From contig JAUXGA010000003.1 of NCBI GenBank assembly GCA_030622545.1, positions 86,748 through 150,747 of the forward strand: a stretch of 64,000 nucleotides of DNA. Reading direction: 5' to 3'. Positions 1 to 64,000 of the stretch are shown piece after piece. Positions within the stretch are counted from its first letter, which is position 1; every line of letters begins with the position of its first letter. The position numbers were made by a program, and so were the translations under genes. A model generated the notes under the pieces. The model had not been told where the DNA came from. It was given only the letters and a program-made list of their open reading frames with translations, and searched no databases. This DNA comes from a bacterium (GTDB taxonomy: Bacteria > Electryoneota > RPQS01 > DYHQ01).

Positions 1-30
1 AACATCACGAAGCGCACGAGACAGTCTATG

Positions 31-1155
31 TCACTTTAGCAGGATGCACCTCTTCGTAGCGGTAAAATTTTCTGAAGACATCCGGTAGAAGTAAACTCCT
101 GAGCTGTATAACTCCGCGTTCCAAGTCACTGAATAAAAGCCGACCGAATGATTTTCTTCTACAAGAGTGGTAATGTTTCGACCGAGAATATCCCACACAT
201 CTATTCGCAGAGGAGTAGAGCGGGGAAGGAAGTATGAAATCGTCGTCTGCTGGTTGAAAGGGTCGGGGTAATTTTGAAATAGCTCGAATTCTTCCGGAAG
301 ATACCCCTGATTTGTTCCGCCTGTTTTAGAATCATCGAGAGAAAAGACGGTCATTACTCCGAGGTGATCAGAGCAATAGTGGCTGTTGTCGTAGGTTTCA
401 TCCATGACAATCAACGATGTGTCGATAGCGGCATTTCCGGTGTTGCGATAGAAGATGTAATCGATTCGGGATGTTGGTGCGCCGGCGGGGATGGTGTAGC
501 CATTTGCACCGGGATTTGCCTCAGCGAAAGTATCGTAGTAAAACGTATCCGAGCCTGTGCTTACTAAAAGCGATATGGGTTCAGAATCCGGCGTGCAATT
601 GAAATCTCCTCCAACAATAGCGGCAATGGATGGGAAATCTTCTTCCTTCTGCGAGATGTAGTCGATAATTTGTTCGACTTGTTGCACGCGAATATGATTG
701 TGTTCCGGTAAATATGAAAGGTGGGTGCTGAAAATATTGACCAATCCGATAGGAGAATCAACGTGATTCCAGACCACTTTGCGCAGGAACACTCCGCGCG
801 GCAGCGAATGAAATCCTTCTTCAATAACCGGATGTTTGCTGACAATACCCACACCTTCCCGAAATTCGTCCCACGCGATGTGAGTTTGACTGAACGTATA
901 ATGGTAGGGTATACCGAAGAAATCGCCTAACGAATCCGCGATGACGCGCGCCATGTTGTCTTCCCCGCCGCCATCGAGCGTTTCATTGATTTCCTGCATA
1001 CAGATGATGTCCGGATTTAGCTCCTTGAAGAACTGAACCATGAAATACAATCTCACCTGATAGTTCGTGCCGGGACGCATGCCCTGCAGGTTATAGGTCA
1101 CGACCTTTAGTTGCTCTTGTGCAAAGAGGGGTAGCGCAATCGCTATTGTAAACAC
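31..1155 (-). CDS. Endonuclease/exonuclease/phosphatase (EEP) family protein with a T9SS C-terminal sorting domain
   Basis: N-terminal signal peptide. EEP-like body. The C-terminus, LFQNYPDPFNQQTTISYF...GVYFYRM...ILLK, matches the T9SS tail seen in six other proteins here. Confidence 0.7.
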   Translation of the reverse strand: MFTIAIALPLFAQEQLKVVTYNLQGMRPGTNYQVRLYFMVQFFKELNPDIICMQEINETLDGGGEDNMARVIADSLGDFFGIPYHYTFSQTHIAWDEFREGVGIVSKHPVIEEGFHSLPRGVFLRKVVWNHVDSPIGLVNIFSTHLSYLPEHNHIRVQQVEQIIDYISQKEEDFPSIAAIVGGDFNCTPDSEPISLLVSTGSDTFYYDTFAEANPGANGYTIPAGAPTSRIDYIFYRNTGNAAIDTSLIVMDETYDNSHYCSDHLGVMTVFSLDDSKTGGTNQGYLPEEFELFQNYPDPFNQQTTISYFLPRSTPLRIDVWDILGRNITTLVEENHSVGFYSVTWNAELYSSGVYFYRMSSENFTATKRCILLK

Positions 1156-1220
1156 GAAAAAAATGATTCTTTTAATGTATAGCTCCGGTTTGGCCTACCC
1201 TCCTTTGAAGGAATGAAGGC

Positions 1221-1730
1221 TTACCAACGGTCGTAATGAATTCTCTCGGCTTTGAATCGCTCGGGGGTTGGTTTCTGCTCTGCAGGATAGCCAATGGAAA
1301 TGAGCGAAAATGGGATGATATGCTCGGGAAGCGTCAGCAGTTTTTGCATCGGTTCGATACGATTTACTTCCGGATAAATACCCACCCAAACAGCGCCCAA
1401 TCCTATTGCGTGTGCTGCGAGCAGAAGATTTTGCGTAGCGGCGGAGCAATCCAACATCCAGCGGTCTTTGTATTTTTCTAAAGTGGGATCTCCGCATATT
1501 AGAATTGCGAGAGGAGCATGTTTCAACATTTTACCATGTTGGTGAAACGCGGCAATGGCGTCGAGAATCTTGCGCTCTTTAATAACAAGAAAATGCCACG
1601 GTTGCGCATTCCCTGAGGACGGCGCCATCATCGCGGCGGCCAAAAGTTCGCGGATGATGTCGTCCGAGACCGGCTGGTTTGTGTATTTTCGTATGCTTCG
1701 TCGAGTGTGAATCGCTTCAATGGTGTCCAT
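1221..1730 (-). CDS. Nitroreductase family protein
   Basis: 169 aa. RRSIRKY motif near the N-terminus and typical nitroreductase fold signatures (PSSGNAQPW). Confidence 0.8.
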   Translation of the reverse strand: MDTIEAIHTRRSIRKYTNQPVSDDIIRELLAAAMMAPSSGNAQPWHFLVIKERKILDAIAAFHQHGKMLKHAPLAILICGDPTLEKYKDRWMLDCSAATQNLLLAAHAIGLGAVWVGIYPEVNRIEPMQKLLTLPEHIIPFSLISIGYPAEQKPTPERFKAERIHYDRW

Positions 1731-1751
1731 GAGAGACCTCGCACAGAATTA

Positions 1752-2066
1752 TCAGATATCTTCGACCAGGAGCAATCTCGCGACATCGGTTAAGGCTTTT
1801 GCCATATGTTTGCCCTTTTCTCCTGCCGGGATGAACAGGCCATCGCCGGGTTTGAAAGTCACAACTGTTCCGCTGAAGTCGATTTCCAATTCTCCTTCAA
1901 GAAGCATCCCAATATGACCTCTGGTGCACCAGTCAGGCTCCACGAATTCCTTAGAGAATTCGACAAGCCGAAGCTGTCTTCCGTCTTGTTTGTGAACTTT
2001 GAAGCGGACACCGGGCGCAGGTTCTGTCCACGGAAGGGAATCGAAGTCAATCCGGTAGTTTTCCAC
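1752..2066 (-). CDS. Cupin domain protein
   Basis: 104 aa, small beta-barrel cupin-like sequence. Tightly spaced with flanking minus-strand genes. Confidence 0.5.
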   Translation of the reverse strand: MENYRIDFDSLPWTEPAPGVRFKVHKQDGRQLRLVEFSKEFVEPDWCTRGHIGMLLEGELEIDFSGTVVTFKPGDGLFIPAGEKGKHMAKALTDVARLLLVEDI

Positions 2067-2075
2067 GGCCTCCTC

Positions 2076-2600
2076 CTATTTTTGCTCTGGGACGACATAG
2101 GCATAAAGCAACTGATCAATGATCTTTCCATCTTTGACAACGCTTCGGCGCATTCGACCTTCGAAGACATAGCCAGCTTTTTCCAGCACGCGAAAAGACG
2201 CATGGTTCCATTCGTAAGGGACTGCATAGACTCGCGTCAGTTCGTGTTCTTGTACGGCGTAGCGAGTAACCGCCCGGAGCGCTTCGGTGGTTATGCCGCG
2301 ATTCCAGAAAGTTTCTCCGAGCCAATAGCCGATTTCCGCCGACACGCGTTCAACATCTGTATGCAAACCGAATCCGATTCCACCAACGGCCTGACCATTC
2401 ACCGCAATCGCAAAGAGAGTTTCGGGGTTTTGTTCGCGAGCCATTTTGATGAAAGCTTGCGCATCATTCCGAGTATATGGATGCGGGAATCCATCGCGAA
2501 GGTTGAGCCATACCTTTCGATTGTTCGCATGGAACGGCAGGGAATCCGCATCGGCTTCGCACCATGACCTTACGTCACATTTTTCGAGTTGAATGAGCAT
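2076..2600 (-). CDS. GNAT family N-acetyltransferase (RimJ/RimL-like)
   Basis: 174 aa. GNAT acetyl-CoA binding region (...GYWLGETFWNRGITTEAL...). Confidence 0.75.
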   Translation of the reverse strand: MLIQLEKCDVRSWCEADADSLPFHANNRKVWLNLRDGFPHPYTRNDAQAFIKMAREQNPETLFAIAVNGQAVGGIGFGLHTDVERVSAEIGYWLGETFWNRGITTEALRAVTRYAVQEHELTRVYAVPYEWNHASFRVLEKAGYVFEGRMRRSVVKDGKIIDQLLYAYVVPEQK

Positions 2601-2611
2601 GTTTCTGCAGA

Positions 2612-3682
2612 TCAGTCTTTGCCATATAAAGTGGATTCGATTCTTGGAAAAAGCATCAACGCAATTTCATCATAATTCGAGAGTATGATAATAGTGTAGT
2701 TGTCTCCTAAAATATGATTGAAGCTGGCGCTGACACCCGGTGCGCCGCCCATCCCACCATAAATTTCCTTACCGCAAAAGCTTCTTTCAGCCGGGATGAA
2801 TGCTGGGCCATAAGCGAACGGGCCGTCTTGAGGGGTGAACCATAATTTACCGTATTCTTCGGATAGCAATGTGTTGTTCTGCAATGCTAAATCGAATTTC
2901 AACATATCCAAAACAGTGCTGTATGCTCCGCCATCGGAAAATGCGGGCGGTTCCAAAAACGCATTATTTATCATTGAACCGGAATCATCTTTGACATAAC
3001 CGGTCGCTCTGTTTTCAACGATCTGCTCTTTGTAGAATATTCCGGTATTATTCATCCCTGAAGGCAGCCAGATATTCTCTTTTAGATAGGCATCGTATTT
3101 TTCTCCGGATACTTTCTCGATAATCGCTCCCAACACAATATAGCCGGAGTTGGAGTAACCAAATCGTTCTCCCGGTTCGGATTCCAAAGTCTCGTCCTCT
3201 ATCAGCGGCAGGACATCATCTATTGAGCGGTAGAGGTGTTTTTTATCTGCATAATCTGGATGTGTCATGTAATTGGAAAGTCCGGACGTGTGCAGCAGTA
3301 GCTGGTGTATGGTGATTTTTTTCGATTTATCCTCCGGGAAATCCGGCAGGTATTTGTCGATGGAATCGGTCAAATCCAGTTTGCCCGCTTGAGCAAATTG
3401 GAGAATGGCAATCGAGGTGAAAAACTTGCCGATAGAGCCGATGTTGAATTTCGTTTCCACTTTGTTGGGAATATTGAAATCCTTATCGGCCATACCGAAA
3501 GATTCAGAATAAATAACTTCACCGTCTTTTGCGATGAGCACGTTGCCTGAAAATTGATCAGATTCAGAGTATTCTTTCATTAAATTGTCAACTCTCTGAA
3601 TTGCAGGGCCTTGTCCATAACCCATTAAAGGCAAAGAGATCAACATGATGAGTGCTAAGGTGGCGATCTTTGGGATTTGCAC
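2612..3682 (-). CDS. Serine hydrolase, beta-lactamase/PBP-like family
   Basis: Signal peptide. S-x-x-K motif (SIGKF). Class C beta-lactamase/esterase-like length and sequence. Confidence 0.75.
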   Translation of the reverse strand: MQIPKIATLALIMLISLPLMGYGQGPAIQRVDNLMKEYSESDQFSGNVLIAKDGEVIYSESFGMADKDFNIPNKVETKFNIGSIGKFFTSIAILQFAQAGKLDLTDSIDKYLPDFPEDKSKKITIHQLLLHTSGLSNYMTHPDYADKKHLYRSIDDVLPLIEDETLESEPGERFGYSNSGYIVLGAIIEKVSGEKYDAYLKENIWLPSGMNNTGIFYKEQIVENRATGYVKDDSGSMINNAFLEPPAFSDGGAYSTVLDMLKFDLALQNNTLLSEEYGKLWFTPQDGPFAYGPAFIPAERSFCGKEIYGGMGGAPGVSASFNHILGDNYTIIILSNYDEIALMLFPRIESTLYGKD

Positions 3683-3815
3683 GGTGTCTCCTGTAATTTT
3701 TGTTAAAGAGAAAGGAATAGCGTGAACACTCAGAGAATTTAGACAGGCAGGCGCGCGAAATGTTTCAAAGACAGATCATCAATTGCTTGGGATATATAAG
3801 CGACGAGGTAGAAGT

Positions 3816-4781
3816 TTACTCCCACCACTCTCCCGCAAAGAATATTTTGGAATCGTCACTGGAAAAAACAGGCGTGTGGCACAAGAACTCGGCAGGGAAA
3901 TAGTCGGGCGTGATGTTACGGTTGTCTGCTCCGTCGGCATTCATCATGTAGATATCGTATTTTCCCTCGATACCAATCGCCGCGACGATAAAAACGATTT
4001 TATCTCCTGCGTGAGACCAACTCGCGAGACCTTGCGAGTAACCCGTGTCCGTAAGGCGCGTTTCTCCGCTGCCGTAAGGATTTATGACATAGATGTTGTA
4101 ATTGCCATGAACGCTGCTGTCGCCTTCCAACCGCTCAAAGACAATCTGTGTGCCATCCGGATTCCAGCGGGGATCGTAATCGCCGAAAGGGAGATTCGCG
4201 TTTCCCCATTCTCCCGCACGGGGAGGGTCGGTGATTTGAGTGAGTTCCGTTCCGTCAGTTTTTATACTCCAAATCTGACTGAAAGCCGTGAAAGCGATTT
4301 TGTCGATTCCCCAGTGAGGATCCGAATCGTGAGAGCCTGAATCATAGAGCTCCCGGATATTACTGCCGTCAGCATTCATTATATAGAGATCCAAATTCTC
4401 ATACCACGCAAGAAAGGCAATCTGCGTATCGGCAGGTGACCAGGTGGGGCAAAGATCGTAAATATTGTTGTTCGTGAGTCTTTCGAAACCTTCACCATCT
4501 ACACCAATGGTACAAATCTCATTGTGTTCATCGCTACTGCCGTCAATTTTTTGGTAGAAGATAAATCTGTCTCCGGCACGGTTAAGCTCCAGCCGGGAAA
4601 ACGCCTGAGGAGAACTGATGAGTAATTCGACGTCCCCTGTCGCGATGTCGAGAGCATAGATTCCCCACCTATCTTCATGCGGTACAGACCTGCTGACTGG
4701 AGACGTTGATTTGTTTTCAGAACATCCTGCAGATAGAATGATGAAGCATAGAATCATTAAGAAGAGACGCAAGGAAGACAT
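3816..4781 (-). CDS. TolB-like beta-propeller lipoprotein (PD40/WD40-like repeats)
   Basis: Lipoprotein-type signal (…LSAGCSEN). Repeated motifs such as DPRWNPDGTQIVF, PTWSPADTQIAF and HWGIDKIAF. Confidence 0.6.
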   Translation of the reverse strand: MSSLRLFLMILCFIILSAGCSENKSTSPVSRSVPHEDRWGIYALDIATGDVELLISSPQAFSRLELNRAGDRFIFYQKIDGSSDEHNEICTIGVDGEGFERLTNNNIYDLCPTWSPADTQIAFLAWYENLDLYIMNADGSNIRELYDSGSHDSDPHWGIDKIAFTAFSQIWSIKTDGTELTQITDPPRAGEWGNANLPFGDYDPRWNPDGTQIVFERLEGDSSVHGNYNIYVINPYGSGETRLTDTGYSQGLASWSHAGDKIVFIVAAIGIEGKYDIYMMNADGADNRNITPDYFPAEFLCHTPVFSSDDSKIFFAGEWWE

Positions 4782-4812
4782 TTTATTCCTCTTTTATGTA
4801 TTTTCAAGAATG

Positions 4813-5268
4813 TTATTTTGGTAATTTGCCCAGCAGTTTCCATAGCCAGCGATGAATCGCATGAATGGATGTCACCGGTTGCGCGTGCAATAGAATACAT
4901 TCACCGTGAACGACGCTGATGCTGTTTTCTTCGCAGAAGCTGATGGCTGAGGGTGATTCGGCTCCCGGTTGCATCCAAATCCGATGGATTCCCGCTTCCG
5001 CGGCGTTGCGCACCACCTGTTCTGTTTGAGCCGGTGGGACGACAACCACGACTCCTCCGACGGTTTCGGGCAGCGCGGTCAGACTCGGATAGCACGGCTG
5101 CCCTTCAAAAATTTCCATGTGCGGACTAACCGGATAAACTTGATACCCCTTCTTCGTCAGGTCTCTATGTACAATATTTCCGAACTTCCTTGTTTTTCGA
5201 GATACTCCAACGACGGCCAATTTGCGTTGCGACAGGAAGTCGTCGATAATCTTCTTCGTTACCATCAA
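4813..5268 (-). CDS. CoA-binding domain protein (YccU/YneT-like)
   Basis: 151 aa with a Rossmann-type N-terminus, LAVVGVSRK...GYQVYPV. Confidence 0.65.
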   Translation of the reverse strand: MMVTKKIIDDFLSQRKLAVVGVSRKTRKFGNIVHRDLTKKGYQVYPVSPHMEIFEGQPCYPSLTALPETVGGVVVVVPPAQTEQVVRNAAEAGIHRIWMQPGAESPSAISFCEENSISVVHGECILLHAQPVTSIHAIHRWLWKLLGKLPK

Positions 5269-5580
5269 TCATCTCCAATAGTGGATGGCCGGGTTATCAA
5301 TTCAGTTCAGTGTATAATTAAAGATTTAGACCCTGATTCAGCGATGAGGAAAATTGCAATTATCTACATGAACCCGGCTCGGCGAGATATGGGTTACGCG
5401 CGATAGCATCGTCGGTTGCGCCATTGCTGGTCTGGAGACCAACAACGGCGAGATAACCCGACTCGCGAGGGAATATTTTTCTATGCTAATACAATTTATA
5501 TCAATTCGCTTGCAAAAGCAATCGAAAAGCGTGCGTGTAGGCGATGCAAGTGTTTCGCCCATAACATGAAACACAAAAAA

Positions 5581-5618
5581 GACCGAGAGAAAAATTACTC
5601 TCTCGGCCATATCAGTTT
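5581..5618. terminator. Hairpin terminator downstream of the EF-hand gene
   Basis: CCGAGAGA-N8-TCTCTCGG stem with an A-run before and a T-run after. Likely bidirectional. Confidence 0.5.
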
Positions 5619-5717
5619 GTTTTTTATTGGATTCTTAATACATTCGACACTGCTGCAACCAGATAAACAGCTCTGGCTACAGCAGTGATTTTTTAGCCCA
5701 GGATGTGGAGGTTAGGG

Positions 5718-6770
5718 CTATTTCGACAACATCATTTTCTGGATAGATACCGCTTCACCTGTACGGAGTCGTGCGAAATAGGTGCCGGACGCAAGACCAG
5801 TTCCAAGAAAGGTAAACGAGTAATCACCAGGGGACAGCGATCCGTCATGCAGCGTCTCGACCAAGCGGCCGTTGATATCGTAAATGGAAAGCTTGACGTC
5901 GGCGGTTTCCTGCAGCGATATTTTCAAGTTCGTAGTCGGATTGAAGGGGTTGGGATAGACCGGATGCAATGTCGCATTGGCCGACGCAGCGGATGGGCTG
6001 TCAGGCGGCTCGATGTTCGGATTATTCCCGAAGCGTCCATCTCCAAACCTGTTCCTCATCCGTTCATGCATTGCCTGCGCTTCTTCGAATTGAACATAGC
6101 CGTCGCCGTTGGCATCAGCTCTTTGGAACCTCTCCTGAATTCTGTTTGCCCTGCGCATCTCACATCCCACCTCGAACTCGTCGAAGCTCAGCTTACCGTC
6201 GCCGTTAACATCTCTCTGGTTGAACATATCTGGCGGCGGCGGGTTGTTTCCGCGTCTTCCTTGTCTTTTAGCGCGCATCGCTAATGCTTCTTCATGTTGA
6301 ATGTAGCTGTCGCCATTGGTATCAATCCTTTGGAATCTCTCCTGAGCCCTGTTTCTTCTGCGCATTTCGCATCGCGCTCCGAATTCTTCGAAGCTTAGTT
6401 TACCGTCACCGTTAACATCTCTCTGGTTGAACATATCCGGCGGAGGCGGATTGTTTCCGCGTCTTCCCTGTCTCCGGGCGCACATTGTCTGTGCTTCTTC
6501 ACGTTGAATGTAGCCATCGCCGTTAGCATCGGCCCTTTGGAAATTTTCTTGAGCTCTCTCCGCTCTGCGGTTTTCATGCCCGCCTTTGAACTCTTCGAAG
6601 TTCAGTTTGCCGTCGCCGTTGAGGTCAAAGTTGCTGAACCGCTGTTCAGGATTGCAGTCGCGCCCGCCTCTGAATTGAGCATAACCAGCGGCGCTGATAA
6701 CAAAAAGCGCCAGCAGTGCTGTTAGAGACAGGTAAATCAGCGCATTGCGTTTTGATTTGATTTTTAACAT
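5718..6770 (-). CDS. Secreted EF-hand calcium-binding repeat protein with a T9SS C-terminal sorting domain
   Basis: Signal peptide begins at the internal Met MLKIKSKRNALIYLSLTALLALFV. Multiple DxNGDGxxxxEE EF-hand loops. The tail PVYPNPFNPTTNLKIS...GTYFARL...MMLSK is a T9SS sorting domain. The ORF track extends to 6824. Confidence 0.7.
   Translation of the reverse strand: MLKIKSKRNALIYLSLTALLALFVISAAGYAQFRGGRDCNPEQRFSNFDLNGDGKLNFEEFKGGHENRRAERAQENFQRADANGDGYIQREEAQTMCARRQGRRGNNPPPPDMFNQRDVNGDGKLSFEEFGARCEMRRRNRAQERFQRIDTNGDSYIQHEEALAMRAKRQGRRGNNPPPPDMFNQRDVNGDGKLSFDEFEVGCEMRRANRIQERFQRADANGDGYVQFEEAQAMHERMRNRFGDGRFGNNPNIEPPDSPSAASANATLHPVYPNPFNPTTNLKISLQETADVKLSIYDINGRLVETLHDGSLSPGDYSFTFLGTGLASGTYFARLRTGEAVSIQKMMLSK
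5980..6640. repeat. In-frame tandem repeats of about 207 bp (69 aa) inside the EF-hand gene
   Basis: The unit DMFNQRDVNGDGKLSFEEF...RQGRRGNNPPPP occurs twice nearly identically, plus a diverged third copy. Near-identical DNA blocks sit about 207 nt apart, for example around 6181 and 6388. Confidence 0.8.
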
Positions 6771-6953
6771 GGTAAGACCCTTTCTTCCATATGTTATGTT
6801 TTGTGATTTTTGCTTCCCGTTCACCCATTAGACGAACCCAACGTCTGGTTTATTCCACCGCTAATTTGCCCGGAATGCAAAAAAAACCGGAGGCGAATCT
6901 CATTGACGAGATTGTCGTCTCCGGTGGAATTCCCCGCACAGCTTTAAACGTTA

Positions 6954-7373
6954 TCAGCGTCTTCGACCGCGTCCCATTCGCTCATGTTTCATAGGTCGCC
7001 CCATTCTCTCGGCGCGGGCTCGCCTATCACCGATGTGTTTTTCAAGTCGGGCCTTCTGCCTGTCGGTGAGTAATGGTTGAAGTTCTGCAAACATGGAATC
7101 CATCACAGCGTGCATCTCAAATCGTGTTTCGCGGGTCAGATTTCGGACTTTCGAGGCTGTTTCCTCCACGATAGCCGTGACCGCTTCCCGCTGGTCAGCT
7201 TCCAGCGGCTCTATAATTTTAATCAGTCGGATAGACAACATATCCGGTCTTATCATATTATCGATTCTGCGATATCGACTGTCCGCGAGAGTTCTTGCCA
7301 TGAGCGCGCCCAATACAATTCCGATCAGCAGAGTGCCGATGATAATTAGTGCAGGTTTTACTTGAAGATTCAT
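6954..7373 (-). CDS. Periplasmic LTXXQ-motif protein (CpxP/Spy-like) with an N-terminal membrane anchor
   Basis: Two LTxxQ-like motifs (LEADQREAV and LTDRQKARL). Last gene of the sigma/anti-sigma operon. Confidence 0.5.
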   Translation of the reverse strand: MNLQVKPALIIIGTLLIGIVLGALMARTLADSRYRRIDNMIRPDMLSIRLIKIIEPLEADQREAVTAIVEETASKVRNLTRETRFEMHAVMDSMFAELQPLLTDRQKARLEKHIGDRRARAERMGRPMKHERMGRGRRR

Positions 7374-7720
7374 AGCGCATCCGTAAGGTTATAGTTAGCG
7401 ATTGATGACTCGATGGTCACAGCAGGCAAGGCCAGAGCCGCTTCAAGAGTTGAACGGCCGTTTCCCAGCGAATGTTGACTGGATATATTATAGGCGGCCA
7501 GAGCTACGATAAGAATCACAGCCGCCACAGCTACCCGCCGAAATACCCAAGCTAACGCTCGCGTGAAAGACTCTTCTGCTGCCGGGCTGGCATTGATTCG
7601 ATTCATGACGCGGGCGGAGAAGAACGGTTTGAACGAGTCCTCTGTATTCTCTCGAATCAGTTGAGCGAGATGTTCTTCTTCGCCAGCTCGTTTCGTATTA
7701 GATTTCTTTCCATTTTTCAT
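7370..7720 (-). CDS. Putative membrane-anchored anti-sigma factor
   Basis: Immediately downstream of the ECF sigma with a 4-nt overlap with the next gene. Single TM segment (VAVAAVILIVALAAY). Confidence 0.4.
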   Translation of the reverse strand: MKNGKKSNTKRAGEEEHLAQLIRENTEDSFKPFFSARVMNRINASPAAEESFTRALAWVFRRVAVAAVILIVALAAYNISSQHSLGNGRSTLEAALALPAVTIESSIANYNLTDAL

Positions 7721-7743
7721 AAGAAATAATTCCCCTAATTTCT

Positions 7744-8388
7744 CTATTCGCCCATGAATGGACGGAGTTGTTGTTTCAGTTTTTCCTGCGCTCTCGAAAG
7801 GCGAGACAGCACCGTCCCCAACGGTATCCCAAGTAATTCAGCGGTTTCTTTCGTGGAATAGCCGTTAATCATGCGCATCACAACGACCGCTCGATGTTTC
7901 GGATCCAACGATTGAATGGCGCGCTGCACAAGTTCCTTTCGTTCGCGAGCATCGATTTCCTTTTCGCCCTGCACCACAAGTTCATCCGGCAGCACTTCCT
8001 TCTCTTCATAGTTCCAGAAGCGCAATTTGCTTCTCTTCCTTCGCCTGAGCGCGTCCAGCGAGAGGTTGATAGCAATTCGGGTCAGATACGTTCCGATTTT
8101 TGCATCTCCGCGAAATTTGCCAAGAGAATGGTAAAATTTGATAAACGTTTCCTGCCCGACGTCCTCCGCATCATCTCCCTTGCCAAGCATGCCTATTACC
8201 GTGGCAGCCACAAGCGATTCATAGCGCTCCACAAGCTCTTTGAAAGCGGCCTGCTGACCTTCGCGGGCTTGGGCAAGCAATTCCGCATCCGGCTCATTGC
8301 CACTCCTTGGTCTTCGCTTATTAGACGAATCGCTCGAACGATTTATTCCCAAAGCAGTTATATCCAGTCTTTTCTGTGGCCAGCCCAT
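7744..8388 (-). CDS. RNA polymerase ECF-type sigma-70 factor
   Basis: Sigma-70 region 2 (…AEDVGQETFIKFYHSL…) and a region 4 HTH (YSTKETAELLGIPLGTVLSRLSRA). Confidence 0.85.
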   Translation of the reverse strand: MGWPQKRLDITALGINRSSDSSNKRRPRSGNEPDAELLAQAREGQQAAFKELVERYESLVAATVIGMLGKGDDAEDVGQETFIKFYHSLGKFRGDAKIGTYLTRIAINLSLDALRRRKRSKLRFWNYEEKEVLPDELVVQGEKEIDARERKELVQRAIQSLDPKHRAVVVMRMINGYSTKETAELLGIPLGTVLSRLSRAQEKLKQQLRPFMGE

Positions 8389-8702
8389 GTATCCTACAAC
8401 GCTACGGCTTCTTCTTTTCCATTCTCATAATTAGACGTGGTGAAGACTTGATTTATTCCATGCGGCAGCCAAAATCCAGATTTCAACAATGAATATACAA
8501 AATACCGATGAAAAAATCCAAACCTGCGAACGCACAGTATAAGAATTTGATAATTATTGCGTTAAAGAAGCTGGTGGTGTGGCAGGATAAGGAGAAGGCA
8601 GAAGGTATTTCTATTGTCTGGCTTTGGAAATAAAAATGCGGCGCACCATGCAACCGCAATAAACCACCCCTATCGCCACTTATTAGATAATACACAAGCA
8701 CT

Positions 8703-8727
8703 TACATTGAGCGGCTGACGGGACTCG
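8703..8727 (-). repeat. 25-nt copy of the tRNA-Gly 3' end; att-like direct repeat (putative attR) of an island ending at 16471
   Basis: TGAGCGGCTGACGGGACTCGAACCC is identical to 16447-16471. The flanking sequence diverges immediately and no complete tRNA can be folded here. Confidence 0.7.
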
Positions 8728-8844
8728 AACCCTACAGATTAACGCCCTCTAAGCCCTGTAAAATCAACAGTTACAAAATCTTCGCTTACTCTTAAGAGTG
8801 TCCTCCAGTGTGACGTAAATTGCTGTTCTTTGCTCTGGATTCTC

Positions 8845-8871
8845 CAAAAAACAGTACATTTTCAGTACAGG
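8845..8871. promoter_or_regulatory. Paired CAGTACA motifs (aaaaaacagtacattttcagtacagg); candidate integrase arm-type sites
   Basis: It shares the exact 15-mer aaaaacagtacattt with 30260-30274, which lies between integrase 2 and the tmRNA 3' end. Confidence 0.4.
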
Positions 8872-8963
8872 AAAGTAGAGGAAAGAACTTCGTCCACAGT
8901 CTCTTGAGACTCCTAAGTCTGTTCAATCTTGACGTTCATGAGCTGGACCAGTCAGAACATGAT

Positions 8964-11918
8964 TCACGACTCGTTCTTCAAACGTGCTAATCGTTTCTTG
9001 GCATCTTCGATTTTTTCTATTCCCGGATCAGCGTCCTTCCAAATGTCGAGGAACTCTTCGTATTGTCCGATAGCTTTATTCGTCCAGCCTGATTTCTCGT
9101 AAGCTAACCCCAAATGGTACTGAGCTGTCACCGCCTCAATGGCGGTCATTGCCCTGACGCCATCATACCTTGACAGCGCTTTCTCCAGTTCAGTTACGGC
9201 TTCACCCAGCCTTCCTGATTCCAAGTAAACTTCACCGGCGAAGAGCCCCATTAGAAAGGGCAGAGAGCTTGATTCTGCAGATGCCTTTTCTACGAAGGTC
9301 GCCGCCGCTTCGGTGTTTCCTTGAACCATCTCAATATTGCTCATAGCCAGCCAGTACCGATGCTTGTAGATCTGATCCCCTTTTTCAATATCCGCTTTCA
9401 AGGCCCGTGTAACTTCGTTAGCCTCTTCAATCTGGTTATTCTCCGCCAGCATCACTGCATAATAGTCCCGCTGATAAATTAAATCACTGGGATTGGCCCT
9501 GTGTAAAATTTCCGTGCATTTCTTAGCTTGAACAACGGCCGCTTCTGAATTCTTCATCTCCCGATAGATACTGGCTTTCAAGAAATGCTTCCATGCATTC
9601 TGTGTTCCACTATATTGTTCCATTCTGTCTGCGGCAAGCCCGTTGTCTAAAACCTTCAGCGCTTCTTTGAACTTTCCCTTTTGAAGAGGGATATAAGCGA
9701 GGTAGGTTCTTCCCGATGACCGAGTACCTTTTTCGCTGCCGGAGGCAAGCTCTTTGTAACAGCTTTCAGCTTTTGCGTACTCCCGTTTAAAAAGATACAT
9801 ATGTCCCAGTTTGTCCAAGGAACCGAAATCAGGTTTGATTTGCAGCGCCTTTTTGTAAGACTCAATTGCCTCGTCAATTTTACCATTGTAACCATAGAGG
9901 TCACCTCGAGTATCATAAGGATTAGCTTCATCAGGCGCGATTGAGATGTATTTGCTGATGGCCCAGATGGATTTGTCAAAATCACCAATGGCATTGTAGG
10001 CATAAGCAAGGAAATTATATGCCATCTTGTAGAGAGGATCTATCTCAATAGCTTTTGTGAAAGAGCGAATAGCTTTCTGAGGCTCATTGAGTAGATTGTA
10101 ATAAATGACACCCGACCACATATACGCGCGTTTCTCATCAGGATAGCGTTCGATTATCTTCTCAGTTTCCTTGATTGCCTGCATAAAATTTCCAGATACA
10201 GCTAAGTTCAGACTTCGTATAGAACGTTTCTCCTTCCAGCTTGCTTTGTCGGAATATTGCATGGCCTTATCTGCTAATCTTGCCTTTTCCGAACCCGATT
10301 TGAACATAGCCAAATGATAGTATGCAACGGCGAAAGTTGAGTCAAATTCCAGGGCTTTCATGAAACTCTTCTCGGCGTCGTCCCAATAGAACTTTTGGAA
10401 GAGTTCGATTCCTTCCAGATAGTGGCGATAGGCTTCCGGTGAGCTTGTGGTGACATTCTGTATGAGACGATCCGGTTCCTCTTGAGCTTCAGTGGGCAGG
10501 GCTAAGTCTTTCTTGATTTCAGCGGTCAGTTTATCAACCAATGAAAATATATCTTCGCCTTTATCGCCGGTGATTCGCTGCGAAGCAATCGCGTTGCCTG
10601 TGGAGACTTCGACCACTTGTGCCGTGATGGTAATCTGCGGTTCAACCTGCAGAATATTCCCCAGAAGCATCCACTTTGCTCCCGCTTTCGTAGCTATCTG
10701 TGTCGCAACGCTTCGGTCAACTTTTTTCTCGCCTTCCCTTCCTAAGAGCTTGAGAATATCATACAATCTCTGACTGGAAACCACTTGGACATAGTGCGAT
10801 TCCGACAGGTCAGTAATCAGGAGATTCGTAACGATCTCTCCCCATCGTTGCTCATCCTCCGCGTCGGCTACATTATCGAAGTACATGATGGCGAGTCGAT
10901 TCTCTGCCGCAACAGCTTCAGCAGCAGGTCGCACCTCGAATGTCCAGGGTTTGAAAAGGACTAGCAGCAAAGCGATGAGGATTACTATCGAACCGGGGAT
11001 GAGAAACCTCAATGCACTCCTTTTTCGGAGTGTCACAGGTGGATGAGCATAGACGCTCGATTCCGAAGCTTTCTTAAGCCGTTTCAAATCCGTCAATAAA
11101 CTCACTACTGTTTGATAGCGCGTCTCCAAATCCTTATCGAGAGCTTCGTCGATGATTCTCTGCAAATCATCCGGAACATCTGATTTATATCGTGCCAGTG
11201 GTTCGGGTGTGTCATGCACAATAGCATTCATGGTCGCCGCTTCGGTATCTCGCTGAAATGGTGACTGACCGGTAATCATCTCATATAAAACAACACCGAG
11301 TGAAAAGATATCTGATCGCTGGTCAGTTTCTTTGCCCTCCACCTGCTCAGGAGACATATAGCTGACTGTTCCAAGCGTCGAACCGGTTCGAGTGAGTTTC
11401 GCTGTTCCCTTGACCGTCGCCAATCCGAAATCAAGCAATTTTGGCCGACCGTCGGCGTCCATGACGATATTCGACGGCTTGATATCTCGATGAATAATCC
11501 CTGCTTCATGAGCCTTGCTCAAGCCCTCACAAATCTGCACAGCAAGATTAATGATGGTGCTGATAGACAACTCTTGTTTCTCGATGAAATCCCGAAGAGA
11601 TTGGCCTTCCATGAGTTCCATCGCGAAAAACGGACGGCCTTGAAAATCCCCGACTTCATAAATCGTCACGATATTCGGGTGATTCAGTTGCGCCGCCGCT
11701 TGTGCTTCGCGTTTGAAACGGGTGCGGCAGTCTTCATCTTGACATAAGTGAGGCGGGAGAAATTTCAGGGCAACTTTGCGATTGAGCTTCGTATCTTTGG
11801 CAAGATACACTTCTCCCATTCCACCGGCACCGATCTTCTCGATGATTTGGTAATGGGAGATTACCATTCCTTTGGAAAGGACAACATGTGTCTGCGTCTT
11901 GCCGTTTTCAGATTCCAT
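8964..11918 (-). CDS. Hanks-type Ser/Thr protein kinase with TM helix, TolB-N-like domain and C-terminal TPR array (paralog 1)
   Basis: Kinase motifs GAGGMGEVY, VALK, HRDIKPSNI, DFG and SPE. The likely start is the internal MESENGKTQ (the ORF track extends to 11981). After the TM segment comes LAIMYFDNVADAEDEQRWGEI, then many TPR-like repeats. Confidence 0.85.
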   Translation of the reverse strand: MESENGKTQTHVVLSKGMVISHYQIIEKIGAGGMGEVYLAKDTKLNRKVALKFLPPHLCQDEDCRTRFKREAQAAAQLNHPNIVTIYEVGDFQGRPFFAMELMEGQSLRDFIEKQELSISTIINLAVQICEGLSKAHEAGIIHRDIKPSNIVMDADGRPKLLDFGLATVKGTAKLTRTGSTLGTVSYMSPEQVEGKETDQRSDIFSLGVVLYEMITGQSPFQRDTEAATMNAIVHDTPEPLARYKSDVPDDLQRIIDEALDKDLETRYQTVVSLLTDLKRLKKASESSVYAHPPVTLRKRSALRFLIPGSIVILIALLLVLFKPWTFEVRPAAEAVAAENRLAIMYFDNVADAEDEQRWGEIVTNLLITDLSESHYVQVVSSQRLYDILKLLGREGEKKVDRSVATQIATKAGAKWMLLGNILQVEPQITITAQVVEVSTGNAIASQRITGDKGEDIFSLVDKLTAEIKKDLALPTEAQEEPDRLIQNVTTSSPEAYRHYLEGIELFQKFYWDDAEKSFMKALEFDSTFAVAYYHLAMFKSGSEKARLADKAMQYSDKASWKEKRSIRSLNLAVSGNFMQAIKETEKIIERYPDEKRAYMWSGVIYYNLLNEPQKAIRSFTKAIEIDPLYKMAYNFLAYAYNAIGDFDKSIWAISKYISIAPDEANPYDTRGDLYGYNGKIDEAIESYKKALQIKPDFGSLDKLGHMYLFKREYAKAESCYKELASGSEKGTRSSGRTYLAYIPLQKGKFKEALKVLDNGLAADRMEQYSGTQNAWKHFLKASIYREMKNSEAAVVQAKKCTEILHRANPSDLIYQRDYYAVMLAENNQIEEANEVTRALKADIEKGDQIYKHRYWLAMSNIEMVQGNTEAAATFVEKASAESSSLPFLMGLFAGEVYLESGRLGEAVTELEKALSRYDGVRAMTAIEAVTAQYHLGLAYEKSGWTNKAIGQYEEFLDIWKDADPGIEKIEDAKKRLARLKNES

Positions 11919-11923
11919 AAGTT

Positions 11924-14563
11924 TTATCCATATTTCTTTAGGAGCGCTTTGAACCGCGGATGTTCGCGGAGAGGATCCCATCTCGGATCGAGGCGAAGCA
12001 AAGGAACTGAGAGTTCGGAGGGAATCGAAAGAAGGTAGTCTATTTGGTCCAAGGCGGCATCGTACTCACCCACCATCACATAGATTTGCGCCAGGTCAGA
12101 TACGCGTTCTGGACCGATTAAAGCGTCTTTCAAGATTGGCATGAGCTCCATTCCCTGCTTCCCTTCGCGGATCGCCTCCTCCTTGCGTCCAAGGCCGGCG
12201 TAGACAATGCCAAGAGAGCTGTGAAGGCGGTAATCGTCGGGCCGCTCTTTCACTTCCGCTTCCAGCAGAATGCGGGCAGAATCGAAGGAGGCGCGGGCAA
12301 GCTCAGGCTCGCCCATGAGCCGATAAACCAAACCCGTCAATTGGACATTTGGGATGAGTCGATACTGGTCGTCCCAAGATTCGGAGGACATGGAAGCGGT
12401 CCGATCCAATGCCGCTTGGTAGTCTCTCTCATACATTTCTTGCAGAAACCATCTGTAGCCGACCTTACCGGGCATCTCTTCTAAGATGGCCCGGGACCGT
12501 ACGGTATCACCTTTCCACCGGCAGCAATTCTCGGCTTTCATGTAGTAGGAACCCACCTGATCTGGAGCTAAGAAAATGGAGCGATCGTAATAGCGCTCGA
12601 CTTCGGCGTACCTCCTCAGGTAGGTGTAGGTAACGGCGATCTCCGAAGTCAGCTTGGCATCGCGTGGGTTCAATTCGAAAGCGCTTTTCTGGCGGTCTAT
12701 GGCTTCTTTAAACCTCCCCTGCCTCCGCCAGATATAGGCTACCAAGAGATTCTTAGCGCGTGTTGGTGGGGGATGATGCTTCTCCGCGGCGGCTAAGGCT
12801 TCCAGTGCTCGATCATAATCTCGATAGCCCCAATAGTAGTAGTACCCAAGCGCCAGATGTGCTTCTGGGAGTTCCGGGCTAAGTACGAGTGCCCGATCTA
12901 CTCCTGTCTTGGCCTTGGTCAAGCACTCTTCGGTACGGTCATACCAGAAGTGATACAGGCCTGAGTAGTTCTTTGAGAGTGCGGCGTAAGCCAAAGCGAA
13001 ATTGGGATCGAGTTTTACAGCTCGCTCGAACATTTGAGTCGCCCGTCGGAAATTCTCCTCGGTACGGTCCGGTCGCGCTACATATTCAGATCCGCGAAGA
13101 TAGGCCTGGTAGGCATCGAGGTTCTCAGTCGGCTTGGCCTGTAGGTCTCGCTGCTCCGGTTCGAGCAGCGTAACGTCGAGCGCCTCGGCAATCTTGGTCG
13201 CGATATCCGCCTGCACCGCGAAGATCTGAGTCAACGACCGCTCGTAGCTATCCGCCCAGAGATGGATATCATCCGATACCTTAATGAGCTGCGGCGTGAT
13301 ACGCACCCGATTTGTATCGCCCGATTTGTCCCACCGAATAGTGCCCTCTAAAATGAATTCGACTCCAAGTTCCTTGGCAATCACCGGAAGAGTCTTGTCT
13401 GTTTTCTTGTACTGTATTGAACTGGTGCGAGAGATGACGCCAAGCTCCTGAATGCATGCAAGTCGTCCAATAATCTCATCCGTAATACCGTCAGCGAAGT
13501 ATTCATCCTCTGGAGCGCCGAGATTGACAAATGGCAACACAGCCAGCATCTTTTTCCCTTCGCTCACCCCAGCCTGTTCCTTCGGCCAGAACGAAAACAA
13601 AACAACGACTGCAACAACAGCTGCAACGACACTCCCAACCATAAACGGCCAGCGAAAAGAGCGCTTCGGTGCCGCGATTGTCGCTCGACTCTCTCTCCTG
13701 ACCGCCAGACCTTTTAAATCAGAGATGACACTGGCAGCATTCTGATATCTCAACGAAGGATCTTTCTCAAGCAACTTGGAGATAATTCGCTGCAGTTCAT
13801 CTGGTACATCGGCTTTATACCGAGCCAATGGTTCCGGTGTATCATTCTGTATGGAATTCAGAATTGCTGCTTCTGTCTCCCCTGCAAAGGGACGACGACC
13901 TGCAATGAGTTCATACAAAATTATGCCAAAAGAAAAAAGATCGCTGCGGTGATCAACTTCCTTTCCCTGTACTTGCTCGGGAGACATGTAGCCTACAGTA
14001 CCAAGAGTCGAACCGGTCCGTGTGAGTTTCTCTGTCCCCTTAACCGTCGCCAATCCAAAATCAAGCAATTTTGGCCGACCATCAGCATCCATGACGATAT
14101 TCGATGGCTTGATGTCGCGATGAATAATCCCTGCTTGGTAAGCCTTGTTCAAACCTTCACAGATCTGCAGAGCAAGATTGATTATTGACTCGAAGGTCAG
14201 CGTATTTTGTTTGATAACATCTTGCAGCGACTGTCCCTCCACATATTGCATGACGATGTAAGGTCGTCCCTGATGTTCGCTAACATCATGGATAGCAATG
14301 ATATTCGGATGATCCAAAACAGCGGCAGCCTGCGCTTCGCGTTTGAAACGAGTGCGGCAGTCTTCATCCTGGCATAAATGCGGCGAGAGAAATTTCAGGG
14401 CAACTTTGCGATTGAGCTTGGTGTCCTCCGCAAGATACACCTCACCCATACCACCAGCGCCAATCTTCTCGATGATTTTGTAATGAGAGATTAACATTCC
14501 TGGAGAGAGGATTACGAACGACTGTGTTTTCCCCATTCCATTGTCATTGACGTTTGAAGGCAT
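11924..14563 (-). CDS. Hanks-type Ser/Thr protein kinase with TM helix, TolB-N-like domain and C-terminal TPR array (paralog 2)
   Basis: The kinase domain is about 85-90% identical to paralog 1 at protein and DNA level. The likely start is MPSNVNDNGMGKTQ (the ORF track extends to 14671). LAVLPFVNLGAPEDEYFADGITDEI motif, then TPR repeats. Confidence 0.85.
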   Translation of the reverse strand: MPSNVNDNGMGKTQSFVILSPGMLISHYKIIEKIGAGGMGEVYLAEDTKLNRKVALKFLSPHLCQDEDCRTRFKREAQAAAVLDHPNIIAIHDVSEHQGRPYIVMQYVEGQSLQDVIKQNTLTFESIINLALQICEGLNKAYQAGIIHRDIKPSNIVMDADGRPKLLDFGLATVKGTEKLTRTGSTLGTVGYMSPEQVQGKEVDHRSDLFSFGIILYELIAGRRPFAGETEAAILNSIQNDTPEPLARYKADVPDELQRIISKLLEKDPSLRYQNAASVISDLKGLAVRRESRATIAAPKRSFRWPFMVGSVVAAVVAVVVLFSFWPKEQAGVSEGKKMLAVLPFVNLGAPEDEYFADGITDEIIGRLACIQELGVISRTSSIQYKKTDKTLPVIAKELGVEFILEGTIRWDKSGDTNRVRITPQLIKVSDDIHLWADSYERSLTQIFAVQADIATKIAEALDVTLLEPEQRDLQAKPTENLDAYQAYLRGSEYVARPDRTEENFRRATQMFERAVKLDPNFALAYAALSKNYSGLYHFWYDRTEECLTKAKTGVDRALVLSPELPEAHLALGYYYYWGYRDYDRALEALAAAEKHHPPPTRAKNLLVAYIWRRQGRFKEAIDRQKSAFELNPRDAKLTSEIAVTYTYLRRYAEVERYYDRSIFLAPDQVGSYYMKAENCCRWKGDTVRSRAILEEMPGKVGYRWFLQEMYERDYQAALDRTASMSSESWDDQYRLIPNVQLTGLVYRLMGEPELARASFDSARILLEAEVKERPDDYRLHSSLGIVYAGLGRKEEAIREGKQGMELMPILKDALIGPERVSDLAQIYVMVGEYDAALDQIDYLLSIPSELSVPLLRLDPRWDPLREHPRFKALLKKYG

Positions 14564-14594
14564 TTGAAACTCTCTTGAAGAAGACGTCTTCCTG

Positions 14595-16241
14595 TTATTT
14601 TTCCCTGTGCAAAACCACCATCGTAATATCATCGCTGCGTGGAACATCTCCGATGAATTTGCGTACTTCATTCATCACCAATTCTGTCAATTCTTTCGGA
14701 GATTGGTTGCGACACTGTTGGACAAATTCCTCTAACCTTTCATCACTGAATTGTTCATCCTGACAGTTGATTGCTTCAGGAATGCCATCCGTAAAAATGA
14801 ATAAATAGTCGCCAGTTCCGAACTCGAGAGATTCCTCTTTCCAAATGTCGTGATCCAGCATTCCGATTGGAACACCAGATGACTCAAGATAATCTACAGA
14901 ACCTGCATCTCGCAGAATCAACGGTGGATTGTGTCCCGCATTAACGTAACGAAAAGTATGCGCACTTGGATCGAGTACGCCGATAAAAAGCGTCGCAAAA
15001 TCTCCCGGACGGCTGAAGGTCAGTAATTGTTTTGACATACGGCGCACGGCATCCAATGGATGAAAATCCTTCGCGTTATGCAAAATGCGGAAACCGGCCA
15101 AGATGTTTGAGGCTAAGAGAGCTGCCCCCATTCCTTTACCACAAACATCCGCTACAAGAAATAGGATTCGCCCATCTTCGAATTTTGCAATATCATAGAG
15201 ATCACCACCGACCTGTTTGCACTGAATCTGAAAGGCATGGAAGCTGTAATTAGCAAGATGAGGCAACTCTTTCGGTAATAATTGCTCCTGAATTTGTGAT
15301 GCGGTTTCCAGTTCAGACTCTAAAACCTGTTTGGCTTGTCGCTCTTTGAGGAGATTGCAATTGGCGATTTTGGCGCCAAGAATATTTCCAAAAGTCGCCA
15401 TTACTCTTAGATGGTCTTCATTATAATGATGCATGGGATTGGTCGTATCCGCATACAGAATCCCCGTGATTTTATCTTCATCAAACAGCGGCACGGCCAT
15501 CGCAGATTTGATGCGTGATTCGATGATTGATTTTTGCGCTGCAAATTTACGATCCCTTTGAATATCAGACAGCAAAAGTGCATTCTTCTGATTGAGAAGT
15601 TCATGGACGACTGTTCGAGAGATGTTAAATGAATCTGAATGTCTTCTATCAGAAGTATAAGAAGCGGCAACAGCGATTTCTTCCTTTTGTTCCTCGGCAG
15701 AGAAGATGGCGATGCGTTCAACCGGAATAAGATCTTTGAATAATTCCAACGCTTGACCATACATTTCTTCCGCAGGGCCAGACAAAATAAGCATCTTTCC
15801 CAGTTCGGAGAAGGCTTTAAACAACTTCGGGTTCTCAAGTATTTTGGATGGAAGAGGTTGAAGCGCTTCCTTTATCGGCAATCGAGTGACATTCACCAGA
15901 CCATCTACAGAATCAGTAATATGAACCGAACTATGCAGAATGTCAGAAAATTCATCACGAGAAATTTTTGCTTCTATTCCGCCGAAAGTGATAATGTCAT
16001 CAAGTTGAATTTGTACAGTGCCATCGATTCTGTGTCCATCGACAGCAGTCCCATTGTGACTTCCGAGATCTGTCAGATTGATTGTTTGTTCATCAATAAC
16101 GTCGAGCTGGGCATGTTTCCGAGACACCGTTTCATCTTCTATTATCAATTCGCACTGCGGGCTCCGTCCAATTGTGTACTTACCGCGTTGCAAAGGCCAC
16201 TTCTTGTGTTTGCCAGCCGATAGAATGAAGAAGTTAATCAT
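14595..16241 (-). CDS. FHA-GAF-PP2C (SpoIIE/RsbU-like) Ser/Thr phosphatase
   Basis: N-terminal FHA domain (GRSPQCELIIEDETVSRKHAQL…NGTAVDGHRI), a central GAF-like region, and PP2C motifs (LVADVCGKGMGAALLAS, FTDGIPEA, DDITMVVL). Confidence 0.85.
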   Translation of the reverse strand: MINFFILSAGKHKKWPLQRGKYTIGRSPQCELIIEDETVSRKHAQLDVIDEQTINLTDLGSHNGTAVDGHRIDGTVQIQLDDIITFGGIEAKISRDEFSDILHSSVHITDSVDGLVNVTRLPIKEALQPLPSKILENPKLFKAFSELGKMLILSGPAEEMYGQALELFKDLIPVERIAIFSAEEQKEEIAVAASYTSDRRHSDSFNISRTVVHELLNQKNALLLSDIQRDRKFAAQKSIIESRIKSAMAVPLFDEDKITGILYADTTNPMHHYNEDHLRVMATFGNILGAKIANCNLLKERQAKQVLESELETASQIQEQLLPKELPHLANYSFHAFQIQCKQVGGDLYDIAKFEDGRILFLVADVCGKGMGAALLASNILAGFRILHNAKDFHPLDAVRRMSKQLLTFSRPGDFATLFIGVLDPSAHTFRYVNAGHNPPLILRDAGSVDYLESSGVPIGMLDHDIWKEESLEFGTGDYLFIFTDGIPEAINCQDEQFSDERLEEFVQQCRNQSPKELTELVMNEVRKFIGDVPRSDDITMVVLHREK

Positions 16242-16395
16242 ATCACCGTTTCTTTTTCTTTAGAACATAAGGACTTTCATAGGTGGATCATTATAATTTA
16301 CAGCAATTGACTCCGAAAAGCAATAGAGAAAGCGTTCAAAGAGTTCTGAAATCAAGGTATAAGCTGAAAGTATAAACAATCCATATCCTGCGAAG

Positions 16396-16429
16396 CAAAT
16401 AAAAAGGGATTAGAAAAAACCTAATCCCT
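16396..16429 (-). terminator. Rho-independent terminator of tRNA-Gly
   Basis: AGGGATTAG / CTAATCCCT stem followed by a U-run on the minus strand. Confidence 0.6.
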
Positions 16430-16446
16430 TGAATATTAACAACTTG

Positions 16447-16518
16447 AGCGGCTGACGGGACTCGAACCCGCAACACCCAGCTTGGGAAGCTGATACGCTA
16501 CCATTGCGTCACAGCCGC
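16447..16518 (-). tRNA. tRNA-Gly (anticodon CCC)
   Basis: RC reads GCGGCTG TG ACGC AATGGTA GCGT A TCAGC TTCCCAA GCTGG GTGTT GCGGG TTCGAGT CCCGT CAGCCGC T. This gives a 7-bp acceptor stem, a CCC anticodon in the loop and a GGGTTCGAGTCCC T-arm. CCA is not encoded. Confidence 0.85.
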
Positions 16519-16596
16519 AGAGTTTTTTGAAGAAGCCTTTAGCACCTGTTAATTAATGGTTTAAAAAGGGGTTTTCGGCCGGCCCGGCTTAATGGA

Positions 16597-17742
16597 TTAA
16601 TTCTTCGTAGACAAAATGGTAGACAATTCTGATGTGGAAGCTTTTCTAAGTGCCTGTTTCAAATCGGACATATCAAGTAATCCTGCATAGTTGTGGATGG
16701 TCGTCTGTATGCTGCTATGTCCCAAAATCTGTTTGACTGCGATTAAGGGAACACCGCTAAGAAGCATGTTCACGGCGAACGTATCGCGAAGGTTGTGCAT
16801 TTTCAGTGATCGTAATCCTGCTGCATCCCTGGCGCGATTGAATTTGATTGAAACATCATGTCGTATTCCCGGAAACAGTTTTCCTTTGCGTGGTTCTGGG
16901 AAAGCATTCAGAAGTTCTTTCTTCAGTACAGGTAAGATGGGAATTCGTCGTCCCCGTTTGGATTTAGTGATTCCCGCCGCTAAGATGATTTGCTCTGCAT
17001 CCAAGTCTACAATTCCGACGTTGGAAGAAATCACTTTCCTTGTGGTGTCGAACCATTCAAGTGATCGGGCTTCATTGCGCCGCATTCCTGTCAGTGATAA
17101 GACGACTAAGAAGGTTCGAATGGATACGCCGTTCTGGGTAATAGATTCGGCAGCTTCCAGCAATCGTCTGACTTCATCTGGTTTGTAGTAATCCCTGTTT
17201 ACCTGCGCGGGCACCCTGACTTCGTGAATGTGTGGGGGGTTCCATTCTTCCAGATCATTTTCCCTGACGCACCAATTCAGAAAGGCACGAAGATTACGAA
17301 GATGAATGTTCAGCGTATGTTTTGATAGTGGTCTAAGTCGTTTCTTCAAGCGGTTTCTGGCACCGCGTTTTATCAGTGCCGCCTGGAATTGGGATACGTG
17401 CTTCTTGGTTATCGCTTTCAACTGTAGATTTCCAACTACTTCCATAAAGATTTTCAGGGTGTGCTGGTGCAATTCACCGGTACGTTCACCCCATTGATGC
17501 TGCCGTTCTTCAAGGTATTCTTCCACCAGGCTGTGGATAGTTGGGCTGTCCTGCCCTTTGGCATTGGCAAAGGGATCGCGTCCGCGGTCAAGTTCGTGCT
17601 GAAGGTACTGGGCAATCTTAGTCGCTTCTTTCTTCTGGCTGGTTTGGGTGTTATGGGATTTTCGTCGGCCGTCTGGATATTTAATTTTCGCATACCATAC
17701 AGTCTTTCCATCAGCCAACGTCCTACGGTATAGTGATGTCAT
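16597..17742 (-). CDS. Tyrosine-type site-specific recombinase / phage integrase (integrase 1)
   Basis: C-terminal HxxR…Y catalytic motifs (HNLRDTFAVNML, HNYAGL). Start chosen at the internal MTSLYRR, preceded by the RBS AGGAGGG; the ORF track extends to 17790. Confidence 0.9.
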   Translation of the reverse strand: MTSLYRRTLADGKTVWYAKIKYPDGRRKSHNTQTSQKKEATKIAQYLQHELDRGRDPFANAKGQDSPTIHSLVEEYLEERQHQWGERTGELHQHTLKIFMEVVGNLQLKAITKKHVSQFQAALIKRGARNRLKKRLRPLSKHTLNIHLRNLRAFLNWCVRENDLEEWNPPHIHEVRVPAQVNRDYYKPDEVRRLLEAAESITQNGVSIRTFLVVLSLTGMRRNEARSLEWFDTTRKVISSNVGIVDLDAEQIILAAGITKSKRGRRIPILPVLKKELLNAFPEPRKGKLFPGIRHDVSIKFNRARDAAGLRSLKMHNLRDTFAVNMLLSGVPLIAVKQILGHSSIQTTIHNYAGLLDMSDLKQALRKASTSELSTILSTKN

Positions 17743-17760
17743 GGTTATCCCTCCTAAGAT

Positions 17761-17796
17761 AGAAAAACCCCGAAGTGACTGAATTGTCACCTCGGG
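17761..17796 (-). terminator. Strong rho-independent terminator between the nuclease gene and integrase 1
   Basis: 12-bp stem CCCCGAGGUGAC / GUCACUUCGGGG followed by UUUUU on the minus strand. Confidence 0.7.
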
Positions 17797-17828
17797 GCTC
17801 TTGGGTTAATGGATATGTTTCTACGTTC

Positions 17829-18635
17829 TCACGCCAGCGGATCAGCTATGCAGCTTACCTTGAATGGACAATCCACGCACTGCCATCCTGGGTTCGGGTA
17901 GAAGTGCTCCTCTCTCATGGCCTCACTTATCATCATCAGCATCCTCACAAATCGCTGTGCATCCTGATAAGTGCGATGGGTCTGGTACTTCAGGTGCAGG
18001 GGTGTTTTGTTCTTTAAAAGTACATCGAATCGAAGGTGGATGACCTCATTCTTCTCAATTGAATAGGCTTCCCGCGCCCAAAGGCTATAGGCTGTCAGCT
18101 GTAAGTTTCGTTGCACAGAATCATCAGTGTAGCGCGCACTGGCTGTCTTGTAATCCACGAACACAATATTCCCGTCATCAGTCTGCTCGATCAGGTCAAT
18201 TCTTCCGACCAAAGGCACGTCCAAAGTTTCGCCGGTTTCTCCATCCACGACATTCAGGGTGAAATCCTCTTCTACGCCCAGAACATCGCCGGGTTTGACG
18301 TTCTTCATGAAGCAATCTAACATCGCATGTCCCTGTTGTTGTATTTCTACCGGATCCTTGCCCGTCTTGAACTTCATCTCGACCTCAGCACAATCCTGAT
18401 ACAATCTCGTATCGAAGACGTCCTGAAGGTCTGTGATGGATGTTCTCTTTCTCTCTAAGTGATCGGTGTAATATTTCTCGATGGCTGCGTGAATAGCAGA
18501 TCCAAGCGTAAGGGCTGCTGGTTTGAATTGCCATTCCTCTCTGTCGATGTACTGGAAGCGATATCTCAGGGGGCAGATCAGGTACGTGTTGACTTGGCTG
18601 AAGCTGATATGGTCTGGGATGTTTGCGTAATTCAT
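17829..18635 (-). CDS. PD-(D/E)XK nuclease, Cas4/RecB-like exonuclease with a 4Fe-4S cysteine cluster
   Basis: N-terminal Cys (YLICPLRY), C-terminal C-x2-C-x5-C (CVDCPFKVSC), and a DYK-type nuclease core (FVDYKTA). Start at MNYANIPD with the RBS AAGGAGG; the ORF track extends to 18701. Confidence 0.75.
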   Translation of the reverse strand: MNYANIPDHISFSQVNTYLICPLRYRFQYIDREEWQFKPAALTLGSAIHAAIEKYYTDHLERKRTSITDLQDVFDTRLYQDCAEVEMKFKTGKDPVEIQQQGHAMLDCFMKNVKPGDVLGVEEDFTLNVVDGETGETLDVPLVGRIDLIEQTDDGNIVFVDYKTASARYTDDSVQRNLQLTAYSLWAREAYSIEKNEVIHLRFDVLLKNKTPLHLKYQTHRTYQDAQRFVRMLMMISEAMREEHFYPNPGWQCVDCPFKVSCIADPLA

Positions 18636-18717
18636 GGTGTTCCTCCTTTGGGTAAAAGGGAAGCGGCGCGGCCGATATGTTATTCGACTACGCCGCCTCA
18701 TTGCTCTGTTTAATTGA

Positions 18718-19479
18718 TTAGTTCCCGTTCAGGAAATGCCTCGATACCTGTCTGTTCCACGTCTCCGCGCGAAATGACTCCTGCCGTGTGAAGACATCAG
18801 TGAACGCATTATACAGGGCCCACTGATTATCTCCGTCCAGTGCCATGAACACATCGGCAGTGTACGTCTTGGGCAGCTTCAATTCACGGAAGGTGTTCTG
18901 GATGTCGGCTCTGTCGATGGGGATGTCCACTATCCTCTTCAGGCATGTGACTAATCCCAGCATCTTGTTAGACAGTTCTCTGATAGTGATGGCTGCTTGG
19001 GATAGCTCCTCAGTGAAGCCCTCGTTTCCGTAGTGCTTGAAACGGAAGCCCCCTAAGCGGAAGTCAACGACCATACCATTCGTGCAGATAAGTCTTTGCG
19101 CATTGAAGGCCAGTCCGAATGTCGTGCTGCCGTCATAGCTGTTAAATACGTCCACGGCTATCTGGACGATGTCGTCCTTCTGGGGTTCGAAGTTGATCTC
19201 CGGTAGAAGCCATCTTTGACGGTATCTCTTTCCATCGAACAGGTGTTTGGCTGACTGGTACTCATGGCCGGTTTTCTCCAGCACTTCTGTGGCGATCTCA
19301 CAAACGGTGTGGTTCTCGACCAGCTGATAGTCACCAGACACGATACCGACCTCTCTGTTCTCACAGTAGGGGTCAAGGATCACGGCATAACGCGAAGATT
19401 GCGCTCCGTTCTCAGTAAATAGGGGAACCTTTTTCACGGCGGCAAAGGGATCCAGGGGTTCAGTTGTTTTCTGTGACAT
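18718..19479 (-). CDS. Hypothetical phage/ICE protein, DUF932-like
   Basis: 253 aa. The central region VFNSYDGSTTFGLAFNAQRLICTNGMVV resembles the DUF932 signature. Recalled from memory, not searched. Confidence 0.45.
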   Translation of the reverse strand: MSQKTTEPLDPFAAVKKVPLFTENGAQSSRYAVILDPYCENREVGIVSGDYQLVENHTVCEIATEVLEKTGHEYQSAKHLFDGKRYRQRWLLPEINFEPQKDDIVQIAVDVFNSYDGSTTFGLAFNAQRLICTNGMVVDFRLGGFRFKHYGNEGFTEELSQAAITIRELSNKMLGLVTCLKRIVDIPIDRADIQNTFRELKLPKTYTADVFMALDGDNQWALYNAFTDVFTRQESFRAETWNRQVSRHFLNGN

Positions 19480-19568
19480 GATAGTTTCCTTTCTGGGTTA
19501 ATGGCATAAAAAAAGCCTCGACTTTCTTATGAAGCCGGGGCCTTACGATACGATAATTCTTGTTACTC

Positions 19569-20228
19569 TCATGCAGGTACATCCTCCAGGATTGTCAGTA
19601 GCTCGTCTGCCTCGTGTGTGGTCAGTGCGTACAGGGATTTCGAAAAGCGATTGCGGATCTTCTTGATTAGTTGGTTCTGGGGGATACCTTTTTGCTTGGC
19701 CACCTGGAAGATCTTGCTCATTTGGGCGTTGGTGACTCGGTGGGATTGCTCTTCGGGTTCTGCTTCCTCCTCTGGCTGTGGATTAGCTGATTCCTTGCCT
19801 CCGTTTCCGTTCGGCTTGATTTCCAGCCCGTACAGGTGCAGTCCCACACCGAACTGCGTGGCGCACTTCTTCAGGCAATCTGATGCTGCTCCTTTCAGGT
19901 CGTCTCCGATGCTCACAGGTTGGTTGTCCTGCTTGCCTCGTGTGATCGAAGATGAACCGAATTGCTGGTGTGTGATTCCGTGGGAAGATAATTCTCCAAG
20001 GACGATGACCTCGTCCTCAAGGATCAGGTGCTCGACGATGCGGAATGACCAGTATCCTTCCATCGCTTGGTTCAGGCGTTCGATGACGTAATGGGATCCG
20101 ACATAGTCCAGCATTTTGCCAAATCTGCCCTTACGTTGTTGGATTCTCTCCTCTTCGAATGGCTTGGTTAGCGCCTCAAGATTAAGGCGGCCATTACCGG
20201 TGCCGGTGGTTGTCTCGGTGGTTTCCAT
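19569..20228 (-). CDS. Rad52/Rad22-family single-strand annealing protein (phage Sak-like recombinase)
   Basis: The motif DDLKGAASDCLKKCATQFGVGLHLYG parallels Rad52 [23 protein letters not shown]. It is adjacent to the Cas4-like exonuclease, a two-gene recombination module. It has an acidic C-terminal tail. Confidence 0.6.
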   Translation of the reverse strand: METTETTTGTGNGRLNLEALTKPFEEERIQQRKGRFGKMLDYVGSHYVIERLNQAMEGYWSFRIVEHLILEDEVIVLGELSSHGITHQQFGSSSITRGKQDNQPVSIGDDLKGAASDCLKKCATQFGVGLHLYGLEIKPNGNGGKESANPQPEEEAEPEEQSHRVTNAQMSKIFQVAKQKGIPQNQLIKKIRNRFSKSLYALTTHEADELLTILEDVPA

Positions 20229-20271
20229 GATGAATTCCTTTCTTGTTGGTTAATGGTTTGAATTGTGAATG

Positions 20272-20306
20272 TGAAAAGCCCCCGCTGGAAACAGACCAGG
20301 GGGGCT
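20272..20306 (-). terminator. Hairpin terminator immediately upstream of the Rad52-like gene
   Basis: GCCCCCCUGG…CCAGCGGGGGC stem followed by a U-run on the minus strand. Confidence 0.55.
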
Positions 20307-20847
20307 CGGAACGTTTTGGATTAAGCCGGCAAACCCAAGAATAGGGTTCTGGAAATATTTCCCGAATTTTGCTCTCTATAAAGGCATCTCTATTTGTCTC
20401 GATAGGACTAGGTGGTAGTGAAAAATATGTGTGGATTTCCGGTGGAAGAAGCGGATTGGCTGCTTCTGGACATCAGATTCAGTTGGATACGCGCAAAATC
20501 ACGCCGAATTTACCACGTACACGTGCTTTAACAGTAGAAACTGATCTGACGTAAGTGGCTGTTTTTGGAAGGGGTAAGACTATGTCAGGTACTGGGCAAA
20601 TGGAAGGCAGGATGCCCCCGTAACATCTGCTGCTTTCGGATGAATGAAGCTGGGGGGACATCCCCTTGCGGGGTGGTGGTGATAGCAGGAAGGGATCTGG
20701 TATCAGTGATATGGCCTCTGCGGACTGTGATGGGGCTGGCACCTGTTACAGGCAGCTGTCGGCGGATACCACGCTGGGGACAGGTGACAGGGCCTTCCGG
20801 CCGGGGACTGCTCTTTCCTGTGGTGTGTTTGTCTGCTTCAGGGTCCG

Positions 20848-20896
20848 GCACCTTTGTCAAAGTAAAGATTTCTCTATAATATATTTTGGAAGATTC
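20848..20896. promoter_or_regulatory. Perfect 11-bp inverted repeat with a promoter-like TTGTCA…TATAAT core
   Basis: CAAAGTAAAGA(T)TTCTCTATAATATATTTTGGAAGA(T)TCTTTACTTTG. This is the most conspicuous element inside the 760-bp non-coding stretch at 20229-20989. Confidence 0.4.
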
Positions 20897-20989
20897 TTTA
20901 CTTTGGGGCTGACACAAGACCAAGACAAGCACCACAGGGGGTCTCAAGGGGCTTCCGGCGGCGCCAGCCGCGTGAATCCCAGTACTTGG

Positions 20990-23900
20990 CTACTTCATTT
21001 GCCCCATCCGGATGAAGTTCCTTGTGTCTGTTCCCAAGTCCATTTGCCTCATCCACCACTGTGTATATAGCACATCAAGCACTGGTGTCAGGCGCTGCTT
21101 GTCCTTGATACCTGCTGCCTGCCGAATGTCCGCCTTGGGCACCTTATAGACTTCGGGATTTGCAAAGGCTTCGATCAATACCCCGACCAATCTCCTGCTG
21201 CTATCAGGTGCGCTAAGCACCGATGGCCACTCTTCCGGTTCTATCCCTTTCAGTGCTTCCTTCAGCCGCCGTTTGAATTCCTTGTCCCTATTGCCCATGT
21301 ACACCGTCACGGGGCCGTTGATTCCATATTCCCTTAATTGCGTCCGGTATATCTGCTGTACCACGTCCACCAGCCAGGACTGCTGCCGGTAATGTTCTGC
21401 ATGGCCATTCAGGAACCTGCGCACTTTATCAGGGCCTGATTCAGCGTCAGCTTTATCGACAACTTCCCTTCCGTACAGGACTGCTGCCTGGGCCAGGTAC
21501 TGATCTTCATGATAGCGCAAATTCCCCACGAAGAACATCACCGTAGCTTTGCGGAAGTCATTGGATCCGGGGGTTTGACCATAGTGTTTTATCTGGCACC
21601 TTGCCTTTACTTCATCGGATAGGTGGGCTTCGATCTTATTTTCCCATTCTTTGAAAGTCAGGACGAAAGCTTCTTCATCAGGGTGAACGTAGGTCATCAG
21701 GCGGTCAATTTCTTGGGCGAATAGCTTCAGTTTTGCATCATCATTGTCGCCAAGGGACGTCTGGGACATGCTTCTGTTTTCGTCTAACCGAATTATCAGC
21801 TTATCGATATTCCTTGGCTGGTAGGATCCCAGGAAGCGAACATCAGGCCGGTTATCCAGAAGCACGTCGTAGTGGACATTGGCCAGTGCGGTTCCATCCA
21901 GGATGGTGGTCTTCACACCCACAGGCAAGTCCCGTGTCCTGTAACCGTAACTGATATGCAAGCCTTTGGCGTCCCTTCTGTAAGTTCCGCCTTCTTTGAT
22001 TATCCCCAGACTTAGCCGTAGAATATCACTATCATCATCCACGACGCTATGCACGGCACTAACATAGCCATCACTGACCTTAAAGCCTGGATCAATGGGT
22101 GGAATGAAGCCTTGCCCTGGTTCATCTTCAGGTACACGCAACTGTTCTAATTGTTTCCGCAGCGTATCAAACATACGCAGATGAAGCAATTCATGCGGCC
22201 GTTTCCTTTGTTCTTTGCGCAGGCGGTTCATGAACTGGACGAAGCTATTGTAGCTAACGGTATTCACCTTGATGAACTGGGGCACTTCATCAATGATGAT
22301 TTCGCGTCGGGGATGTCGATGTCCACTGGAATCTTGCCAGTACATGAAATCTTCCATATCCTGCATGGCCAAACGCGCATGGGTAATGGCCAAAATAGGA
22401 CTGTTGCGCTGGCGTTCCTTGTTATATTTCACGCGGCAGTTATAATTCTGGCACATAGCGCACTGCGAAGGTTTATATTTTTCGAATCCCCTGCCTTCAT
22501 AGTGTTCACAGTTTTTGCATTCCGGAAAAGTTCCATCGCCATTGGGACTTCGGTCACAGTTAACGTAGCAGAAAGCCGTGCAGATTTTCTTAGCATGGCC
22601 CAGCATGGGATAAACGGTTCTTCCGCTAACATTACGTTCCCCCGGCACGAAACGGTCAGCTTCATCGGCCAAATCTTTTGCATCATCCTGTAAAGGCAAA
22701 ACGACGATAGCGCCATAATACCGGTCCAGGCGGCGAAGTCCCTCAAGATAGGTGCGGTAGATAGAGGTCTTGAAATTCCCTGGCGCTGCTGGTACAATGG
22801 CAATATCATCAAGGTTGCGACACAGAGCCTTGACAACGGCTGTCCAGTCAGCTTGGTAGTTGGATTCAACGGACTTGTAGCGGTTTTCGAGCCTGTCGCG
22901 TATTACTCGATACACTTCACCTAATATGCGGACTGAATTCGCATCGAGGTTTGCGTAGAATCTTTCTTCTGAACGCCTGCATTCCTTCAATTCCTTGTAG
23001 AGCCACTTCGCCCTGAGCAATCCCCATTGAATAGTGGGTGGCAATCCGTTTGGGGGATTCCATCCTGCTGCTTCAATCAGTTGTTCAAAATTGTAATCCC
23101 TATCGTCACAGGAAAAGCAATGGGATTGGCCAGTCCTTAGATTAATCGACCAACTGGGATTCCGGTCATCGTGAAAAGGACAGCTGGCATTAAGTTCATC
23201 GCGACTGCGTTGTGCATTTTCGACTTTATCCCGAAGATATTCTTCAATATCGACACCATATTCAGATATGATGGAGCCAGCGATTGCCTGGTTGCCATCT
23301 TCACTGCTGATGGCTAAGCGTGCCAGTTGCCGTCTGGTACGGGATTCTTGTGGTTCTGTGCACTGCAATGATTCATGGACGTCGGCGACAAATTGCTTTA
23401 ATTCATCGCATAGCCCTGGACTTCGCTGATCTTCAGGCTGCCGGTCTTCTTTCGCCCATTCTGCAAATATGGATAGATCGTTCTGCCACAGTTCTTCAAA
23501 CGACAATGGAATCTTGTACAAACCGGTCTTGAAATGTCGGACATGTGGTGGCACAATGGCCGATGCGCCCATTCTATAAATCTTCATATCAGGAACAACA
23601 CCAGCCATGCCAGCAATGCGCTGCGCACTTTCCCCAATATCAGTCATTGTGTACGGGCTACGGGGATGTGCAAAAACATGATGCGGCATGTAAATATGGA
23701 ATCCACTGCTGCCAGTGAAATAGATCTGAATCTGGGAGTCCTGTAGATGAAAGCGCTTGATCAGAGAATCAACCAACTGCCGCGCATCACCCACAGTATC
23801 CTGTGAATCAATATCAAAAACCATATCAATATCGCTTGGGCCATCTTCCTGTTGCCAGTAATCCTGAATCGACCAAACCGCGCCGATTCTTTGATCGGGA

Positions 23901-24046
23901 TCGCACGGGATTTCCTTAACGGCTTCGTGGGCTTCGGGCAAGGGAAGAAATTGTGGTCCCTGCCGTCTAATGGCCCAGACCTTCTTGTAATATGTGATAG
24001 GATTTTCCATTAAAGGGTGCCGCCGCGCATATTTATTACCAGACAA
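20990..24046 (-). CDS. Replication protein: PrimPol (AEP) primase-polymerase + DnaG-type CHC2 zinc finger + Cys-rich cluster + helicase-like C-terminal region
   Basis: AEP motifs DIDMVFDID and FTGSSGFHIY. CHC2 finger CPFHDDRNPSWSI…CFSC. Cys-rich segment CTAFCYVNCDR…CKNCEHY…CAMCQNYNC. Walker-B-like IIIDEV. 1018 aa. Confidence 0.75.
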   Translation of the reverse strand: MSGNKYARRHPLMENPITYYKKVWAIRRQGPQFLPLPEAHEAVKEIPCDPDQRIGAVWSIQDYWQQEDGPSDIDMVFDIDSQDTVGDARQLVDSLIKRFHLQDSQIQIYFTGSSGFHIYMPHHVFAHPRSPYTMTDIGESAQRIAGMAGVVPDMKIYRMGASAIVPPHVRHFKTGLYKIPLSFEELWQNDLSIFAEWAKEDRQPEDQRSPGLCDELKQFVADVHESLQCTEPQESRTRRQLARLAISSEDGNQAIAGSIISEYGVDIEEYLRDKVENAQRSRDELNASCPFHDDRNPSWSINLRTGQSHCFSCDDRDYNFEQLIEAAGWNPPNGLPPTIQWGLLRAKWLYKELKECRRSEERFYANLDANSVRILGEVYRVIRDRLENRYKSVESNYQADWTAVVKALCRNLDDIAIVPAAPGNFKTSIYRTYLEGLRRLDRYYGAIVVLPLQDDAKDLADEADRFVPGERNVSGRTVYPMLGHAKKICTAFCYVNCDRSPNGDGTFPECKNCEHYEGRGFEKYKPSQCAMCQNYNCRVKYNKERQRNSPILAITHARLAMQDMEDFMYWQDSSGHRHPRREIIIDEVPQFIKVNTVSYNSFVQFMNRLRKEQRKRPHELLHLRMFDTLRKQLEQLRVPEDEPGQGFIPPIDPGFKVSDGYVSAVHSVVDDDSDILRLSLGIIKEGGTYRRDAKGLHISYGYRTRDLPVGVKTTILDGTALANVHYDVLLDNRPDVRFLGSYQPRNIDKLIIRLDENRSMSQTSLGDNDDAKLKLFAQEIDRLMTYVHPDEEAFVLTFKEWENKIEAHLSDEVKARCQIKHYGQTPGSNDFRKATVMFFVGNLRYHEDQYLAQAAVLYGREVVDKADAESGPDKVRRFLNGHAEHYRQQSWLVDVVQQIYRTQLREYGINGPVTVYMGNRDKEFKRRLKEALKGIEPEEWPSVLSAPDSSRRLVGVLIEAFANPEVYKVPKADIRQAAGIKDKQRLTPVLDVLYTQWWMRQMDLGTDTRNFIRMGQMK

Positions 24047-24210
24047 ATCACCTTAATTTAGACAAATATTGTGGTGGATGCAATAGGGATAGATTAGCTT
24101 CCGCTTCATGCCAATCAGTTACACGGAGTAGATACAATGCAAAGGCGGTACTTTATTCTACCGCCTTTGCTGTATGTGATGTGGAGGTAAGTTCGGGGGG
24201 GGGGTGAAGG

Positions 24211-24756
24211 CTACTTCACCAGCAGGAGCTTGCGGACTTTGGTGAAGCTTCCCGCATCCATCCTACACAAATAAATGCCTGAAGGAAGGCCCCGTGCATT
24301 CCATGTGGCAGCATACGAACCTGCCGCCAGTTTTCCATCTACCAGGATTGCTACTTCCCTTCCCACCACATCATAAATCTTCAGGGAAACAAAACCGGTT
24401 TCCGCAACGTCATATGAAATCGTGGTTATCGGATTGAAAGGATTGGGATAATTCTGGTAGAGAGCATACTGTACTGGAACCGATGGCCTTCCCGGAGTAG
24501 CCTGAGCGGTCAGTTCATATTCATGAACAGTGCCGTTGATGTCGTGTGATATGAGGCGATATGTGTAAGTTACACCGTTGATAACATCGCTATCAACATA
24601 CTGGTAATTCGAGCCAGTTACTTCATTGGTGCCTTGGACTGTTCCGACGGTAATCCAATCACTGTTTGCCTGTCGCTGTATTTCAAAGTAGTCGTTATCT
24701 TTTTCACTGGCGGTAGTCCAAGTCAGAGTCACCTGTCCATCACCTGCGATTAGCAT
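24211..24756 (-). pseudogene. Orphan fragment: Fn3-like domain plus a T9SS C-terminal sorting domain with no signal peptide
   Basis: It starts directly with AGDGQVTLTWTTASEKDNDYF, the same module that begins the conserved C-terminus of genes 30826-32685 and 44290-46332. It has no N-terminal export signal and sits next to the IS5-family element. Confidence 0.5.
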
Positions 24757-24871
24757 GAAGATGAGGATGAAGAGGAGAATTGTTCACTCCTGCTAGTTTG
24801 ATCGCTGGGAGATCTTTTTGTAACAAAGGCGCTGACGGAAAACAATCACATGCACCTATTTCAGGAGACTA

Positions 24872-25741
24872 GAGCATATCTCAAAAACATTTGCTTGTTA
24901 ACTTAGGGTGTCGTATCTTGACGGCCTCTCTCTTTTTGGAGGTTATCAAGATGGATTTAACTGAAGAACAGTGGGCGTTGATTGCCTCGTTAGTGGCTGA
25001 TCGGCCTCGAATTAAGCGACGCAAGGTGGATAGGCGGGGACGGCCCCGCGTTCCGGCGCGCCCGATCTTGAACGGGATCTTATGGATCCTAAGGACAGGG
25101 GCTCCTTGGCATGACTTACCCGACCGCTACCCGTCTTACCAAACCTGTCACCGCCGCTTTCAACAGTGGTCGCGCGATGGCACTTTTGAAAGCGTGTTGC
25201 GCGCCTTGGCCCAGGATCTATGGGAACGGGGTGAGTTAGACTTGTCCGAATCCTTCATCGACGGTACGTTCGTACCGGCGAAAAAAGGGGGCGGCAGGTG
25301 GGTCCCACCCGTCGGGGTAAAGGCACGAAGATCATGGCCGTGGCAGACGGCGCTGGTTTTCCTCTCGCCGTGTGCACAGCGAGTGCTTCCCCGAATGAAG
25401 TGACGCTGGTCGATCAGACCTTGCAGGCCCGCTTCATCGAGGAGTTACCCTGTCGGATGATCGGGGACAAGGCTTATGACAGCGATCCGCTGGATGCTCA
25501 TCTCCTGCACGACTACGGCATCGAAATGATCTCCCCCAATCGCGCCTCACGCACGCGAAAGACCCAGGATGGTCGCCCCCTGCGACGCTATCGAAGGCGT
25601 TGGAAGGTTGAACGGTTGTTTGCCTGGTTGGGGCAGTTCCGCCGCATTGCCACGCGCTACGACCACTTCGTCGAAAACTACATCGGCTTCCTGCACCTCG
25701 GATGTATGATCATTCTCCTACGATGTTTTTAAGATACGCTC
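24872..25741 (+). mobile_element. IS5-family (IS427/IS1031-like) insertion sequence
   Basis: Terminal inverted repeats GAGCATATCTCAAAAACAT / ATGTTTTTAAGATACGCTC, flanked by TA within a CTAG context. Two overlapping transposase ORFs. Confidence 0.75.
24891..25732 (+). CDS. IS5-family transposase, orfA+orfB joined by a programmed -1 frameshift
   Basis: OrfA is 24891-25403 and orfB is 25298-25732. The A7G slippery run GGCGAAAAAAGGGGG lies at about 25279-25293 in the overlap. OrfB carries a DDE region. Confidence 0.75.
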
Positions 25742-25747
25742 TAGCCA

Positions 25748-26543
25748 CAGCGGTGGAAAGTGGTGGCCCTGGATCTTGTGGTGGACCGCTCACCGGATAC
25801 CCAAGCGAGAGATTCAGAACCTCAGCACCTTGGGTTCCCGACCAGGCAATGCCGTCGGCGATCGCTTGTGTGGTTCCGCTCCCCTCATCGTCGAGAACGC
25901 GAATCGGCATGAAGGTACATAGAGGAGCAACGCCGGCAACACCCACAGAGTTGTTCGTTGCCGCAAGGATGGTTCCGGCCACATGCGCGCCGTGCGAGTC
26001 ATCGACAGTGGTTGAAGGGTCCGTATCGCCGCCAACGAAATCGTAAGGATGAACAGTCTGGACGCCCGTCCAGTCCTCATGGTCAAAGTAAAAACCCATG
26101 TCGGCTACCGCTACGACGACACTTGCGCTGCCGAGTGTGATGTCCCAGGCCTGGGGCATGTTAATTCTCGGGTAGTGCCACTGGTACCCGTAATAGGTGT
26201 CATTGGGAGTATAAGCGGCGTGTGCGATATAGTTGAAGTTGGCCCATAAAACACCATCCTGTCCACGGAGAAAACTGATCGCTTCTTCAACATCAGTACC
26301 AGAGAGGTCAATGCGGTAGAAGTCGAGCAGCGCGCTGTGGTAGGAGAGTTCGCCGTCCACTTGGGCGGCAATCGCAGTGATATCCGCCGTTTTAATGGTC
26401 GGCGCGAATTTAACGAGCACCTGACCGGGAACAAATTCATAGAAAGGTTCCCCTGTCTTCAGTAAGGGCAAGGGTTTGGTCGCGAACACTGGCGTGAGAC
26501 CAAGTAGCACGACCATAAGGGTGGCAAGAGTCCTGTGCATCAC
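25748..26543 (-). pseudogene. S8 subtilisin-like peptidase, N-terminal part only, truncated at the IS5 right end
   Basis: Signal peptide, propeptide-like region, catalytic Asp (VVAVADMG), His (HGAHVAGT) and Asn region (NLSLG). The reading frame then runs into the IS inverted repeat. The Ser (GTSMxxP) region is absent. Confidence 0.65.
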
Positions 26544-27047
26544 TGCACCTCAATAATTTTAAACGAAAATACCGAGTTGCTATCGAGCAAACTGGATGCC
26601 ACTAGAACTCATTATTGAATATCAGGAATAATGTGCATGGGGTCAGTTGTGATACGGATTTGCAAGTTGAATTAATGTGGATCTTAGATAGGATCTGAGT
26701 GACCGGTTTCGGCGCCAATACTCTGGCGATGGATTCCCGGACTGCGGGTCAGAATCGCTTTGGAACGCTTGTGACAGGATCCACAGGGAAAATGTTTCCA
26801 TGGGTCAGATGCATCTTTCGTGCTTCCCTGCATGGCAGGTAGTCTCCTGCTGAAGCGACGCATTGCAATCTCATGGATGGTGGATCAGGATGCTGAAAAT
26901 GCATTTTAGCAAATGTTTCTAAAACTGTGCAATTCAACAGATGCTGTTTAACCGTAGCCCCAATGCGCTGGCATACTAAAGATGAAGTTTGGGCTACCCG
27001 AAACGATCACGCTGCCGTCCCTGCGATACACCTTCGCATCCCATCTA

Positions 27048-28180
27048 GTGCCGTTTCCGATAAGGTAATCCCGTTGAGTCGGAACGGGCAGGTTGTGCGT
27101 AGAAGGAGTAGGGTTCCAAATCTAAAAGGAGGTTGGATGTCTACTCCGGTCAAGCTTCGACCGATTAGCGATACCGAAGGTCAGGCATTAGTGCGGACCG
27201 TTCGGCGCTCGCCAGACCCGGTTGCTCAACGCCGTGCCACCTGTGTGTTGGCGGCGGCCACAGGGATGAAGGTGCCGCAGATTGCGCGTAACCAGTTGAT
27301 TGATGAGACCTTAGTGCGGCGCATTCTGCATGCGTTTAATGCCCAAGGTCTGGCTTCACTGGGCAACCGCTATGGCAAAGGTCGCCCGCGCAAGTTTGAT
27401 GACCACACGCGCCGGAAGATTGTCGATACCGTCTGTACTCCACCGTATCAACTGAAGCTCCCTTTCAGCGTCTGGTCGCTGCCCAAGTTGCGGGACTATC
27501 TGATCCAGAAGCGGATGGTGTCCTCCATCGCCATCGAGACGCTCCGGCGGCTGCTACGCGAGGAAGGAGTCAGTTTACAGCGCACCAAGACCTGGAAGCA
27601 GTCCACCGATCCTGACTACGCCGCTAAAAAAAAGCGGTCGAGCAGTGTTACAAAGCCGCGGAAGCGGGCCGCTGGACGGTAATCTGCTTCGATGAGTTCG
27701 GGCCGTTGGAAATTCGTCCGCATCCCGGTGTGGACTGGGCCCGTCATGGTCAGGTGCGACGATTACCGGCGACCTACAAACGTCCACACGGCACGCGGTA
27801 TTTATTGGCTGCGTATGATGTGCAGACCCAGGCGTTGTGGGGTTCTATCTACCAACGGTAGACGTGGAACGAGGTGCTCGACTTCCTGAAAGCGGTGCGT
27901 CGGCGTTATCCTGACGATAGGTGGTTACACGTGGTTCTCGACAATCGAAGCAGTCACAAAAAGCAAGAGGTGCGACAGTGGTGCGCGGCCAACCGCGTGC
28001 GGCTGGTCTTCCAGCCGACTTACAGTTCATGGCTGAACCGGATTGAATGCCAGTTCACCGCGCTCAAAAAGTTCGCGCTGAGCGGTCGCTATTTCAAAGA
28101 TCACGACGAACAGAATGCGGCGATCCGTGCCTACTTAAACTACCACCGAAAATCGAGATAACCTTTCGAGAAACGGCACT
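27048..28180 (+). mobile_element. IS630-family insertion sequence with a TA target duplication
   Basis: 29-bp terminal inverted repeats (GTGCCGTTTCCGATAAGGTAATCCCG / CGAGATAACCTTTCGAGAAACGGCAC) flanked by TA on both sides. Confidence 0.75.
27136..28161 (+). pseudogene. IS630-family transposase (HTH + DDE_3) with a frameshift at an A-run and an in-frame TAG
   Basis: Starts MSTPVKL with the RBS AAAGGAGG. Frame change at the A8 run GCTAAAAAAAAGCGG (27614-27628). Stop TAG at about 27858 (…IYQR*TWNEV…). The DDE region VVLDN…SH…QPTYSSWLN is in the last segment. Confidence 0.65.
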
Positions 28181-28466
28181 AGGCGTTAAAATCAGCACGA
28201 TCCGTAAATGGACGCACTACAAGTTTATCCCTCATATTAAAATGCGGCGCACCGTACGGTTTGACCGCGATGAAATAGATGCGTGGTTAAACAGGCAGGT
28301 AAGTAGAGGGAGAACTCAAATTCGACGGCAGTCACTATCTGCCGATGGCTAGAGATCAGTTAATCGAAAGGCTCCAATTAAAGGGAGCCTTTCTTCTTAC
28401 TGGGGAGGGGAACGAAATTGGGCGGAATATTTATCTTAGTTCTTTGGCATATTCTTAATGCCGAGC

Positions 28467-29039
28467 TTAGTTGACCTGGAGAACATCATCCACCGTTCGC
28501 TTTAGGTTTCCATATGTGACTGGATCGACAAGTTTCTTGATAGTATTCAAAGTCACACTCTTTTGCTCCCTAAATTCTTTATTGATAATCTCAGTATTCA
28601 CAACATAGAATGCCCATTTGTTCAGGTCTAATATATTGGCTTGCTGGCTGTCTTGTTCGGTGAACAAACAGAAAACATAGCAATCTGAATATCGACCCTT
28701 AGTGGGTTTCTCTGTGTTCGTAGATGCATCCCAGCCTTGTTTTTTGGCTATGTCAAATACGATCTTTGATAGCTTCACCTGGGGCCATGATTGTACGTAG
28801 GCAGATGTCTTCACCTCGATTATATGACCGCGATAGCGAAGATCTACGTAATCCCACTCTATCCGTGGTTCGTTGGCGACTTCTAATGCTGTGGCTACGA
28901 GGAATTCGGCAAGCACAGACCGATTGGTATTCACCAACAAGTCGGAATACGCCCATGACCAGAAGTCCTTGACCGTAACATTCTTTGCCTTGTCGATATA
29001 TTCGGTTCCATCCAGCATCAACAGAGTTTTTGGCTTCAT
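28467..29039 (-). CDS. Hypothetical protein, possible small PD-(D/E)XK-fold nuclease; AT-rich cargo gene next to integrase 2
   Basis: 190 aa. Candidate D…EVK motif (DYVDLRYRGHIIEVKTS). Locally AT-rich relative to its neighbours. No recognisable family. Confidence 0.35.
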   Translation of the reverse strand: MKPKTLLMLDGTEYIDKAKNVTVKDFWSWAYSDLLVNTNRSVLAEFLVATALEVANEPRIEWDYVDLRYRGHIIEVKTSAYVQSWPQVKLSKIVFDIAKKQGWDASTNTEKPTKGRYSDCYVFCLFTEQDSQQANILDLNKWAFYVVNTEIINKEFREQKSVTLNTIKKLVDPVTYGNLKRTVDDVLQVN

Positions 29040-29066
29040 TATGGATACCTTTATGCTTGAATTCAG

Positions 29067-30191
29067 CTATTTCTTATCACTCTCACGCTTAGATCCAATT
29101 GCAATTTTGAGCTTCTTGATCTGTTGATGTTTGTGTTCAGGCAGTAGATTCAGGTACCGCTGTGTCTGGACGATACTGGAGTGACCGAGCCATTCCTGTA
29201 CGGTGCGGATGTCCACACCAGAGGCGAGGGCATTGGTGGCGAAGGTATGGCGGAAGAGATGAAGGCCGGTCATGTGGCGCCCTTTGTCGATGCGAACGCC
29301 TTCGTTTCTCTCTATGCGGTCAAGCAACGCAACCCATGTGTTTCGATTATGTCCCTTGGGATTGCCGTTTCGTCCTGTGAATACGTATGGAGTGGACTCA
29401 TCTCGTTGACGCCTAAGTTTCTTGAATCCTTCAATAGCTTCTGAATGAAGAGGAATAATTCGATCCTTGCGATTCTTTGTTCGGTGTGTTGTTGTGCTGC
29501 GAACTTTCAAATGTTCCTGTCCGGAAGTAAGATCTATATCCTGCCATTTCAGATACCTTGCTTCGCCGTCTCGCAAACCGGTATAGAGCAGGGTTTGATA
29601 GAAGGGTATCAGATGTTTTTGGGCATACTTGAAAATCAGTGCTAACTCATCAGGCGTTAGAATTTCAATAGGTGGTTTCTCAGCATATCTTTTGGTAATA
29701 TTAGCGGCAGGATTCCGCACAAGGTATTCTCTGCCTACTGCAAATCGGAAAAATCGTTTAATTGTGCCAAGTTCTTCGTTCCAAGTCTTAGCAGCGAGAA
29801 CTTCGGATCGATTGTCCAAGTGTTCTTCTATATCTTGTGTTGTAACCCTGACGAGGTTAATCAAACCATTGTCTTTGAGAAACCGTACAAAAGGTGAGAA
29901 CAACTGATTCAACCGCTTCGACCAAGAGGAAGACGTCTTATCGATCACACGAGAATAGAATTCCGCAATCACTTTCGGTGAACTTATACGCTGTTGGGGT
30001 AAGCCAGTAATGCCGCGTTCAAGATTCTTCTCAATATCGGCCTTGGCAAGCTCCGCCATCTTCTTGCCGGTAACTTTTAGAGATTTTTTAAGCTGTCTGC
30101 CGTTCTCCATATAAGTAATCCACCAGACTTTACCTGGTTTCTTCTGGCCCGAGGTTGGGTCGGTGATTTCACGACGATAGATTTTTGCCAT
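29067..30191 (-). CDS. Tyrosine-type site-specific recombinase / integrase (integrase 2) adjacent to tmRNA
   Basis: C-terminal LFRHTFATNALASGVDIRTVQEWLGHSSIVQTQRYLNL (HxxR…Y). Start at MAKIYRREI with the RBS AAGGAAAG; the ORF track extends to 30272. Confidence 0.85.
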   Translation of the reverse strand: MAKIYRREITDPTSGQKKPGKVWWITYMENGRQLKKSLKVTGKKMAELAKADIEKNLERGITGLPQQRISSPKVIAEFYSRVIDKTSSSWSKRLNQLFSPFVRFLKDNGLINLVRVTTQDIEEHLDNRSEVLAAKTWNEELGTIKRFFRFAVGREYLVRNPAANITKRYAEKPPIEILTPDELALIFKYAQKHLIPFYQTLLYTGLRDGEARYLKWQDIDLTSGQEHLKVRSTTTHRTKNRKDRIIPLHSEAIEGFKKLRRQRDESTPYVFTGRNGNPKGHNRNTWVALLDRIERNEGVRIDKGRHMTGLHLFRHTFATNALASGVDIRTVQEWLGHSSIVQTQRYLNLLPEHKHQQIKKLKIAIGSKRESDKK

Positions 30192-30252
30192 CAGTCTTTC
30201 CTTGTTTGCGTGGTTTAGAGTGTGACAGAATTTCGTATTGATTGCCCAAATT

Positions 30253-30274
30253 ACAGTACAAAAACAGTACATTT
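30253..30274. promoter_or_regulatory. Paired CAGTACA motifs (acagtacaaaaacagtacattt) between integrase 2 and the tmRNA 3' end; candidate arm-type sites
   Basis: Exact 15-mer match to 8846-8860. Positioned in the putative attL region. Confidence 0.4.
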
Positions 30275-30294
30275 GGATTTGGGTATAATATAAT

Positions 30295-30333
30295 AAAAAG
30301 AAAAACCCCTGTTAAGTAAGCACTTAACAAGGG
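30295..30333 (-). terminator. Rho-independent terminator of tmRNA
   Basis: CCCUUGUUAAGU…ACUUAACAGGGG hairpin followed by UUUUUCUUUUU on the minus strand. Confidence 0.65.
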
Positions 30334-30342
30334 CTAATTTGT

Positions 30343-30695
30343 GGAGACGGCGGGAATCGAACCCGCGTCCGAGAAGCGGACCACAGACGGTACCACAGGC
30401 TTCTTCGCTTGTTTAAAATCTCACTCCCAGGCCGCACAAACGACAAAACTATCAGGAGCCAGCCGCTAAATCTCGCGCGCTACTCGCGACACTGAAGCAC
30501 GCCAGCGGGTCTTAAATGGCGCTCGACTCATCAACCAACCCGCAAATCGGTGAGGAGCGTGCCACCTAATTCTTAGGCAGCAAGAGCATAAGTGCTATTG
30601 GCACTTGTGTTTTTGGGGTGTGATTATGGAGGATGCCCCAGCCTCCGCCTGCACCTTCTGCCACCCATTCATCCCGTCGAAACCAGATCGTCCCC
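30343..30695 (-). ncRNA. ssrA: tmRNA (SsrA)
   Basis: 5' end GGGGACGATCTGGTTTCGACGGGAT… and 3' end …GGACGCGGGTTCGATTCCCGCCGTCTCCA, a tRNA-Ala-like acceptor and T-arm. The internal tag reading frame is GCC AAT AGC ACT TAT GCT CTT GCT GCC TAA, giving (A)ANSTYALAA. Confidence 0.85.
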
Positions 30696-30825
30696 ATGAA
30701 TGCAGATGACGCTATTATAAGATAACACGAAATCAGCCCTGAGTCAAGTGCGCTGAAGCATATCCAATAACTCGCCGTTGTGTGGTCTCCTGACCCGCAA
30801 TGGCGTAACTAAAGAGGGGGTCACA

Positions 30826-32685
30826 TTATTTAACCAACAACAACTTCCTCACCTGCGCAAATCCCTCCGCTTCCATCCGGCACAGATAAATTCCCGACGG
30901 CATCCCGGCAGCATCCCATGTCATCGAATAAGAACCGGCGGAATGCTCTTCATGAGTCAGCGTTGTCACTTCACGCCCTAATAAATCGAATATCTTCAGC
31001 GAAACCAGTCCGGCTTCCTTCACATCATAGCGAATCGTTGTCACCGGATTGAACGGATTCGGATAGTTTTGGTGAAGGGCGAATTCAGTCGGCATCGCGT
31101 CCCTGCCGGGCGTGGTGGAAACGATATGTTCGTAGAACGTTTCGCGTCCGGCGATATCTACATCAGAAATTTGATATTCATATGTAGTGCCATTCTGCAC
31201 CCACGAATCTACAAATTGATAATCATGCGGCTCGGCGGTTGTTCCATGACCGGGGATTTCAGTTAGCCTGTGAAAATCTTCTTCTCCAGTTTTGCGTTTG
31301 TACAAGACAAAGTGGTCGTTGTTGAGCTCGCTTGCCGTCTGCCAGTGGAGCGTCACTTGCCCATCACCTGCGACAGCTTGAAACGTCGTCATTTCTACAG
31401 GTAACGGAATATCACGCCAATGCTCATAAGCTCCAATATCCGGTAATGAACCCGGTGGATTTGGTCGTGGATTACCATCCATATCAAACGGCGGTGGATC
31501 AGTCGGATCTGCTGCACCAATACAAGGGCTATAGTCGTCGAGGTGAAAATCGCTCGCTGCCGTGTCGGCAAGCAATGGATCAAGGAAGATGTTGTTGTAT
31601 TGATCACAAGAATCTCCGTTAGAATTGGTTGTTACAAGCTCTCCGATGCTTGTCGGTCCATTCGAAGGGTCATCGTTGTAAAAAGCGAAATTACCGGCGC
31701 TGTTGCCAAAGAAGTCGCAATAGGAAACCTGACTGCCTGCGCCGTCCTCAAACTCAAAGTAGATGCCCGAGCCATTAGAAAAGGCGATAATCGTGCTGTT
31801 GAAGACCAGCGAAGAATAGCCGCAATACACACCACCGCCGGTGTTTGCCGCGTTGTTGCTGAGCGTGCAATTCGTAAAGAGCGGCGAACAATAGCCATAG
31901 CAATACACCCCGCCACCATTGAATGCCCAGTTGTCGCTGAGGGTGCAATTGGTGAAGGTCGGCGAAGAATCCCAACTGAAATACGCCCCGCCGCCGGTGT
32001 CGCCTGCCGAGTTGCCGCTTATCGTGCAATACATTAAGGTCGGCGAGGAATTGGAGAAATATACCCCACCGGCGCATGAGGATGCCCAGTTGCCGCTCAC
32101 AGCGCAATTCGTGAAGCTCGGCGAAGAATACCAGTTGCACAACACCCCGCCGCCGCAGTTTGACGCCGAGTTGCTGGCGATTAAGCAATTCGTGAAGCTC
32201 GGCGCAGAATAATATTCGCAAAACACCCCGGCGCCGAAGGATGCTGAGTTGTTGCTGATAGTGCAATGCGCAAAGCTTGGTGAAGAATTGTTGCAAAACA
32301 CTCCTCCGCCGTATGTATTCGGATAGCCATCAATCGCTAAGCCTTTCTCGATGAGGCAATAGGCCAGTCGGCTACCCGAACTGCCCGAATAGAAGCGTAG
32401 TCCCTGCCAGCGGTTCGAACCTGATTGTTCCGTCGTGAATACAATCGAATCACTTTCAGTTCCTTCGGCCAAGAGCGTTCCGTAGATGCGGAATGGATAT
32501 GGCCCATCAAAGTGAAAGATCGTCCCGGGTTGAAGCGTTAGGCTATCTCCCGATTCAATTGAAATATCTCCAACAACGTGATACGTTCCGGGGCCCAAAA
32601 TACCGTTTAGAGCGCCAGAAATATCCGTCCCAAAAGTCACCTGCGCACAGGCGAGAACGAGTAAACTGATTAGAGTGTTTCGCAT
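30826..32685 (-). CDS. Secreted parallel beta-helix (PbH1-repeat) protein with Fn3-like domain and T9SS C-terminal sorting domain (cassette paralog A)
   Basis: Signal peptide. About 10 tandem 22-aa repeats of type NCxISxNSAxxGGGVYC. The C-terminal 190 aa are about 90% identical to the tail of 44290-46332. Confidence 0.8.
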   Translation of the reverse strand: MRNTLISLLVLACAQVTFGTDISGALNGILGPGTYHVVGDISIESGDSLTLQPGTIFHFDGPYPFRIYGTLLAEGTESDSIVFTTEQSGSNRWQGLRFYSGSSGSRLAYCLIEKGLAIDGYPNTYGGGVFCNNSSPSFAHCTISNNSASFGAGVFCEYYSAPSFTNCLIASNSASNCGGGVLCNWYSSPSFTNCAVSGNWASSCAGGVYFSNSSPTLMYCTISGNSAGDTGGGAYFSWDSSPTFTNCTLSDNWAFNGGGVYCYGYCSPLFTNCTLSNNAANTGGGVYCGYSSLVFNSTIIAFSNGSGIYFEFEDGAGSQVSYCDFFGNSAGNFAFYNDDPSNGPTSIGELVTTNSNGDSCDQYNNIFLDPLLADTAASDFHLDDYSPCIGAADPTDPPPFDMDGNPRPNPPGSLPDIGAYEHWRDIPLPVEMTTFQAVAGDGQVTLHWQTASELNNDHFVLYKRKTGEEDFHRLTEIPGHGTTAEPHDYQFVDSWVQNGTTYEYQISDVDIAGRETFYEHIVSTTPGRDAMPTEFALHQNYPNPFNPVTTIRYDVKEAGLVSLKIFDLLGREVTTLTHEEHSAGSYSMTWDAAGMPSGIYLCRMEAEGFAQVRKLLLVK

Positions 32686-32888
32686 GGTTTTACCCCTGTA
32701 TAAAAAAGGCTGATATGAACTTCAGGAATCTGTGTAAATAAATATAAATCAACCTGCTCGGAATTGCAAGAGAATATGCGATTTTATTTCATTTTTCCAA
32801 TGCTCTAAATTCTTTGAAGAATAGGATATTACAGATTGCCGGAGGGTTTGTGGTGGGTCAATAGTCGTTGATGCCTCTTTTGTCTCGG

Positions 32889-32923
32889 CATTCCGGGCAG
32901 ATCAGGGGATCTGCCTCGGCGAG
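32889..32923 (+). repeat. 35-bp palindrome-containing intergenic repeat, copy 1
   Basis: CATTCCGGGCAGATCAGGGGATCTGCCTCGGCGAG, with the internal inverted repeat GGCAGATC…GATCTGCC. A degenerate partial copy lies at 32963-32984. Confidence 0.8.
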
Positions 32924-33024
32924 ATGTTGCGTAACCCGGCTCGGCGGGGAGCCGACTTTCAACATTCCGGGCAGTCTGCGCGAGAGGTAAACGGCACCCA
33001 CTCGCGGCGATAAGTTGGATTGAA

Positions 33025-33059
33025 CATTCCGGGCAGATCAGGAGATCTGCCTCGGCGAG
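33025..33059 (+). repeat. 35-bp palindrome-containing intergenic repeat, copy 2
   Basis: CATTCCGGGCAGATCAGGAGATCTGCCTCGGCGAG. Confidence 0.8.
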
Positions 33060-33475
33060 TTTTTATCGAGGGACTCTGCTCGGTGGGATGAATATAATTA
33101 TGCAATTATTGCGCAACCCGTAAAATTCTTGCGCGGGGAATGGTGAGAGTTTGTTCTATGCTGAATTTGAATTCTCTAAGACAAAATGAATCAGAAATAG
33201 TAATCAAGGTCTTAAATATCCTCTCGAAGTTTATTATTATCAGTTAATAAACTCAGAATACTCGAATAGATTGAGCGTTTGAGAGAGTTCTTACAGGCTT
33301 GATTTTTTCATAGGAGTCGCTATCAAATGCGCGTGCTAAGAAGGTTGCTTATTGGCATAAAATTTGGTATCTTGTATTGATATGGAGACTATCCGCCGGC
33401 TTCTTGAAAACCGGCAATCCTCCCTTTTAATAAGCAGCAGCTTTGTAAAGGCGAATTTAGGAGGAGGTAACAGCA

Positions 33476-36400
33476 ATGCGTACGCGATTATGGGTTCTCT
33501 TATTCTTAATCCCAGGGTTTGTACTGGCTCAGACGCCCGCGTCTCAAAACGTGGAAGAAACTCACGAACTTTACCGCCAGTACTTCTCTCAGAAAGAAAA
33601 CTTAGGAAGCGGGACGGGTTTCAAACCCTGGAAGAGAGCCGAGTGGTTCTGGGGACAACGCGCTTTTCCGTCCGGAGTGATTCCGGCTGGTGCACGCTGG
33701 GAAGCTTATCAGCAGATGCTGAAAATGCCGCGCGCTCATGTAGACGACCAGTGGGAAGAACTCGGCCCAGCAAATATCGGCGGTCGCACGCGTGTTATTC
33801 GTTTCCATCCCAACAATCCGGATATCATGTTCGCCGGTTCTGTTTCAGGTGGTTTGTGGAAGAGCACTGACGCGGGTCATGTCTGGTTTCCCATCACGGA
33901 TTACCTGCCGAATATTGCGGTGGGCGCTTTCGAGTTTGATCCACTGCATCCGGACACGATGTATCTTGGCACGGGTGAAGGAACTTACAATATTGACGCC
34001 GTGCTTGGCATAGGTCTGCTTAAGAGTACCGATGGCGGCGTTACTTGGGAGCAGACCGCTCTTTCATGGCCTTATTCATCCGACGGAGCTGTCAATAAAA
34101 TCAGCGTTGATCCGGTCAATCCGGAGAATATCATTGTTGCGACACGCACGGGCTTGCGACGCACGACCGATGGAGGAGTTTCGTTTTCGACTCCTTTCGG
34201 TGGTGTAACCGGTGATTTCAAAGACGTACAGCGTGATCCGCAGAATCCGGACACTCTTCTTGCGTCAGCAGGAAATCCTTGGGGCGCAGCTACGAATGGA
34301 ATCTATAAATCCACGGATGGTGGAGCCACATGGTCTCGGCGAACGAGCGGATTGCCTCCAACCAATTCCATGGGACGGAGTATTCTTGCGTATTACGAAA
34401 GCAATTCTGCGGTTGTTTACTGCGGTATCTCGGAAACGTTCAGTGCTGGAGGGATGACGATTGGAATTTATCGGAGTATCGATGGAGGAGAGATTTGGGC
34501 TGCCATGAATACGACCACTGAGATTTTCTCCGAGCAGGGCTGGTATGATATGATGCTGGCGGTTCACCCCACGAATTCCGCGCTGGTTTTTGCAGCCGGT
34601 CGCTACATGTTCCGTTCCACGAACAGCGGAAGTCACTGGAGTCAGGTCGGACAAACGGTTCACGTGGATTTTCATGAATTCGTATTCCATCCGAATAATT
34701 CCTCTATCGTGTTTGTCGGAACGGATGGCGGCCTCTTCATGTCTTATAACTGCGAAAGTAATGTATGGGAAGAAAGAAACACGGACTACGTCACGCATCA
34801 ATACTATGGTTTCGGGAACGCTACCATCGATACGAATTTAGCCTTCGGTGGCGCGCAGGATAACGGCACGACGCGCTGGCGCGGGGCTCGCGATTGGGAC
34901 TGGGTTTATGGGGGAGACGGTGGTTACTGTGTTGTGGATTGGAGCAACGATAATACTGTTTATGCGGAATGGCAATTCGGTCACCACGTTCGGTCACTCA
35001 ATGGCGGCAACTCGTTTTATCCTATTCAAACCGGAATCGTTGGTAATGGTCCTTGGGTGACGCCCGTGATTCAGGATCCGTTCGAACCGTTCACGCTGTA
35101 CACGACAGCCGGCGCCGGGCAAATCTACATCACGACGAATCGTGGTACCCAATGGGATTCGCTGGGCAGTCCGATTGGTGGAGAGGTACTATCGATTGCG
35201 GCTTCTCCCGTATTGCCGGAGAGACTCTACGCCGCGCGCGGCGGTGGTGTCTATCGGAAAGATCCCGGTTCTACCATCTGGACGTCGGCATCATCGGGCT
35301 TACCGGGTTCTTATGTGACTCGCGTCGTCGCTGCGCTGGGGAATCCGGATGGAGTCTATGCGACGATTTCAGGCTTTGGCGGCAGTCATGTGTTCTGGTC
35401 GAGTGATGCCGGGGCACATTGGGAAAATATTACAGGAGATTTGCCTAATGTTCCCGTGCAGGATATTGCGATTAATTTGAACGACGCGTCCACGCTCTAT
35501 GTCGGCACAGACCTCGGAGTTTATCAGACGACGAATCACGGCCAGAACTGGGAAATTTTTGGTTCAGGTTTTCCGGTGGTGGTCGTCGATGATATGGAGA
35601 TGCAGGCCAGAACAGGGATGCTGCGCGCAGCGACTCACGGACGCGGTTTGTGGCAGATTCCTACGGGCAATCCATCGGTGAGTTTTCTCTATCCGAATGG
35701 GAGTGAATTGTTAGCGGTTGGCACACCGATTGAGATGCGCTGGGCGGGAGAGGATTTCAGCGGCGATGTTTCCATTGAGCTCAATCGCGAATACCCCGGC
35801 GACACATGGGAACCCTTGTATACTTCCACACCGAATGACGGCGCTGCAGACTGGACGGTGACCGAACCTCTTACGAATCATGCGCGTTTCCGAATTACGC
35901 ATCTGACTTTGCCGGATCAAAACGATACAACGAACGCGGATACACGCATCGTCGAACCCGGTTTGCGCTTAAGTTCGCCGAATGGCGGAGAAGCCATCTA
36001 CGTGACAGCGAACACCTATATCACCTTCGAAAGAATCCTTCTGAACGATACTCTGGTCATCGAATTGAATCGTGATTATCCGTCCGGCGAGTGGGAATCC
36101 ATCGATGAAGCCGTGATTGCGGATTTGGAAATACGTTGGCTGGTGCGCGGCGCTTCCAGCGATAATGCCCGCATGCGCATCACTTCGCTGACGAATCCGA
36201 GCATTGGGGATACGTCGGATGCTGATTTCTCACTTGTGACTCCTGAGATGACGTTGTTCTATCCCAATGGCGGTGAGCTGCTGTATGTGGACAGCACCGT
36301 CAGCATCGAATGGAGCGCTCCGGATATCGAAGGCCGCGTACAGATTTCCATTAATCGCGACTATCCCGATGGCGATTGGACGCATGTTTATTCCAACACG

Positions 36401-36820
36401 TCCAACGACGGCCAACAAAACTGGACAGTCAGCGAACCTATTTCAGAGAATTGCCGGATGCGAGTGAGAGCGATTATGGCGACGGAAGTCGAAGTCATCA
36501 GTGGAGATGATTTTGAAATTCAATCACTGTCAACACCGTCACTTGCGACAATCCCGACGGCTTTCCGCGTTTTGCCGCCGGCGCCGAATCCCTTCAATCC
36601 TGAGACAGTTATTACTTTCGAGTTGCCATCACTGCGGCAAGTAAAAATCGAAGTTTTTAACCGATTGGGCAGGCGCGTCAGCGTCTTGAAGGAAGAAACC
36701 ATGCCTGCCGGTGTGCATCGGGTGACATTCAATGGCGCGAGTTTGAGTTCGGGAATATACTTTATCCGCGTGCAAGCAGGCTCCGAATTCGATATTGCAA
36801 AAGTGGCTTTGGTTCGTTAA
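33476..36820 (+). CDS. Large secreted BNR/Asp-box (Sortilin/Ycf48-like) beta-propeller protein with four C-terminal ~95-aa repeats and a T9SS sorting domain
   Basis: Signal peptide. At least 8 S/T-x-D-G-G-x-T/S-W motifs. Repeated module …LYPNG(S/G)E.L…I.EL NR(E/D)YP.G.WE…. The tail is PNPFNPETVITFELP…GIYFIRV…VALVR. Confidence 0.8.
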   Translation: MRTRLWVLLFLIPGFVLAQTPASQNVEETHELYRQYFSQKENLGSGTGFKPWKRAEWFWGQRAFPSGVIPAGARWEAYQQMLKMPRAHVDDQWEELGPANIGGRTRVIRFHPNNPDIMFAGSVSGGLWKSTDAGHVWFPITDYLPNIAVGAFEFDPLHPDTMYLGTGEGTYNIDAVLGIGLLKSTDGGVTWEQTALSWPYSSDGAVNKISVDPVNPENIIVATRTGLRRTTDGGVSFSTPFGGVTGDFKDVQRDPQNPDTLLASAGNPWGAATNGIYKSTDGGATWSRRTSGLPPTNSMGRSILAYYESNSAVVYCGISETFSAGGMTIGIYRSIDGGEIWAAMNTTTEIFSEQGWYDMMLAVHPTNSALVFAAGRYMFRSTNSGSHWSQVGQTVHVDFHEFVFHPNNSSIVFVGTDGGLFMSYNCESNVWEERNTDYVTHQYYGFGNATIDTNLAFGGAQDNGTTRWRGARDWDWVYGGDGGYCVVDWSNDNTVYAEWQFGHHVRSLNGGNSFYPIQTGIVGNGPWVTPVIQDPFEPFTLYTTAGAGQIYITTNRGTQWDSLGSPIGGEVLSIAASPVLPERLYAARGGGVYRKDPGSTIWTSASSGLPGSYVTRVVAALGNPDGVYATISGFGGSHVFWSSDAGAHWENITGDLPNVPVQDIAINLNDASTLYVGTDLGVYQTTNHGQNWEIFGSGFPVVVVDDMEMQARTGMLRAATHGRGLWQIPTGNPSVSFLYPNGSELLAVGTPIEMRWAGEDFSGDVSIELNREYPGDTWEPLYTSTPNDGAADWTVTEPLTNHARFRITHLTLPDQNDTTNADTRIVEPGLRLSSPNGGEAIYVTANTYITFERILLNDTLVIELNRDYPSGEWESIDEAVIADLEIRWLVRGASSDNARMRITSLTNPSIGDTSDADFSLVTPEMTLFYPNGGELLYVDSTVSIEWSAPDIEGRVQISINRDYPDGDWTHVYSNTSNDGQQNWTVSEPISENCRMRVRAIMATEVEVISGDDFEIQSLSTPSLATIPTAFRVLPPAPNPFNPETVITFELPSLRQVKIEVFNRLGRRVSVLKEETMPAGVHRVTFNGASLSSGIYFIRVQAGSEFDIAKVALVR

Positions 36821-36843
36821 AATATTTTTCTAAAGCAGACGCC

Positions 36844-36880
36844 GGGGAGTTCTTTGTGCTCCCCGATCTGTCTCTTTTAT
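36844..36880 (+). terminator. Rho-independent terminator after the BNR gene
   Basis: GGGGAGTTCTTTGTGCTCCCC hairpin followed by a T-rich run. Confidence 0.55.
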
Positions 36881-36912
36881 TTAGATTATCACCTTTCCCC
36901 ACCTGATTTCCC

Positions 36913-37764
36913 ATGGAACTTTTCCGAATCGGATTTATTCCCGTTACCCTGATTGATGTTCTGGATGTTCTGGTCGTCACGTTTATCTTCTGGAAACTCT
37001 ATCAGATTATGCGAGGGACGCGAGCGTCTCAGATGTTCGCGGGGCTTCTCGTTCTCTTTGTCTTTGCCATCCTCTCTCGAGTGTTGAACATGAGCGGCAC
37101 AAGCTGGCTCGTACAGAGTGTCGTTACAGTCTGGGTGGTCGCGTTCGTGATTCTTTTTCAGCCGGAACTGCGGCGATTTCTGATGCAGCTTGGGCAGAAC
37201 CGGCTGGTGCGAGTGCTTTTCAAAACGGAAGGCGCGCGTACTCTCGATGCGGTGGCTCGCGCCGCCGCGCAGCTCTCGAATCGTCGTATAGGCGGCCTGA
37301 TCGTTATTCAGCGCGATTCCAACATTCATTCCATCGCGGAAAGCGGCGTGCGCATTCAAGGCGAAGTTACAGCGGAACTCCTGCTTTCCATTTTTCATCA
37401 GCGAACGCCGCTGCATGATGGAGCAGTCATTATTACCGGAACAACCTTAGAAGCCGCCCGTTGTTTGCTGCCCTTAAGTGAGAATCCCGATTTGGATTCG
37501 GAACTCGGAACACGTCATCGCGCCGCTCTGGGAGTCACGGAAGAATATGACTGCGTCACGGTGGTTGTTTCGGAAGAGACCGGAACGATTTCACTGGCGC
37601 ACGATGGGAAATTCGCCGCACGGAACCTCGGCGAACCGGAACTGCGCGACGCCCTAAATCATCTTTGCGAACGAGGAAAGATTGGCCGCAAGAAAAAAGA
37701 AAAAAAGAGAGACGCAAAAGGACAAGACGACGCGAGCGCAGAAGATATGGCAGCGTCTGGTTGA
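36913..37764 (+). CDS. cdaA: Diadenylate cyclase (c-di-AMP synthase) CdaA
   Basis: Three N-terminal TM helices. DAC-domain motifs DGAVIITG, GTRHRAALG and VSEETG. Confidence 0.8.
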   Translation: MELFRIGFIPVTLIDVLDVLVVTFIFWKLYQIMRGTRASQMFAGLLVLFVFAILSRVLNMSGTSWLVQSVVTVWVVAFVILFQPELRRFLMQLGQNRLVRVLFKTEGARTLDAVARAAAQLSNRRIGGLIVIQRDSNIHSIAESGVRIQGEVTAELLLSIFHQRTPLHDGAVIITGTTLEAARCLLPLSENPDLDSELGTRHRAALGVTEEYDCVTVVVSEETGTISLAHDGKFAARNLGEPELRDALNHLCERGKIGRKKKEKKRDAKGQDDASAEDMAASG

Positions 37765-38359
37765 ACTCTATCCGCATTCGACAGCGCTGAATCATCGCAC
37801 TCCGCTTCAGCTTTTAATCGCGGCGATTCTTTCGGCGCAGTGTACCGATGTACGCGTGAACGAGGTCACGAAATCTCTCTTCAAGAAATATCGCAAACCC
37901 GAAGATTATTTAGCGGTGCCTGCGGAAGAATTGGAAGAGGATATCCGTTCGACCGGTTTCTTTCGCGCCAAAACCAAATCCATTCGCGGGATTTGTGAAG
38001 CACTTTCTCGGGATTACAGTGGAAGAATTCCCGAAACTATGGAAGAGATGCTCAAACTTCCGGGTGTGGGGCGAAAGACGGCGAATGTTGTTTTAGGCAC
38101 AGCGTTTGGTTTGGTTACCGGCGTGGTTGTCGATACGCATGTGAAGCGTCTGGCGTTTCGCATGGGACTTACTAAAGAGACTGACCCGGAAAAAGTCGAA
38201 CGCGCTCTAATGGAGCTGTTGCCTCAAGACATCTGGATCGATTACAGCCACGTGATTATCTGGCACGGTCGCCGCATTTGCAACGCCCGCAAGCCGAAAT
38301 GCTTGGAGTGTCCAGTCGAAGATATTTGTCCACGTGAAGGAGTAACGACAAGCGCTTAA
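37682..38359 (+). CDS. nth: Endonuclease III (Nth), HhH-GPD with a 4Fe-4S cluster
   Basis: LLIAAILSAQCTD, LPGVGRKTANVVL and the C-terminal C-x6-C-x2-C-x5-C cluster (CNARKPKCLECPVEDIC). The start is uncertain because it overlaps the cdaA 3' end in another frame. Confidence 0.8.
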   Translation: MAARKKKKRETQKDKTTRAQKIWQRLVELYPHSTALNHRTPLQLLIAAILSAQCTDVRVNEVTKSLFKKYRKPEDYLAVPAEELEEDIRSTGFFRAKTKSIRGICEALSRDYSGRIPETMEEMLKLPGVGRKTANVVLGTAFGLVTGVVVDTHVKRLAFRMGLTKETDPEKVERALMELLPQDIWIDYSHVIIWHGRRICNARKPKCLECPVEDICPREGVTTSA

Positions 38360-38383
38360 TACTTTCTGACAAAAAAAGAAAAA

Positions 38384-38412
38384 GGCCGAGCTGACATGCC
38401 CGGCCTTTTTTA
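38384..38412. terminator. Bidirectional hairpin terminator between nth and the convergent YHS gene
   Basis: GGCCG…CGGCC stem flanked by an A-run and a T-run. Confidence 0.55.
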
Positions 38413-38433
38413 TTTTCGTTGAACGCTGAAGCA

Positions 38434-38928
38434 CTACTTGCAGATTTTTCTGCAGGATGGGGAGCAGGTTTTCGCACAGGATTTTGCAGAGGAGCTGGAT
38501 GTCTTGCAGAATTTCTTCATACTCCTCTTCGACGCGAAGTAATAGCGCTTGCCGTCTTGGTCGTGATAATTGGTTTTAGCGGTGACAACCCTTTTCTTGC
38601 CGCTGACAGGATCCGAAAAATGCTTCCCGGATTCATCCACACTTAGAATGTTTGCAGGTACAGCGAAATTTGCAAGCCATTTAGATGGATTCGCTTGAAA
38701 CTTGGTTTCGCAGCCCGCGCAGCAGTGATAGTAGCGAACGCCATTAATATCAGAATAAGAAGGCGCAGTACTGACGAGGCCTTCACCGCCCATGACAGGG
38801 CAGGTATAATGCTTCTGTCCATTCGCGGTTGTCCATACATTTCCTTCGGTCATGCTGACTTCAGCATACGAAACTTGCAGCGTGATTGCCATCAAGCAAA
38901 CTGCAAATATTACAGACATTTTTCTCAT
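38434..38928 (-). CDS. Secreted YHS/TRASH-type metal-binding domain protein with a Cys/Lys/Ser-rich tail
   Basis: Signal peptide. HYTCPVMG…YYHCCAGCETKF and DPVSG…RYYFASKRSMKKFC resemble two YHS-like modules. The tail is KTSSSSAKSCAKTCSPSCRKICK. Confidence 0.5.
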   Translation of the reverse strand: MRKMSVIFAVCLMAITLQVSYAEVSMTEGNVWTTANGQKHYTCPVMGGEGLVSTAPSYSDINGVRYYHCCAGCETKFQANPSKWLANFAVPANILSVDESGKHFSDPVSGKKRVVTAKTNYHDQDGKRYYFASKRSMKKFCKTSSSSAKSCAKTCSPSCRKICK

Positions 38929-39164
38929 CGTTTTTCTCCTTTTACAGACGATTGAATGAATAGGTTATACCCAAATGAAAAATTCTTCCAAGATGGCGTC
39001 CATTTCCGTCGTGGTTTCAAGGGAATCCAGAGGCTAACTACATGTAAATTAAATTTTACGACTATACGAATCTTTTAACTCCGAAAAGCAATTCTAAGTT
39101 CCAAAAAAAACGCGGGCAGGAAAAATCCATGCCCGCGCTTTGACATTAAGTGTCGAGTTGTTTC

Positions 39165-41045
39165 CTATTCCATCGCACTTAGAAGTTCCATCGATTTCTT
39201 GGGATTCATCAGCCGGATTTCCCGGTCACCTGCGGAAGTGACATCAGAGCCGCGGATGATTAAATCGCGAATTTGCGCCGGAGTTAAATCGGGCTTCACC
39301 GCGAACAGTTTACCGGCGAGGTTTGTGGTATTTGGGGAGGACATCGAGGTGCCGGACAGTTTCATTTCATCGCCGCCGGGAACATAGCTGAGCACTTCAA
39401 AGCCGTTTGAATACACATCCACTTTACCGAAGCTCGTAAAGTTAGTCTCGTCACCGGCCTGATCCACCGCTCCGACAGACATGATGTTCGGCAAATCGTA
39501 GGCACTGGGATAAAACTCCTCAAAGACCACATCATTGTTCGCGTTACCTGCCGATGTGATAAAGAGAATGTCCGGCGCGTTTTTGATCGCCGCATAGAGA
39601 GCCTTATTGACGATTTCAAAAATCTGACGCGCCAGAACCTTGCGTTCTTCCGGAGTACCACCGGCGTTGTTGGCTTCCAGAGCCGACTCCACGTCAGCGA
39701 GAGAACCGCCCCAGCTCATATTTACAGCGCGGACTCCCTGTGTTTTGAAATACTCGATGGCTTCTTCAATGGCTTTCGCATCTTTTTTGGCTTGCGCAAT
39801 CGTTGGTTCCTCAGGAATCAGGTGATGATCGTACGTGAGGCGAGCTGCTAAAATCCGCGCAAACGGATTTCCTTTCGTGGTAATACCGGCGACGTGAGTG
39901 CCGTGGCAATAGTTGCCGTATTTCGAGATGCCTTCAATAAACGGTTTCACCGAATCCTGCGCCAGAGTGCTGAGGAGCTTTTTCAAGTCTTGTGCTTCCG
40001 GGCTGTCGATGCCGGATGTGATGTCCGTCAGCCCTTTCATCTGCTTTTGCAAACGCGGGCGTTCTTTGGCAACATCTCCGATAGGATAAAGCAAATCGGG
40101 TGTTTTATCCGCATGCAAGGTGTACGCGATACCGAATACATCATCGACGTAGCCGTTATTATCATCGTCTTTTTTATTGTTCGGTATTTCCTTAGTATTG
40201 AGCCACATTTGATTTGTGAAAATATCTGTATCCACACCCGAATCCCAGACAGCCAAAACAACGGGGGCTTTACCGTCTTTTGGTGTCAAAGCGATGTCGC
40301 GCTCCGCCCAGATGTCTGGTTTTTCGACTTTGTGCGCGTCGATGGTTTCTGCATATATGGCTGCCATTTCATCTTTAAGCGGCAGGTAAGTGCGAACCAT
40401 AAAGGCGTTGTTTAAAAGACCGGTCGCGATATCCTTACTCATCTCGCCGCCGCTTTGGTCCAGCATCGGCTGGATTCTGGATTCAATCAATCCCGCGATA
40501 AGATTCCGGGAGAGGATTTCTGAGCTGCCTTTCCTCTGCTTGATGTCGGCTTCGCAATCTGCATAGGGTAGCGCATCGACCATTTTTTTCATTTCCGCGC
40601 GGAAATTCGCTGTGAAATCGCCGCTGCCTGAACGCTTGGCTTTGATAAAGGCTTGTGTGAACAGTCCGGTCATGAGCCGTGTGGCCAGCTTATCTTCAAG
40701 CTTTTTCCGCTTCTCAAGAAGTTCGAGGTACGTGTCGTAATCGCCTTCCAGCATAGCGATGATGCCGAGGTCGCCATAGTATCCCTGCAGCGTGGTTCTA
40801 TCGTCGATCTCATACGTGTCCAGATCTTTTTCCAGATCCTTTCTAATTTCGGCGGCGAGTTTCATCACCGCGGCGTCATCGTCGAGCCAATCAACAGCGT
40901 TTCCGTCAATCTTGTACGTGTACCGGGGTAAATCGTCCAGCTTCTCGATTTTGATTTTTTCCGCAGAAAGGGACGTCAGGCTTGTCCCGAAAAGCAGAGC
41001 AAAACAGCCAAACCAGATTGCCGCTGTGCGTGCTGCGCGTTTCAT
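39165..41045 (-). CDS. S8 family subtilisin-like serine peptidase (complete) with a long N-terminal domain
   Basis: Signal peptide starts at MKRAARTAAIW. Catalytic triad regions VLAVWDSGVD, HGTHVAGI and GTSMSSP. The ORF track extends to 41093. Confidence 0.85.
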   Translation of the reverse strand: MKRAARTAAIWFGCFALLFGTSLTSLSAEKIKIEKLDDLPRYTYKIDGNAVDWLDDDAAVMKLAAEIRKDLEKDLDTYEIDDRTTLQGYYGDLGIIAMLEGDYDTYLELLEKRKKLEDKLATRLMTGLFTQAFIKAKRSGSGDFTANFRAEMKKMVDALPYADCEADIKQRKGSSEILSRNLIAGLIESRIQPMLDQSGGEMSKDIATGLLNNAFMVRTYLPLKDEMAAIYAETIDAHKVEKPDIWAERDIALTPKDGKAPVVLAVWDSGVDTDIFTNQMWLNTKEIPNNKKDDDNNGYVDDVFGIAYTLHADKTPDLLYPIGDVAKERPRLQKQMKGLTDITSGIDSPEAQDLKKLLSTLAQDSVKPFIEGISKYGNYCHGTHVAGITTKGNPFARILAARLTYDHHLIPEEPTIAQAKKDAKAIEEAIEYFKTQGVRAVNMSWGGSLADVESALEANNAGGTPEERKVLARQIFEIVNKALYAAIKNAPDILFITSAGNANNDVVFEEFYPSAYDLPNIMSVGAVDQAGDETNFTSFGKVDVYSNGFEVLSYVPGGDEMKLSGTSMSSPNTTNLAGKLFAVKPDLTPAQIRDLIIRGSDVTSAGDREIRLMNPKKSMELLSAME

Positions 41046-41593
41046 AGCATTCTCCATAGAAAAATTATGAGTCTTAAAGAATTTACCATACACTCTATAA
41101 GATACGCAAAATCGTGAAAAGTTTCAAGGTTCCGAATGGGTGTCGCATTTACCACGGCGTAAATTCCCCCTATCGGCGGGCTCCCGCCCGTCGCTGCAAT
41201 GGACAGGCAGGAGCCTGCCCGTAATGAGATGTTTTTACGGAACAGAAAACAAGGCGCGGAGCAGACCTAATTCACTCCGCGCCAAAAACGAAACCATGTG
41301 CGGCTCAAGACCTAAACAACGCCTTGATCCATCATGGCATCGGCAACTTTGATGAATCCGGCGATGTTGGAGCCGTTGGCAGCTTTGCCGGTTGCCACAA
41401 GATAAGAGGATGAGGCAATAAGTGAAAAAGTACATTTGATTGAATCTTAAAGGGTTACAGAAAGGCGTTATCTGGAGAGAGGTGATGACACGTCGCAGAA
41501 ATGCCCAAATTTTAAATATGCAAAATTTGAGCTAACTTGTCAAGAGAAAAATTCCGCTCAGTTGCCTGTGGTGTTAGTTGCTGGCGGTTGATC

Positions 41594-41674
41594 TAAGCGC
41601 ACGCCGTGCGGCACTACCAGACTATGTTGGCCGCGGCGAGCTAATACCCCACCGAGGCAGGTTGCCTGACCTGC
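41594..41674 (+). repeat. Second intergenic repeat family (TAAGCGCAC-GCCGTGCGGCACTACC-GA-TATGT… / …CCGAGGCAG…CTGACC), copy 1
   Basis: It shares a roughly 40-nt core with 43949-43988 and the CCGAGGCAG sub-motif with the 35-bp palindromic repeat family. Confidence 0.6.
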
Positions 41675-41678
41675 TTGG

Positions 41679-41717
41679 AAAATAAAAAGCCCTTGTCATC
41701 AAATTTCGACAAGGGCT
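41679..41717 (-). terminator. Rho-independent terminator of the EamA gene
   Basis: AAGCCCUUGUC…GACAAGGGCUU hairpin followed by UUUUUAUUUU on the minus strand. Confidence 0.6.
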
Positions 41718-41743
41718 TTCGTGTTAGAGTTATGACCGAATGT

Positions 41744-42640
41744 TCACCCCACCGTTACTAAAATCGCTCCGGCGACGCCGACCAGAATCGCTATTGTCCG
41801 TTGCAGGTTGATGGGTTCTTTCAAGAAAAAAGCGGCAAAGACAAAGATAAAGATATTGCTCATTTGATTGAGTGCCGCAGCGATGGAAGCTTGAGCGTAT
41901 TTCATCCCGCCCAGCCAGATAATCATCGAAAGGTAAGCCCCCATAAAGGAACCCGAAAGCGTATATCCCCAGCCGCGCGACGATAACGCCGAAGCCATGA
42001 TGGCGCGCCGCGCAGGATGCAGCAACAGAATCAGCACCATCACCACGACAGATGCTAAAAGCCGAACCTCGGACACCCACAACAGCGGGGAGCGTTCGAG
42101 CAGCGGCTTAATCATGACGATTCCCACCGCCATACCTGCCAAGCCTAAAACACCGAAGGTAATTCCCAAAATCAAATCACGGCGCGAAAGACCGGCTTGT
42201 GGTTTCTCCCGCGTGGCAACAAAAACGGCTGAGATAATCAGAAGCGTGCCGACAATCTGCAGCGGCGTCATCCGTTCCCCCAGCCAGAGAACCGAAAGCG
42301 ATATAATCGATGGGCTGTAAAGGCATTCCACGATAGCGGTCAGTCCTGCACCTAAGCGGTTCAGGCACATGAAAAAGAGCGTATCCGCGATGCCGATGCC
42401 GAGTGCGCCGCTGGCCATGAGCAATAGATATTCGCTGGCGGGAACATCACGAAACAACGTTCCGCCGAATAGCCAGATGGTCGGCAGCAGCAGCACAGAC
42501 GCCAACGTATTTTTATACAGATTCAGCCCAATCGGATGAACCGTTTCTCCGCTTTTCTTGAAAAGGATAACCGCAATCGCCCATGCAATTGCCGCTCCCA
42601 AAGCCAGCGTATGTCCGATATGAGATTGGATAAAATCCAA
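41744..42640 (-). CDS. DMT-superfamily transporter (EamA family)
   Basis: 10 predicted TM helices with two EamA-like halves. Confidence 0.7.
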   Translation of the reverse strand: MDFIQSHIGHTLALGAAIAWAIAVILFKKSGETVHPIGLNLYKNTLASVLLLPTIWLFGGTLFRDVPASEYLLLMASGALGIGIADTLFFMCLNRLGAGLTAIVECLYSPSIISLSVLWLGERMTPLQIVGTLLIISAVFVATREKPQAGLSRRDLILGITFGVLGLAGMAVGIVMIKPLLERSPLLWVSEVRLLASVVVMVLILLLHPARRAIMASALSSRGWGYTLSGSFMGAYLSMIIWLGGMKYAQASIAAALNQMSNIFIFVFAAFFLKEPINLQRTIAILVGVAGAILVTVG

Positions 42641-42785
42641 GAATCGCCTTTCGATTGAACTTCTCAGGTGGCCTACAATAAAGACAAATTACATCTGATT
42701 TGCAAGTCGCATAGGCACTTGCTCAAAACGCGCGGATTTTGTATATTTTTATAGACACAAACAATTTTTAGGCAGCTCTATTACC

Positions 42786-43874
42786 ATGACTCCAAAACAA
42801 ACAGCACTGACACCGATTCATCAAAGGCTCGGGGCGAAGATGGTGGACTTCGGCGGTTTCCTGATGCCCATCCAGTACACATCGATACGAGCCGAACATC
42901 GCCGCGTTCGGACAACCGTGGGCGTGTTCGATGTTTCGCACATGGGAGAATTTGTCGTTCGCGGGCCGGATGCGGAAGCGTTTTTGAATAGAACGACTGT
43001 GAACAATGTCCGAAAATTGCAGGTTCATCAGGTTCAGTACACTTGCGCTTGTTATCCTGACGGCGGCATTGTCGATGATTTGCTCGTGTACCGTTTGCTG
43101 GATCATTATATGGTCGTGGTGAACGCGGCGAACCTCGACAAGGACTGGGCGTGGCTGATGGAGAACAAGCGCGGCGACTGCGAACTGGAAAACATTTCCG
43201 ACGCTTATTCTCTCTTAGCGGTTCAGGGACGTGATGCCGAAGCGGTCATACGGAAACTAACCACAGAGGATTTGGCCGCGATTCAATTCTACTGGTGCGT
43301 TGATAATGAAGTCGCCGGTTTACGCACGTTGATTTCCCGCACGGGCTACACGGGGGAAGCAGGATTCGAGCTGATGGTCAAGAACGACGACGCACCCGCG
43401 CTTTGGGATGCGCTCTTCGATGCGGGCAAAGAATTCGATATCGAACCCATCGGTCTGGGCGCGCGCGACAGCCTGCGGTTGGAAATGAAATATTGTCTCT
43501 ACGGAAACGACATCGATAAAACAACAAATCCTCTTGAAGCCGGATTGGGCTGGATTACGAAACTCAAGAAAGGCGATTTTATCGGTCGTGACGCGCTGCT
43601 TCGAGCAAAAGAAGATGGCATCAAACGCAAGCTCATCGGTTTCGAAATCGAAGGCGCTGGTTTCCCGCGGCCGCACTATCCGATTCTTTCGGACGGCAAA
43701 CAAGTCGGTCAGGTAACCTCAGGAACCGTTTCGCCGATGCTAAATAAAGGCATCGGTTTAGGCTACGTTCCGATTGAACTCAGCGACATCGGCACCTCCC
43801 TCGAAATCGACGCCCGCGGTCGAACCCTCCCCGCCAAGATTGTCAAAACCCCCTTCTACAACCGCCCGTATTAA
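42786..43874 (+). CDS. gcvT: Glycine cleavage system T protein (aminomethyltransferase)
   Basis: The N-terminus LTPIHQRLGAKMVDFGGFLMPIQYTSIRAEHRRVRTTVGVFDVSHMGEF is highly characteristic of GcvT. 362 aa. Confidence 0.9.
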   Translation: MTPKQTALTPIHQRLGAKMVDFGGFLMPIQYTSIRAEHRRVRTTVGVFDVSHMGEFVVRGPDAEAFLNRTTVNNVRKLQVHQVQYTCACYPDGGIVDDLLVYRLLDHYMVVVNAANLDKDWAWLMENKRGDCELENISDAYSLLAVQGRDAEAVIRKLTTEDLAAIQFYWCVDNEVAGLRTLISRTGYTGEAGFELMVKNDDAPALWDALFDAGKEFDIEPIGLGARDSLRLEMKYCLYGNDIDKTTNPLEAGLGWITKLKKGDFIGRDALLRAKEDGIKRKLIGFEIEGAGFPRPHYPILSDGKQVGQVTSGTVSPMLNKGIGLGYVPIELSDIGTSLEIDARGRTLPAKIVKTPFYNRPY

Positions 43875-43948
43875 AGAGACTTCCCCCCGCCTGCTCACGT
43901 CATCCTACGGGCTGGCTCTGCCTGTCCGTAAATACATGATGTTCGGAT

Positions 43949-44022
43949 GTAAGCGCACTGCCGTGCGGCACTACCGGATATGTCCGCCCGTTGCTTTTCC
44001 TCGCCGAGCCCGGTTACGCAAC
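43949..44022 (+). repeat. Second intergenic repeat family, copy 2, plus a GCGTAACCCGGCTCGGCG-type unit
   Basis: GTAAGCGCACTGCCGTGCGGCACTACCGGATATGTCCGCC aligns to 41594-41627. CGCCGAGCCCGGTTACGCAAC is the reverse complement of 32924-32945. Confidence 0.6.
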
Positions 44023-44054
44023 GTTTCGCCGAGGCAGATACCCTGACCCCAAAT

Positions 44055-44089
44055 CTCGCCGAGGCAGATCCCCTGATCTGCCCGGAATG
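44055..44089 (-). repeat. 35-bp palindrome-containing intergenic repeat, copy 3 (reverse orientation), with a related partial unit at 44027-44048
   Basis: CTCGCCGAGGCAGATCCCCTGATCTGCCCGGAATG is the reverse complement of the 32889 copy. Confidence 0.8.
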
Positions 44090-44289
44090 CCTAAACAACA
44101 GAGGCATAAACGACTATTGACCCACACCAAACCCTCCGGCAATCTATAAGACCATATTCTTCAAAGAATTCACAACCTTAGAAAGATGAAATAAATCACC
44201 TATTCTCTTGCAATTCCGAGCAGGTTGATTTATATTTATCTACACAGATTCATCAAATCCATACCAGCTTTTTAATAAGAGGATGAACC

Positions 44290-46332
44290 ATGCGCAGTGC
44301 TTCGATTGTTTTATTCATTCTAATCCTGCCGGTTTTAGTATTCGCTCAAGCCCCGGACAGCTTGTGGAGTCGCAACTTCGGAGGAACTTTTACGGACGAG
44401 TGCAATTCAATCCAGCAAACATCAGATGGGGGGTATATCTTGGCAGGTTACACCTATTCTTTCGGACAAGGAGGACGTGATTTCTGGTGGGTGAAAACGG
44501 ATACTGATGGATTAGCACAGTCGACTCACACCTTTGGAGGAGACCATGATGACGAATGTCGCTGCATTGAACAAACCTCCGACGGCGGCTTCATCTTAAC
44601 AGGATACACATATCCTCGCGTACCCGGGTATAATGATTTGTGCGTCATAAAGACGGATACAAGTGGTTCGCTCATCTGGAGCCGAATACTTGGTGGCAAT
44701 TCTTATGATGAGGGCCAGTCTATTCAGCAAACCTTGGATGGTGGCTATATCGTAGCGGGGCAAACGGCCTCATTCGGTGCGGGTGATTGGGATTTCTGGC
44801 TAGTAAGAATGGACTCGAATGGTGATAGTGTTTGGAGCCACACCTTTGGGGGCGCCTATCCAGATATATGCTATTCCGTTCAGCAGACAACAGACAGCGG
44901 TTACATTCTCGCGGGGTACACTCAGTCGCACACAGGAGGTCAGGATTTTTACATGGTGAAAACAGACAGTCTTGGTGATACACAATGGGCGCGAACCTAT
45001 GGAGGGGCCGACTGGGATCGAGCGACCTCTGTTCAACAGACTAGCGATGGGGGCTACGTGTTAGGAGGATGGACCGATTCGTTCGGAGCTGGAAATAAGG
45101 ATTTCTGGCTTGTGAAGACTGACTCTGTTGGCGACACTCTCTGGACTCGAACTCTGGGAGGTAATAGCGATGATGTATGCTATTCCGTTCGACAAAGTAC
45201 AGACGGAGGTTATATCTTGGCAGGATATACTTTTTCTTTCGGTGTAGGAATATCTGACGCTTGGTTAGTCAAGGTTGATGCCAGCGGGGACAGTATATGG
45301 AGCCGTACCTTCGGAGGAAGTCATAGTGATATGTGCAATTCGGTTCGACAAACCTCGGATGAGGGTTATATACTGGGAGGTCTCACCAATTCTTATGGCA
45401 CAGCGAGCTCTGGCGATTTCTGGATGGTGAAGACGGGGCCGGAATATCCGAATGTTGGGTATGTGACTTTGATTCAGCCGGGGCCGCCGGATTGGGGCTA
45501 TCAGTTGAATTGGGTCAGCGGTTCCCTGTCGCGTTTTACATTCACAAATTTCTGCGATGGAACAGTGGGCTCTGTGGGAGGAGCCGCTACTGCCGCAGGG
45601 TGGATAGCAACAAACTACGCGGACTCGATTGTGTTCATGTCTTCAACACCACTCACCTCCGGCACGATTGACACATTTTGGCTTTCGCATCCATGGTGCA
45701 GCGATGTTGTTGACTGGACGGTTGGTGACAGTTCGGGAAGTGTGGATGGGCCGTTGCCTGTGGAAATGACAACGTTCCAAGCTATCGCAGGCGATGGGCA
45801 GGTGACTCTGCAATGGCGGACGGAAAGTGAACTCGACAACGATCATTTTATCTTATACAAACGCAAAGCCGGAGAAGAAGATTTTCATGCGTTTACCGAA
45901 ATTCCCGGTCATGGAACAACTTCCGAACCGCACGACTATCAATTTGTAGATTCGTGGGTGCAGAATGGTATAGCCTACGACTATCAAATTTCTGATGTAG
46001 ATATCGCCGGACGCGAAACATTCTATGAGCAAATCGTTTCCGCCACACCCGGCAGTGACATTGTACCCACTGAGTTCTCTCTTCATCAGAACTACCCGAA
46101 TCCGTTCAATCCGGTGACAACGATTCGTTATGATGTGAAGGAAGTCGGACTTGTTTCGCTAAAAGTTTTCGATTTATTAGGTCGTGAGGTGACGACACTT
46201 ACCCATGAAGAACATTCCGCCGGTTCTTATTCGGTTACATGGAATGCTGCCGGTATGCCATCCGGGATTTATCTTTGCCGGATGGAAACGGAAGGATTTG
46301 CGCAGGTGAGGAAGTTGTTGTTGGTTAAATAA
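44290..46332 (+). CDS. Secreted beta-propeller-repeat (SBBP-like) protein with Fn3-like domain and T9SS C-terminal sorting domain (cassette paralog B)
   Basis: Signal peptide. Seven repeats of about 50 aa, (F/W)GG…D.C.S(V/I)QQT.DGGYILAGYT.SFG.G..DFWLVKTDS.GD..WS.T. The C-terminal 190 aa are about 90% identical to gene 30826-32685. Confidence 0.8.
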   Translation: MRSASIVLFILILPVLVFAQAPDSLWSRNFGGTFTDECNSIQQTSDGGYILAGYTYSFGQGGRDFWWVKTDTDGLAQSTHTFGGDHDDECRCIEQTSDGGFILTGYTYPRVPGYNDLCVIKTDTSGSLIWSRILGGNSYDEGQSIQQTLDGGYIVAGQTASFGAGDWDFWLVRMDSNGDSVWSHTFGGAYPDICYSVQQTTDSGYILAGYTQSHTGGQDFYMVKTDSLGDTQWARTYGGADWDRATSVQQTSDGGYVLGGWTDSFGAGNKDFWLVKTDSVGDTLWTRTLGGNSDDVCYSVRQSTDGGYILAGYTFSFGVGISDAWLVKVDASGDSIWSRTFGGSHSDMCNSVRQTSDEGYILGGLTNSYGTASSGDFWMVKTGPEYPNVGYVTLIQPGPPDWGYQLNWVSGSLSRFTFTNFCDGTVGSVGGAATAAGWIATNYADSIVFMSSTPLTSGTIDTFWLSHPWCSDVVDWTVGDSSGSVDGPLPVEMTTFQAIAGDGQVTLQWRTESELDNDHFILYKRKAGEEDFHAFTEIPGHGTTSEPHDYQFVDSWVQNGIAYDYQISDVDIAGRETFYEQIVSATPGSDIVPTEFSLHQNYPNPFNPVTTIRYDVKEVGLVSLKVFDLLGREVTTLTHEEHSAGSYSVTWNAAGMPSGIYLCRMETEGFAQVRKLLLVK

Positions 46333-46333
46333 G

Positions 46334-46368
46334 CATTCCGGGCAGATCGGGGGATCTGCCTCGGCGAG
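46334..46368 (+). repeat. 35-bp palindrome-containing intergenic repeat, copy 4, immediately after the paralog B stop
   Basis: CATTCCGGGCAGATCGGGGGATCTGCCTCGGCGAG. It forms an inverted pair with 44055-44089 around a 2.3-kb segment. Confidence 0.8.
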
Positions 46369-46386
46369 GATCGCGTAGGGAGAGAT

Positions 46387-47244
46387 ATGCAAATAGGTGA
46401 AGACATGTTTGAGGGACTGGAAAGCATAAACACCCGTCCTAAGCCATTTGAGTTCTATACGGCAAGTGATCTTTGGACGGATGATCATACTTCGAAGAAG
46501 ATGCTTTCTTTCCATCTGAACGAGGACATTGATGTTTCATCCCGTTGTGCAGCTTTTATCGACCGATCGGTCGAATGGATCGTTTCCCATTTCAACGTCG
46601 GCGCAGGGACAAAAATCGCTGACTTCGGATGTGGTCCCGGATTGTACGCCGCACGATTGTCCCAAAGACGAGCAGATGTTACCGGAGTCGATTTTTCAAA
46701 GCGCTCCATTCAACATGCACAGGAGGTAGCATCGTCAAAAGGATTGTCCATTCAATATGTAAATCAGAACTACCTTGAGTTTGAGAGTGACGATCGATTT
46801 CAGATCATGCTTTTGATCATGTGTGATTTCTGTGCTCTCAGTCCTAACCAAAGAAGACAAATGCTGAGCAAGTTCCACGCTCTTCTGGAACCGAATGGTT
46901 CCGTTCTACTGGATGTATATTCTCTGACGGCCTTTGAGCAGCGAGAAGAGACAGCAAAGTATGAAGCCGATCTCCTCGATGGTTTCTGGTCTCCGGATAA
47001 ATACTACGGATTCTTGAATACGTTCAAGTACGAGGAGGAGAAAGTAATTCTCGACAAATTTACGATTGTGGAAGCAGCACACACACGAACCGTCTATAAC
47101 TGGCTGCAGTATTTCACCCCTGAAACATTGGAGAAAGAACTTGTGGAATGCGGCTTTACCGTTGAAAAAATTTATTCGAATGTTGCTGGTTCACCATACA
47201 ATCCTGAAAGTCCGGAATTTGCCGTCATTGCCAAAAAGGCATAG
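46387..47244 (+). CDS. Class I SAM-dependent methyltransferase
   Basis: Motif I IADFGCGPGLY and a methyltransferase-fold length. Confidence 0.7.
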   Translation: MQIGEDMFEGLESINTRPKPFEFYTASDLWTDDHTSKKMLSFHLNEDIDVSSRCAAFIDRSVEWIVSHFNVGAGTKIADFGCGPGLYAARLSQRRADVTGVDFSKRSIQHAQEVASSKGLSIQYVNQNYLEFESDDRFQIMLLIMCDFCALSPNQRRQMLSKFHALLEPNGSVLLDVYSLTAFEQREETAKYEADLLDGFWSPDKYYGFLNTFKYEEEKVILDKFTIVEAAHTRTVYNWLQYFTPETLEKELVECGFTVEKIYSNVAGSPYNPESPEFAVIAKKA

Positions 47245-47335
47245 AATGCAAGGAGCACAGAACAAAGTGCTGCTCTCCCCCCCGCAAGCGGGGGGAGATG
47301 ATAGGGTCGGCTGCAAGCAGCCAACACCGCAGAAT

Positions 47336-47368
47336 AAAAGGAGCAGTCATGATTGGCTGCTCCTTTTT
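47336..47368. terminator. Bidirectional terminator between the convergent methyltransferase and otsA, preceded by two further hairpins at 47274-47322
   Basis: AGGAGCAG…CUGCUCCU stem flanked by A- and T-runs. Upstream lie the hairpins CCCCCCGCAAGCGGGGGG and GGCTGCAAGCAGCC. Confidence 0.6.
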
Positions 47369-47397
47369 GTGTAAATAAATCGAATTTGAATAGTATG

Positions 47398-48924
47398 TCA
47401 GGGGACTTTTTCCGTGCGGCGGGCTTCACCCATCCATAGGCCGAGGTCCATGACTTCGCTGTGCTCGTCTTCATCATCGGGTGGTGAATCCGATGAAGGG
47501 AAGTCATGCTCGCCGAAAGCGGTCAGGAACCATCCTACCCAGCGATAGACATCATTGCGGCGAATTTCCGCGCGGAGGGTTCGCATGCGGCGGCGGCGTT
47601 CGTCGGCATCCATGTGATAGGCGCGATGAATCGTATCGGCCATTCCTTCGATGTCATAAGGATTCGCCATGAGCGCGCCTTTGGAAAGCTGGTCGGCGGT
47701 GCCCGCGAATTCGCTGAGAATAAGCACGCCGTTGTTGTCAACACTGGCGGCGCAATATTCCTTTGCGACCAAGTTCATCCCGTCGCGAAGCGGAGTGACG
47801 AACGCGATTTCGCAGGCTTTGTAATGCCCTAAAAGCTGCGCCCGTTCGAGACTTTGGAAGACATAGTGAATCGGAATCCATCCGTGCTGCGAAAATTTCG
47901 CGTTGATGCGACCGACAAGACCGTCCAATGTTTCCTTCAATTTCTGATAGCCGGGCACATCGGCGCGGCTGGGAATAAGAACCTGAACGAGGGAGATATT
48001 TTCGCGCAAGTCCGGATATTTTTCCAACGCGCGTTCAAAGGACAGGAATCGTTCCGGGATGCCTTTCGTATAGTCGAGGCGATCCAGTCCCAGCAAAAGT
48101 TGTCTGCCGGGAAGATTTTCGTGGAGATACCACGCGGCTTCCGCGGCTTCCTCTGTGCGTGCTCCTTCGTCGAATTCTTTGAAGTCGATACTGATGGGAA
48201 AATGCGCCACCTTCACTGTGCGTTCGCCATACTGGATAAACGAAAGCCGCCGCTTGATGGTAACCCAGATTTCGGGGATGAGCGCTTTGACGCATTGCGT
48301 AAAATTGCGACGGTCGCGCAGTGTTTGAAATCCGAGCAGGTCGTATTCCATGAGTGCGCGAATAATTTCCCGCTTCCACGGCAGGCGGCGAAAGAGATCG
48401 AGCGATGGAAAAGGAATATGCAGGAAAAAGGCAAGAGGGCGTTTCACATTTAATTTTCTCAGATGATGAGCGACAAGCATTAATTGATAATCATGAATCC
48501 ATAGAAAATCCTTCGGGCGAATATGCTGTGAAATCGTCTCTGCAAATTTGCGGTTGACATCGACGTAAGTGTTCCAATCTTCCAAATCGAATTTGCAATA
48601 ACCTAAAAGATCATGAAAGAGAGGCCAGATGGCTTCGTTAGAGAATCCATGGTAATATTTTTCGACTTCGTCTTGTGCGAGAAAAACCGGAGCCAAATCG
48701 AACGATTGCTTCTGGCTGAAGTCGTTCAGCAAATCACCAATGGCTTCCTTTTCCCCAGGCCCAGGCCATCCAGCCCACAAGCCCCGACTTTTTTTCATGA
48801 CGGGTGTGAGCGCGGTAATCAAGCCGCCGGCTCCGGGACGGATGTGCTGATTTTCGCCATCCTGTTCGACAACAACCGGCAGCCGGTTTGAAATGATAAA
48901 AAGCCGTTTCCATTTCATTCGCAT
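47398..48924 (-). CDS. otsA: Alpha,alpha-trehalose-phosphate synthase (GT20)
   Basis: N-terminal LFIISNRLPVVVEQDGE…PGAGGLITAL and WIHDYQLMLVAHHLR, typical of OtsA. 508 aa. Confidence 0.85.
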   Translation of the reverse strand: MRMKWKRLFIISNRLPVVVEQDGENQHIRPGAGGLITALTPVMKKSRGLWAGWPGPGEKEAIGDLLNDFSQKQSFDLAPVFLAQDEVEKYYHGFSNEAIWPLFHDLLGYCKFDLEDWNTYVDVNRKFAETISQHIRPKDFLWIHDYQLMLVAHHLRKLNVKRPLAFFLHIPFPSLDLFRRLPWKREIIRALMEYDLLGFQTLRDRRNFTQCVKALIPEIWVTIKRRLSFIQYGERTVKVAHFPISIDFKEFDEGARTEEAAEAAWYLHENLPGRQLLLGLDRLDYTKGIPERFLSFERALEKYPDLRENISLVQVLIPSRADVPGYQKLKETLDGLVGRINAKFSQHGWIPIHYVFQSLERAQLLGHYKACEIAFVTPLRDGMNLVAKEYCAASVDNNGVLILSEFAGTADQLSKGALMANPYDIEGMADTIHRAYHMDADERRRRMRTLRAEIRRNDVYRWVGWFLTAFGEHDFPSSDSPPDDEDEHSEVMDLGLWMGEARRTEKVP

Positions 48925-48939
48925 AGCTTTTCCTAACGT

Positions 48940-49989
48940 TTACTTTTGAATATACAGAGTCTGTGTGGGATAAGCGAATTCGATTTTTTCTGTTTCGAAT
49001 TTGCGGCAGAGTTTCAAATTTATTTCCTGCTGAATATCCATATACAAGTTGTAATCTCCGCTTGCTACATAGTAGACGACTTCGAAAATCAAAGCCGAGT
49101 CGCCAAACTTCTGAAAGTGTGCGCGGTCGAACCGAATCTTATCAATCGATTCGATAATTTCTTTTACCATCGCAGGAATCGCTTCTGCTTTGTCGGCCGG
49201 CGTCTGATAAACCACGCCGAAAGAGAAAACAATTCGCCGTTCCTTCATGCGCTTGTAATTCTTCACGCGGCTGTTGATTAAGTCCGAATTCGCGAAAATA
49301 AGTTGTTCACCCGAAAGGCTGCGAAGGCGGGTTGTTTTCACACCGATGCTCTCCACCGTCCCCAGAAAATCTCCCACAATGATGAAATCACCGACTTCAA
49401 AGGGTTTATCCAAGACAATGGACACCGAGTTGAACACGTCACTCAAAATATTCTGCACCGCTAAGGCAATCGCAATGCCGCCAATTCCCAGTCCGGTAAT
49501 TAGCGGGGTGATTTCGATGTTCAGATTGTCCAACGCCAGAAGGATAACCACCAGCCACAAAACCAAGCGAGCGAAGAATGTGATAACGCCGTAAGCCGAA
49601 GCGCTCGCGGGATCTTCGGCTTTCTTCTTCTGAACTTCCCGGCTGATCCAAAAAGAGATAAGCGCATTTCCCCAAAAACCAACCTGCAAAAAGACAATGA
49701 TCAAAACAACAATCTGAACGATTCGTGATACGGTTTCCGGCAACACGACGAACTGCAGGCCGATATAGAGCGATAGAATTAGAAGCGAAAGATATTTGGT
49801 GTCTCTAAAAACCGCCAGAATCGCATCATCGATGTCTGTTTTGGTACGCTGTGCAATGGCGGCAAGTCGCCTGCTGACAAAACTTATGATGATTCGGAGA
49901 ATAAATGGAAGAACAATCGTTATGACGGCGGCGAGTAGCCAGCCCCACAAGGGATTGCCGTAGTATGTCGAATACAGGAAGTTCATCAA
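48940..49989 (-). CDS. Mechanosensitive ion channel, MscS family
   Basis: TM helices followed by the MscS beta-domain signature PFEVGDFIIVGDFLGTVESIGVKTTRLRSLSGEQLIFANSDL. Confidence 0.8.
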   Translation of the reverse strand: MMNFLYSTYYGNPLWGWLLAAVITIVLPFILRIIISFVSRRLAAIAQRTKTDIDDAILAVFRDTKYLSLLILSLYIGLQFVVLPETVSRIVQIVVLIIVFLQVGFWGNALISFWISREVQKKKAEDPASASAYGVITFFARLVLWLVVILLALDNLNIEITPLITGLGIGGIAIALAVQNILSDVFNSVSIVLDKPFEVGDFIIVGDFLGTVESIGVKTTRLRSLSGEQLIFANSDLINSRVKNYKRMKERRIVFSFGVVYQTPADKAEAIPAMVKEIIESIDKIRFDRAHFQKFGDSALIFEVVYYVASGDYNLYMDIQQEINLKLCRKFETEKIEFAYPTQTLYIQK

Positions 49990-50777
49990 TTACCTCTGCA
50001 AATAGTTATCCAATTTTTTAGGAACTCGATAAGATCATCCGGAGGCTGAAGCCACAGGTCTGCTGCTGTCGAACGAAACTTCGGACGCACTAAAACCGCG
50101 AGTCCTTTTCCTTTCAGCTCGCGGAAGGCGTCTTCGTCGGTTAAATCGTCTCCCAGATAAGCCATAGTCGCTCCTTCGCTCATCTCCGAAATTATTGTGC
50201 GCACCGCGACGCCTTTATCTTTTCCCGCCGCTCTCAGTTCAATTCCCCCATCAAATTCCTTCGCGATAAGGCCGGAATCCTCTGGAAGTGATGACCATTT
50301 CCGCAGCGCTTTCTCTCGAATTTCACGCACGATGCTTTCATTTGTTCCTCGCCAGTGCAGAGCGAAACCCGCTGGTTTTGGTTCGTACCGTGGCTGCAAT
50401 CCTTCTGCTTCAATCCAATCGGGCACTTGGGCGAGAACTCGCCGTATCGGTTCACTTAAATCAGGCGCCACATGTCTGCCGTCCGGCAGAAGGCGTTCCC
50501 ATCCGTGCGAGCCCCAGATTTCGGGCAGTTGTTTCAGACGCAGCAACGGGACAAGGTCGTCGATTGCGCGACCGCTGATGATAACGACTCGAAGTTGTTT
50601 CGCGTCAATCAGAGCACTTAAAAGCTCCCGGACACCCGGATAGAGTGTGGCTTCATCCCGTTCAACACGGAACGGAGCCAGCGTCCCATCGTAGTCCAGC
50701 AGGAGTGCGCGGTTCGAGGCGCGGCGCAGTTTTTTGAAAAAGGTATTTAAGTGGGTATCCTCATTGAGGATTTTCAT
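49986..50777 (-). CDS. otsB: Trehalose-6-phosphate phosphatase (HAD-IIB)
   Basis: HAD motif I LLLDYDGTLAP. The length and downstream motifs fit OtsB. It overlaps its neighbours by 4 and 17 nt, indicating an operon. Confidence 0.8.
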   Translation of the reverse strand: MKILNEDTHLNTFFKKLRRASNRALLLDYDGTLAPFRVERDEATLYPGVRELLSALIDAKQLRVVIISGRAIDDLVPLLRLKQLPEIWGSHGWERLLPDGRHVAPDLSEPIRRVLAQVPDWIEAEGLQPRYEPKPAGFALHWRGTNESIVREIREKALRKWSSLPEDSGLIAKEFDGGIELRAAGKDKGVAVRTIISEMSEGATMAYLGDDLTDEDAFRELKGKGLAVLVRPKFRSTAADLWLQPPDDLIEFLKNWITICRGN

Positions 50778-52017
50778 AGGACTGATCCGCCATAAGGCGA
50801 TCGGATAAACCCAAACGCAATCCTAACATAAGCGTCAGGTATTCGCGCAGGTGACGGGTGAGCAGGAAATTTTCTCTAACGAATTGCCGGGCGGTTTCTC
50901 CCATAACATCCATACGCTCCGGTCGTCGAAGGAGTTCTCGCATTCTCAGCGCAGCGCCTTCGGGGGAATTCACGAGGAAGCCGGTGTGATGATTGAAGAC
51001 CTGAAGACGAATGCCTCCTGCGTTCCCGCCAATTACCGGTTTGCCTTTCCACATCGCCTCGGTGACAGTAAGCCCGAAACCTTCTTGAAGCGATTTTTGA
51101 ACGACGATGGTCGATGCGCGCTGAAGCGCATTGATGGTTCGGTGAGCATCACTGGGGAGAAGGAGCACGTGGATATGCGGATTTCCCTGAGCGGCTTCCT
51201 GAACTTCTTCAAGCACAGCCGCGCCTTCCGGGTCGTCTGTTGCTCCTCCTCCGGCGAGGATGAGTTCCGCTTCCATTGTCTCTGTCAGCATTTGAAACGC
51301 TTCAATGACGCCGATGGGATCTTTGAAACTATCAAACCGAGAAACTTGTGTGATAATCGGAACATCATTCGGAATTCCGTATCGTTCCAACGTTTCTTCG
51401 ATTTCGCGGGATGGAATATCGCAGTTTTTTTCACTGAGCGGATCGATACTGGGAGCGATAATGAATTGCGGATGCTCCAGCGATTGAGCAAAATCGGGCA
51501 TCGAGTAAATGCTGGCATCATAACCCGATACTTTCGATTTTAGATAACCCCAGACTTTTCGCACCGGATGACTAACATCGATATGGCAGCGCCAGACCCA
51601 TTTTCCTTTTCGCTTCGGGCAGAGTTCCAACAGAGGCGCCGGTTGAGGGTCGTGGATAAAAACAAAATCCGCTTCTTCTAAAATTGGCCGAAGCCGTTCG
51701 GCGTTCTGGCGTGCGGTTTCCTCATAGACTTCAATCTTAGATGGAGGCAGCGTGACCGGTTTGCCCTGCAGACCGTTGTGAAAAGCTTTGGTTGTTTTGT
51801 AATAATCTTCTTTGCCTTCCACAACTTCCCAAGACGCATCTAATCCAAGATCCTGCATCAGAGGAACGAGCCAAACCAGAATTTCGGCAACGCCGCCTCC
51901 CACGCGTGTCGAATTGACATGGACGACTTTCGTTCCCTCCAAATCGTCCGCCAACTGACGCAACTGAGATACGGCAACAAGCCCGGCAACATCTTCGTAT
52001 GCTTTCAAACCCTTCAT
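50761..52017 (-). CDS. treT: Trehalose glycosyltransferring synthase TreT-like GT4 glycosyltransferase
   Basis: VHVNSTRVGGGVAEIL…LVPL, WRCHIDVS, PSIDPLSEKN, PIITQVSRFD, DDPEG and EGFGLTVTEAMWKGKPVIG closely parallel archaeal/bacterial TreT. From memory, not searched. Confidence 0.75.
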   Translation of the reverse strand: MKGLKAYEDVAGLVAVSQLRQLADDLEGTKVVHVNSTRVGGGVAEILVWLVPLMQDLGLDASWEVVEGKEDYYKTTKAFHNGLQGKPVTLPPSKIEVYEETARQNAERLRPILEEADFVFIHDPQPAPLLELCPKRKGKWVWRCHIDVSHPVRKVWGYLKSKVSGYDASIYSMPDFAQSLEHPQFIIAPSIDPLSEKNCDIPSREIEETLERYGIPNDVPIITQVSRFDSFKDPIGVIEAFQMLTETMEAELILAGGGATDDPEGAAVLEEVQEAAQGNPHIHVLLLPSDAHRTINALQRASTIVVQKSLQEGFGLTVTEAMWKGKPVIGGNAGGIRLQVFNHHTGFLVNSPEGAALRMRELLRRPERMDVMGETARQFVRENFLLTRHLREYLTLMLGLRLGLSDRLMADQSYENPQ

Positions 52018-52700
52018 CGAACTTCAACTCCCCCCTGAAAGGCAGCCTGAGCAGCCTTCACGAGAGCGTCCTTTAATTCCGAAAGGCTTAAAAAATAAAA
52101 GTCGATATGAGCAAATGCTCGAAGGAGTTCCTCGGGTTTTTCTTCCAAATCCGCCAGCCATGTCGTGAAATCATCCGTTCCATCCGGCGTGCGCCTTCGC
52201 GCTTCCACGAAATGATAATAAATCGCGCTGAGGCTCATGTCCGGCAGATGATTGACCAAATCTTCAGCCGTCTCCAATGTTGCATGTGTGTCAAAGACAA
52301 TTGTTACTCCCCGCATAAAGCGAAACTCTTCTCCCTTGGGAACCCAGGGGATATACGGAACTTCACTCAAGCGTTCGTCTAATATATCAAGAACTTTCTC
52401 GCGGAGAGAGTCGATATTTTTGAAAATATAAGGGTTGATAATTCCGAGTCTCTCGGCGAGCACGCGGTCGCGGAGATGGCGCGATGCCCACACGGCAAAA
52501 TCGTTTCGAAATTCCGGATCATCAAACGTCGGACGCACGAGTGTTTCGCAGAAGTGATGGTACAGAGTTTCGGCGGGACATACGGCGATACGTTCCCGCA
52601 GCTCCCGCAGATTCACCGCTGAACTCACTCCGCCCATGCGAGTAATAATCGCACAGTCCTGGACTTTAAAGGGAGGTCTATCCGTTTTTTCTGATACCAT
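52014..52700 (-). CDS. Hypothetical protein, first gene of the trehalose operon
   Basis: 228 aa with no recognisable motif. There is a 4-nt overlap with treT. Confidence 0.45.
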   Translation of the reverse strand: MVSEKTDRPPFKVQDCAIITRMGGVSSAVNLRELRERIAVCPAETLYHHFCETLVRPTFDDPEFRNDFAVWASRHLRDRVLAERLGIINPYIFKNIDSLREKVLDILDERLSEVPYIPWVPKGEEFRFMRGVTIVFDTHATLETAEDLVNHLPDMSLSAIYYHFVEARRRTPDGTDDFTTWLADLEEKPEELLRAFAHIDFYFLSLSELKDALVKAAQAAFQGGVEVR

Positions 52701-52863
52701 GACTTCTGTTCTTTCGGTTGAAAATACAGAGTAGGTTTCTATATCGTTTGATTACAGCGAATTATGTTGCCAAAAGACGAATTGCGGTTTAACCGCAGAT
52801 GACCCTCTTACTAACCTAAGAAGAATTTTATGGAAAATCAAGAACAAGATTAGAATCTCAAGC

Positions 52864-52897
52864 AATAAATAAAGGAGCAAGTTTCATACCTGCTCCT
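52864..52897 (-). terminator. Rho-independent terminator of the beta-propeller lipoprotein gene
   Basis: AGGAGCA(A)G…CUGCUCCU hairpin followed by a U-rich run on the minus strand. Confidence 0.5.
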
Positions 52898-52941
52898 TCA
52901 AATCTTTTTCATCGCCGCGGCATGTGTCCCGCAAATCTATT

Positions 52942-53979
52942 TTATAAATCCGGGAGAATAACGCAGGGACTGGTGCCGACGATGTAAGATGCATAAACGC
53001 TGTCGCCGCGTAATTCATCGATGCGGTTATCATCGAAGCAGGAAACGAAAATGCGTCCGTCTTCGAGAATCGCGATATCGTTTACTCCATTGCCTGTAGC
53101 GATGGGGTTTTCTGAGTCGTGCAATATCTCGCCGGTATCATACCGATATTTCAAGACAATGCCCGCAGGAGCGCCGGCGAAAGCCCAGCCTCCCGCCGAA
53201 AGATAAGCCGTCGTGTCCGGTGCAAACGCAACATGATTCGGAGTTCCTCCCGTTTCGATAATTCTGTGAATGGAAAGCGAATGGGGATTCACAATATATA
53301 CCTTGCCCGGAACGCCGGAATAGTCTCCGGTACATACCACATGCAGCCAGCCTAAAGGATCCATCAGAATATCCTGTGGATTGATTCCCACCTGCAGCGA
53401 GTCCACAACGTCCCAACTGTTCAAATCATATTTCCAAACGGAGCCTTCAAGAAACGTATAGGTACCGAAATCATAACCGGTATTCGCAACATAAGCAAAA
53501 TCTCCCGCGACAGCAATCGGCCCGGGCGCTGTGCCCGCCTCAAGGGTTCGCACGATTTGTCGCGACTCCAGCGACAAGACGCTGATGCTGTTTTGTATGC
53601 AGTTCGTGATGAGCAGGTTTCCACGTCCATCGGATGCGACTGCCCACGGATTATTATTCTGAGCAACTCCAACATCCACCACGCCGTCTGGAGAAAGTGT
53701 TCCGTCATCAGCAATGTGAAAGAAGTTCAAGTCGTTGGACAGGCTGTTGACAACAATGAGTAAATCTCCAGCGATGGTCATGTCATTGGGGGAATTCCCA
53801 AGGCCGAAAACATCATTGCTGACATCTCCCGACTCCAGATTGATAACCGACAGCGTGGTCATGTTTGCCACAAAAAGATTTGTCGGTCCGGTTTGAATAG
53901 GTGGAGAATTGTCCTCGCTCTCATCACATCCAATTGCGAAAATCAGAACAAGAAGGGAAAGTAATAAGGCACGATGCAT
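52942..53979 (-). CDS. Beta-propeller (YVTN/NHL-like repeat) surface lipoprotein, BtuG-like candidate
   Basis: Lipoprotein signal MHRALLLSLLVLIFAIGC. Repeated …L(F/I)V.N…S.(I/L)…-type blades. Located directly downstream of the riboswitch-controlled TonB receptor. Confidence 0.4.
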   Translation of the reverse strand: MHRALLLSLLVLIFAIGCDESEDNSPPIQTGPTNLFVANMTTLSVINLESGDVSNDVFGLGNSPNDMTIAGDLLIVVNSLSNDLNFFHIADDGTLSPDGVVDVGVAQNNNPWAVASDGRGNLLITNCIQNSISVLSLESRQIVRTLEAGTAPGPIAVAGDFAYVANTGYDFGTYTFLEGSVWKYDLNSWDVVDSLQVGINPQDILMDPLGWLHVVCTGDYSGVPGKVYIVNPHSLSIHRIIETGGTPNHVAFAPDTTAYLSAGGWAFAGAPAGIVLKYRYDTGEILHDSENPIATGNGVNDIAILEDGRIFVSCFDDNRIDELRGDSVYASYIVGTSPCVILPDL

Positions 53980-53998
53980 GATCGTCTCCAAGTAAAGA

Positions 53999-56299
53999 TT
54001 ATTTTTCGATAGACAATTGCAATTCATAATTGCGTCCGGGCATCGGGGAGCGCTCGATAATCATGTAGTCTTTGTTCAGTATGTTGCTTACTCGCCAGCG
54101 AATCGCGAATTTTGCGAGGGACAGTTTTTTGTTCCATCCGAGTGATAGATCGAAGACGGTGAAGGGTTTCAAATCGCGTTGCGCCGTCGAGAGCGGATCT
54201 GTGTTGTCTTCCGTCGTATATCTGCGTCCCATCATGCGTGCGCCAAAAGACCATTCGAAATTCCGTACTCGCGCTTCAACGGAAGCTCCTCCTTGCGCCT
54301 GAGGTTGAAGCGGCAGAACTTTGTTCATAAAATGCGGCTCAGGTGTCTTGTTGAGGGGCTGCTGCAGTGTAGTATGTCCTCGAACAAGCAATCTGTCTTC
54401 GAAGATAGAAATATTCCCGGAGAATTCGACTCCCTTGATTTCTCCAATCGCCAGATTATCCGGCCAGTATTGACCTCGAAAATTGCGACGCCAGACAATC
54501 ATATCCTCGATTCGATTCCAAAACGCGCTGACCGAACACTCGAAAGAGGGTAATCGGTCGCCGCGCTTGTGATGATGCCTCAATAAAAATCCGACATCAC
54601 CATCGCGACCGCGTTCGGGTTTCAGATGCCGGTTTCCCATAGCGAATTCGCTTTCGACGAGAAACAGACTGACAAACGAAGGCATTTGATAGGACGAACC
54701 GTAGCTGCCGGAAAAAATCAGATTCCATCGCGATTCCTTCAGAGGCGTTATCGCGAAATGAATTCGCCCGGTGGTATGCGTTTCGTGTTCAAGCTCTGTC
54801 TGTTCTACAGCATCGATTCGTCCCTGCGCAGTTAATTGCAAAAACTGCTTTTGTCCCGGCAAAATATGAGTGGTGCCGACACCACTGAGCGCGTTACGAC
54901 AGACATATCCCAAGCTTCGAGAGGAAAGCTGTCCGTCATTCAGGCGATCCGTTCCCCTGTATTCGTCGCGGCGAAAATGCAGACCGGCTGTGACTTGACT
55001 GACCGGGAAACGGTATTTATCATTCGTGAAAGAACCCGTGAGAAATCCGCCCCATTGGCGATTTATATCTTCCGTCCAGACGGGAGCGTGATAGTAAGTT
55101 TCATCCTCTTGAGAGTCATATTGCAAACGCGGGCTGTGATACTCCCGGTTTTGAAATGAATAATAATTCGAAAGCGTCATGCGAAAAGGAGAACGCCGCC
55201 AATTCAATTGCGAAGAGACTCGCAAGGGCTCGTCTTTGATGGTTGCCTCTGGCGTAGGAGCCTGCGAAATAAGTCCGGGCGAACCACGCTCTCGGGAATC
55301 CATATTGAATTGCGACTGCCATTGCCATTGATTGGCAAACTGCCATGTGGCTGAAAGCTGACCCATCGAACGCCGAGAGTGATTGTTTATGCGTTCTTTT
55401 TCTTCGCCATTGTCTTCGTAAGAAAAATTTCCTTTTGAACGACTGTGACGAGCATAAATTTCGAATGTCGGTCCGGGTGTGGGAATTCGCATTTGCGCTC
55501 GCCCTTCACCATACCCAAAACTTCCTCCCAAAGTGGTCAGTTTGAAAGCAGGAGATTTCTCGGCTTGAGCAGGCATGCGGGTTGTAATTCGAATCACACC
55601 GCCTAAAGCTCCCGACCCGGATAACGTCGAAGCGCCGCCGCGGATAATTTCAATCCGCTCGATTTGATCAGAAGGGAATTGGGACAGGTCAACCGCGCCG
55701 CCGGAAGCCGCGTTCATGGGGATATCATCCACTTCGACAGCAATCTGGTCCGGACGGCAGCCACGAATGGAAACCGTTTTGCGTCCCCCCCGTCCTCCTT
55801 CCTCATAAACCGTCACACCGGGAACTTGCTTCAAAGCATCCGCGGCATCTGCCGCGCCTTGACGAATAATTTCCGTGCTTTGAAGAACCGTCACTGACGG
55901 TCCGCGGGAAATATCGGGCGGCAGTGTGGAGACAGTAACAGAGGGGAGTTCAATAGGCGTTGGCTGCAACCTAAAGCCAAGAAAAGTCGTTTCGCCTTCC
56001 CGGATTTGTACATCCGTTTCGGTGAAGGTTTCGTAGCCGATATGACGGACTTGCACATCATAGAATCCGGCCGTGAGTCCTCGAATCTCGAAGCGTCCAT
56101 TCGCATCCGACAGCGTGCCTTTGCCGGTCCCCATCATAGCAACATGAGCCTGCGCGAGCATTTCTCCTGTGTCTGCATCGCGGATAATGCCGGACAGATT
56201 CACGTGTACCTGCGCGAAACCAGACTGTACAAGGAAGCAGAAGAGTATCGCCAGCCATAATATCAAGCGGAATGCGATTATTTTGTTGGGTGGAATCAT
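53999..56299 (-). CDS. btuB: TonB-dependent outer-membrane receptor with N-terminal carboxypeptidase-regulatory-like domain (BtuB-like, B12 riboswitch controlled)
   Basis: Signal peptide from MIPPNKIIAFRL…; the ORF track extends to 56332. CarbopepD_reg-like segment GIIRDADTGEML…GFYDVQV. Plug and barrel regions. The assignment to B12 uptake rests on the upstream riboswitch. Confidence 0.75.
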   Translation of the reverse strand: MIPPNKIIAFRLILWLAILFCFLVQSGFAQVHVNLSGIIRDADTGEMLAQAHVAMMGTGKGTLSDANGRFEIRGLTAGFYDVQVRHIGYETFTETDVQIREGETTFLGFRLQPTPIELPSVTVSTLPPDISRGPSVTVLQSTEIIRQGAADAADALKQVPGVTVYEEGGRGGRKTVSIRGCRPDQIAVEVDDIPMNAASGGAVDLSQFPSDQIERIEIIRGGASTLSGSGALGGVIRITTRMPAQAEKSPAFKLTTLGGSFGYGEGRAQMRIPTPGPTFEIYARHSRSKGNFSYEDNGEEKERINNHSRRSMGQLSATWQFANQWQWQSQFNMDSRERGSPGLISQAPTPEATIKDEPLRVSSQLNWRRSPFRMTLSNYYSFQNREYHSPRLQYDSQEDETYYHAPVWTEDINRQWGGFLTGSFTNDKYRFPVSQVTAGLHFRRDEYRGTDRLNDGQLSSRSLGYVCRNALSGVGTTHILPGQKQFLQLTAQGRIDAVEQTELEHETHTTGRIHFAITPLKESRWNLIFSGSYGSSYQMPSFVSLFLVESEFAMGNRHLKPERGRDGDVGFLLRHHHKRGDRLPSFECSVSAFWNRIEDMIVWRRNFRGQYWPDNLAIGEIKGVEFSGNISIFEDRLLVRGHTTLQQPLNKTPEPHFMNKVLPLQPQAQGGASVEARVRNFEWSFGARMMGRRYTTEDNTDPLSTAQRDLKPFTVFDLSLGWNKKLSLAKFAIRWRVSNILNKDYMIIERSPMPGRNYELQLSIEK

Positions 56300-56304
56300 A
56301 AAGT

Positions 56305-56570
56305 TTGCTGCATAAAAAACCCGATCTCTCATCGGGAAAGATCGGGCATGTTTTTATATCATGAGCATCTCTTCAACCCCGAAGGAGGCAACCATAGTAT
56401 TCAGAGCCGGTCTCCTGACTTGTGTCTCATCCTCTCGCGGCGCCTTCCCAACCGGCAAACCAATCCCGAAGGATTAATCCCACCGACCAGTGGCTTATTA
56501 CCGCGGTCGTCAACACTTACAGTGGCGGGGGCCATTCCCGATTCTCACGGGATTCCCGAGCACTCTGAAG
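56305..56570 (-). promoter_or_regulatory. Cobalamin (AdoCbl) riboswitch with a terminator-type expression platform
   Basis: Minus-strand sense reads GTGCTCGGGAATCCCGTGAGAATCGGGAATGGCCCCCGCCACTGTAA…GCCACTGG…GGGAAGGCG…CAGGAGACCGGCTC. These match the conserved cobalamin-riboswitch elements GGGAA…GGTG.AA.TCC, GC.G.CCCGC.ACTGT.A, GCCACTG…GGGAAGGC and CAGGA.ACC.GC. A terminator hairpin CCCGAUCU…AGAUCGGG+U6 lies at 56315-56345, 16 nt before the start codon. Confidence 0.8.
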
Positions 56571-56715
56571 CAAACAAAGCGTTGTAACAAAGAACTAATA
56601 CACTATACAAAAATATTCGGAAGATGTCAAGGAGAAAAAAATTCTTCGCTGAGAGAACAAGCCCCCGACCTGAATTCAGATCGGGGGCTAGGGTTAGATT
56701 ATCGAGAAGAACAAA

Positions 56716-59094
56716 TTACTGAATGAGCAGCATCTTGCGTGTTGCGGTGAAGTCGCCCATCGTTACCGTGTAGAAGTAAATACCCGACGTCAAACCAGTC
56801 GCATCGAATGTTGCCGTATAACGGCCGGTGTTCAACTCCTGATTCACCAGCGTTGTTACTTCCTGACCCATCACATTGTAAACCTTCAAGGTCACATGCG
56901 TCAAATCAAGAACATCATAGACAATCTCGGTGGACGGGTTGAACGGGTTCGGGTAATTCTGGTGCAGTGCATACTCTGTCACGACCGCTGCCGCGAATGA
57001 AGGTGTGGCGGCCCAAACGCTGTTGCCATCGAATTCCAGCTCTTCGCGCTGGCCGAGTTCCACGGCGACAATGCTGTACTCATACCGACGACCATTCATC
57101 AGGTTCTGGTCCACATAGGTGTATAAACCATCGCCGACTTCCAGTTCGGCAATCTTGGAGCCATCGCGCATGATTTCATACATAGTGACATCATGTTCAT
57201 CGGCCACGGAGAAGTCTAAGGTCAGTTGGCGATCTCCAATTTGAAGAATCGGTTCCGCGGTCAGTTCAACCGGCAACTGGTCGTCGAAGAAGAGGCAAAT
57301 ACAGCCCTCGCCGTCAATCCAGACTAACGTCGTCCAGTAGCCGACTCCCGGATCGCCAGTGCACTCATATGAATTTGGAATAACGCTCTGGGAAGCGGCA
57401 TCGAGCCCAAAGACGGGTCCGTTATATTCGATACACTCGGGGTCTTCGCATCCGGGTCCGTTGTAATCGCATCCCGGATCCGTGTGAAACAGGGCGGTCA
57501 TCCAAGAATCCACACCATAGGGACAGCACCAGCAGATGTTAATGCCATTATCCGGACCCGAACCGGCGAAATCAAGACAGACCGAGGTACCAATGTCTAT
57601 CCACAAGCATGGTACGCAGTTGGTCTCCTCGCCGGGGGTTCCCCGATCATACGCACTGCCAGGCCAAGGAATATCGGCGAGGCACCAGTTCGCGGGATCA
57701 TCGTTATCGTCTTCATCGTAGTAAGCGGTCATGAGCTGAAGGGATGCGCCTGGGGGTGTAGGCCATGAACTGGTATAAACCACACTGTCCTGAATCTGAC
57801 CGAGATTGTCAACGATGACAATCTCATCGGAAGTGTTGGCGAGCTGCAGACCCCACTGGTAGCCGTAGACATACTCATAATCCGTCGGAACACCGCCATT
57901 GGTTGCGAGGGTCTCATTAATGCAGAAAACGAAATACTCGCCTATATCGATGAGGTTGTCACCTTCGACGGTGTCTGCGCCGTAGTTGTCTTTGAGGATC
58001 CATCCATTTAGGTTAATGACGGCTGCCGAGGCATTGTAAACCTCGAACCACTCGCCATCATCATCATAAACAGCGCTTGGATCGCACATGAACTCGGTGA
58101 TGATGACGTCACCGATTTCGATAATATAGGAAAATCCTATTGTGCTGTTAGGAGCGATGACGTTGTCGTTCAAGTCTTCGACATTGTTCACTGTCAGAGT
58201 ATAGTTGACATAAGGAGTCAGCGAGCTGATAGTCAGGTGTACTAAAGCGTTATTGACGCCATCACGAGCTGCGCCCGATACGGCAATACCGCCATCGATG
58301 GCATAATTGCCAATCGTCTCAGCCGTTGTCTGGTCAACATCTTCATTGAACAGCACATCCACTTGGGTTGCCGTAACAACCGTAGCACTCGAAAGCTCCG
58401 GTGGATCACTATCTGGGAGCGGGCCATCATGCACACGAAGATGATCAAAGACGATCTCTTCGCTGCCGGAATCCATCCGCCAAACGACTCTGACGTCAAG
58501 GACGTCTCCTGTCGTACCCACATTGAAGCTGTAGTCCAACAAGTTGGCGTAGTCCTGGATTTCTACATCGCCAATACTATCCAAGTCTGTGTCCTGAGCA
58601 AACCTATGGGAGGATCCCGTTCCAAGTGCGGTAAATGAACCGATTAGAACCTCGGCACCACCATCCATGCTTACCCAGACCTGCAAGTAATCGCCATTGG
58701 ATTGACTGGCTTGATCATAGGCACCGTAGTCTTGTGAATTGAGCGCAATCGTAACATACAGGTCAGTGTAGGTGGTGACTGTTGCTGGATCAAGGTAGAT
58801 GTTATAGATGGCATCGCTTGGCAGACAGCCGCCCGCTCCATTCATGTCTTCGGCTGCAACAAATTGAAGGCCATCGATACTCCCGACTTGTACATAAGAG
58901 TCGTGCAAAGTACCTGCTGTGTAAAGACTGCAGTAATCGCTGTTAGCCGTAGTAATAGTCGTGTCGCAGAAATCTGGAATAACCGTATATCCCGATCCCG
59001 GTCCGGTTTCAAAACTTTCCTGTACGATCATCGTCTGGCTCTGGGCTACTCCGAAACCCATCGTCAGGCAGAGGGCAAAAAGTAAAAACCTTTT
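56716..59094 (-). CDS. Large secreted protein with a lamin-tail domain (LTD), Ig-like regions and a T9SS C-terminal sorting domain
   Basis: Signal peptide MKRFLLFALCL. LTD-like ITEFMCDPSAVYDDDGEWFEVYNASAAVINLNGWIL. Tail YALHQNYPNPFNPSTEIVYDV…GIYFYTV…MLLIQ. Confidence 0.75.
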   Translation of the reverse strand, partial: KRFLLFALCLTMGFGVAQSQTMIVQESFETGPGSGYTVIPDFCDTTITTANSDYCSLYTAGTLHDSYVQVGSIDGLQFVAAEDMNGAGGCLPSDAIYNIYLDPATVTTYTDLYVTIALNSQDYGAYDQASQSNGDYLQVWVSMDGGAEVLIGSFTALGTGSSHRFAQDTDLDSIGDVEIQDYANLLDYSFNVGTTGDVLDVRVVWRMDSGSEEIVFDHLRVHDGPLPDSDPPELSSATVVTATQVDVLFNEDVDQTTAETIGNYAIDGGIAVSGAARDGVNNALVHLTISSLTPYVNYTLTVNNVEDLNDNVIAPNSTIGFSYIIEIGDVIITEFMCDPSAVYDDDGEWFEVYNASAAVINLNGWILKDNYGADTVEGDNLIDIGEYFVFCINETLATNGGVPTDYEYVYGYQWGLQLANTSDEIVIVDNLGQIQDSVVYTSSWPTPPGASLQLMTAYYDEDDNDDPANWCLADIPWPGSAYDRGTPGEETNCVPCLWIDIGTSVCLDFAGSGPDNGINICWCCPYGVDSWMTALFHTDPGCDYNGPGCEDPECIEYNGPVFGLDAASQSVIPNSYECTGDPGVGYWTTLVWIDGEGCICLFFDDQLPVELTAEPILQIGDRQLTLDFSVADEHDVTMYEIMRDGSKIAELEVGDGLYTYVDQNLMNGRRYEYSIVAVELGQREELEFDGNSVWAATPSFAAAVVTEYALHQNYPNPFNPSTEIVYDVLDLTHVTLKVYNVMGQEVTTLVNQELNTGRYTATFDATGLTSGIYFYTVTMGDFTATRKMLLIQ

Positions 59095-59469
59095 CATGAC
59101 ATTCTCCTCCATTTTGGAATTAGCAACAAAACATGTTTCAAATCAATTTCTTGTAGTTTGCTATGATTTATAGAATTTAAACTCAAACCGCGATTAATTT
59201 ACACAGACAAAAAGGATTCTCACATGGACCCAATTTCGAAAAAATGTAAATCTCCCATGCCTCTCACGAGAAATCATTCACATTACTGACCCACCCCCTA
59301 TTTTTCAGCAAAGTAAACCTTAATAATAATAAGGATAGAAGGCTGCATTCGAGAAGAAATGCACCCTACTTAATATAGCAAGTTGTTTTGATGAAAGCAA
59401 TAGTTTTAACATAATAAATAACTTTTTCTCGCGTCTGGTAAATATGACAATTCTCCCATAATCTCTCCA

Positions 59470-59504
59470 TAAAAAAAGCCCCCGACCTGCATAGGCCGGG
59501 GGCT
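59470..59504 (-). terminator. Rho-independent terminator after the cysteine desulfurase gene
   Basis: AGCCCCCGACC…GGCCGGGGGCU hairpin followed by U7 on the minus strand. Confidence 0.6.
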
Positions 59505-59587
59505 TTGATAGAAAAGAAGATATTTTAAAGGGAGAACCTCTACTTCGCATTCACAAATATCGGGAAGCCGAAGAGGAGAGGACTCAC

Positions 59588-60724
59588 CTATGATGGTTTT
59601 AAACGGTGAAACGCTTGGGAAGTGATTTCAATCGCTCGGTCGATTTCTTCCGCCGTTGTCGAGCGACCGGTCGAGAAGCGAATCGTTCCCATGGCATACT
59701 CTTCCGGGACTTTCATCGCCTGGAGCACAGAAGAAATGTCTATTGAATCCGTGTGACACGCTGCGCCTGCTGAAGCCGCAACACTTTCCATGTTCAGCAG
59801 AAGCATGTTCGCTTCAATATTTTTAAAACCCACGCTCAGCGTATTAGGCAATCGCTGTTCCGGATGGCCGTTCAATTTCAGCTCGGGGAAATGCTTTTCG
59901 AGGCCGCGATGCAGTCGGTCACGCATGTCTTTCACGAGGTTCATGTTCTTTTCAAGATCGCGCTTCGAAATCTCGCAAGCTTTTCCGAGTCCGACGATTT
60001 CCAGCACGTTTTCCGTGCCCGCACGCCGGTTCTGTTCGTGGTCAGCGCCATGAATAAGTTTTTGGAGCTTCGTGCCGTAACGAATAAAAAGCGCGCCGAT
60101 TCCCTTGGGAGCATACAACTTGTGCCCGGCGATAGAGAGAAGATTGACTCCGAGTTCAGGAACAGTCGCGGGAATTTTCCCGACGGATTGCGCGGCGTCT
60201 GTGTGGAAAACGATGCCCTTGCTTTCAGCGATTCTTACGATTTCTTCAATAGGCTGGATTGTCCCGACCTCATTGTTCGCATGCATAATGGTGATGAGAA
60301 TGGTTTCGGGCGAGACAGCCTGTTCAAGCTTGCGCACGCTCACGATACCGAATTCATCCACCGGAACATAGGTAACGCGAAATCCGTTTTTCTCGAGATA
60401 GTTGCAGACCTGAGTGACAGCCGGGTGCTCAATGGCTGACGTAATGATATGATTTCCCTTTTGCAGGTTCGCAAAAGCAAAGCCTTTTATCGCGTAATTG
60501 TTGGATTCGGTGCCGCCGCTGGTGAATATGATTTCATCCGGTTGGCAACTCAGCAAGTCCGCCACCTGTCTGCGCGCCTTTTCAACCGCTTTTTTCGCCT
60601 CGATTCCAAACGAATGCGAGCTGGAAGGATTGCCGAAATGCTCTGTTAGATACGGCATCATGGCTTCGACGACTTCAGGGTGAATCGGCGTCGTTGCGTT
60701 ATAGTCCAGATAGACAGGTTTCAA
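59588..60724 (-). CDS. Cysteine desulfurase (NifS/IscS-type class V aminotransferase)
   Basis: PLP-lysine region SIAGHKLYAPKGIGALF and the catalytic-Cys loop SAGAACH. 378 aa. Confidence 0.85.
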   Translation of the reverse strand: MKPVYLDYNATTPIHPEVVEAMMPYLTEHFGNPSSSHSFGIEAKKAVEKARRQVADLLSCQPDEIIFTSGGTESNNYAIKGFAFANLQKGNHIITSAIEHPAVTQVCNYLEKNGFRVTYVPVDEFGIVSVRKLEQAVSPETILITIMHANNEVGTIQPIEEIVRIAESKGIVFHTDAAQSVGKIPATVPELGVNLLSIAGHKLYAPKGIGALFIRYGTKLQKLIHGADHEQNRRAGTENVLEIVGLGKACEISKRDLEKNMNLVKDMRDRLHRGLEKHFPELKLNGHPEQRLPNTLSVGFKNIEANMLLLNMESVAASAGAACHTDSIDISSVLQAMKVPEEYAMGTIRFSTGRSTTAEEIDRAIEITSQAFHRLKPS

Positions 60725-60742
60725 TCTCAGTCTCGCAAATCG

Positions 60743-61477
60743 TTATACAATTCTCATCAGAACCATAACGAGCAGCGACAACACCGCCACGGCTGGAAAG
60801 GCGGCGCGAGCGAGGATGGGTTTTCTTTCGCGTGCTTTTTGTTCTTTCAAGATGACAGCCAGTTTTTCGCCGACTTCCATTCCGAGCGGGCAGGTTACTG
60901 CGGAAAGCAGAACCGCAATCGGAGCATAGTACAAAGACAGTGGATAACCTGTTCCGGGGTAAACGCACGCCGCAATTCCGGTAAAGTGCCCGACCAAGGG
61001 AAATAAATTCACAGCGACCAGGGCCGAGAGTCCACCCAAAACCATTTTTCCATAGCGCCGTTCCTTCAAATGAGTGTTCAATACGCTGAAGAGAAAGACG
61101 AACGCCACGGCTTCCATAATGAAACCGAAAATCGGATTGGCGACGGCTCCGTGCAGTATGGGCAGATGCAACAGGTAAGCATCGAACAGTTTAAATACTA
61201 TCGCCACGCCCAATACAATCACCGGGCCCAGTATCTTTCGACTGTAAGTGGCACTGAGCGCGATAAAGAGAATTGCCACTGCCGTCATCACGGAGCCGGT
61301 TATCGTCCGGGCGCACATGCCTCGCAGATACATGCCGAGTCCCGCTTCACAGAGTCCCCAAACGGACCCGATGGCAACGAGAACAGCCAAACGATTTCCA
61401 ATACCTGTATTTCTCATAGAGCAGCCTCCTTGTAATGATGTAATCTGCTTGGGATTTTCCAACGACTCCTCCAGCAT
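60743..61477 (-). CDS. Hypothetical integral membrane protein (about 6 TM)
   Basis: Hydrophobic throughout with no diagnostic motif. Tightly linked to the cysteine desulfurase gene. Confidence 0.45.
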   Translation of the reverse strand: MLEESLENPKQITSLQGGCSMRNTGIGNRLAVLVAIGSVWGLCEAGLGMYLRGMCARTITGSVMTAVAILFIALSATYSRKILGPVIVLGVAIVFKLFDAYLLHLPILHGAVANPIFGFIMEAVAFVFLFSVLNTHLKERRYGKMVLGGLSALVAVNLFPLVGHFTGIAACVYPGTGYPLSLYYAPIAVLLSAVTCPLGMEVGEKLAVILKEQKARERKPILARAAFPAVAVLSLLVMVLMRIV

Positions 61478-61493
61478 TATTTTATAGATAAGC

Positions 61494-62426
61494 TCAATTC
61501 CCTTGCCGGAAGTCCTCCTTGGGAGTACCCGCTAATGGCGGTTTTTCTCTGTAAGTCTGTGTTATGATGATACCCCCGATGACGAAAACGGTTCCCAGCA
61601 GCGCCGGGAATCCCAGCGCTTCTCCTAAAACAATCCAGCCTAAAACAACCGCGAAAATGGGGGCGGCAAAGATCGAGAAAGAGACAGCCAAAGCGGACGC
61701 CCTTTTAATAAGCGCATAAAAAATGACGAAAGCCAGCGCTGTTCCAAAAATTGCCAGATAGCCGATACTTGCCCAAAGCTGAAGAGAACTCCAATCTCCT
61801 CCACCGCTTTCCAGCAGCCAACCAAGGATGACAAAAGCAACACCTGTCATGCCGAGTTGAGCGGCTACTTCAGGCACAGGTTCAACCTTTTGTGGTGACC
61901 GTCGCAGCCATACCAGAGCACCTCCCCCGCTGGCCGCCGCGATCAAAAGCCCAGCCATCCCCGCCCAACCAAAACGATCAACAAGTCCCACCTGGCCTCG
62001 AAACACAAGGACTAATCCCAATAGGCCAAGCAAGAGACCGCCGCATTTCCTAAGCGTAGCGCGTTCTCCCTGCAACAGGAAATGAGCGAAAGCTACAACA
62101 AAAAGCGAGTGAGTCGAAAACAGGATGGCCGCCAATCCCGATGAGATATGCACTTCACCCCAGTAAACCAGTGCATAGGGGATAATATACATGAAGAGAG
62201 CCAAGAAAAAAGTTCTTTTCCAATAGGCCCATGAGCGAGGGAAGCGATAGCCACGTGCTTTTGCAAGGAGGTAGAGCCCCGTTGCCGCTATCAGAAATCT
62301 CGGCGCTGCAGACCGAAGCGGGGGGGCGTCTTCCAATCCAATTTTAATCGCCAACCAAGTGGAACCCCAGATAAGCGCTAACAGCCCCACACCTGCGTAA
62401 ACAGCGAATGAAGAATCACGTTTCAA
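61494..62426 (-). CDS. DMT-superfamily transporter (EamA family)
   Basis: 10 TM helices in a duplicated EamA arrangement. Confidence 0.7.
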   Translation of the reverse strand: MKRDSSFAVYAGVGLLALIWGSTWLAIKIGLEDAPPLRSAAPRFLIAATGLYLLAKARGYRFPRSWAYWKRTFFLALFMYIIPYALVYWGEVHISSGLAAILFSTHSLFVVAFAHFLLQGERATLRKCGGLLLGLLGLVLVFRGQVGLVDRFGWAGMAGLLIAAASGGGALVWLRRSPQKVEPVPEVAAQLGMTGVAFVILGWLLESGGGDWSSLQLWASIGYLAIFGTALAFVIFYALIKRASALAVSFSIFAAPIFAVVLGWIVLGEALGFPALLGTVFVIGGIIITQTYREKPPLAGTPKEDFRQGN

Positions 62427-62600
62427 ATTGAAATTCCCGAATGAAATAGTTCAAAGACCGATCTCCATTTTGGATATGATATCAATATAACAAAATATCC
62501 TAAATTTGCCAGAGACCGCCCTACGAGTGAAGCCCCGGATGAATTACCGGGGCTTCGCTTTCAATCATGCTGGCAGTTTTTTTACTGAAGACTCCGTTCG

Positions 62601-63986
62601 TCAGCGCACGGAAATCACGATGTAAAAGTGTTTTTCGAAATCCGCGGCTGCGCCATAGTGAGTAAAGGATGTCTGAGGAGTATCTCCCAGCCATATTCCT
62701 TCACCCGGAGGCAGAAATTCAGGAGTATCATATCGGTAGACTTCGTAGTGATCTATTTCGATGGATTGGCCGGTGGTATCTTCCTCAATCGGTGACCAGT
62801 TCAGAACGATGTCGTTGCCCGAAAGGCGAATCACCATATCGTCGATAGCCTTTGGCACCCACGGGCCATCCACAGTCGGATCATCCAACCATTCCTTGGC
62901 CCGCGAAAGAAATCCCGGTCGCCATAAGGAATCCATCTGACTCAAATCAAAGGAGAAGAAAATCGAGTTGTAATTATCTTCTTCCAGTTTCACTCCGCAG
63001 GGCCAACCTTCAGCGTAAGCGCCCGGACCAAATCTCATGAAGGTGTGCGACGTGTCCGCCGGGTCAATGCCCGCCCAGGTGGCGGCGTAGGGCCTGAGGA
63101 CATCCGGGCTGTTCGCATAGACATCCACCGACTCGCCCCATGTCAGATAATCAATGCTCTCGCCTTGAACAACCCCGGAGCAATAGGTGATGGGGTCATT
63201 ACATAGGCCATCGCCATCGGCGCCGAGAACAAACATCGCTCTTAGATACACTTCCACCAATTGAACCTGTGGATCATCATTCGGCCATCCATAGGCGACG
63301 TCGGCCAGGTCATCGCTGGCGACCACCAGTTTACTTTTACTTTCAGGAGTACCTGCATTTAAAAAAGCCACCAGAGAATCGGAAGCCTCATCCTGCAGAT
63401 CTCCGGCATTGGCGCTGTTGGAAATGAAATAGACATAATCATAAAGGGAAAACATTCCGCCGCACTGGTACCAGTCGAAAACGTCGTAGGTTATTCCGGC
63501 GGCATCCAACGCCGCAGTGAAAACAGGATATTCCTTATGCTGCCAATCCTGACCGGCGCTATAGGCAAAGAGAACATCCACACCTGTAGAAGGCAGAATC
63601 TTGAAAGCATGAACGGAAGTGGGCGCGTCCGCAGGTTCGGTTCCACGGTTTGAATTGGCCGATGCATCGGTGGCCGCAAGGTAATACTCCACCAGTGTGC
63701 CGCGTGGCTGCGAGGGGACATGATAGTAGTAGTCATCACCAATGACGCTATCATGATAAACGGCTACCCAGCCACTTCCCACATTATAATACAAACTGTC
63801 GGAAGCGATTCCCGAAGCATCCATAATCTGGGAGGTGATTACCGGTGCCTGCTCAAAGGTGTTTACATTTGGAGTATGAGTAAACACAGGAGATTGGTGG
63901 TCTTCTCCCATATAGAATTTAATGGCGAGACCGTCATGAAATAGATTACCAACGGGAGTGCCATTCCAGAGATACTCCAGCCCCAC
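62601..63986 (-). CDS. Hypothetical protein, possibly N-terminally incomplete at the window edge
   Basis: The first Met is 14 nt from the window end, so the true start may lie outside the window. No T9SS tail and no clear motifs. Confidence 0.45.
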   Translation of the reverse strand: MGLEYLWNGTPVGNLFHDGLAIKFYMGEDHQSPVFTHTPNVNTFEQAPVITSQIMDASGIASDSLYYNVGSGWVAVYHDSVIGDDYYYHVPSQPRGTLVEYYLAATDASANSNRGTEPADAPTSVHAFKILPSTGVDVLFAYSAGQDWQHKEYPVFTAALDAAGITYDVFDWYQCGGMFSLYDYVYFISNSANAGDLQDEASDSLVAFLNAGTPESKSKLVVASDDLADVAYGWPNDDPQVQLVEVYLRAMFVLGADGDGLCNDPITYCSGVVQGESIDYLTWGESVDVYANSPDVLRPYAATWAGIDPADTSHTFMRFGPGAYAEGWPCGVKLEEDNYNSIFFSFDLSQMDSLWRPGFLSRAKEWLDDPTVDGPWVPKAIDDMVIRLSGNDIVLNWSPIEEDTTGQSIEIDHYEVYRYDTPEFLPPGEGIWLGDTPQTSFTHYGAAADFEKHFYIVISVR

Positions 63987-64000
63987 AGTATACTCATCAT

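Follow-up and report, generated by a model that had tools for sequence, protein, structure and literature searches.

The window, by which we mean the whole 64,000-nucleotide stretch of DNA that was analyzed, contains a tmRNA gene (ssrA) encoding the tag peptide ANSTYALAA (ARAGORN), followed on its 3' side and on the same strand by a tyrosine integrase gene (int2) and by a gene for a 190-aa protein. Beyond these lies, in convergent orientation, an excisionase-like HTH_17 gene that has been split by an IS630-family element (table 1). The earlier note had placed the integrase immediately 3' of ssrA, and both the tmRNA prediction and the integrase domain match agree with that placement; the 3' end of ssrA is the attL side of the island. 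The gap from the end of the tmRNA to the start of int2 is 149 nt, the true start of int2 being MAKIY at 30191 and not position 30272. The exact protein is P0271, of 374 aa, and it has 44 homologs. The junction that joins tmRNA, int2 and the 190-aa gene was also seen independently in a read-level assembly (L009).

Table 1. Features of the ssrA locus, with positions in the window.
Feature	Positions	Strand	Basis or remark
HTH_17 gene, 5' part (MKFGLPETITLPSLRYTFASHL...)	26982..27047	+	In-frame reconstruction after IS630 removal
IS630-family element, CTAG target with TA duplication, splitting HTH_17	27048..28179	+	Inverted repeats 27045-27073 and 28154-28182
HTH_17 gene (excisionase-like), 3' part, convergent with nuclease gene	28182..28352	+	Pfam HTH_17 1e-07; NCBIfam 'excise' 3.7e-09
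Hairpin between convergent nuclease and HTH_17 genes, terminator-like, for HTH_17	28366..28393	+	Terminator scan; inverted repeat I21
Predicted stand-alone PD-(D/E)XK nuclease, 190 aa, cargo gene, intact ORF	28467..29039	-	27 nt past int2 stop, same strand
Tyrosine integrase int2, 374 aa	29067..30191	-	Pfam Phage_integrase 2.8e-27 and SAM-like N-terminal domain; phrog_1 1.6e-56
Paired direct repeats TGTACTG-TTTT-TGTACTG	30254..30271	-	70 nt past tmRNA 3' end
Promoter-like site TTAACA-17 nt-TATATT, upstream of int2	30287..30315	-	Consensus scan 10/12; consensus match only
Inverted-repeat terminator hairpin AGCCCTTGTTAAGT-GCTT-ACTTAACAGGGGTT and T run, directly 3' of tmRNA CCA	30304..30335	-	Terminator scan
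tmRNA gene (ssrA), integration target	30341..30695	-	ARAGORN; Rfam RF00023, 154.8 bits

The relatives of the integrase support the view that this is an ssrA-targeting island. Homologs of int2 with 53-72% identity adjoin tmRNA 3' ends in L012, L016, L179, L182, L184, L191 and L192 and tRNA-Asp 3' ends in L010, L011, L014 and L015, and among the closest relatives, at 72% integrase identity, the target switches between the two genes. Integrases of this clade use tRNA or tmRNA genes as targets. The relatives also share the paired CAGTACA (TGTACTG) sites to which the earlier note had drawn attention. The pattern TGTACTG-N4-TGTACTG occurs twice in the window against 0.00 occurrences expected by chance, an identical pair follows tRNA-Asp by the same distance in L010/L011, and the variants TGTGCTA, TGTCCTA and TGTCCTG, with the same 11-nt period, are found at +70 in L016, L179, L182, L191 and L192. 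Kept at +70 nt and co-varying with the integrase, these repeats are probably arm-type sites of the integrase or an operator, acting in integrase binding or in promoter regulation, and the pair 70 nt past the end of a tRNA or tmRNA is a handy signature for the clade. The TATATT hexamer of the promoter-like site is found in the corresponding position of L010 and L014 as well. Neither a second pair of arm repeats nor an attR was found within 7-12 kb in the related elements L012, L016, L182 and L184.

Comparison with ssrA loci that lack an island, which the earlier note had proposed, is consistent with insertion at this gene. The loci L183, L187/188 and L190, which come from clade relatives and not from the source species, share the tmRNA 3' end and the hairpin, and neither an int2 homolog nor a homolog of the 190-aa protein lies within 2.8-11 kb downstream of their tmRNA. 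This type of post-tmRNA hairpin recurs in 17 metagenomic tmRNA loci of the clade, some of them without an integrase, and also 3' of tRNA-Asp in L010 and L014. We considered the hairpin as an element-borne feature and dropped this idea, since island-free tmRNA loci carry the same hairpin. A 26-nt species-specific tmRNA probe gave no match in the metagenomes.

At the other end of the island, the IS630 element carries HTH_32/HTH_29 and DDE_3 domains (Pfam) and its transposase is broken into several frames. When the element is taken out, a 79-aa HTH_17 ORF is restored; IS630 is thus a simple, clean insertion within a gene of the island itself, HTH_17, the product of which shares 54-60% identity with the HTH_17 proteins encoded beside int2 homologs. 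The earlier note had suggested that the island might run on through the IS630, S8 and IS5 remnants. Because IS630 sits inside the HTH_17 gene, the island does reach at least through IS630, but nothing ties the S8 or IS5 remnants to it, and it can be traced with certainty only as far as the 5' part of the HTH_17 gene. As had also been reported before, the window contains no detectable attR: a second tmRNA 3' end turned up neither in a search that allowed 3 mismatches over 22 nt, nor by short-word BLAST of the window, nor in positions 26500-27046. A 16-nt match at 26733-26749 lies on the wrong strand and is treated as chance. A partial tRNA-Gly copy at 8707-8732, which is accompanied by a TGTACTG pair, was likewise rejected as attR, its core matching tRNA-Gly at 26 of 26 positions and ssrA at only 73%; a wider alignment of this region to the ssrA-int2 arm scored 42, no better than shuffled sequence (maximum 52). 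A far boundary, if there is one beyond the window, could be sought with GGTTCGATTCCCGCCGTCTCCA (or the ssrA hairpin) as query.

The island is probably what decay has left of a small integrative element at the ssrA 3' end, and given that its HTH_17 gene is split by IS630 and that no attR is left, the element is probably immobile. In itself the island is ordinary. Like CP4-57 at ssrA of E. coli and islands of the P4 type, it has a same-strand tyrosine integrase directly 3' of ssrA, an excisionase-type HTH gene and short variable cargo, and its relatives use tmRNA or tRNA 3' ends. It differs from these islands in that the element is very small, the attR repeat is undetectable and the excisionase-like gene is split by IS630.

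The feature that sets this element apart from its closest relatives is the 190-aa gene. In L010 and L014 the convergent HTH_17 gene follows directly after the integrase with nothing between, and a homolog of the 190-aa protein is found in none of 17 related tmRNA loci. Because the closest elements set the integrase directly against HTH_17, we regard the gene as inserted, variable cargo; judging from its spacing, it is probably co-transcribed with int2. The earlier note had called the gene markedly more AT-rich than its surroundings, which overstates the case. Its GC content of 0.433 falls at the 6.8th percentile of the window (mean 0.492, sd 0.036), its GC3 is 0.50, and the contrast is due mostly to the GC-rich IS630 and IS5 alongside. 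The AT-richness is mild and the compositional argument weak. An exact-sequence look-up returned no record for the 190-aa protein or for the 619-aa protein upstream.

Structure prediction assigns the 190-aa protein a PD-(D/E)XK nuclease fold, as the earlier note had surmised from a D...EVK motif. The AF2 model is a single domain (pLDDT 91.8, pTM 0.89) in which we recognize no separate modification-reader domain. Among 32 homologs, E45, E75, K77 and Q83 never vary and D63 is kept in at least 90%, and in sequence the conserved residues run from an acidic one in helix 1 through D to (D/E)xK. The best structural matches, which are modest (TM-score 0.40-0.49), are restriction enzymes and not resolvases, and the closest neighbors are NhoI and PvuII. 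NhoI, together with Eco15I, belongs to the BisI family of modification-dependent restriction endonucleases (PMC11347163). Likeness to this family is at the level of the fold only, within the same range of TM-scores, sequence similarity being undetectable, and the catalytic motif is E-V-K in the 190-aa nuclease versus Q-x-K (PD-QxK, Mrr-like) in the BisI enzymes. We hold both the anatomy of the island and the assignment of its cargo as a nuclease to be very likely correct.

Sequence searches hint at a second distant relationship. A PDB sequence search with the 190-aa protein gave chance matches only, the local Pfam (which does not hold the PF26887 model) and NCBIfam gave nothing meaningful, a search of the 32 family members against the same Pfam at E<=1 gave scattered noise only, and the PADLOC 2.0 defense models gave 0 matches to the protein at E<=1. 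A newer Pfam release contains precomputed matches of the family to PF26887 (phage T4 endonuclease IV, DenB), weak or faint where their strength is given. Consistent with this, the 190-aa protein matches phrog_1360 at E 0.016. Against it speaks a BFVD Foldseek search, which was weak overall (best E 1.9e-3) and in which the structural likeness to a T4-type endonuclease IV is poor (rank 28, E 0.07). DenB is close in length (185 vs 190 aa), and the core motifs AE[FY]xV ... WD ... [VI]EVK[ST] are common to both proteins. However, the likeness between the family profile and DenB is limited to 47 core columns (hhalign E 3.2e-4, probability 39%), and the C-terminal invariant residues of DenB, S176 and G180, lie outside the aligned region. 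In addition, DenB is a protein of lytic T4-like phages, whereas the family of the 190-aa nuclease occurs in cells and temperate phages.

T4 DenB cleaves single-stranded DNA with dC specificity (PMC1635256, PMC2175332) and is toxic to E. coli (PMC2175332, PMC12916289). The weak sequence relation to this enzyme raises the idea that the nuclease is an offensive nuclease or addiction toxin that harms cytosine-containing host DNA, is held in check by an unrecognized inhibitor, and either stabilizes the element or degrades the DNA of the host. We consider this very improbable. The residues S176 and G180 are not covered by the alignment, and the temperate-phage copies lie beside a CI-type repressor and an integrase, a region that is usually active in lysogens. 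The nuclease stands by itself amid housekeeping genes in hundreds of cellular genomes, which is hard to square with an indiscriminate nuclease. Moreover, toxin-antitoxin modules need an adjacent partner, and here the flanking genes are the integrase and HTH_17 of the element core. The addiction-type payload that the earlier note had entertained is unlikely for the same kind of reason, since the 140 immediate neighbors of the nuclease in 73 genome loci include no conserved partner gene.

Nor is the protein an orphan without a recognizable family, as the earlier note had described it. A profile search yields 3,481 clusters, and the nuclease is present at 45-60% identity in at least 582 species genomes from multiple phyla of bacteria and archaea. 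The family is therefore large, patchily distributed and uncharacterized, and it is found in bacteria, archaea and temperate phages. In cellular genomes, 76 of 80 loci have no recombinase within 6 kb and the neighbors are mostly ordinary metabolic genes, so that the family is not confined to obvious mobile or defense islands. The 140 neighbors fall into 179 Pfam families, none of which occurs in more than 3, and they include neither a recurrent DNA methyltransferase nor a recurrent antitoxin. Some genome neighbors match defense models (mad2, SIR2, BrxF, AbiEi, DrmD and Cas6), and one context contains a ResIII helicase and an N6_N4 MTase. Domain fusions seen in family members (DUF6508, HIT) offered no clue to function.

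The viral copies are placed more regularly. A recombinase (24 serine, 17 tyrosine) starts within 400 nt downstream of the nuclease in 41 of 80 viral loci, on the same strand in 40, and at the level of clusters the same is true of 14 of 23. The genes upstream often encode HTH proteins of the CI/Cro type (11/35). In phages the nuclease always precedes the integrase; in the ssrA island it follows int2. Instead of acting on foreign DNA, the nuclease might serve the DNA of the element or phage itself, as a junction or flap resolvase of the RecU/Hjc kind acting in integration, excision, replication or packaging. We think this improbable, given that the serine and tyrosine recombinases beside it are mechanistically unrelated, which makes a direct cofactor role unlikely, that the closest int2-type elements work without the nuclease, and that most cellular copies have no recombinase nearby; the top structural matches, moreover, are restriction enzymes instead of resolvases.

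A selfish, free-standing endonuclease of the homing type, which would propagate itself by cleaving empty sites into which it is then copied, would account for the presence of a solitary nuclease in unrelated genomic contexts and in phages. Among the loci inspected, however, the nuclease lies in no intron, intein or conserved host gene, neither a flanking target duplication nor a disrupted gene was seen, and a slot beside two unrelated types of integrase fits a passenger gene better than sequence-specific homing. We therefore give little credence to homing.

Prophage lysogeny modules are known to carry passenger ('moron') genes for defense, examples being rexAB of lambda, McrA of e14 and the prophage-mediated defense of mycobacteriophages. 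The phage copies of the nuclease resemble such genes in being single genes without a core role that lie between a CI-type repressor and an integrase at the end of a prophage; this is a likeness of position, and no protective phenotype is known for the family. With Type IV restriction enzymes the 190-aa protein shares the lack of a cognate methyltransferase, none being recurrent among the 140 neighbors, and it differs from most of them in being a single-domain protein without a recognizable modification-reading module.

A role of the nuclease in defense is plausible, although we put a protective function at somewhat less than an even chance. The reading of the whole locus as a decayed ssrA island carrying a self-safe, stand-alone DNA endonuclease as a protective passenger seems to us about evenly poised between true and false. 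A small integrative element with a core of a tyrosine integrase and a convergent excisionase-like HTH_17 gene very likely integrated at the ssrA 3' end and gained a single passenger gene between the two. On the protective reading, the product of this gene would be a single-domain, metal-dependent DNA endonuclease of the PD-(D/E)XK type with E45, D63, E75 and K77 in its predicted active site. It may work alone, probably as a dimer like NhoI and PvuII. Its target would be DNA whose modification state or structure sets it apart from that of the host, a mode of action like that of Type IV restriction enzymes or, as a remoter parallel, of T4 endonuclease IV. Cutting of incoming phage or other foreign DNA would then protect the host and with it the resident element. 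For the family as a whole we offer, as a speculative extension that is rather unlikely at present, that it represents a single-gene form of immunity: a minimal PD-(D/E)XK endonuclease, distantly tied to T4 DenB and to the BisI enzymes, that temperate phages and small integrative elements would keep beside their integrase, and that excludes competing phages and tells self from foreign DNA without a methyltransferase or a reader domain.

Our analysis ties an unstudied family of about 3,500 clusters to a confidently predicted nuclease fold and to a recurrent prophage slot that immediately precedes the integrase and in many cases follows a gene for a CI-type repressor. A further suggestion is that T4 endonuclease IV may have distant relatives in cells and temperate phages. 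As a candidate for a new anti-phage nuclease encoded by a single gene, the family is cheap to test, and, if the protective role is true, it would join the catalogues of defense systems, which at present miss it.

The earlier note regarded the 190-aa ORF that follows int2, the tyrosine integrase gene adjoining ssrA, as an orphan of no recognizable family, a description that does not hold. A word-indexed search found 316 homologs of full length ~185 aa (47–59% identity among the matches listed) in bacteria and archaea, Methanospirillum hungatei Mhun_1552 being one of them. When 1.84 billion cluster representatives were searched with a profile, 3,481 clusters matched at E ≤1e-3 and 761 reached E ≤1e-30, and the family occurs in at least 582 species-representative genomes, among them cyanobacteria, Acidobacteriota, Chloroflexota, Planctomycetota, Bacillaceae, Streptomyces, and methanogens. 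Fusions also occur (P0228, 466 aa; P0267, 341 aa), with an N-terminal DUF6508 or a C-terminal HIT domain. No model in the local Pfam copy matches the protein; precomputed annotation from a newer release assigns PF26887, named Phage_T4_End_IV, weakly or faintly wherever strength is displayed.

Across 32 aligned homologs E45, E75, K77, and Q83 are invariant and D63 and D66 nearly so, and E45...D63...E75xK77 matches the PD-(D/E)XK nuclease pattern, helix-E ... D ... ExK. The AlphaFold2 model built with the homolog alignment (pLDDT 91.8, pTM 0.89) matches NhoI (listed value 9.0), I-Ssp6803I (7.9), the Eco15I N-terminal domain (7.7), PvuII (7.6), RecU (6.2), and Hjc (5.8); a Foldseek search likewise ranks NhoI first (E 1.9e-3, TM 0.40–0.49), then EcoRV and PvuII. 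The nuclease guessed from a D...EVK motif is thus borne out by the predicted structure at the level of fold, and the protein is an uncharacterized member of the PD-(D/E)XK superfamily, in neither a solved nor a characterized family. In structure it comes closest to restriction enzymes, the top one modification-dependent. NhoI and Eco15I belong to the BisI family, which cleaves only methylated or hydroxymethylated GCNGC with a WD + QxK active site (PMC11347163), whereas the family studied here has WD + ExK and shows no sequence similarity to NhoI or Eco15I.

We also took T4 denB, the gene for phage endonuclease IV, from AF158101, gathered its homologs, and compared profiles of the two families. 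By hhalign they share 47 columns (AE[FY]xV, WD, [VI]EVK[ST]; E 3.2e-4, probability 39%), but the DenB C-terminal invariants S176 and G180 are not among these columns, and a T4-type endonuclease IV appears only at rank 28 in a BFVD structure search. The tie is one of superfamily or distant family and is not counted as membership. DenB is a Mg-dependent, dC-specific single-stranded DNA endonuclease that leaves glucosyl-hmC DNA intact and is toxic to Escherichia coli (PMC1635256, PMC2175332, PMC12916289). It likewise tells DNA apart by cytosine modification. A DenB-like toxic nuclease held in check by an unseen inhibitor stays among the rival explanations of the 190-aa protein.

Features of the window discussed in the text (window positions)
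Feature	Position	Strand	Remarks
tmRNA gene (ssrA)	30341-30695	-	ARAGORN and Rfam; tag ANSTYALAA
int2, tyrosine recombinase	start MAKIY 30191, 374 aa	same as tmRNA	immediately 3' of tmRNA; Pfam Phage_integrase 2.8e-27; phrog_1 1.6e-56
TGTACTG-TTTT-TGTACTG direct repeats	30254-30271		paired CAGTACA sites of the earlier note
Promoter-like TTAACA-17-TATATT			repeats lie just downstream
190-aa ORF	28467-29039		begins 27 nt past int2 stop
IS630-family element	27048-28179		inverted repeats 27045-27073 and 28154-28182; interrupts HTH_17 gene
IS630 transposase frames	26927-27682, 27692-27889, 27874-28161		broken across at least three frames
S8 peptidase fragment	25710-26543		N-terminal 277 aa only
IS5-family element	24891-25732		severs S8 peptidase gene
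181-aa ORF	24211-24756		C-terminal secretion-domain fragment
88-nt tandem copies	31830-32313		six, 78 or 81 nt apart, in 619-aa secreted-protein gene
Second mobile module	16597-24046	-	includes integrase 1
tRNA-Gly(CCC)	16446-16518		final 26 nt at 16444-16469
Exact copy of tRNA-Gly final 26 nt	8707-8732	-
Second TGTACTG-N4-TGTACTG pair	8852-8869	-	120 nt before tRNA-Gly copy
Cobalamin riboswitch	56388-56582	-	Rfam RF00174, 95.4 bits

The layout of a tmRNA-adjacent integrase, as first described, stands. The listed int2 start was 30272; database homologs and tblastn alignments back the MAKIY start. An independent read-level assembly (SRR14923484) contains a 1,652-bp contig that spans the 3' part of ssrA, the repeats, int2, and the 190-aa ORF as far as codon 36, so the junctions did not arise from binning. 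Relatives of int2 (53–72% identity) adjoin tRNA or tmRNA genes: those in L010/L011 (72%) and L014/L015 (61%) follow tRNA-Val and tRNA-Asp, and those in L012 (58%) and L016 (53%) adjoin tmRNA genes whose tags read ANDTYALAA and ANNTYALAA. When metagenomes were scanned with the 43-mer from the tmRNA 3' end, 17 loci emerged; in five of them (L179, L182, L184, L191, and L192) a 54–64% identical integrase lies next to the tmRNA, encoded on the other strand. The island-free tmRNA loci (L183, L187/188, and L190) contain neither int2 nor the 190-aa gene. A small excisionase-type HTH_17 protein, 54–60% identical to the window copy, accompanies every int2 relative, and among elements with downstream sequence the two closest, L010 and L014, have a convergent HTH_17 gene directly after the integrase. 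This makes the window nuclease a cargo gene, as had been proposed, inserted into the element core. That it is markedly AT-rich was overstated: its GC of 0.433 (window 0.492, sd 0.036, 573-bp windows) lies at the 6.8th percentile, with GC3 0.50 and int2 at 0.456, and the sharp local contrast comes from the neighboring IS630 (0.564) and IS5 (0.569).

The paired repeats are real, the arrangement TGTACTG-N(2-8)-TGTACTG occurring twice in 64 kb against 0.00 expected. In all int2-type arrangements two 7-nt direct repeats with an 11-nt period begin 70 nt past the tRNA or tmRNA end, as TGTACTG (window, L010), TGTGCTA/G (L182, L016), TGTCCTA (L179, L191), TGTCCTG (L180, L192), or the imperfect TGTGCTG/CGTGCTG (L014). 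Conservation of position with locus-specific variants indicates that they are element-borne and co-vary with the integrase, which is how arm-type sites or an operator would behave. Immediately past the tmRNA lies an inverted-repeat hairpin, best taken for the native terminator, because it also occurs in the integrase-free loci of the same clade (L183, L187/188, L190). A closely similar hairpin, CCC[CT]TG[CT]TAAGT-N4-[AG]CTT[AG]ACA[AG]GGG, follows tmRNA and tRNA-Asp genes in the clade (L010 9846-9900, L014 9890-9945, L177-L193 after tmRNA), either as a shared terminator type or as part of the integrase core site. Elsewhere in the window, the tRNA-Gly copy with the second repeat pair resembles a relic att site left by an int2-type element; between the two tRNA-Gly copies, 7.7 kb of DNA encodes a SpoIIE/FHA/GAF phosphatase and two Ser/Thr kinase-TPR proteins, and no integrase. 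The second mobile module encodes a primase-like protein of 1018 aa with a CHC2 zinc finger, an annealing protein of the Rad52 family, DUF932, and a RecB/Cas4-like nuclease (PDDEXK_1). It also encodes integrase 1, which shares 23% identity with int2 and ends 78 nt before the tRNA-Gly 5' end, an orientation unusual for a tRNA-site element.

Excision of 27048-28181 (IS630 target CTAG, TA duplicated) rebuilds a 79-aa HTH_17 ORF starting at 26982, and the island therefore reaches at least ~26980. The IS630 itself appears degenerate. The suggestion that the island runs through the IS630, S8, and IS5 remnants thus holds for IS630, inside the island HTH_17 gene; the S8 fragment cut by IS5 and the secretion-domain fragment beyond 26500-27046 show no link to the element. 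The 181-aa ORF resembles the C terminus of the 619-aa protein upstream of ssrA, whose 88-nt copies probably encode beta-helix repeats. The 216–236-aa protein and further small genes found beyond HTH_17 in related elements have no match in the window, and, as the earlier note reported, no tmRNA 3'-end copy (attR) was found in the window, nor in the 26500-27046 intergenic region. We conclude that the element is truncated and scrambled by insertion sequences, its far boundary lying beyond definition from the window; it is probably immobile, an ordinary decayed tmRNA-site element.

Among 140 immediate neighbors in 73 cellular loci (179 Pfam families, each with at most three occurrences) there is no recurrent DNA methyltransferase, antitoxin, or integrase, and with iterated HMMs built in this analysis a recombinase lies within 6 kb in only 4 of 80. 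An addiction module, as the earlier note suggested, is therefore the least likely reading, since no partner gene is conserved. A selfish homing-type endonuclease remains a contender, consistent with the match to I-Ssp6803I and with the scatter of contexts. A minority of neighbors match defense models (mad2, SIR2, BrxF, AbiEi, DrmD, Cas6), and in one of the contexts inspected a ResIII helicase occurs together with an N6_N4 methyltransferase. In three Streptomyces genomes (L133, 5327-5416; L135, 5544-5631; L151, 5668-5755) the gene follows the 3' end of tRNA-Ser(GGA) by a few hundred nt, with no recombinase detected in these loci, which suggests integrase-less islets at a tRNA site.

IMG/VR holds 92 relatives, of which 80 were kept (26 clusters at 80% identity). 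In 41 of these 80 viral loci a recombinase begins within 400 nt downstream (24 large serine, 17 tyrosine; 40 on the same strand), the pair often sitting at a contig end; by cluster, 9 of 23 have a serine and 5 of 23 a tyrosine recombinase. CI/Cro-type HTH proteins lie upstream in 11 of 35. In temperate phages, then, the gene sits just upstream of an integrase of either type, often with a CI/Cro-type regulator gene preceding it. A structure-specific nuclease serving the element's own recombination is still a competing account of the gene. Genes wedged beside unrelated integrases, in a prophage region that lysogens usually express, are typically passengers from which the lysogen profits. Moreover, a solitary nuclease in hundreds of genomes, with neither methyltransferase nor inhibitor, must spare its own DNA. 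Given this self-safety, the passenger slot, and the kinship with restriction enzymes and DenB, we tentatively favor a stand-alone endonuclease that would attack foreign DNA unlike self in modification or structure and that here would travel on a small ssrA element. The 190-aa cargo would escape current defense catalogs; its prophage context is informative, and the proposal is cheap to test.

Follow-up and report, generated by a model that had tools for sequence, protein, structure and literature searches.

Two T9SS cargo genes with shared upstream and C-terminal modules in an uncultivated FCB-group bacterium

The KLIKK proteases of Tannerella forsythia are T9SS cargo proteins in which unrelated catalytic domains are followed by a nearly identical C-terminal extension ending in a CTD, and it was proposed that pre-existing genes had been fused to common signal peptide, N-terminal and C-terminal sequences (PMC4404884). 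In P. gingivalis, the T9SS-exported proteins Kgp, RgpA, HagA and others display combinatorial domain modularity, and the mosaic spread of their variants, which is unrelated to the genome phylogeny, was ascribed to homologous recombination or gene conversion together with negative frequency-dependent selection (PMC5266723). The first-pass annotation of the DNA examined here considered an exchange of T9SS passengers between conserved flanks to be without a described precedent, which is too strong given the KLIKK proteases (PMC4404884) and the domain rearrangement and allelic exchange of P. gingivalis (PMC5266723).

The window, a 64,000 nt stretch of contig JAUXGA010000003.1, is from an uncultivated bacterium of the FCB group for which the nearest named relatives are Calditrichota MAGs. 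Its genes A and B likely belong to a small T9SS cargo gene family with two representatives in this genome, and the family is probably mosaic and prone to recombination, rather than subject to programmed variation.

Genes A and B and their shared modules

Gene A (coordinates 30826–32685, minus strand; protein P0121, 619 aa) was identified as an ORF and its translation predicts a signal peptide, a parallel beta-helix passenger with a choice-of-anchor Q domain, and a C-terminal tail shared with gene B, with profile matches to TIGR03804 (beta-helix repeat), NF041518, TIGR04183 and PF18962. The ORF of gene B (44290–46332, plus strand; protein P0122, 680 aa) encodes a signal peptide, a delta-60/SBBP-type beta-propeller passenger (to 45454), a domain of ~98 aa designated 'GYVTL' (45455–45750) and the tail (45751–46332). 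It matches TIGR02608 and TIGR04183, and PF17164 is carried by its full-length homologues (58–63% identity). The junction between the passenger and 'GYVTL', a shuffled unit in relatives, is visible at 45451–45455 when B is compared with contigs L082, L128 and L151.

The shared flanks of A and B reported in the first-pass annotation are real, and their coordinates and identities hold. The 3' module, which consists of an FnIII-like domain and a T9SS type A sorting domain, forms an ungapped inverted repeat of 582 nt (30826–31407, minus strand in A, and 45751–46332) that is 85.7% identical, has a sharp start at P-L-P-V-E-M and runs exactly to both stop codons, which it includes. At the protein level, 170 of 193 aa (88%) are identical, in line with the ~90% first given for the last ~190 aa. 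The tail of A is predicted to form two beta-sandwiches (pLDDT 91) and, on structure comparison, its fold matches FnIII tandems and PorU. The A and B tails differ by a dS of 0.63 and a dN of 0.064 (omega ~0.10), indicating that there has been no recent exchange between the two genes.

Upstream, a non-coding repeat of 245 nt (32681–32925 and 44053–44294) is 86.9% identical, and a second tract of 42–49 nt (32902–32950 and 43998–44046) is ~90% identical. Together they make up a non-coding 5' module of ~250–300 nt with the same orientation relative to its own gene in A and B. The identity of 85–88% first estimated for the ~200 bp upstream of each gene was thus borne out, but the homology fades ~40 nt before the ATG rather than continuing to it, and the 5' UTR and RBS are therefore gene-specific. 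The signal peptides (MRNTLISLLVLACAQ... in A and MRSASIVLFILILPV... in B) and the passengers share neither nucleotide nor protein similarity, as originally proposed, though the description of the middles had missed the additional 'GYVTL' domain of B. Judged by their length and identity, the repeats cannot have arisen by chance, and for a 32-nt sub-motif the number of matches expected by chance was 0 (100 shuffles).

Alignments, a promoter scan and a REP match define the 5' module of A (32686–32950, minus strand), which includes a REP hairpin (32889–32920), a second hairpin, invariant blocks (32853–32869, 32833–32850 and a palindrome at 32808–32823) and a candidate sigma-70-like promoter, TTGCAA-17-TATATT, found by the scan at 32741–32769. 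The 5' module of B (43998–44289, plus strand) begins with a partial REP, followed by a REP (44058–44089), the invariant blocks (44109–44125, 44128–44145 and the palindrome at 44155–44170, which is contained in a 16-nt block) and a promoter-like site (44208–44236). A 33-nt block containing TTGCAA-17-TATATT is invariant in all four copies available, two in the window and the others in a sister genome. The 5' module is most likely a promoter/operator that would place A and B under the same control and hence co-regulate them. However, as the identity of ~87–89% between all pairs of 5' modules is close to that measured for orthologous intergenic regions of the two genomes (82–88%), constraint and recent common origin are inseparable here.

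The REP is an imperfect palindrome of ~35 nt, multi-copy and intergenic, often clustered or placed directly after stop codons, and changes in its stem are compensatory (ATC/GAT, GTC/GAC, GTT/AAC). It occurs at at least 64 loci in metagenomes, and is the only part of the 5' module that is dispersed. Another copy lies upstream of the 5' module of A (33025–33056, minus strand), and one in inverted orientation (46334–46365, minus strand) begins 2 nt past the stop codon of gene B, a position also occupied in L082, L099, L106, L145 and L147.

The tail and 5' module in other sequences

Seven ORFs in the window carry a T9SS tail. Both modules are common to A and B only, as the 5' module is absent from the other five ORFs and their tails are only distantly related. 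The flanks are therefore not generic to T9SS cargo genes, which favours the first-pass interpretation on this point. Within 1.74 Mb of related DNA, the 33-nt promoter core was found only in the window (two copies) and in sister contigs L147/L148 and L152, and there were no matches in the metagenome contigs searched. The tail has been reused widely for secretion and attachment: FnIII-like plus CTD tails are found throughout FCB genomes at 30–47% identity, and tails at least 70% identical are located on beta-helix, propeller, BNR, S8 and PMP passengers.

A third copy of the tail, first described as an orphan, is present (24211–24756, minus strand; protein P0010) but is only 51% identical in aa sequence to A and B. 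This 5'-truncated FnIII-like plus CTD sequence begins ~9 residues into the module, and comes with neither a passenger nor a 5' module. An IS5-family insertion sequence (24869–25744, plus strand) with DUF4096 and DDE_Tnp_1 domains and 22-nt terminal inverted repeats lies between it and an N-terminal fragment of an S8 peptidase gene (25710–26543, minus strand). The orphan tail is an IS-associated pseudogene remnant.

The same slots in a sister genome

A sister genome has the same two slots, one on the tmRNA side and one on the TPS side, with the same modules. In the window, the tmRNA gene (30339–30695, minus strand; Rfam RF00023, 154.8 bits) is downstream of A and, being 98.6% identical in the sister genome, serves as a conserved anchor on the right-hand side of the A slot. 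The inverted 5' modules of A and B enclose an 11-kb segment (32951–43997) in which Pfam matches identified genes for a BNR-type T9SS cargo protein, cdaA, nth, YHS, S8 peptidase, EamA and gcvT. Orthologues in the background differ from the sister genome by a dS of 0.24–0.59 (about 0.3), including the BNR T9SS cargo gene (0.39) and the S8 peptidase gene (0.24).

On the tmRNA side, sister contigs L147 and L148 carry gcvT (plus strand), the 5' module, an A-type gene of 615 aa (here R), a REP and the tmRNA gene. Like A, R has the choice-of-anchor Q domain (NF041518) immediately before the tail. The A and R passengers are synonymously saturated (pS 0.65–0.82 over the whole passenger, the non-repeat N-terminus included), whereas the flanks have a dS of about 0.3, and along the tail pS drops from 0.68 to 0.41. 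Turnover of beta-helix repeats could contribute to this divergence, but non-repeat parts are saturated too. On the TPS side, contigs L151 and L152 carry TPS followed by gene D, in which a 5' module 90% identical to that of B precedes a beta-helix passenger, a 'GYVTL' domain and the tail. Hence this slot holds a beta-propeller passenger in the window and a beta-helix passenger in the sister genome.

The gcvT gene is adjacent to B in the window and to the A-type gene in the sister genome, with the switch exactly across the 5' module, while the sister A-type gene retains the tmRNA gene on its other side. As gcvT adjoins the A-type gene, the most parsimonious reading of the sequences is that the 11-kb segment enclosed by the inverted 5' modules changed orientation between the two genomes. 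The sister contigs are short and end inside or next to repeats, and none spans the join of the D 5' module to the BNR block. A further contig, L150, has the order BNR to S8, and its contiguity with L148 is inferred. This inversion, with its junctions at the 5' modules, is the only rearrangement with readable geometry, and it is not a double crossover that swaps the middles.

The tail dS values are 0.50 for A–D, 0.55 for B–D, 0.63 for A–B, 0.90 for A–R and 0.99 for B–R. As 0.55 lies near the top of the background range, B and D may have simple orthology in the tail. Tails within a genome would tend to be closer to each other than to their positional counterparts elsewhere, which would be another consequence of recombination in the modules. 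A distant relative carries, in one genome, two family members whose 'GYVTL' plus tail regions are 77.6% identical in nt sequence, compared with ~69% to B of the window.

The preferred reading is that each gene consists of a shared upstream regulatory module, a 5' UTR, signal peptide and passenger particular to that gene, and the shared FnIII-like/type A sorting tail, and that the modules have been repeatedly used as recombination sites over evolutionary time because they are long homologous tracts. Homologous recombination in the modules would then have flipped the 11-kb block and replaced the gene bodies in both slots with divergent or different-type family members while the neighbours stayed orthologous, and selection for surface diversity may maintain these changes. 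The anatomy of the modules, the hyperdivergence specific to the slots and the changed neighbour of gcvT are observations that this reading would explain. The informative sites in the 5' modules (AD|BR 5, AR|BD 1, AB|RD 3) are too few to place the crossover point.

Alternative readings and known systems

The most serious alternative, which is possible but distinctly less probable, is an old duplication with domain shuffling in which purifying selection preserved the ends, via secretion for the tail and co-regulation for the promoter region, and the modules were not recombination substrates. Rapid surface-protein evolution and rearrangements of unrelated origin would then account for the differences from the sister genome. 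The omega and dS of the tail, which point to an old divergence under strong purifying selection, its occurrence throughout FCB genomes, its attachment to many passenger types, the roughly star-like 5' copies with invariant blocks, and other synteny breaks (such as a MTase indel and an X/Y gene by EamA) at REP-containing spacers rather than modules all fit this. However, it does not predict a change of gcvT neighbour exactly across the 5' module with the tmRNA gene retained, nor an A/R divergence that declines through the tail to the tmRNA gene, as expected of recombination end points. The tails of A and B are also closer than the positional counterparts A and R, within-genome likeness recurs in a second genome, and neighbouring cargo genes evolve normally.

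A programmed, frequent cassette exchange of passengers within a cell lineage, the strong version of the antigenic-variation-like mechanism of the first-pass annotation, is very unlikely. It would suit the sharp module boundaries and unrelated middles, the different passenger types behind the same 5' module of one slot in sister genomes, and the inverted layout, which would allow a swap via two inversions. However, the A and B flanks are only 86–87% identical, both genes are complete with promoter modules and show no asymmetry between an expression site and silent cassettes, there are no promoterless passenger cassettes in the window, the orphan is a passenger-less tail remnant beside an IS, and only two copies were seen per genome. 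Neither an invertase nor a DGR reverse transcriptase, nor any other dedicated recombinase, is near A or B, and the only integrase is part of the tmRNA island. There is consequently no evidence for programming and, of the exchange itself, what stands is that slot contents differ in the sister genome, not a recent exchange between A and B.

Slightly less credible again is that the 5' module is a MITE-like mobile promoter element inserted twice independently, with the shared tail accidental. Its distal end is a hairpin of the dispersed REP family, and inverted-orientation REPs flank gene B, but the promoter-proximal ~200 nt are confined, in both genomes, to the region upstream of the two family genes, neither terminal inverted repeats nor target duplications bound the module, and chance is unlikely to have placed both copies in front of members of one tail family. 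Least probable is that chimeric or mis-oriented contigs joined at repeats mimic the inversion and mosaicism: all sequences are from metagenome assemblies and sister contigs end in or beside repeats, but repeats of ~87% identity and <600 nt are too divergent to collapse, the modules are internal to long contigs, and the gcvT–5' module–R–tmRNA join (L147 and L148, 99.97% identical) and gene D (L151 and L152, 100% identical over 2117 nt) were each recovered in two assemblies.

Choice-of-anchor NCBIfam families, such as choice-of-anchor Q (NF041518), are defined by their position next to one of several alternative C-terminal domains for sorting or anchoring, so that the modular swapping of tails is a recognised pattern. 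A and R carry the choice-of-anchor Q domain directly ahead of the tail, though the family concept covers protein architecture only and not promoters or slots. REP/BIME repetitive extragenic palindromes are established in Enterobacteria and Pseudomonas, and the REP described here resembles them in being palindromic, multi-copy, intergenic, clustered and often post-stop, but is a lineage-specific sequence family, one copy of which makes up the distal end of the shared 5' module. Chromosomal inversions by homologous recombination occur between inverted paralogues, for instance rRNA operons or IS copies, and inverted homologous tracts here likewise bound a segment that apparently differs in orientation between related genomes. 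However, these tracts are cargo promoter modules of ~250–300 bp and ~87% identity, short and divergent for RecA-dependent exchange, and such inversions should therefore be rare.

The P. gingivalis variants are from strains of one cultured species and involve repeats within coding adhesin regions, whereas here two uncultured sister genomes are compared, and what is conserved is a promoter module and a tail, with an apparent 11-kb inversion. As in the KLIKK proteases, unrelated passenger families in one genome are placed on a near-common C-terminal part ending in a CTD. A and B differ from these in that the upstream sequence they have in common (REP, operator-like blocks and promoter) is non-coding and the signal peptides differ, in having only two members per genome, on opposite strands with 12 kb between them and without upstream inhibitor-lipoprotein genes, in having an FnIII-like domain in the tail where KLIKK proteases have region A and variable region B, and in belonging to a lineage outside Bacteroidota.

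Common ends of the two cargo genes

An inverted repeat of 582 nt, ungapped and with 85.7% identity, was found within the window between 30826-31407 and 45751-46332, and makes up the last 193 codons and the stop codon of both gene A (30826-32685, minus strand, 619 aa) and gene B (44290-46332, plus strand, 680 aa). The identity begins abruptly at the residues P-L-P-V-E-M and extends precisely to the stop codons, and the two 193-aa tails share 88% aa identity. Two further inverted repeats were found upstream of the genes, one of 245 nt and 86.9% identity (32681-32925 and 44053-44294) and one of about 90% identity (32902-32950 and 43998-44046), and the first-pass annotation had reported the positions and percentages of the A/B repeats correctly. 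The upstream identity starts at a palindromic element and persists until ~40 nt short of the ATG; it then decays and, ATGCG excepted, stops 5' of the start codon. The 5' UTR/RBS, the signal peptides and the passengers of A and B are unrelated; both N-termini, which read as putative Sec signal peptides, have a basic residue and a hydrophobic stretch.

Comparison of the A and B tails by the Nei-Gojobori method gave dS 0.63, dN 0.064 and omega 0.10. This dS rules out a recent exchange of the tail between A and B, and the low omega indicates strong purifying selection on the tail protein. The 5' modules of A and B are 13% different.

The tails of A and B matched TIGR04183 (38.4 and 38.9 bits; cutoff 23) and PF18962 (38 and 37 bits; cutoff 27), and the type A sorting domain lies at the extreme C-terminus of both, up to the last residues, as predicted for T9SS type A cargo. 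The structure model of the tail (20 homologues, pLDDT 91) predicts two beta-sandwiches, and its fold matches were tandem FnIII pairs and PorU of P. gingivalis. The passenger of A combines a parallel beta-helix with a choice-of-anchor Q domain, and that of B is a beta-propeller of the delta-60/SBBP type followed by a domain of ~98 aa (45455-45750), here called GYVTL. No gene for the T9SS machinery (PorK/L/M/N, SprA/Sov or PorU/V) was seen in the 64-kb window, and the presence of a T9SS in this genome is implied by the seven tail-bearing ORFs that a home-made tail HMM identified there.

These ORFs are 31-1155, 5718-6824, the orphan tail at 24211-24756, A, 33476-36820, B and 56716-59112. The product of 5718-6824 has EF-hand/dockerin-like calcium-binding repeats, encoded by three tandem units of 207 nt (6068-6688; 100, 80 and 64% identity). 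Only A and B have the common 5' module or tails that are more than 51% identical. The first-pass annotation had noted that a generic promoter and sorting domain would be found on every T9SS cargo gene of this organism; the modules occur in two of the seven tail ORFs in the window, and the flanks are thus not generic. In a tail-protein scan of genome contigs, the NYPNPFNP tail motif was ubiquitous and the tail relatives were 30-47% identical among the matches listed. A query of four tails in tandem recovered long multidomain homologues and long paralogues, and tails with at least 70% identity were found on beta-helix, propeller, BNR, S8 and PMP-repeat passengers. Chimeras are among them, such as P0270, in which GYVTL and the tail come after an A-like N-terminus and which is possibly a third family member, and P0275 is an S8-GYVTL-FnIII-CTD protein in relatives. 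The nearest homologues carry Calditrichota-like names.

The 5' module consists, in order, of a REP-like hairpin (GCCGAGGCAGATC-NCCN-GATCTGCCCGGAATG), a second small hairpin, whose stem is conserved and whose loop varies, invariant blocks that include the palindrome ATTCTT-CA-AAGAAT, and a sigma-70-like site, TTGCAA-17-TATATT, predicted from a promoter scan and alignment at 44208-44236 (B) and 32741-32769 (A). In 1.74 Mb of related DNA, the 33-nt promoter core was present in two copies in the window and otherwise only in the contigs of a sister genome; a 24-nt query for the core had no matches in metagenome contigs. An Rfam search with the 5' module was without matches, and a structured RNA was rejected as unsupported: in an RNAalifold comparison of three copies, one pair was compensatory and the covariation term was -0.43 kcal/mol, and the single-sequence folding z-scores (-1.6 and -4.4) were driven by the REP hairpin. 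As the blocks are invariant in four copies, we think that the 5' module is probably a promoter carrying operator-like sites, by which A and B would be co-regulated. Its conservation could equally be explained by a common origin near the species split.

Counterparts in a sister genome and in more distant relatives

The proteins of the source genome are in the public protein collection, on a single NCBI contig of 229,905 nt. The sister contigs, from ENA assemblies ERZ25748485, ERZ23498918 and ERZ23499000, were reached via 90%-cluster members of gcvT, the BNR gene and the trehalose-6-phosphate synthase (TPS) gene, and the comparison is based on metagenome assemblies of two genomes and fragments. 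Ten orthologue pairs had dS values of 0.24-0.59 (median ~0.34), with wide errors as dS values here are drawn from 130-450 synonymous sites, and orthologous intergenic DNA was 82-88% identical. The divergence of another cargo gene, that for the BNR protein (dS 0.39), and of the S8 peptidase gene (dS 0.24) was normal.

In the sister genome (contigs L147/L148), the order is gcvT, 5' module, a beta-helix gene of 615 aa (R, colinear with A), REP and tmRNA, and gcvT is thus next to the A-type gene there and next to B in the window. An A-type gene adjoins the tmRNA gene, which is 98.6% identical, in both genomes. R and A share 66% aa identity. Synonymous sites are saturated (pS 0.65-0.82) across the whole passenger, including the non-repeat N-terminus, and pS declines along the tail from 0.68 to 0.41. 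The tails are closer within a genome than between counterparts elsewhere (dS 0.63 for A and B versus 0.90 for A and R).

At the second position, the TPS gene is next to a methyltransferase gene and B in the window and next to gene D (676 aa; L151/L152) in the sister. The 149 nt upstream of D are the 5' module, with 90% identity to that of B and 85% to that of A. The passenger of D is a beta-helix, not a propeller, and its GYVTL and tail are 83.5% identical to those of B, its tail being 87.8% identical to that of A. The 285-aa SAM-methyltransferase gene (46387-47244), located between B and TPS, has no counterpart in the sister, where D directly abuts TPS (L151), and it is therefore treated as an indel beside a REP.

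The order in the sister contigs is TPS-D(-)-5' module, then BNR...S8 (L150), then gcvT-5' module-R-tmRNA, and in the reverse-complemented window it is TPS-methyltransferase-B(-)-5' module-gcvT...BNR-5' module-A-tmRNA. The outer flanks are alike, the block between them has the opposite orientation, and each of its two junctions falls at one of the inverted 5' modules. An inversion of the BNR-gcvT block between the two genomes is the most parsimonious reading and is probably correct, though not proven, as the sister contigs stop in repeats and the join of L150 to L148 is inferred; for a link via the gene beside EamA, neither an overlap nor homology to an 804-aa gene of the more distant locus L082 was found. 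In the 5' module, derived states in common numbered 23 for B and R (gcvT side) and 12 for A and R; these counts and the four-way site patterns (AD|BR, 5; AR|BD, 1; AB|RD, 3) agree weakly with an inversion. The ~20 nt that directly precede the ATG of R resemble the sequence at A.

In more distant relatives, with a gcvT dS of about 2, L081 carries an A-type gene with REP and a promoter-like site upstream, and L149 carries a B-type gene in a different context. A third type, with a CBM-like passenger, GYVTL and tail, was found at the gcvT position in L082 (GCA_020724065.1; 8495-10624), where a frameshift or stop splits it into ORFs of 492 and 207 aa. The B-type gene in L149, from the same assembly, is also split (117 and 508 aa), with a run of N in the contig, and the two split genes are either pseudogenes or assembly errors. 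The GYVTL and tail of two members in this distant genome are 77.6% identical in nucleotide sequence to one another, versus ~69% to B in the window.

Dispersed repeats, the probable tmRNA island and the orphan tail

The REP-like hairpin belongs to a lineage-specific family with the consensus GCCGAGGCAG-N10-CTGCCCGGAAT, found in five copies in the window (32889-32920, 33025-33056, 41654-41678, 44058-44089 and 46334-46365) and at a minimum of 64 loci in public metagenomes (L083-L146), the majority away from tail genes. It is a short, multi-copy, intergenic hairpin palindrome with compensatory stem variants (ATC/GAT, GTC/GAC and GTT/AAC), as in REP families, for which a cognate RAYT (IS200/IS605-like) transposase is a further membership criterion. 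It often starts 0-15 nt 3' of a stop codon. A role as a 3' element specific to T9SS genes was rejected, with ~15 of 71 copies within ~250 nt downstream of a tail gene, and as most copies lie elsewhere the REP was regarded as generic. Other small intergenic repeats, also dispersed and of at least two kinds, were seen, and sister contigs tend to stop at them (30768-30809 and 5415-5455 in the window; L081 11002-11047; L150 1-67; L151 6030-6100; L082 10775-10805). One is of the form GACC...GGTC, and the second, a hairpin headed by GTAG (GTAGGGGCGGAC...GTCCGCCC), has a form typical of RAYT-type REPs.

Between A and B lie genes for the BNR-type T9SS cargo, cdaA, nth, a YHS-domain protein, the S8 peptidase, EamA and gcvT, and beyond B the methyltransferase gene is followed by a trehalose operon. 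In the spacer that separates the EamA gene from the S8 peptidase gene (41245-41566), a remnant (59 nt, 90% identity to L082), also present in L150, is similar to the 3' terminus of a glutamate dehydrogenase gene, and an extra gene appears to lie between this spacer and EamA in the sister. Elsewhere in the window, a cobalamin riboswitch (RF00174; 56388-56582, minus strand, 95 bits) is upstream of a 777-aa ORF (53999-56332), and two adjacent paralogous Ser/Thr kinase-TPR genes (1005 and 915 aa) that have a 300-nt repeat of 64% identity in common are followed by an FHA-GAF-SpoIIE phosphatase gene, in what looks like a signalling cluster (8964-16241).

Downstream of A, the 3' end of the tmRNA gene (30339-30695, minus strand) abuts a tyrosine integrase gene (29067-30272). 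Together with a primase-like gene (20990-24046), an IS5-family IS (24869-25744; 22-nt IRs) and an IS630-like element beyond the integrase, this suggests an island integrated at ssrA (20990-30695). No att-site repeat for it was found in the window, and in the sister (L148) no integrase was present beyond the tmRNA. The orphan tail, which the first-pass annotation had described as a third copy of the C-terminal module, is 51% identical to those of A and B and has neither a passenger nor the module's initial ~9 residues. The orphan is 112 nt from the IS, on the far side of which the same strand encodes an N-terminal S8 peptidase fragment of 265 aa, and we read it as a probable remnant of an IS-associated deletion, not a silent cassette.

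Turnover of the two positions and comparison with known systems

The data fit a recombination-prone mosaic family, in which a common regulatory module and a common export tail would enclose passenger units that each have a 5' UTR and a signal peptide of their own. On the comparison of gene orders and divergence, the positions on the tmRNA side (A and R) and on the TPS side (B and D) have a much faster turnover than the DNA around them, and rearrangement junctions appear to fall at the modules. It is possible, but rather doubtful, that these positions are slots, with a fixed promoter/operator module at one end and a fixed FnIII-CTD export tail at the other, into which whole passenger units are swapped. 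This would maintain two interchangeable, co-regulated surface proteins under diversifying selection, and would be a form of T9SS cargo diversification outside the Bacteroidota. Exchange would then take place by homologous recombination among family members and between related lineages, with diversification at the population level and the chromosomal inversion as a by-product.

The programmed cassette or antigenic variation that was first proposed is unsupported, as silent cassettes, a nearby recombinase and near-identical flanks are all absent from the window. Variation of the pilE/pilS and vlsE type involves one expressed locus and promoterless partial cassettes that have its flanks, whereas A and B are both complete ORFs, each with a promoter module, and the window contains no further module copies except the passenger-less tail remnant. 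The flanks (85.7% nucleotide identity in the tail and 86.9% in the 5' module) are not near-identical as frequent exchange would keep them. Pfam scans detected no invertase or integrase among the ORFs between and beside A and B, the only integrase being that of the island at the tmRNA 3' end. Nor do the genes resemble a recombinase-driven shufflon or invertible promoter, as there is no short IR pair around the promoter-like site and the inverted repeats are whole modules of 250-300 nt, 11 kb apart.

T9SS cargo repertoires are large, and are poorly understood beyond a few Bacteroidota. Here, certain cargo positions have a far higher turnover than the genes beside them, another cargo gene included, and the control region and export tail that these positions have in common are retained. 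If the modules are recombination handles, new passengers would gain secretion and co-regulation in one step, and the surface proteins most strongly pressed to diversify, by phage, grazers or competitors for instance, would be marked as well. Of modest practical value are a promoter/operator candidate that can be tested, a REP family specific to the lineage, and the warning that short-read assemblies break at such loci and that orthology calls are confounded by them.

In T. forsythia, the KLIKK proteases, which are T9SS cargo, have catalytic domains that are unrelated to one another but C-terminal extensions that are nearly identical, and were proposed to have originated by fusion to common terminal sequences (PMC4404884). 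The beta-helix of A and the beta-propeller of B, on 88% identical 193-aa tails that end in a CTD, are similar in this respect; however, A and B have no N-terminal coding part (signal peptide or profragment) in common. In P. gingivalis, domain rearrangement and allelic exchange diversify the surface proteins, and the mosaic that results bears no relation to phylogeny (PMC5266723). The genes described here differ from both systems in belonging to a lineage that is Calditrichota-like by the names of its homologues, in having a common upstream module that is non-coding, in occupying two fixed slots and in their association with an inversion.

Follow-up and report, generated by a model that had tools for sequence, protein, structure and literature searches.

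Two paralogous T9SS cargo genes and the repeats around them

The 64-kb stretch of DNA analysed here (the window) carries two paralogous genes for T9SS cargo proteins, called gene A and gene B. The last 582 nt at the 3′ end of gene A are 86% identical to gene B, and the module upstream of gene B (44090-44273) is paralogous to 32704-32888. Around both genes lie short palindromic repeats of several types; the window copies were scored with a covariance model (CM), and REP types 1 to 4 were compared by blastn-short, as follows.

5371-5384, + strand: type-4 remnant (blastn-short) in a second REP cluster, distant from genes A and B
5421-5451, + strand: type-2 REP with a compensated stem, in the same second cluster (93.5%, E 1.6e-7)
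30772-30803, - strand: type-2 REP (CCATTGCGGGTCAGGAGACCACACAACGGCGA; 94%, E 4e-7), between the gene A stop codon and the tmRNA gene
30826-32685, - strand: gene A, T9SS cargo protein of 619 aa with a Por_Secre_tail domain, paralogue of gene B
32889-32923, + strand: full type-1 REP (CM 59 bits, E 1e-11), at the distal end of the gene A upstream module
32926-32946, + strand: type-4 remnant, 3′ part (...TTAACCCGGCTCGGCG; 15/15 match to the type-4 3′ end, E 0.04)
32963-32974, + strand: type-1 head of 12 nt, CATTCCGGGCAG, with the hairpin deleted (CM 13.7 bits)
32977-33010, + strand: type-3 REP (TGCGCGAG..CTCGCGGCGA) fused to the type-1 head (85% over 34 nt, E 2.7e-5)
33025-33059, + strand: full type-1 REP (CM 60.9 bits), a direct copy 136 nt from 32889
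41646-41684, - strand: diverged type-1-like unit (TTCCAAGCAGGT-CAGGCA-ACCTGCCTCGGTG; 16 bits, E 0.07; 79%, E 0.003)
44002-44022, - strand: type-4 remnant (blastn-short)
44027-44046, - strand: half type-1 unit, its 3′ 20 nt (blastn-short)
44055-44089, - strand: full type-1 REP between gcvT and the promoter-like site of gene B, invariant in three aligned upstream regions
44290-46332, + strand: gene B, T9SS cargo protein of 680 aa, paralogue of gene A
46334-46368, + strand: full type-1 REP, starting 1 nt past the gene B TAA (46330-46332)

The units at 41646, 30772 and 5421 and the remnants at 32926, 44002 and 5371 were absent from an earlier note on this DNA. The 41646-41684 unit is weak; it is intergenic, lies downstream of an EamA gene and has no significant fold (z -1.2). 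At gathering thresholds, Rfam recognised only the tmRNA, a tRNA and a cobalamin riboswitch in the window, and nothing at the repeats.

The full unit, CATTCCGGGCAGATC(R)GG(R)GATCTGCCTCGGCGAG, spans 35 nt and was recovered by pattern search with 0 mismatches at 32889-32923, 33025-33059 and 46334-46368 on the forward strand and at 44055-44089 on the reverse strand, exactly where the earlier note had placed it; none of 100 dinucleotide shuffles produced a chance match. Its palindromic core, GGCAGATC-N4-GATCTGCC, occurs in the window only at these four sites, and the perfect 8-bp inverted repeat ascribed to it is present in every full copy and folds as a hairpin. The two partial units reported earlier are likewise real, but their description had to be revised, as the one at 32963 is a 12-nt head fused to another REP type and the one at 44027 consists of the 3′ 20 nt of the unit.

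The segment 32889-33059 can be described from its sequence as a direct array in which several REP types are mixed, BIME-like only as a mosaic. The type-4 remnant within it (32926-32946) is also kept upstream of gene B and in the upstream region of L034, the locus of the closest relative. Upstream of gene B, a promoter-like TTGCAA-17-TATATT (44208-44236) lies downstream of the 44055 copy, and the half unit at 44027-44046 is an extra insertion of about 30 nt that gene A and L034 lack; the same composite of a full REP and a GGGGTCAGGGGATCTGCCTCGGCG half unit was also found in L023 and L048 among the matches listed. At the other end of gene B, the TTCCGG head of the 46334 copy begins 3 nt after the TAA, and the copy occupies most of the 54-nt gap between gene B and a methyltransferase gene (46387).

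A conserved hairpin-forming unit of about 37 nt

The type-1 unit comprises about 37 nt, with a head (A)(C/G)ATTCCGG, a G+C-rich hairpin and a tail CTCGGCG(R), of which 31 nt form the core. As single-stranded DNA the core folds into a stem of 8 bp, or of 11 bp if one bulged T is allowed, with a folding energy of about -11.4 kcal/mol (z -3.4 to -5.6). In the three stem pairs that the pattern used to search other genomes left unconstrained, 97.9% of the cells were paired among the matches listed, with 16 double changes; none of 500 shuffles reached as high a pairing, and slid controls were paired at 28-50%. The unit is hence a short imperfect palindrome in the 20-40 nt range of REPs, with a stem-loop whose pairing has been kept through compensatory changes.

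The earlier comparison with MITEs fared less well. Among the matches listed, similarity between copies stops about 3 nt beyond the 31-nt core and composition is random past positions -4/+2, so that there is no longer body; neither a 50-500-bp body with TIRs nor target-site duplications were found. Other candidates were rejected as well: a CRISPR, because there are no spacers and the copies are dispersed; a DGR target hairpin, because the copies are too many; and a Dam/GATC-related site, because relatives have GGTC/GACC or GGTG/CACC where the stem here has GATC. An integron attC was set aside, since the unit appears to lack the R/L box structure of such sites.

Dispersal in related genomes and position relative to genes

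A search of species-representative genomes with the pattern TTCCGGGCAG-N10-14-CTGCCTCGGCG, for which we estimate a chance expectation of about 1, yielded at least 103 matching stretches from at least 13 related MAGs. Among the matches listed, these MAGs are labelled KSB1, Calditrichaeota or, doubtfully, "Alphaproteobacteria", and the palindrome is missing in only about five matches, which look like chance hits. At least 27 blocks of 8 kb carry the unit in CBDVDL01, the closest relative among the matches listed, with further counts of at least 17 in RPQS01 and at least 16 in CAVTJX01. The earlier note had proposed a genome-wide count and had conceded that random dispersal at high copy number would mark a generic REP; high-copy dispersal of this kind is what the related MAGs display among the matches listed. 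A metagenome scan with the 32-nt invariant stretch of the upstream module gave no match, nor did a scan of viral contigs for the REP.

With regard to genes, 38 of the 111 copies among the matches listed lie at most 60 nt past the end of a reading frame of 150 codons or more, many of them only 2-8 nt from the stop, and the copies near stop codons have the same orientation as the gene in 18 cases and the opposite one in 22. Stop-codon distance was used in place of crude longest-ORF calls, which over-call: the 38 copies that such calls placed inside ORFs fall mostly in short or 5′-overextended ones. The same crude caller assigned 34 of the listed copies to tandem, 18 to convergent and 4 to divergent gene neighbours. 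By these calls the copies are extragenic and mainly downstream of ORFs, as REPs are. Most of the listed copies are singlets or members of direct arrays, and of 34 neighbour pairs at most 300 nt apart, 30 are direct and 4 inverted. Inverted doublets with a short spacer, the hallmark of REPINs, number zero in the window, and the arrays at 32889-33059, L047 and L084 are direct with mixed types rather than alternating in orientation as in BIMEs.

The proximity to stop codons invites the reading that the units serve the host mainly at the RNA level, as bidirectional terminators or 3′ stabilisers retained where genes end, and resemble each other through selection and not transposition. A stable hairpin, the filling of an intercistronic gap by the 46334 copy and the third of listed copies that closely follow a stop codon all agree with it, as does the known role of E. 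coli REPs as 3′ UTR elements (PMC3733652; bioRxiv 10.64898/2026.03.23.713779). The terminator variant, which the earlier note had also offered, could not be upheld in its canonical intrinsic form: no T-tract follows the stem, a terminator scan called no copy, and the sole T-run (33060) begins 8 nt after the stem, unlike in a Rho-independent terminator. Moreover, the listed copies can point either way with respect to the gene before them, and they occur in direct arrays and even upstream of promoters (44055). That dozens of unrelated sites carry identical stretches of 31 nt, together with the link to RAYT genes described below, requires copying rather than convergence. We therefore regard a primary RNA function as distinctly unlikely, although an RNA role could coexist with the REP/RAYT explanation as an exaptation.

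A second functional reading takes the palindrome for the operator of a regulator of T9SS cargo genes. All four full copies in the window adjoin the T9SS cargo genes A and B or a BNR gene, and the association with such genes suggested earlier does recur across loci, but weakly: among the matches listed, 14.7% of REP-adjacent genes encode a T9SS tail compared with 7.7% of genes (OR 2.05, p=0.028). On the other hand, 122 of the 143 listed REP-adjacent genes are without such a tail, type-1 copies are missing from the vicinity of four of the window's seven CTD genes and most of the listed copies lie at 3′ ends. Compensated variation of the stem suits a hairpin better than a fixed operator, and duplicated paralogues that carried a REP along can explain the enrichment, so that an operator appears extremely improbable.

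Association with RAYT transposase genes

Two inverted copies of the repeat enclose a RAYT gene in five of six loci from genomes and in most of about 40 loci from metagenomes. The left copy is on the reverse and the right copy on the forward strand in L032, L077, L080, L082 and L024, irrespective of the strand of the RAYT gene, and the RAYT genes of L080 and L114 are flanked by the exact unit of the window. The motif itself was present in 17 of 40 metagenomic RAYT loci, on both sides in 10; at most of the others (about 15 of them two-sided), an unbiased search returned inverted hairpin repeats of 18-40 nt ending in CGGCG. The sister types follow the same rule, as type-2 REPs flank RAYT genes in L128-L130, type-3 REPs in L120 and L127 and type-4 REPs in L024 and L134. 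The hairpin variant is specific to each RAYT variant: CAVTJX01 has two RAYT loci, one of them frameshifted, and the hairpin variant on either side of each is also present at other places in the same MAG.

The transposases belong to the RAYT family rather than to ordinary IS200 elements. The ORF of L032 scored 107.8 bits against the NCBIfam model NF047646, 'REP-associated tyrosine transposase' (cut-off 80), matched Pfam Y1_Tnp and reached only 20.9 bits against the NCBIfam IS200 model, under the cut-off of 55. The best and only PDB match of the RAYT was 4ER8 (TnpA-REP), and five homologues share an HUH motif (MPDHxHAL) and Y-x-H-x-N-P without variation. A transposase gene flanked by inverted REPs, the arrangement of a REPtron, is accordingly found in the relatives. 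No RAYT gene was found within the 64-kb window, and we infer from the relatives that the genome from which it derives has a cognate one.

The inverted pair around gene B

As the earlier note had observed, the 44055 (-) and 46334 (+) copies bracket the upstream module and gene B, enclosing both in a 39-nt inverted pair of 95% identity. Its further suggestion of a mobilisable or invertible cassette (44055-46368) was not supported by comparison of the two paralogues; a RAYT might carry such a cassette, given that RAYT genes are flanked in this way, or a recombinase might invert it. The inverted homology between 32704-32950 and 43998-44273 includes the 32889 copy, and homology between A and B extends some 60 nt further out than the upstream REP, whereas at the other end of the genes it goes no further than the stop codon, ahead of the downstream REP. 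Hence the REPs are not the ends of the duplicated unit, and the 32889 and 44055 copies represent one duplicated insertion.

Several observations nevertheless speak for such a cassette. The geometry, reverse on the left and forward on the right, matches that around RAYT genes, gene X in L034 is bracketed likewise, a rearrangement breakpoint near the REP and module separates the window from L034, and the window carries genes for tyrosine recombinases (29067-30272 and 16597-17790). These integrases, however, adjoin tmRNA and tRNA-Gly genes, like those of islands; the geometry has a chance probability of 1/4; the REP downstream of gene A is of a different type; and among the matches listed the only non-RAYT genes so bracketed are those of this orthologue group. 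The order of REP, module, gene and REP after gcvT is the same in the window and in L034, which also has the 44055 copy and, at the position equivalent to 46334, a REP with the same loop variant; L036, the locus of a more distant relative, has a downstream REP with a GGTC/GACC stem variant and no upstream REP. The segment 44055-46368 is seen in a single orientation in both the window and L034. We judge a cassette delimited by these copies to be very improbable.

A larger segment of about 11 kb that separates the A and B modules (32.9-44.1 kb) is, by contrast, oriented differently in L034, which would fit a one-off homologous recombination between the inverted paralogues. Since one breakpoint of this inversion lies next to a REP, REP clusters might be thought of as recombination hot spots that invert or reshuffle the neighbourhood of cargo genes, and since the REP-module-gene-REP geometry is that found around RAYT genes, the arrangement might be taken for a RAYT-mobilisable vehicle for T9SS cargo genes; we give little credence to this pair of ideas. 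Individual REPs do turn over, as one intergenic spot after gene A is occupied by a type-1 REP in L034 and by a type-2 REP (30772) in the window.

Discussion

The repeat is very probably the REP of a REP/RAYT system in an uncultured FCB-type lineage; that two of its copies bracket gene B in inverted orientation is incidental. The REP-like character that had been read from the window is borne out, as the hairpin is extragenic, dispersed and present in many copies and a cognate RAYT gene lies between inverted copies in related genomes. A REP/RAYT identity is already a known kind, and there is no support for a cassette.

By analogy with E. coli TnpA-REP and IS200/IS605, the RAYT would bind the hairpin on single-stranded DNA and would cleave and rejoin at the conserved unpaired head or tail, giving rise to new copies that may later decay or duplicate locally into direct arrays. 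On this reading the four full copies of the window go back to insertions at three sites. The copies at 32889 and 44055 are one old insertion that was copied with the promoter module of the paralogues A and B; 33025 is a second full copy, in direct orientation within the same mixed array as 32889; and 46334 is a separate insertion past the gene B stop codon. Because the bracketing copies derive from duplication plus a separate insertion, the inverted pair is a by-product and not a functional unit. Copies just past stop codons, such as that at 46334, probably also act as 3′ hairpins in the RNA that shield the upstream message, as judged from analogous REPs.

For the window, this reading mostly removes a false lead, as the palindromes would be generic genome repeats and not a signal of gene B or of T9SS cargo. 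It also documents REP/RAYT outside the well-studied Proteobacteria, in uncultured KSB1/Calditrichota-like bacteria, with a non-GTAG frame, at least 12 hairpin types each with its own RAYT and direct arrays rather than REPIN doublets, and it provides comparative material for the recognition and copying of REPs by RAYTs. A repeat family of this kind could confuse the assembly, binning and annotation of these MAGs.

The closest parallels are the REPtrons of Gammaproteobacteria, such as the REP/BIME of E. coli with TnpA-REP (YafM) and the REPs of Stenotrophomonas and Pseudomonas (Nunvar 2010, PMC2817692; Messing 2012, PMC3479197). Shared with them are imperfect palindromes of 20-40 nt with an unpaired conserved end, a high copy number, an extragenic position mostly after genes, compensated stems and a transposase gene between two inverted REPs that is recognised by the NCBIfam RAYT equivalog and by 4ER8 and has the HUH and Tyr motifs. 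The differences concern the head, GT(A/G)G in the classical gammaproteobacterial REPs (PMC2817692) and missing here, where the unit begins with ATTCCGG and ends with CTCGGCG; the host, an uncultured FCB-type lineage; and the clusters, which are direct mixed-type arrays and not the alternating ones of model BIMEs. REPINs of Pseudomonas, for which copying by a RAYT that is single-copy and vertically inherited has been proposed (Bertels & Rainey 2011, PMC3116915; PMC3337134), are likewise non-autonomous short repeats with several RAYT/repeat pairs possible per genome, but they are inverted doublets forming a long hairpin, whereas only 4 of 34 close pairs were inverted among the matches listed here.

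Both strands of the unit are free of GTAG and CGTC tags, its ends being (A)(C/G)ATTCCGG and CTCGGCG(R), and because neither tag is present at the ends it falls outside the two super-families so tagged (Di Nocera 2013, PMC3733652). The same paper also describes TIRtrons with TIRYTs, RAYT-like genes of non-proteobacterial phyla with inverted flanking repeats devoid of GTAG, some of these repeats being self-complementary and moderately abundant, and it places REPs mainly downstream of ORFs. Our unit resembles the TIRtrons so described in its non-proteobacterial host and GTAG-less inverted repeats, a likeness that concerns the features of the repeats. With IS200/IS605 it shares a Y1 HUH transposase, which here too would act on single-stranded DNA hairpins, but there the end hairpins lie on the same strand and the whole IS moves in several copies, whereas here the flanks are inverted and the high copy number belongs to the 37-nt unit. 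From its sequence, the unit can be placed in a superfamily of at least 12 hairpin types with the common frame ATT[C/G]CGG ... CGGCG.

The repeat unit and its fold

The 35-nt repeat (type 1) is an ordinary repetitive extragenic palindrome (REP) of a REP/RAYT system (RAYT, REP-associated tyrosine transposase) in an uncultured FCB-type lineage. All four full copies and both partial units claimed by the earlier note were confirmed; the full copies fit the 35-nt pattern without mismatch (0 matches in 100 shuffles), and the palindromic core has no further occurrence in the window. Sister hairpin types, each flanking RAYT genes elsewhere, are also present.

REPs and T9SS cargo genes A and B in the window
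5371-5384, type 4 remnant
5421-5451, plus strand, type 2 REP (CCATTGCGGGTCTGGAGACCCACAACGGCGA)
30772-30803, minus strand, type 2 REP (CCATTGCGGGTCTGGAGACCCACAACGGCGA), between gene A and the tmRNA gene
30826-32685, minus strand, gene A, T9SS cargo gene with Por_Secre_tail
32889-32923, plus strand, type 1 REP
32926-32946, type 4 remnant
32963-32974, partial type 1 unit, 12-nt head
32977-33010, plus strand, type 3 REP
33025-33059, plus strand, type 1 REP
44002-44022, type 4 remnant
44027-44046, minus strand, partial type 1 unit, 3' 20 nt
44055-44089, minus strand, type 1 REP
44290-46332, plus strand, gene B, T9SS cargo gene with Por_Secre_tail
46334-46368, plus strand, type 1 REP

In single-stranded form, each type 1 unit makes a hairpin (about -11.4 kcal/mol, z -3.4 to -5.6) whose 4-nt loop caps an 8-bp stem; a bulged T separates this stem from a further CCG/CGG pairing. 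A canonical intrinsic terminator, one of the readings initially offered, is disfavoured, as no T-run follows any of the four copies and a terminator scan called none of them. A full REP followed by a half unit, (T)TTGGGGTCAGGG(G/T)ATCTGCCTCGGCG, turns up again at sites with no relation to each other (window 44027-44050; L023 and L048 from related MAGs), which suggests a stereotyped partial duplication beginning in the hairpin loop.

Dispersal across related genomes

Scanning one genome per species with the pattern TTCCGGGCAG-N10-14-CTGCCTCGGCG, which leaves inner stem and loop unconstrained, we matched at least 103 stretches, with about one expected by chance on our own estimate. About five of the listed matches lack the palindrome (Stellaceae, Chloroflexia, Chthoniobacterales, Streptomyces, Rhodobium) and look like chance hits; the others fall in at least 13 or so MAGs, with at least 27 REP-bearing blocks in CBDVDL01, 17 in RPQS01 'KSB1', 16 in CAVTJX01 and 10 in CAYUIF01, and smaller numbers among the matches listed in DYHQ01, CAZADO01, CAZVXJ01, CAZJAD01, JAZDIW01, JAPKYT01, JAGVEU01 ('Calditrichaeota') and others. 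At the three stem pairs left free by the scan, 97.9% of cells are paired and there are 16 compensatory double changes; none of 500 shuffles scored as high, and slid controls were 28-50% paired. The flanks of the copies are unrelated and their base composition is random past -4 and +2, which makes the repeat about 37 nt long and not a more extended MITE, contrary to a MITE-like reading.

CBDVDL01 is the closest relative among the matches listed, sharing ~90% nucleotide identity across the EamA-gcvT region. Its assignment to 'uncultured Alphaproteobacteria' is doubtful, because its locus holds a one-piece tmRNA and T9SS cargo genes, whereas Alphaproteobacteria have a two-piece tmRNA and are not known to have a T9SS. 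REP-bearing MAGs labelled 'uncultured Alphaproteobacteria' or 'Ca. Puniceispirillum' hold a one-piece tmRNA with the tag ANSTYALAA (L034, the locus of the closest relative, 6212-6566; window 30341-30695) as well as T9SS cargo genes; those labels are probably wrong, and a KSB1/Calditrichota-like affiliation seems more likely.

A RAYT gene between inverted copies

In two loci of CAVTJX01, inverted copies are separated by ~550 nt. The ORF that they enclose in one of these, L032, matches the NCBIfam model 'REP-associated tyrosine transposase' (107.8 bits, cut-off 80) and Pfam Y1_Tnp, and reaches 20.9 bits against the IS200 model, under its cut-off of 55; the sole PDB match of the RAYT is 4ER8, E. 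coli TnpA-REP. By tblastn, homologues adjoin REP copies in L077 (frameshifted), L007, L080, L082 and L024, and the HUH and Y-x-H-x-N-P tyrosine motifs are invariant in five homologues. In five of six loci the RAYT gene is bracketed by a left copy (-) and a right copy (+), regardless of gene strand, and the copies flanking L080 are identical in sequence to those of the window. Searching metagenomes with the aligned RAYTs added 43 loci; the motif is present in 17 of 40 examined, on both sides in 10 with always identical geometry, and at one RAYT (L114) the flanking unit again matches that of the window exactly. When inverted repeats were sought without bias, most remaining loci proved to be bracketed by 18-40-nt inverted hairpin repeats ending CGGCG; the sole exceptions among the 40 are four homologues at 29-32% identity, the most distant of the set. 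The 64-kb window holds no RAYT homologue by tblastn or by profile search (best E 1.3).

REP/RAYT systems are diagnosed by a RAYT gene that has an inverted REP on each side (Nunvar 2010, PMC2817692), and the REP-like half of the original proposal stands: the ~37-nt hairpin is dispersed, with a RAYT between inverted copies in related genomes. The unit lies outside the GTAG and CGTC super-families and is not organised into REPINs, but shows the remaining testable REP/RAYT features. By analogy with the E. coli system (PMC3479197), the RAYT would cleave and join the single-stranded hairpin; a secondary role as an RNA 3' hairpin is possible.

The RAYT-flanking repeats comprise at least 12 hairpin types sharing the frame ATT(C/G)CGG ... 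CGGCG. L032 and L077, one intact and one frameshifted, are flanked by different variants (GTCCACGGAC and GGCGAAGACGAC), each also dispersed elsewhere in CAVTJX01, an example of coexisting RAYT/REP pairs within one genome. With several types side by side, 32889-33059 is a direct, BIME-like mosaic, and REPs also occur far from genes A and B. Close neighbours across all loci are mostly direct (30 pairs versus 4 inverted), unlike inverted REPIN doublets and alternating BIMEs. A REP-head-like CATTCCGGGCAA lies at 6866-6877 (-), just upstream of a T9SS-tailed ORF (5718-6827, -) that contains three tandem 207-nt repeats, 64-80% identical (6068-6688).

Independent insertions around gene B

Gene B sits in the same -/+ geometry as RAYT genes, and 44055-46368 had been suggested as a possible mobilisable or invertible cassette. 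Several observations oppose this: A/B homology runs ~60 nt past the outer edge of the upstream REP and halts at the stop codon at the 3' end; gene A is followed by a type 2 rather than a type 1 REP; the REP-module-gene-REP unit follows gcvT in L034 too; and in the more distant L036, the gene after gcvT has a downstream REP (GGTC/GACC stem) without upstream REP or module. The two gene B REPs therefore inserted separately, at different times.

The paralogues A and B share their final 582 nt (86% identity) and ~250 nt upstream (32704-32950 versus 43998-44273, 87-90%). The copies at 32889 and 44055 both lie inside this upstream segment and so represent a single ancestral insertion copied in the gene duplication. 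In both genes a promoter-like TTGCAA-17-TATATT stands between REP and start codon, so the likely promoter is downstream of the REP. The 46334 copy begins 1 nt past the gene B TAA (its conserved TTCCGG head 3 nt past) and occupies most of the 54-nt gap to a methyltransferase gene.

The ~185-nt module between REP and start codon (32704-32888, 44090-44273; L034 4044-4246), which holds the promoter-like site, is 87-90% identical among A, B and the L034 gene, versus only ~65-75% in the coding bodies; this may reflect a conserved leader or promoter, or gene conversion. A 32-nt invariant stretch of it had no metagenome matches.

L034 reads EamA(-), gcvT(+), REP, module, gene X (the counterpart of A and B), REP, tmRNA(+); in the window, gene B is what follows gcvT-module, and gene A-tmRNA lies ~9 kb off on the other strand (window 30338-32948 and 41748-44294 compared with L034 1618-6569). 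The simplest account is inversion of the ~11-kb segment between the inverted A/B modules by homologous recombination between them. To the left of the REP L034 resembles B, whereas to the right it is slightly closer to A, so the crossover would lie near the REP; the breakpoint maps next to the REP and type 4 remnant. The difference may reflect such recombination between the inverted paralogues, or one contig may be mis-assembled.

Position relative to genes and T9SS cargo

Counting ORFs of at least 150 codons, 38 of 111 copies follow a stop codon by 60 nt or less, often by 2-8 nt; their orientation agrees with that of the gene in 18 adjacencies and is opposite in 22 (two copies counted on both sides). 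By a crude gene caller, copies sit mainly between tandem or convergent genes and rarely between divergent ones, the pattern reported for REPs (PMC3733652). A strand-specific RNA motif was also considered; position and orientation argue against it.

With a CTD profile built iteratively from three tails in the window, a T9SS tail was found in 21 of 143 REP-adjacent versus 26 of 336 non-adjacent genes (OR 2.05, p=0.028); the enrichment is weak and comes partly from A/B paralogues with a REP after the stop codon (L034, L036, L046, L083). The window has seven CTD genes, and four of them lack a type 1 copy nearby.

Islands and other features

A tyrosine integrase gene (29067-30272, -) directly adjoins the tmRNA gene (30339-30695, -) at its 3' end, exactly where synteny with L034 ends, suggesting a genomic island integrated at ssrA (29067-30695). 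A perfect repeat of the 3'-terminal 26 nt of tRNA-Gly(CCC) occurs 7.7 kb away (8707-8732 and 16444-16469). The two copies enclose two Ser/Thr kinase-TPR genes and one FHA-GAF-SpoIIE phosphatase gene, and across the tRNA from these is an integrase gene (16597-17790); the region may be an att-flanked island. A cobalamin riboswitch (56388-56582, -; 95 bits) has a T9SS-tailed ORF (56716-59142, -) upstream of it.
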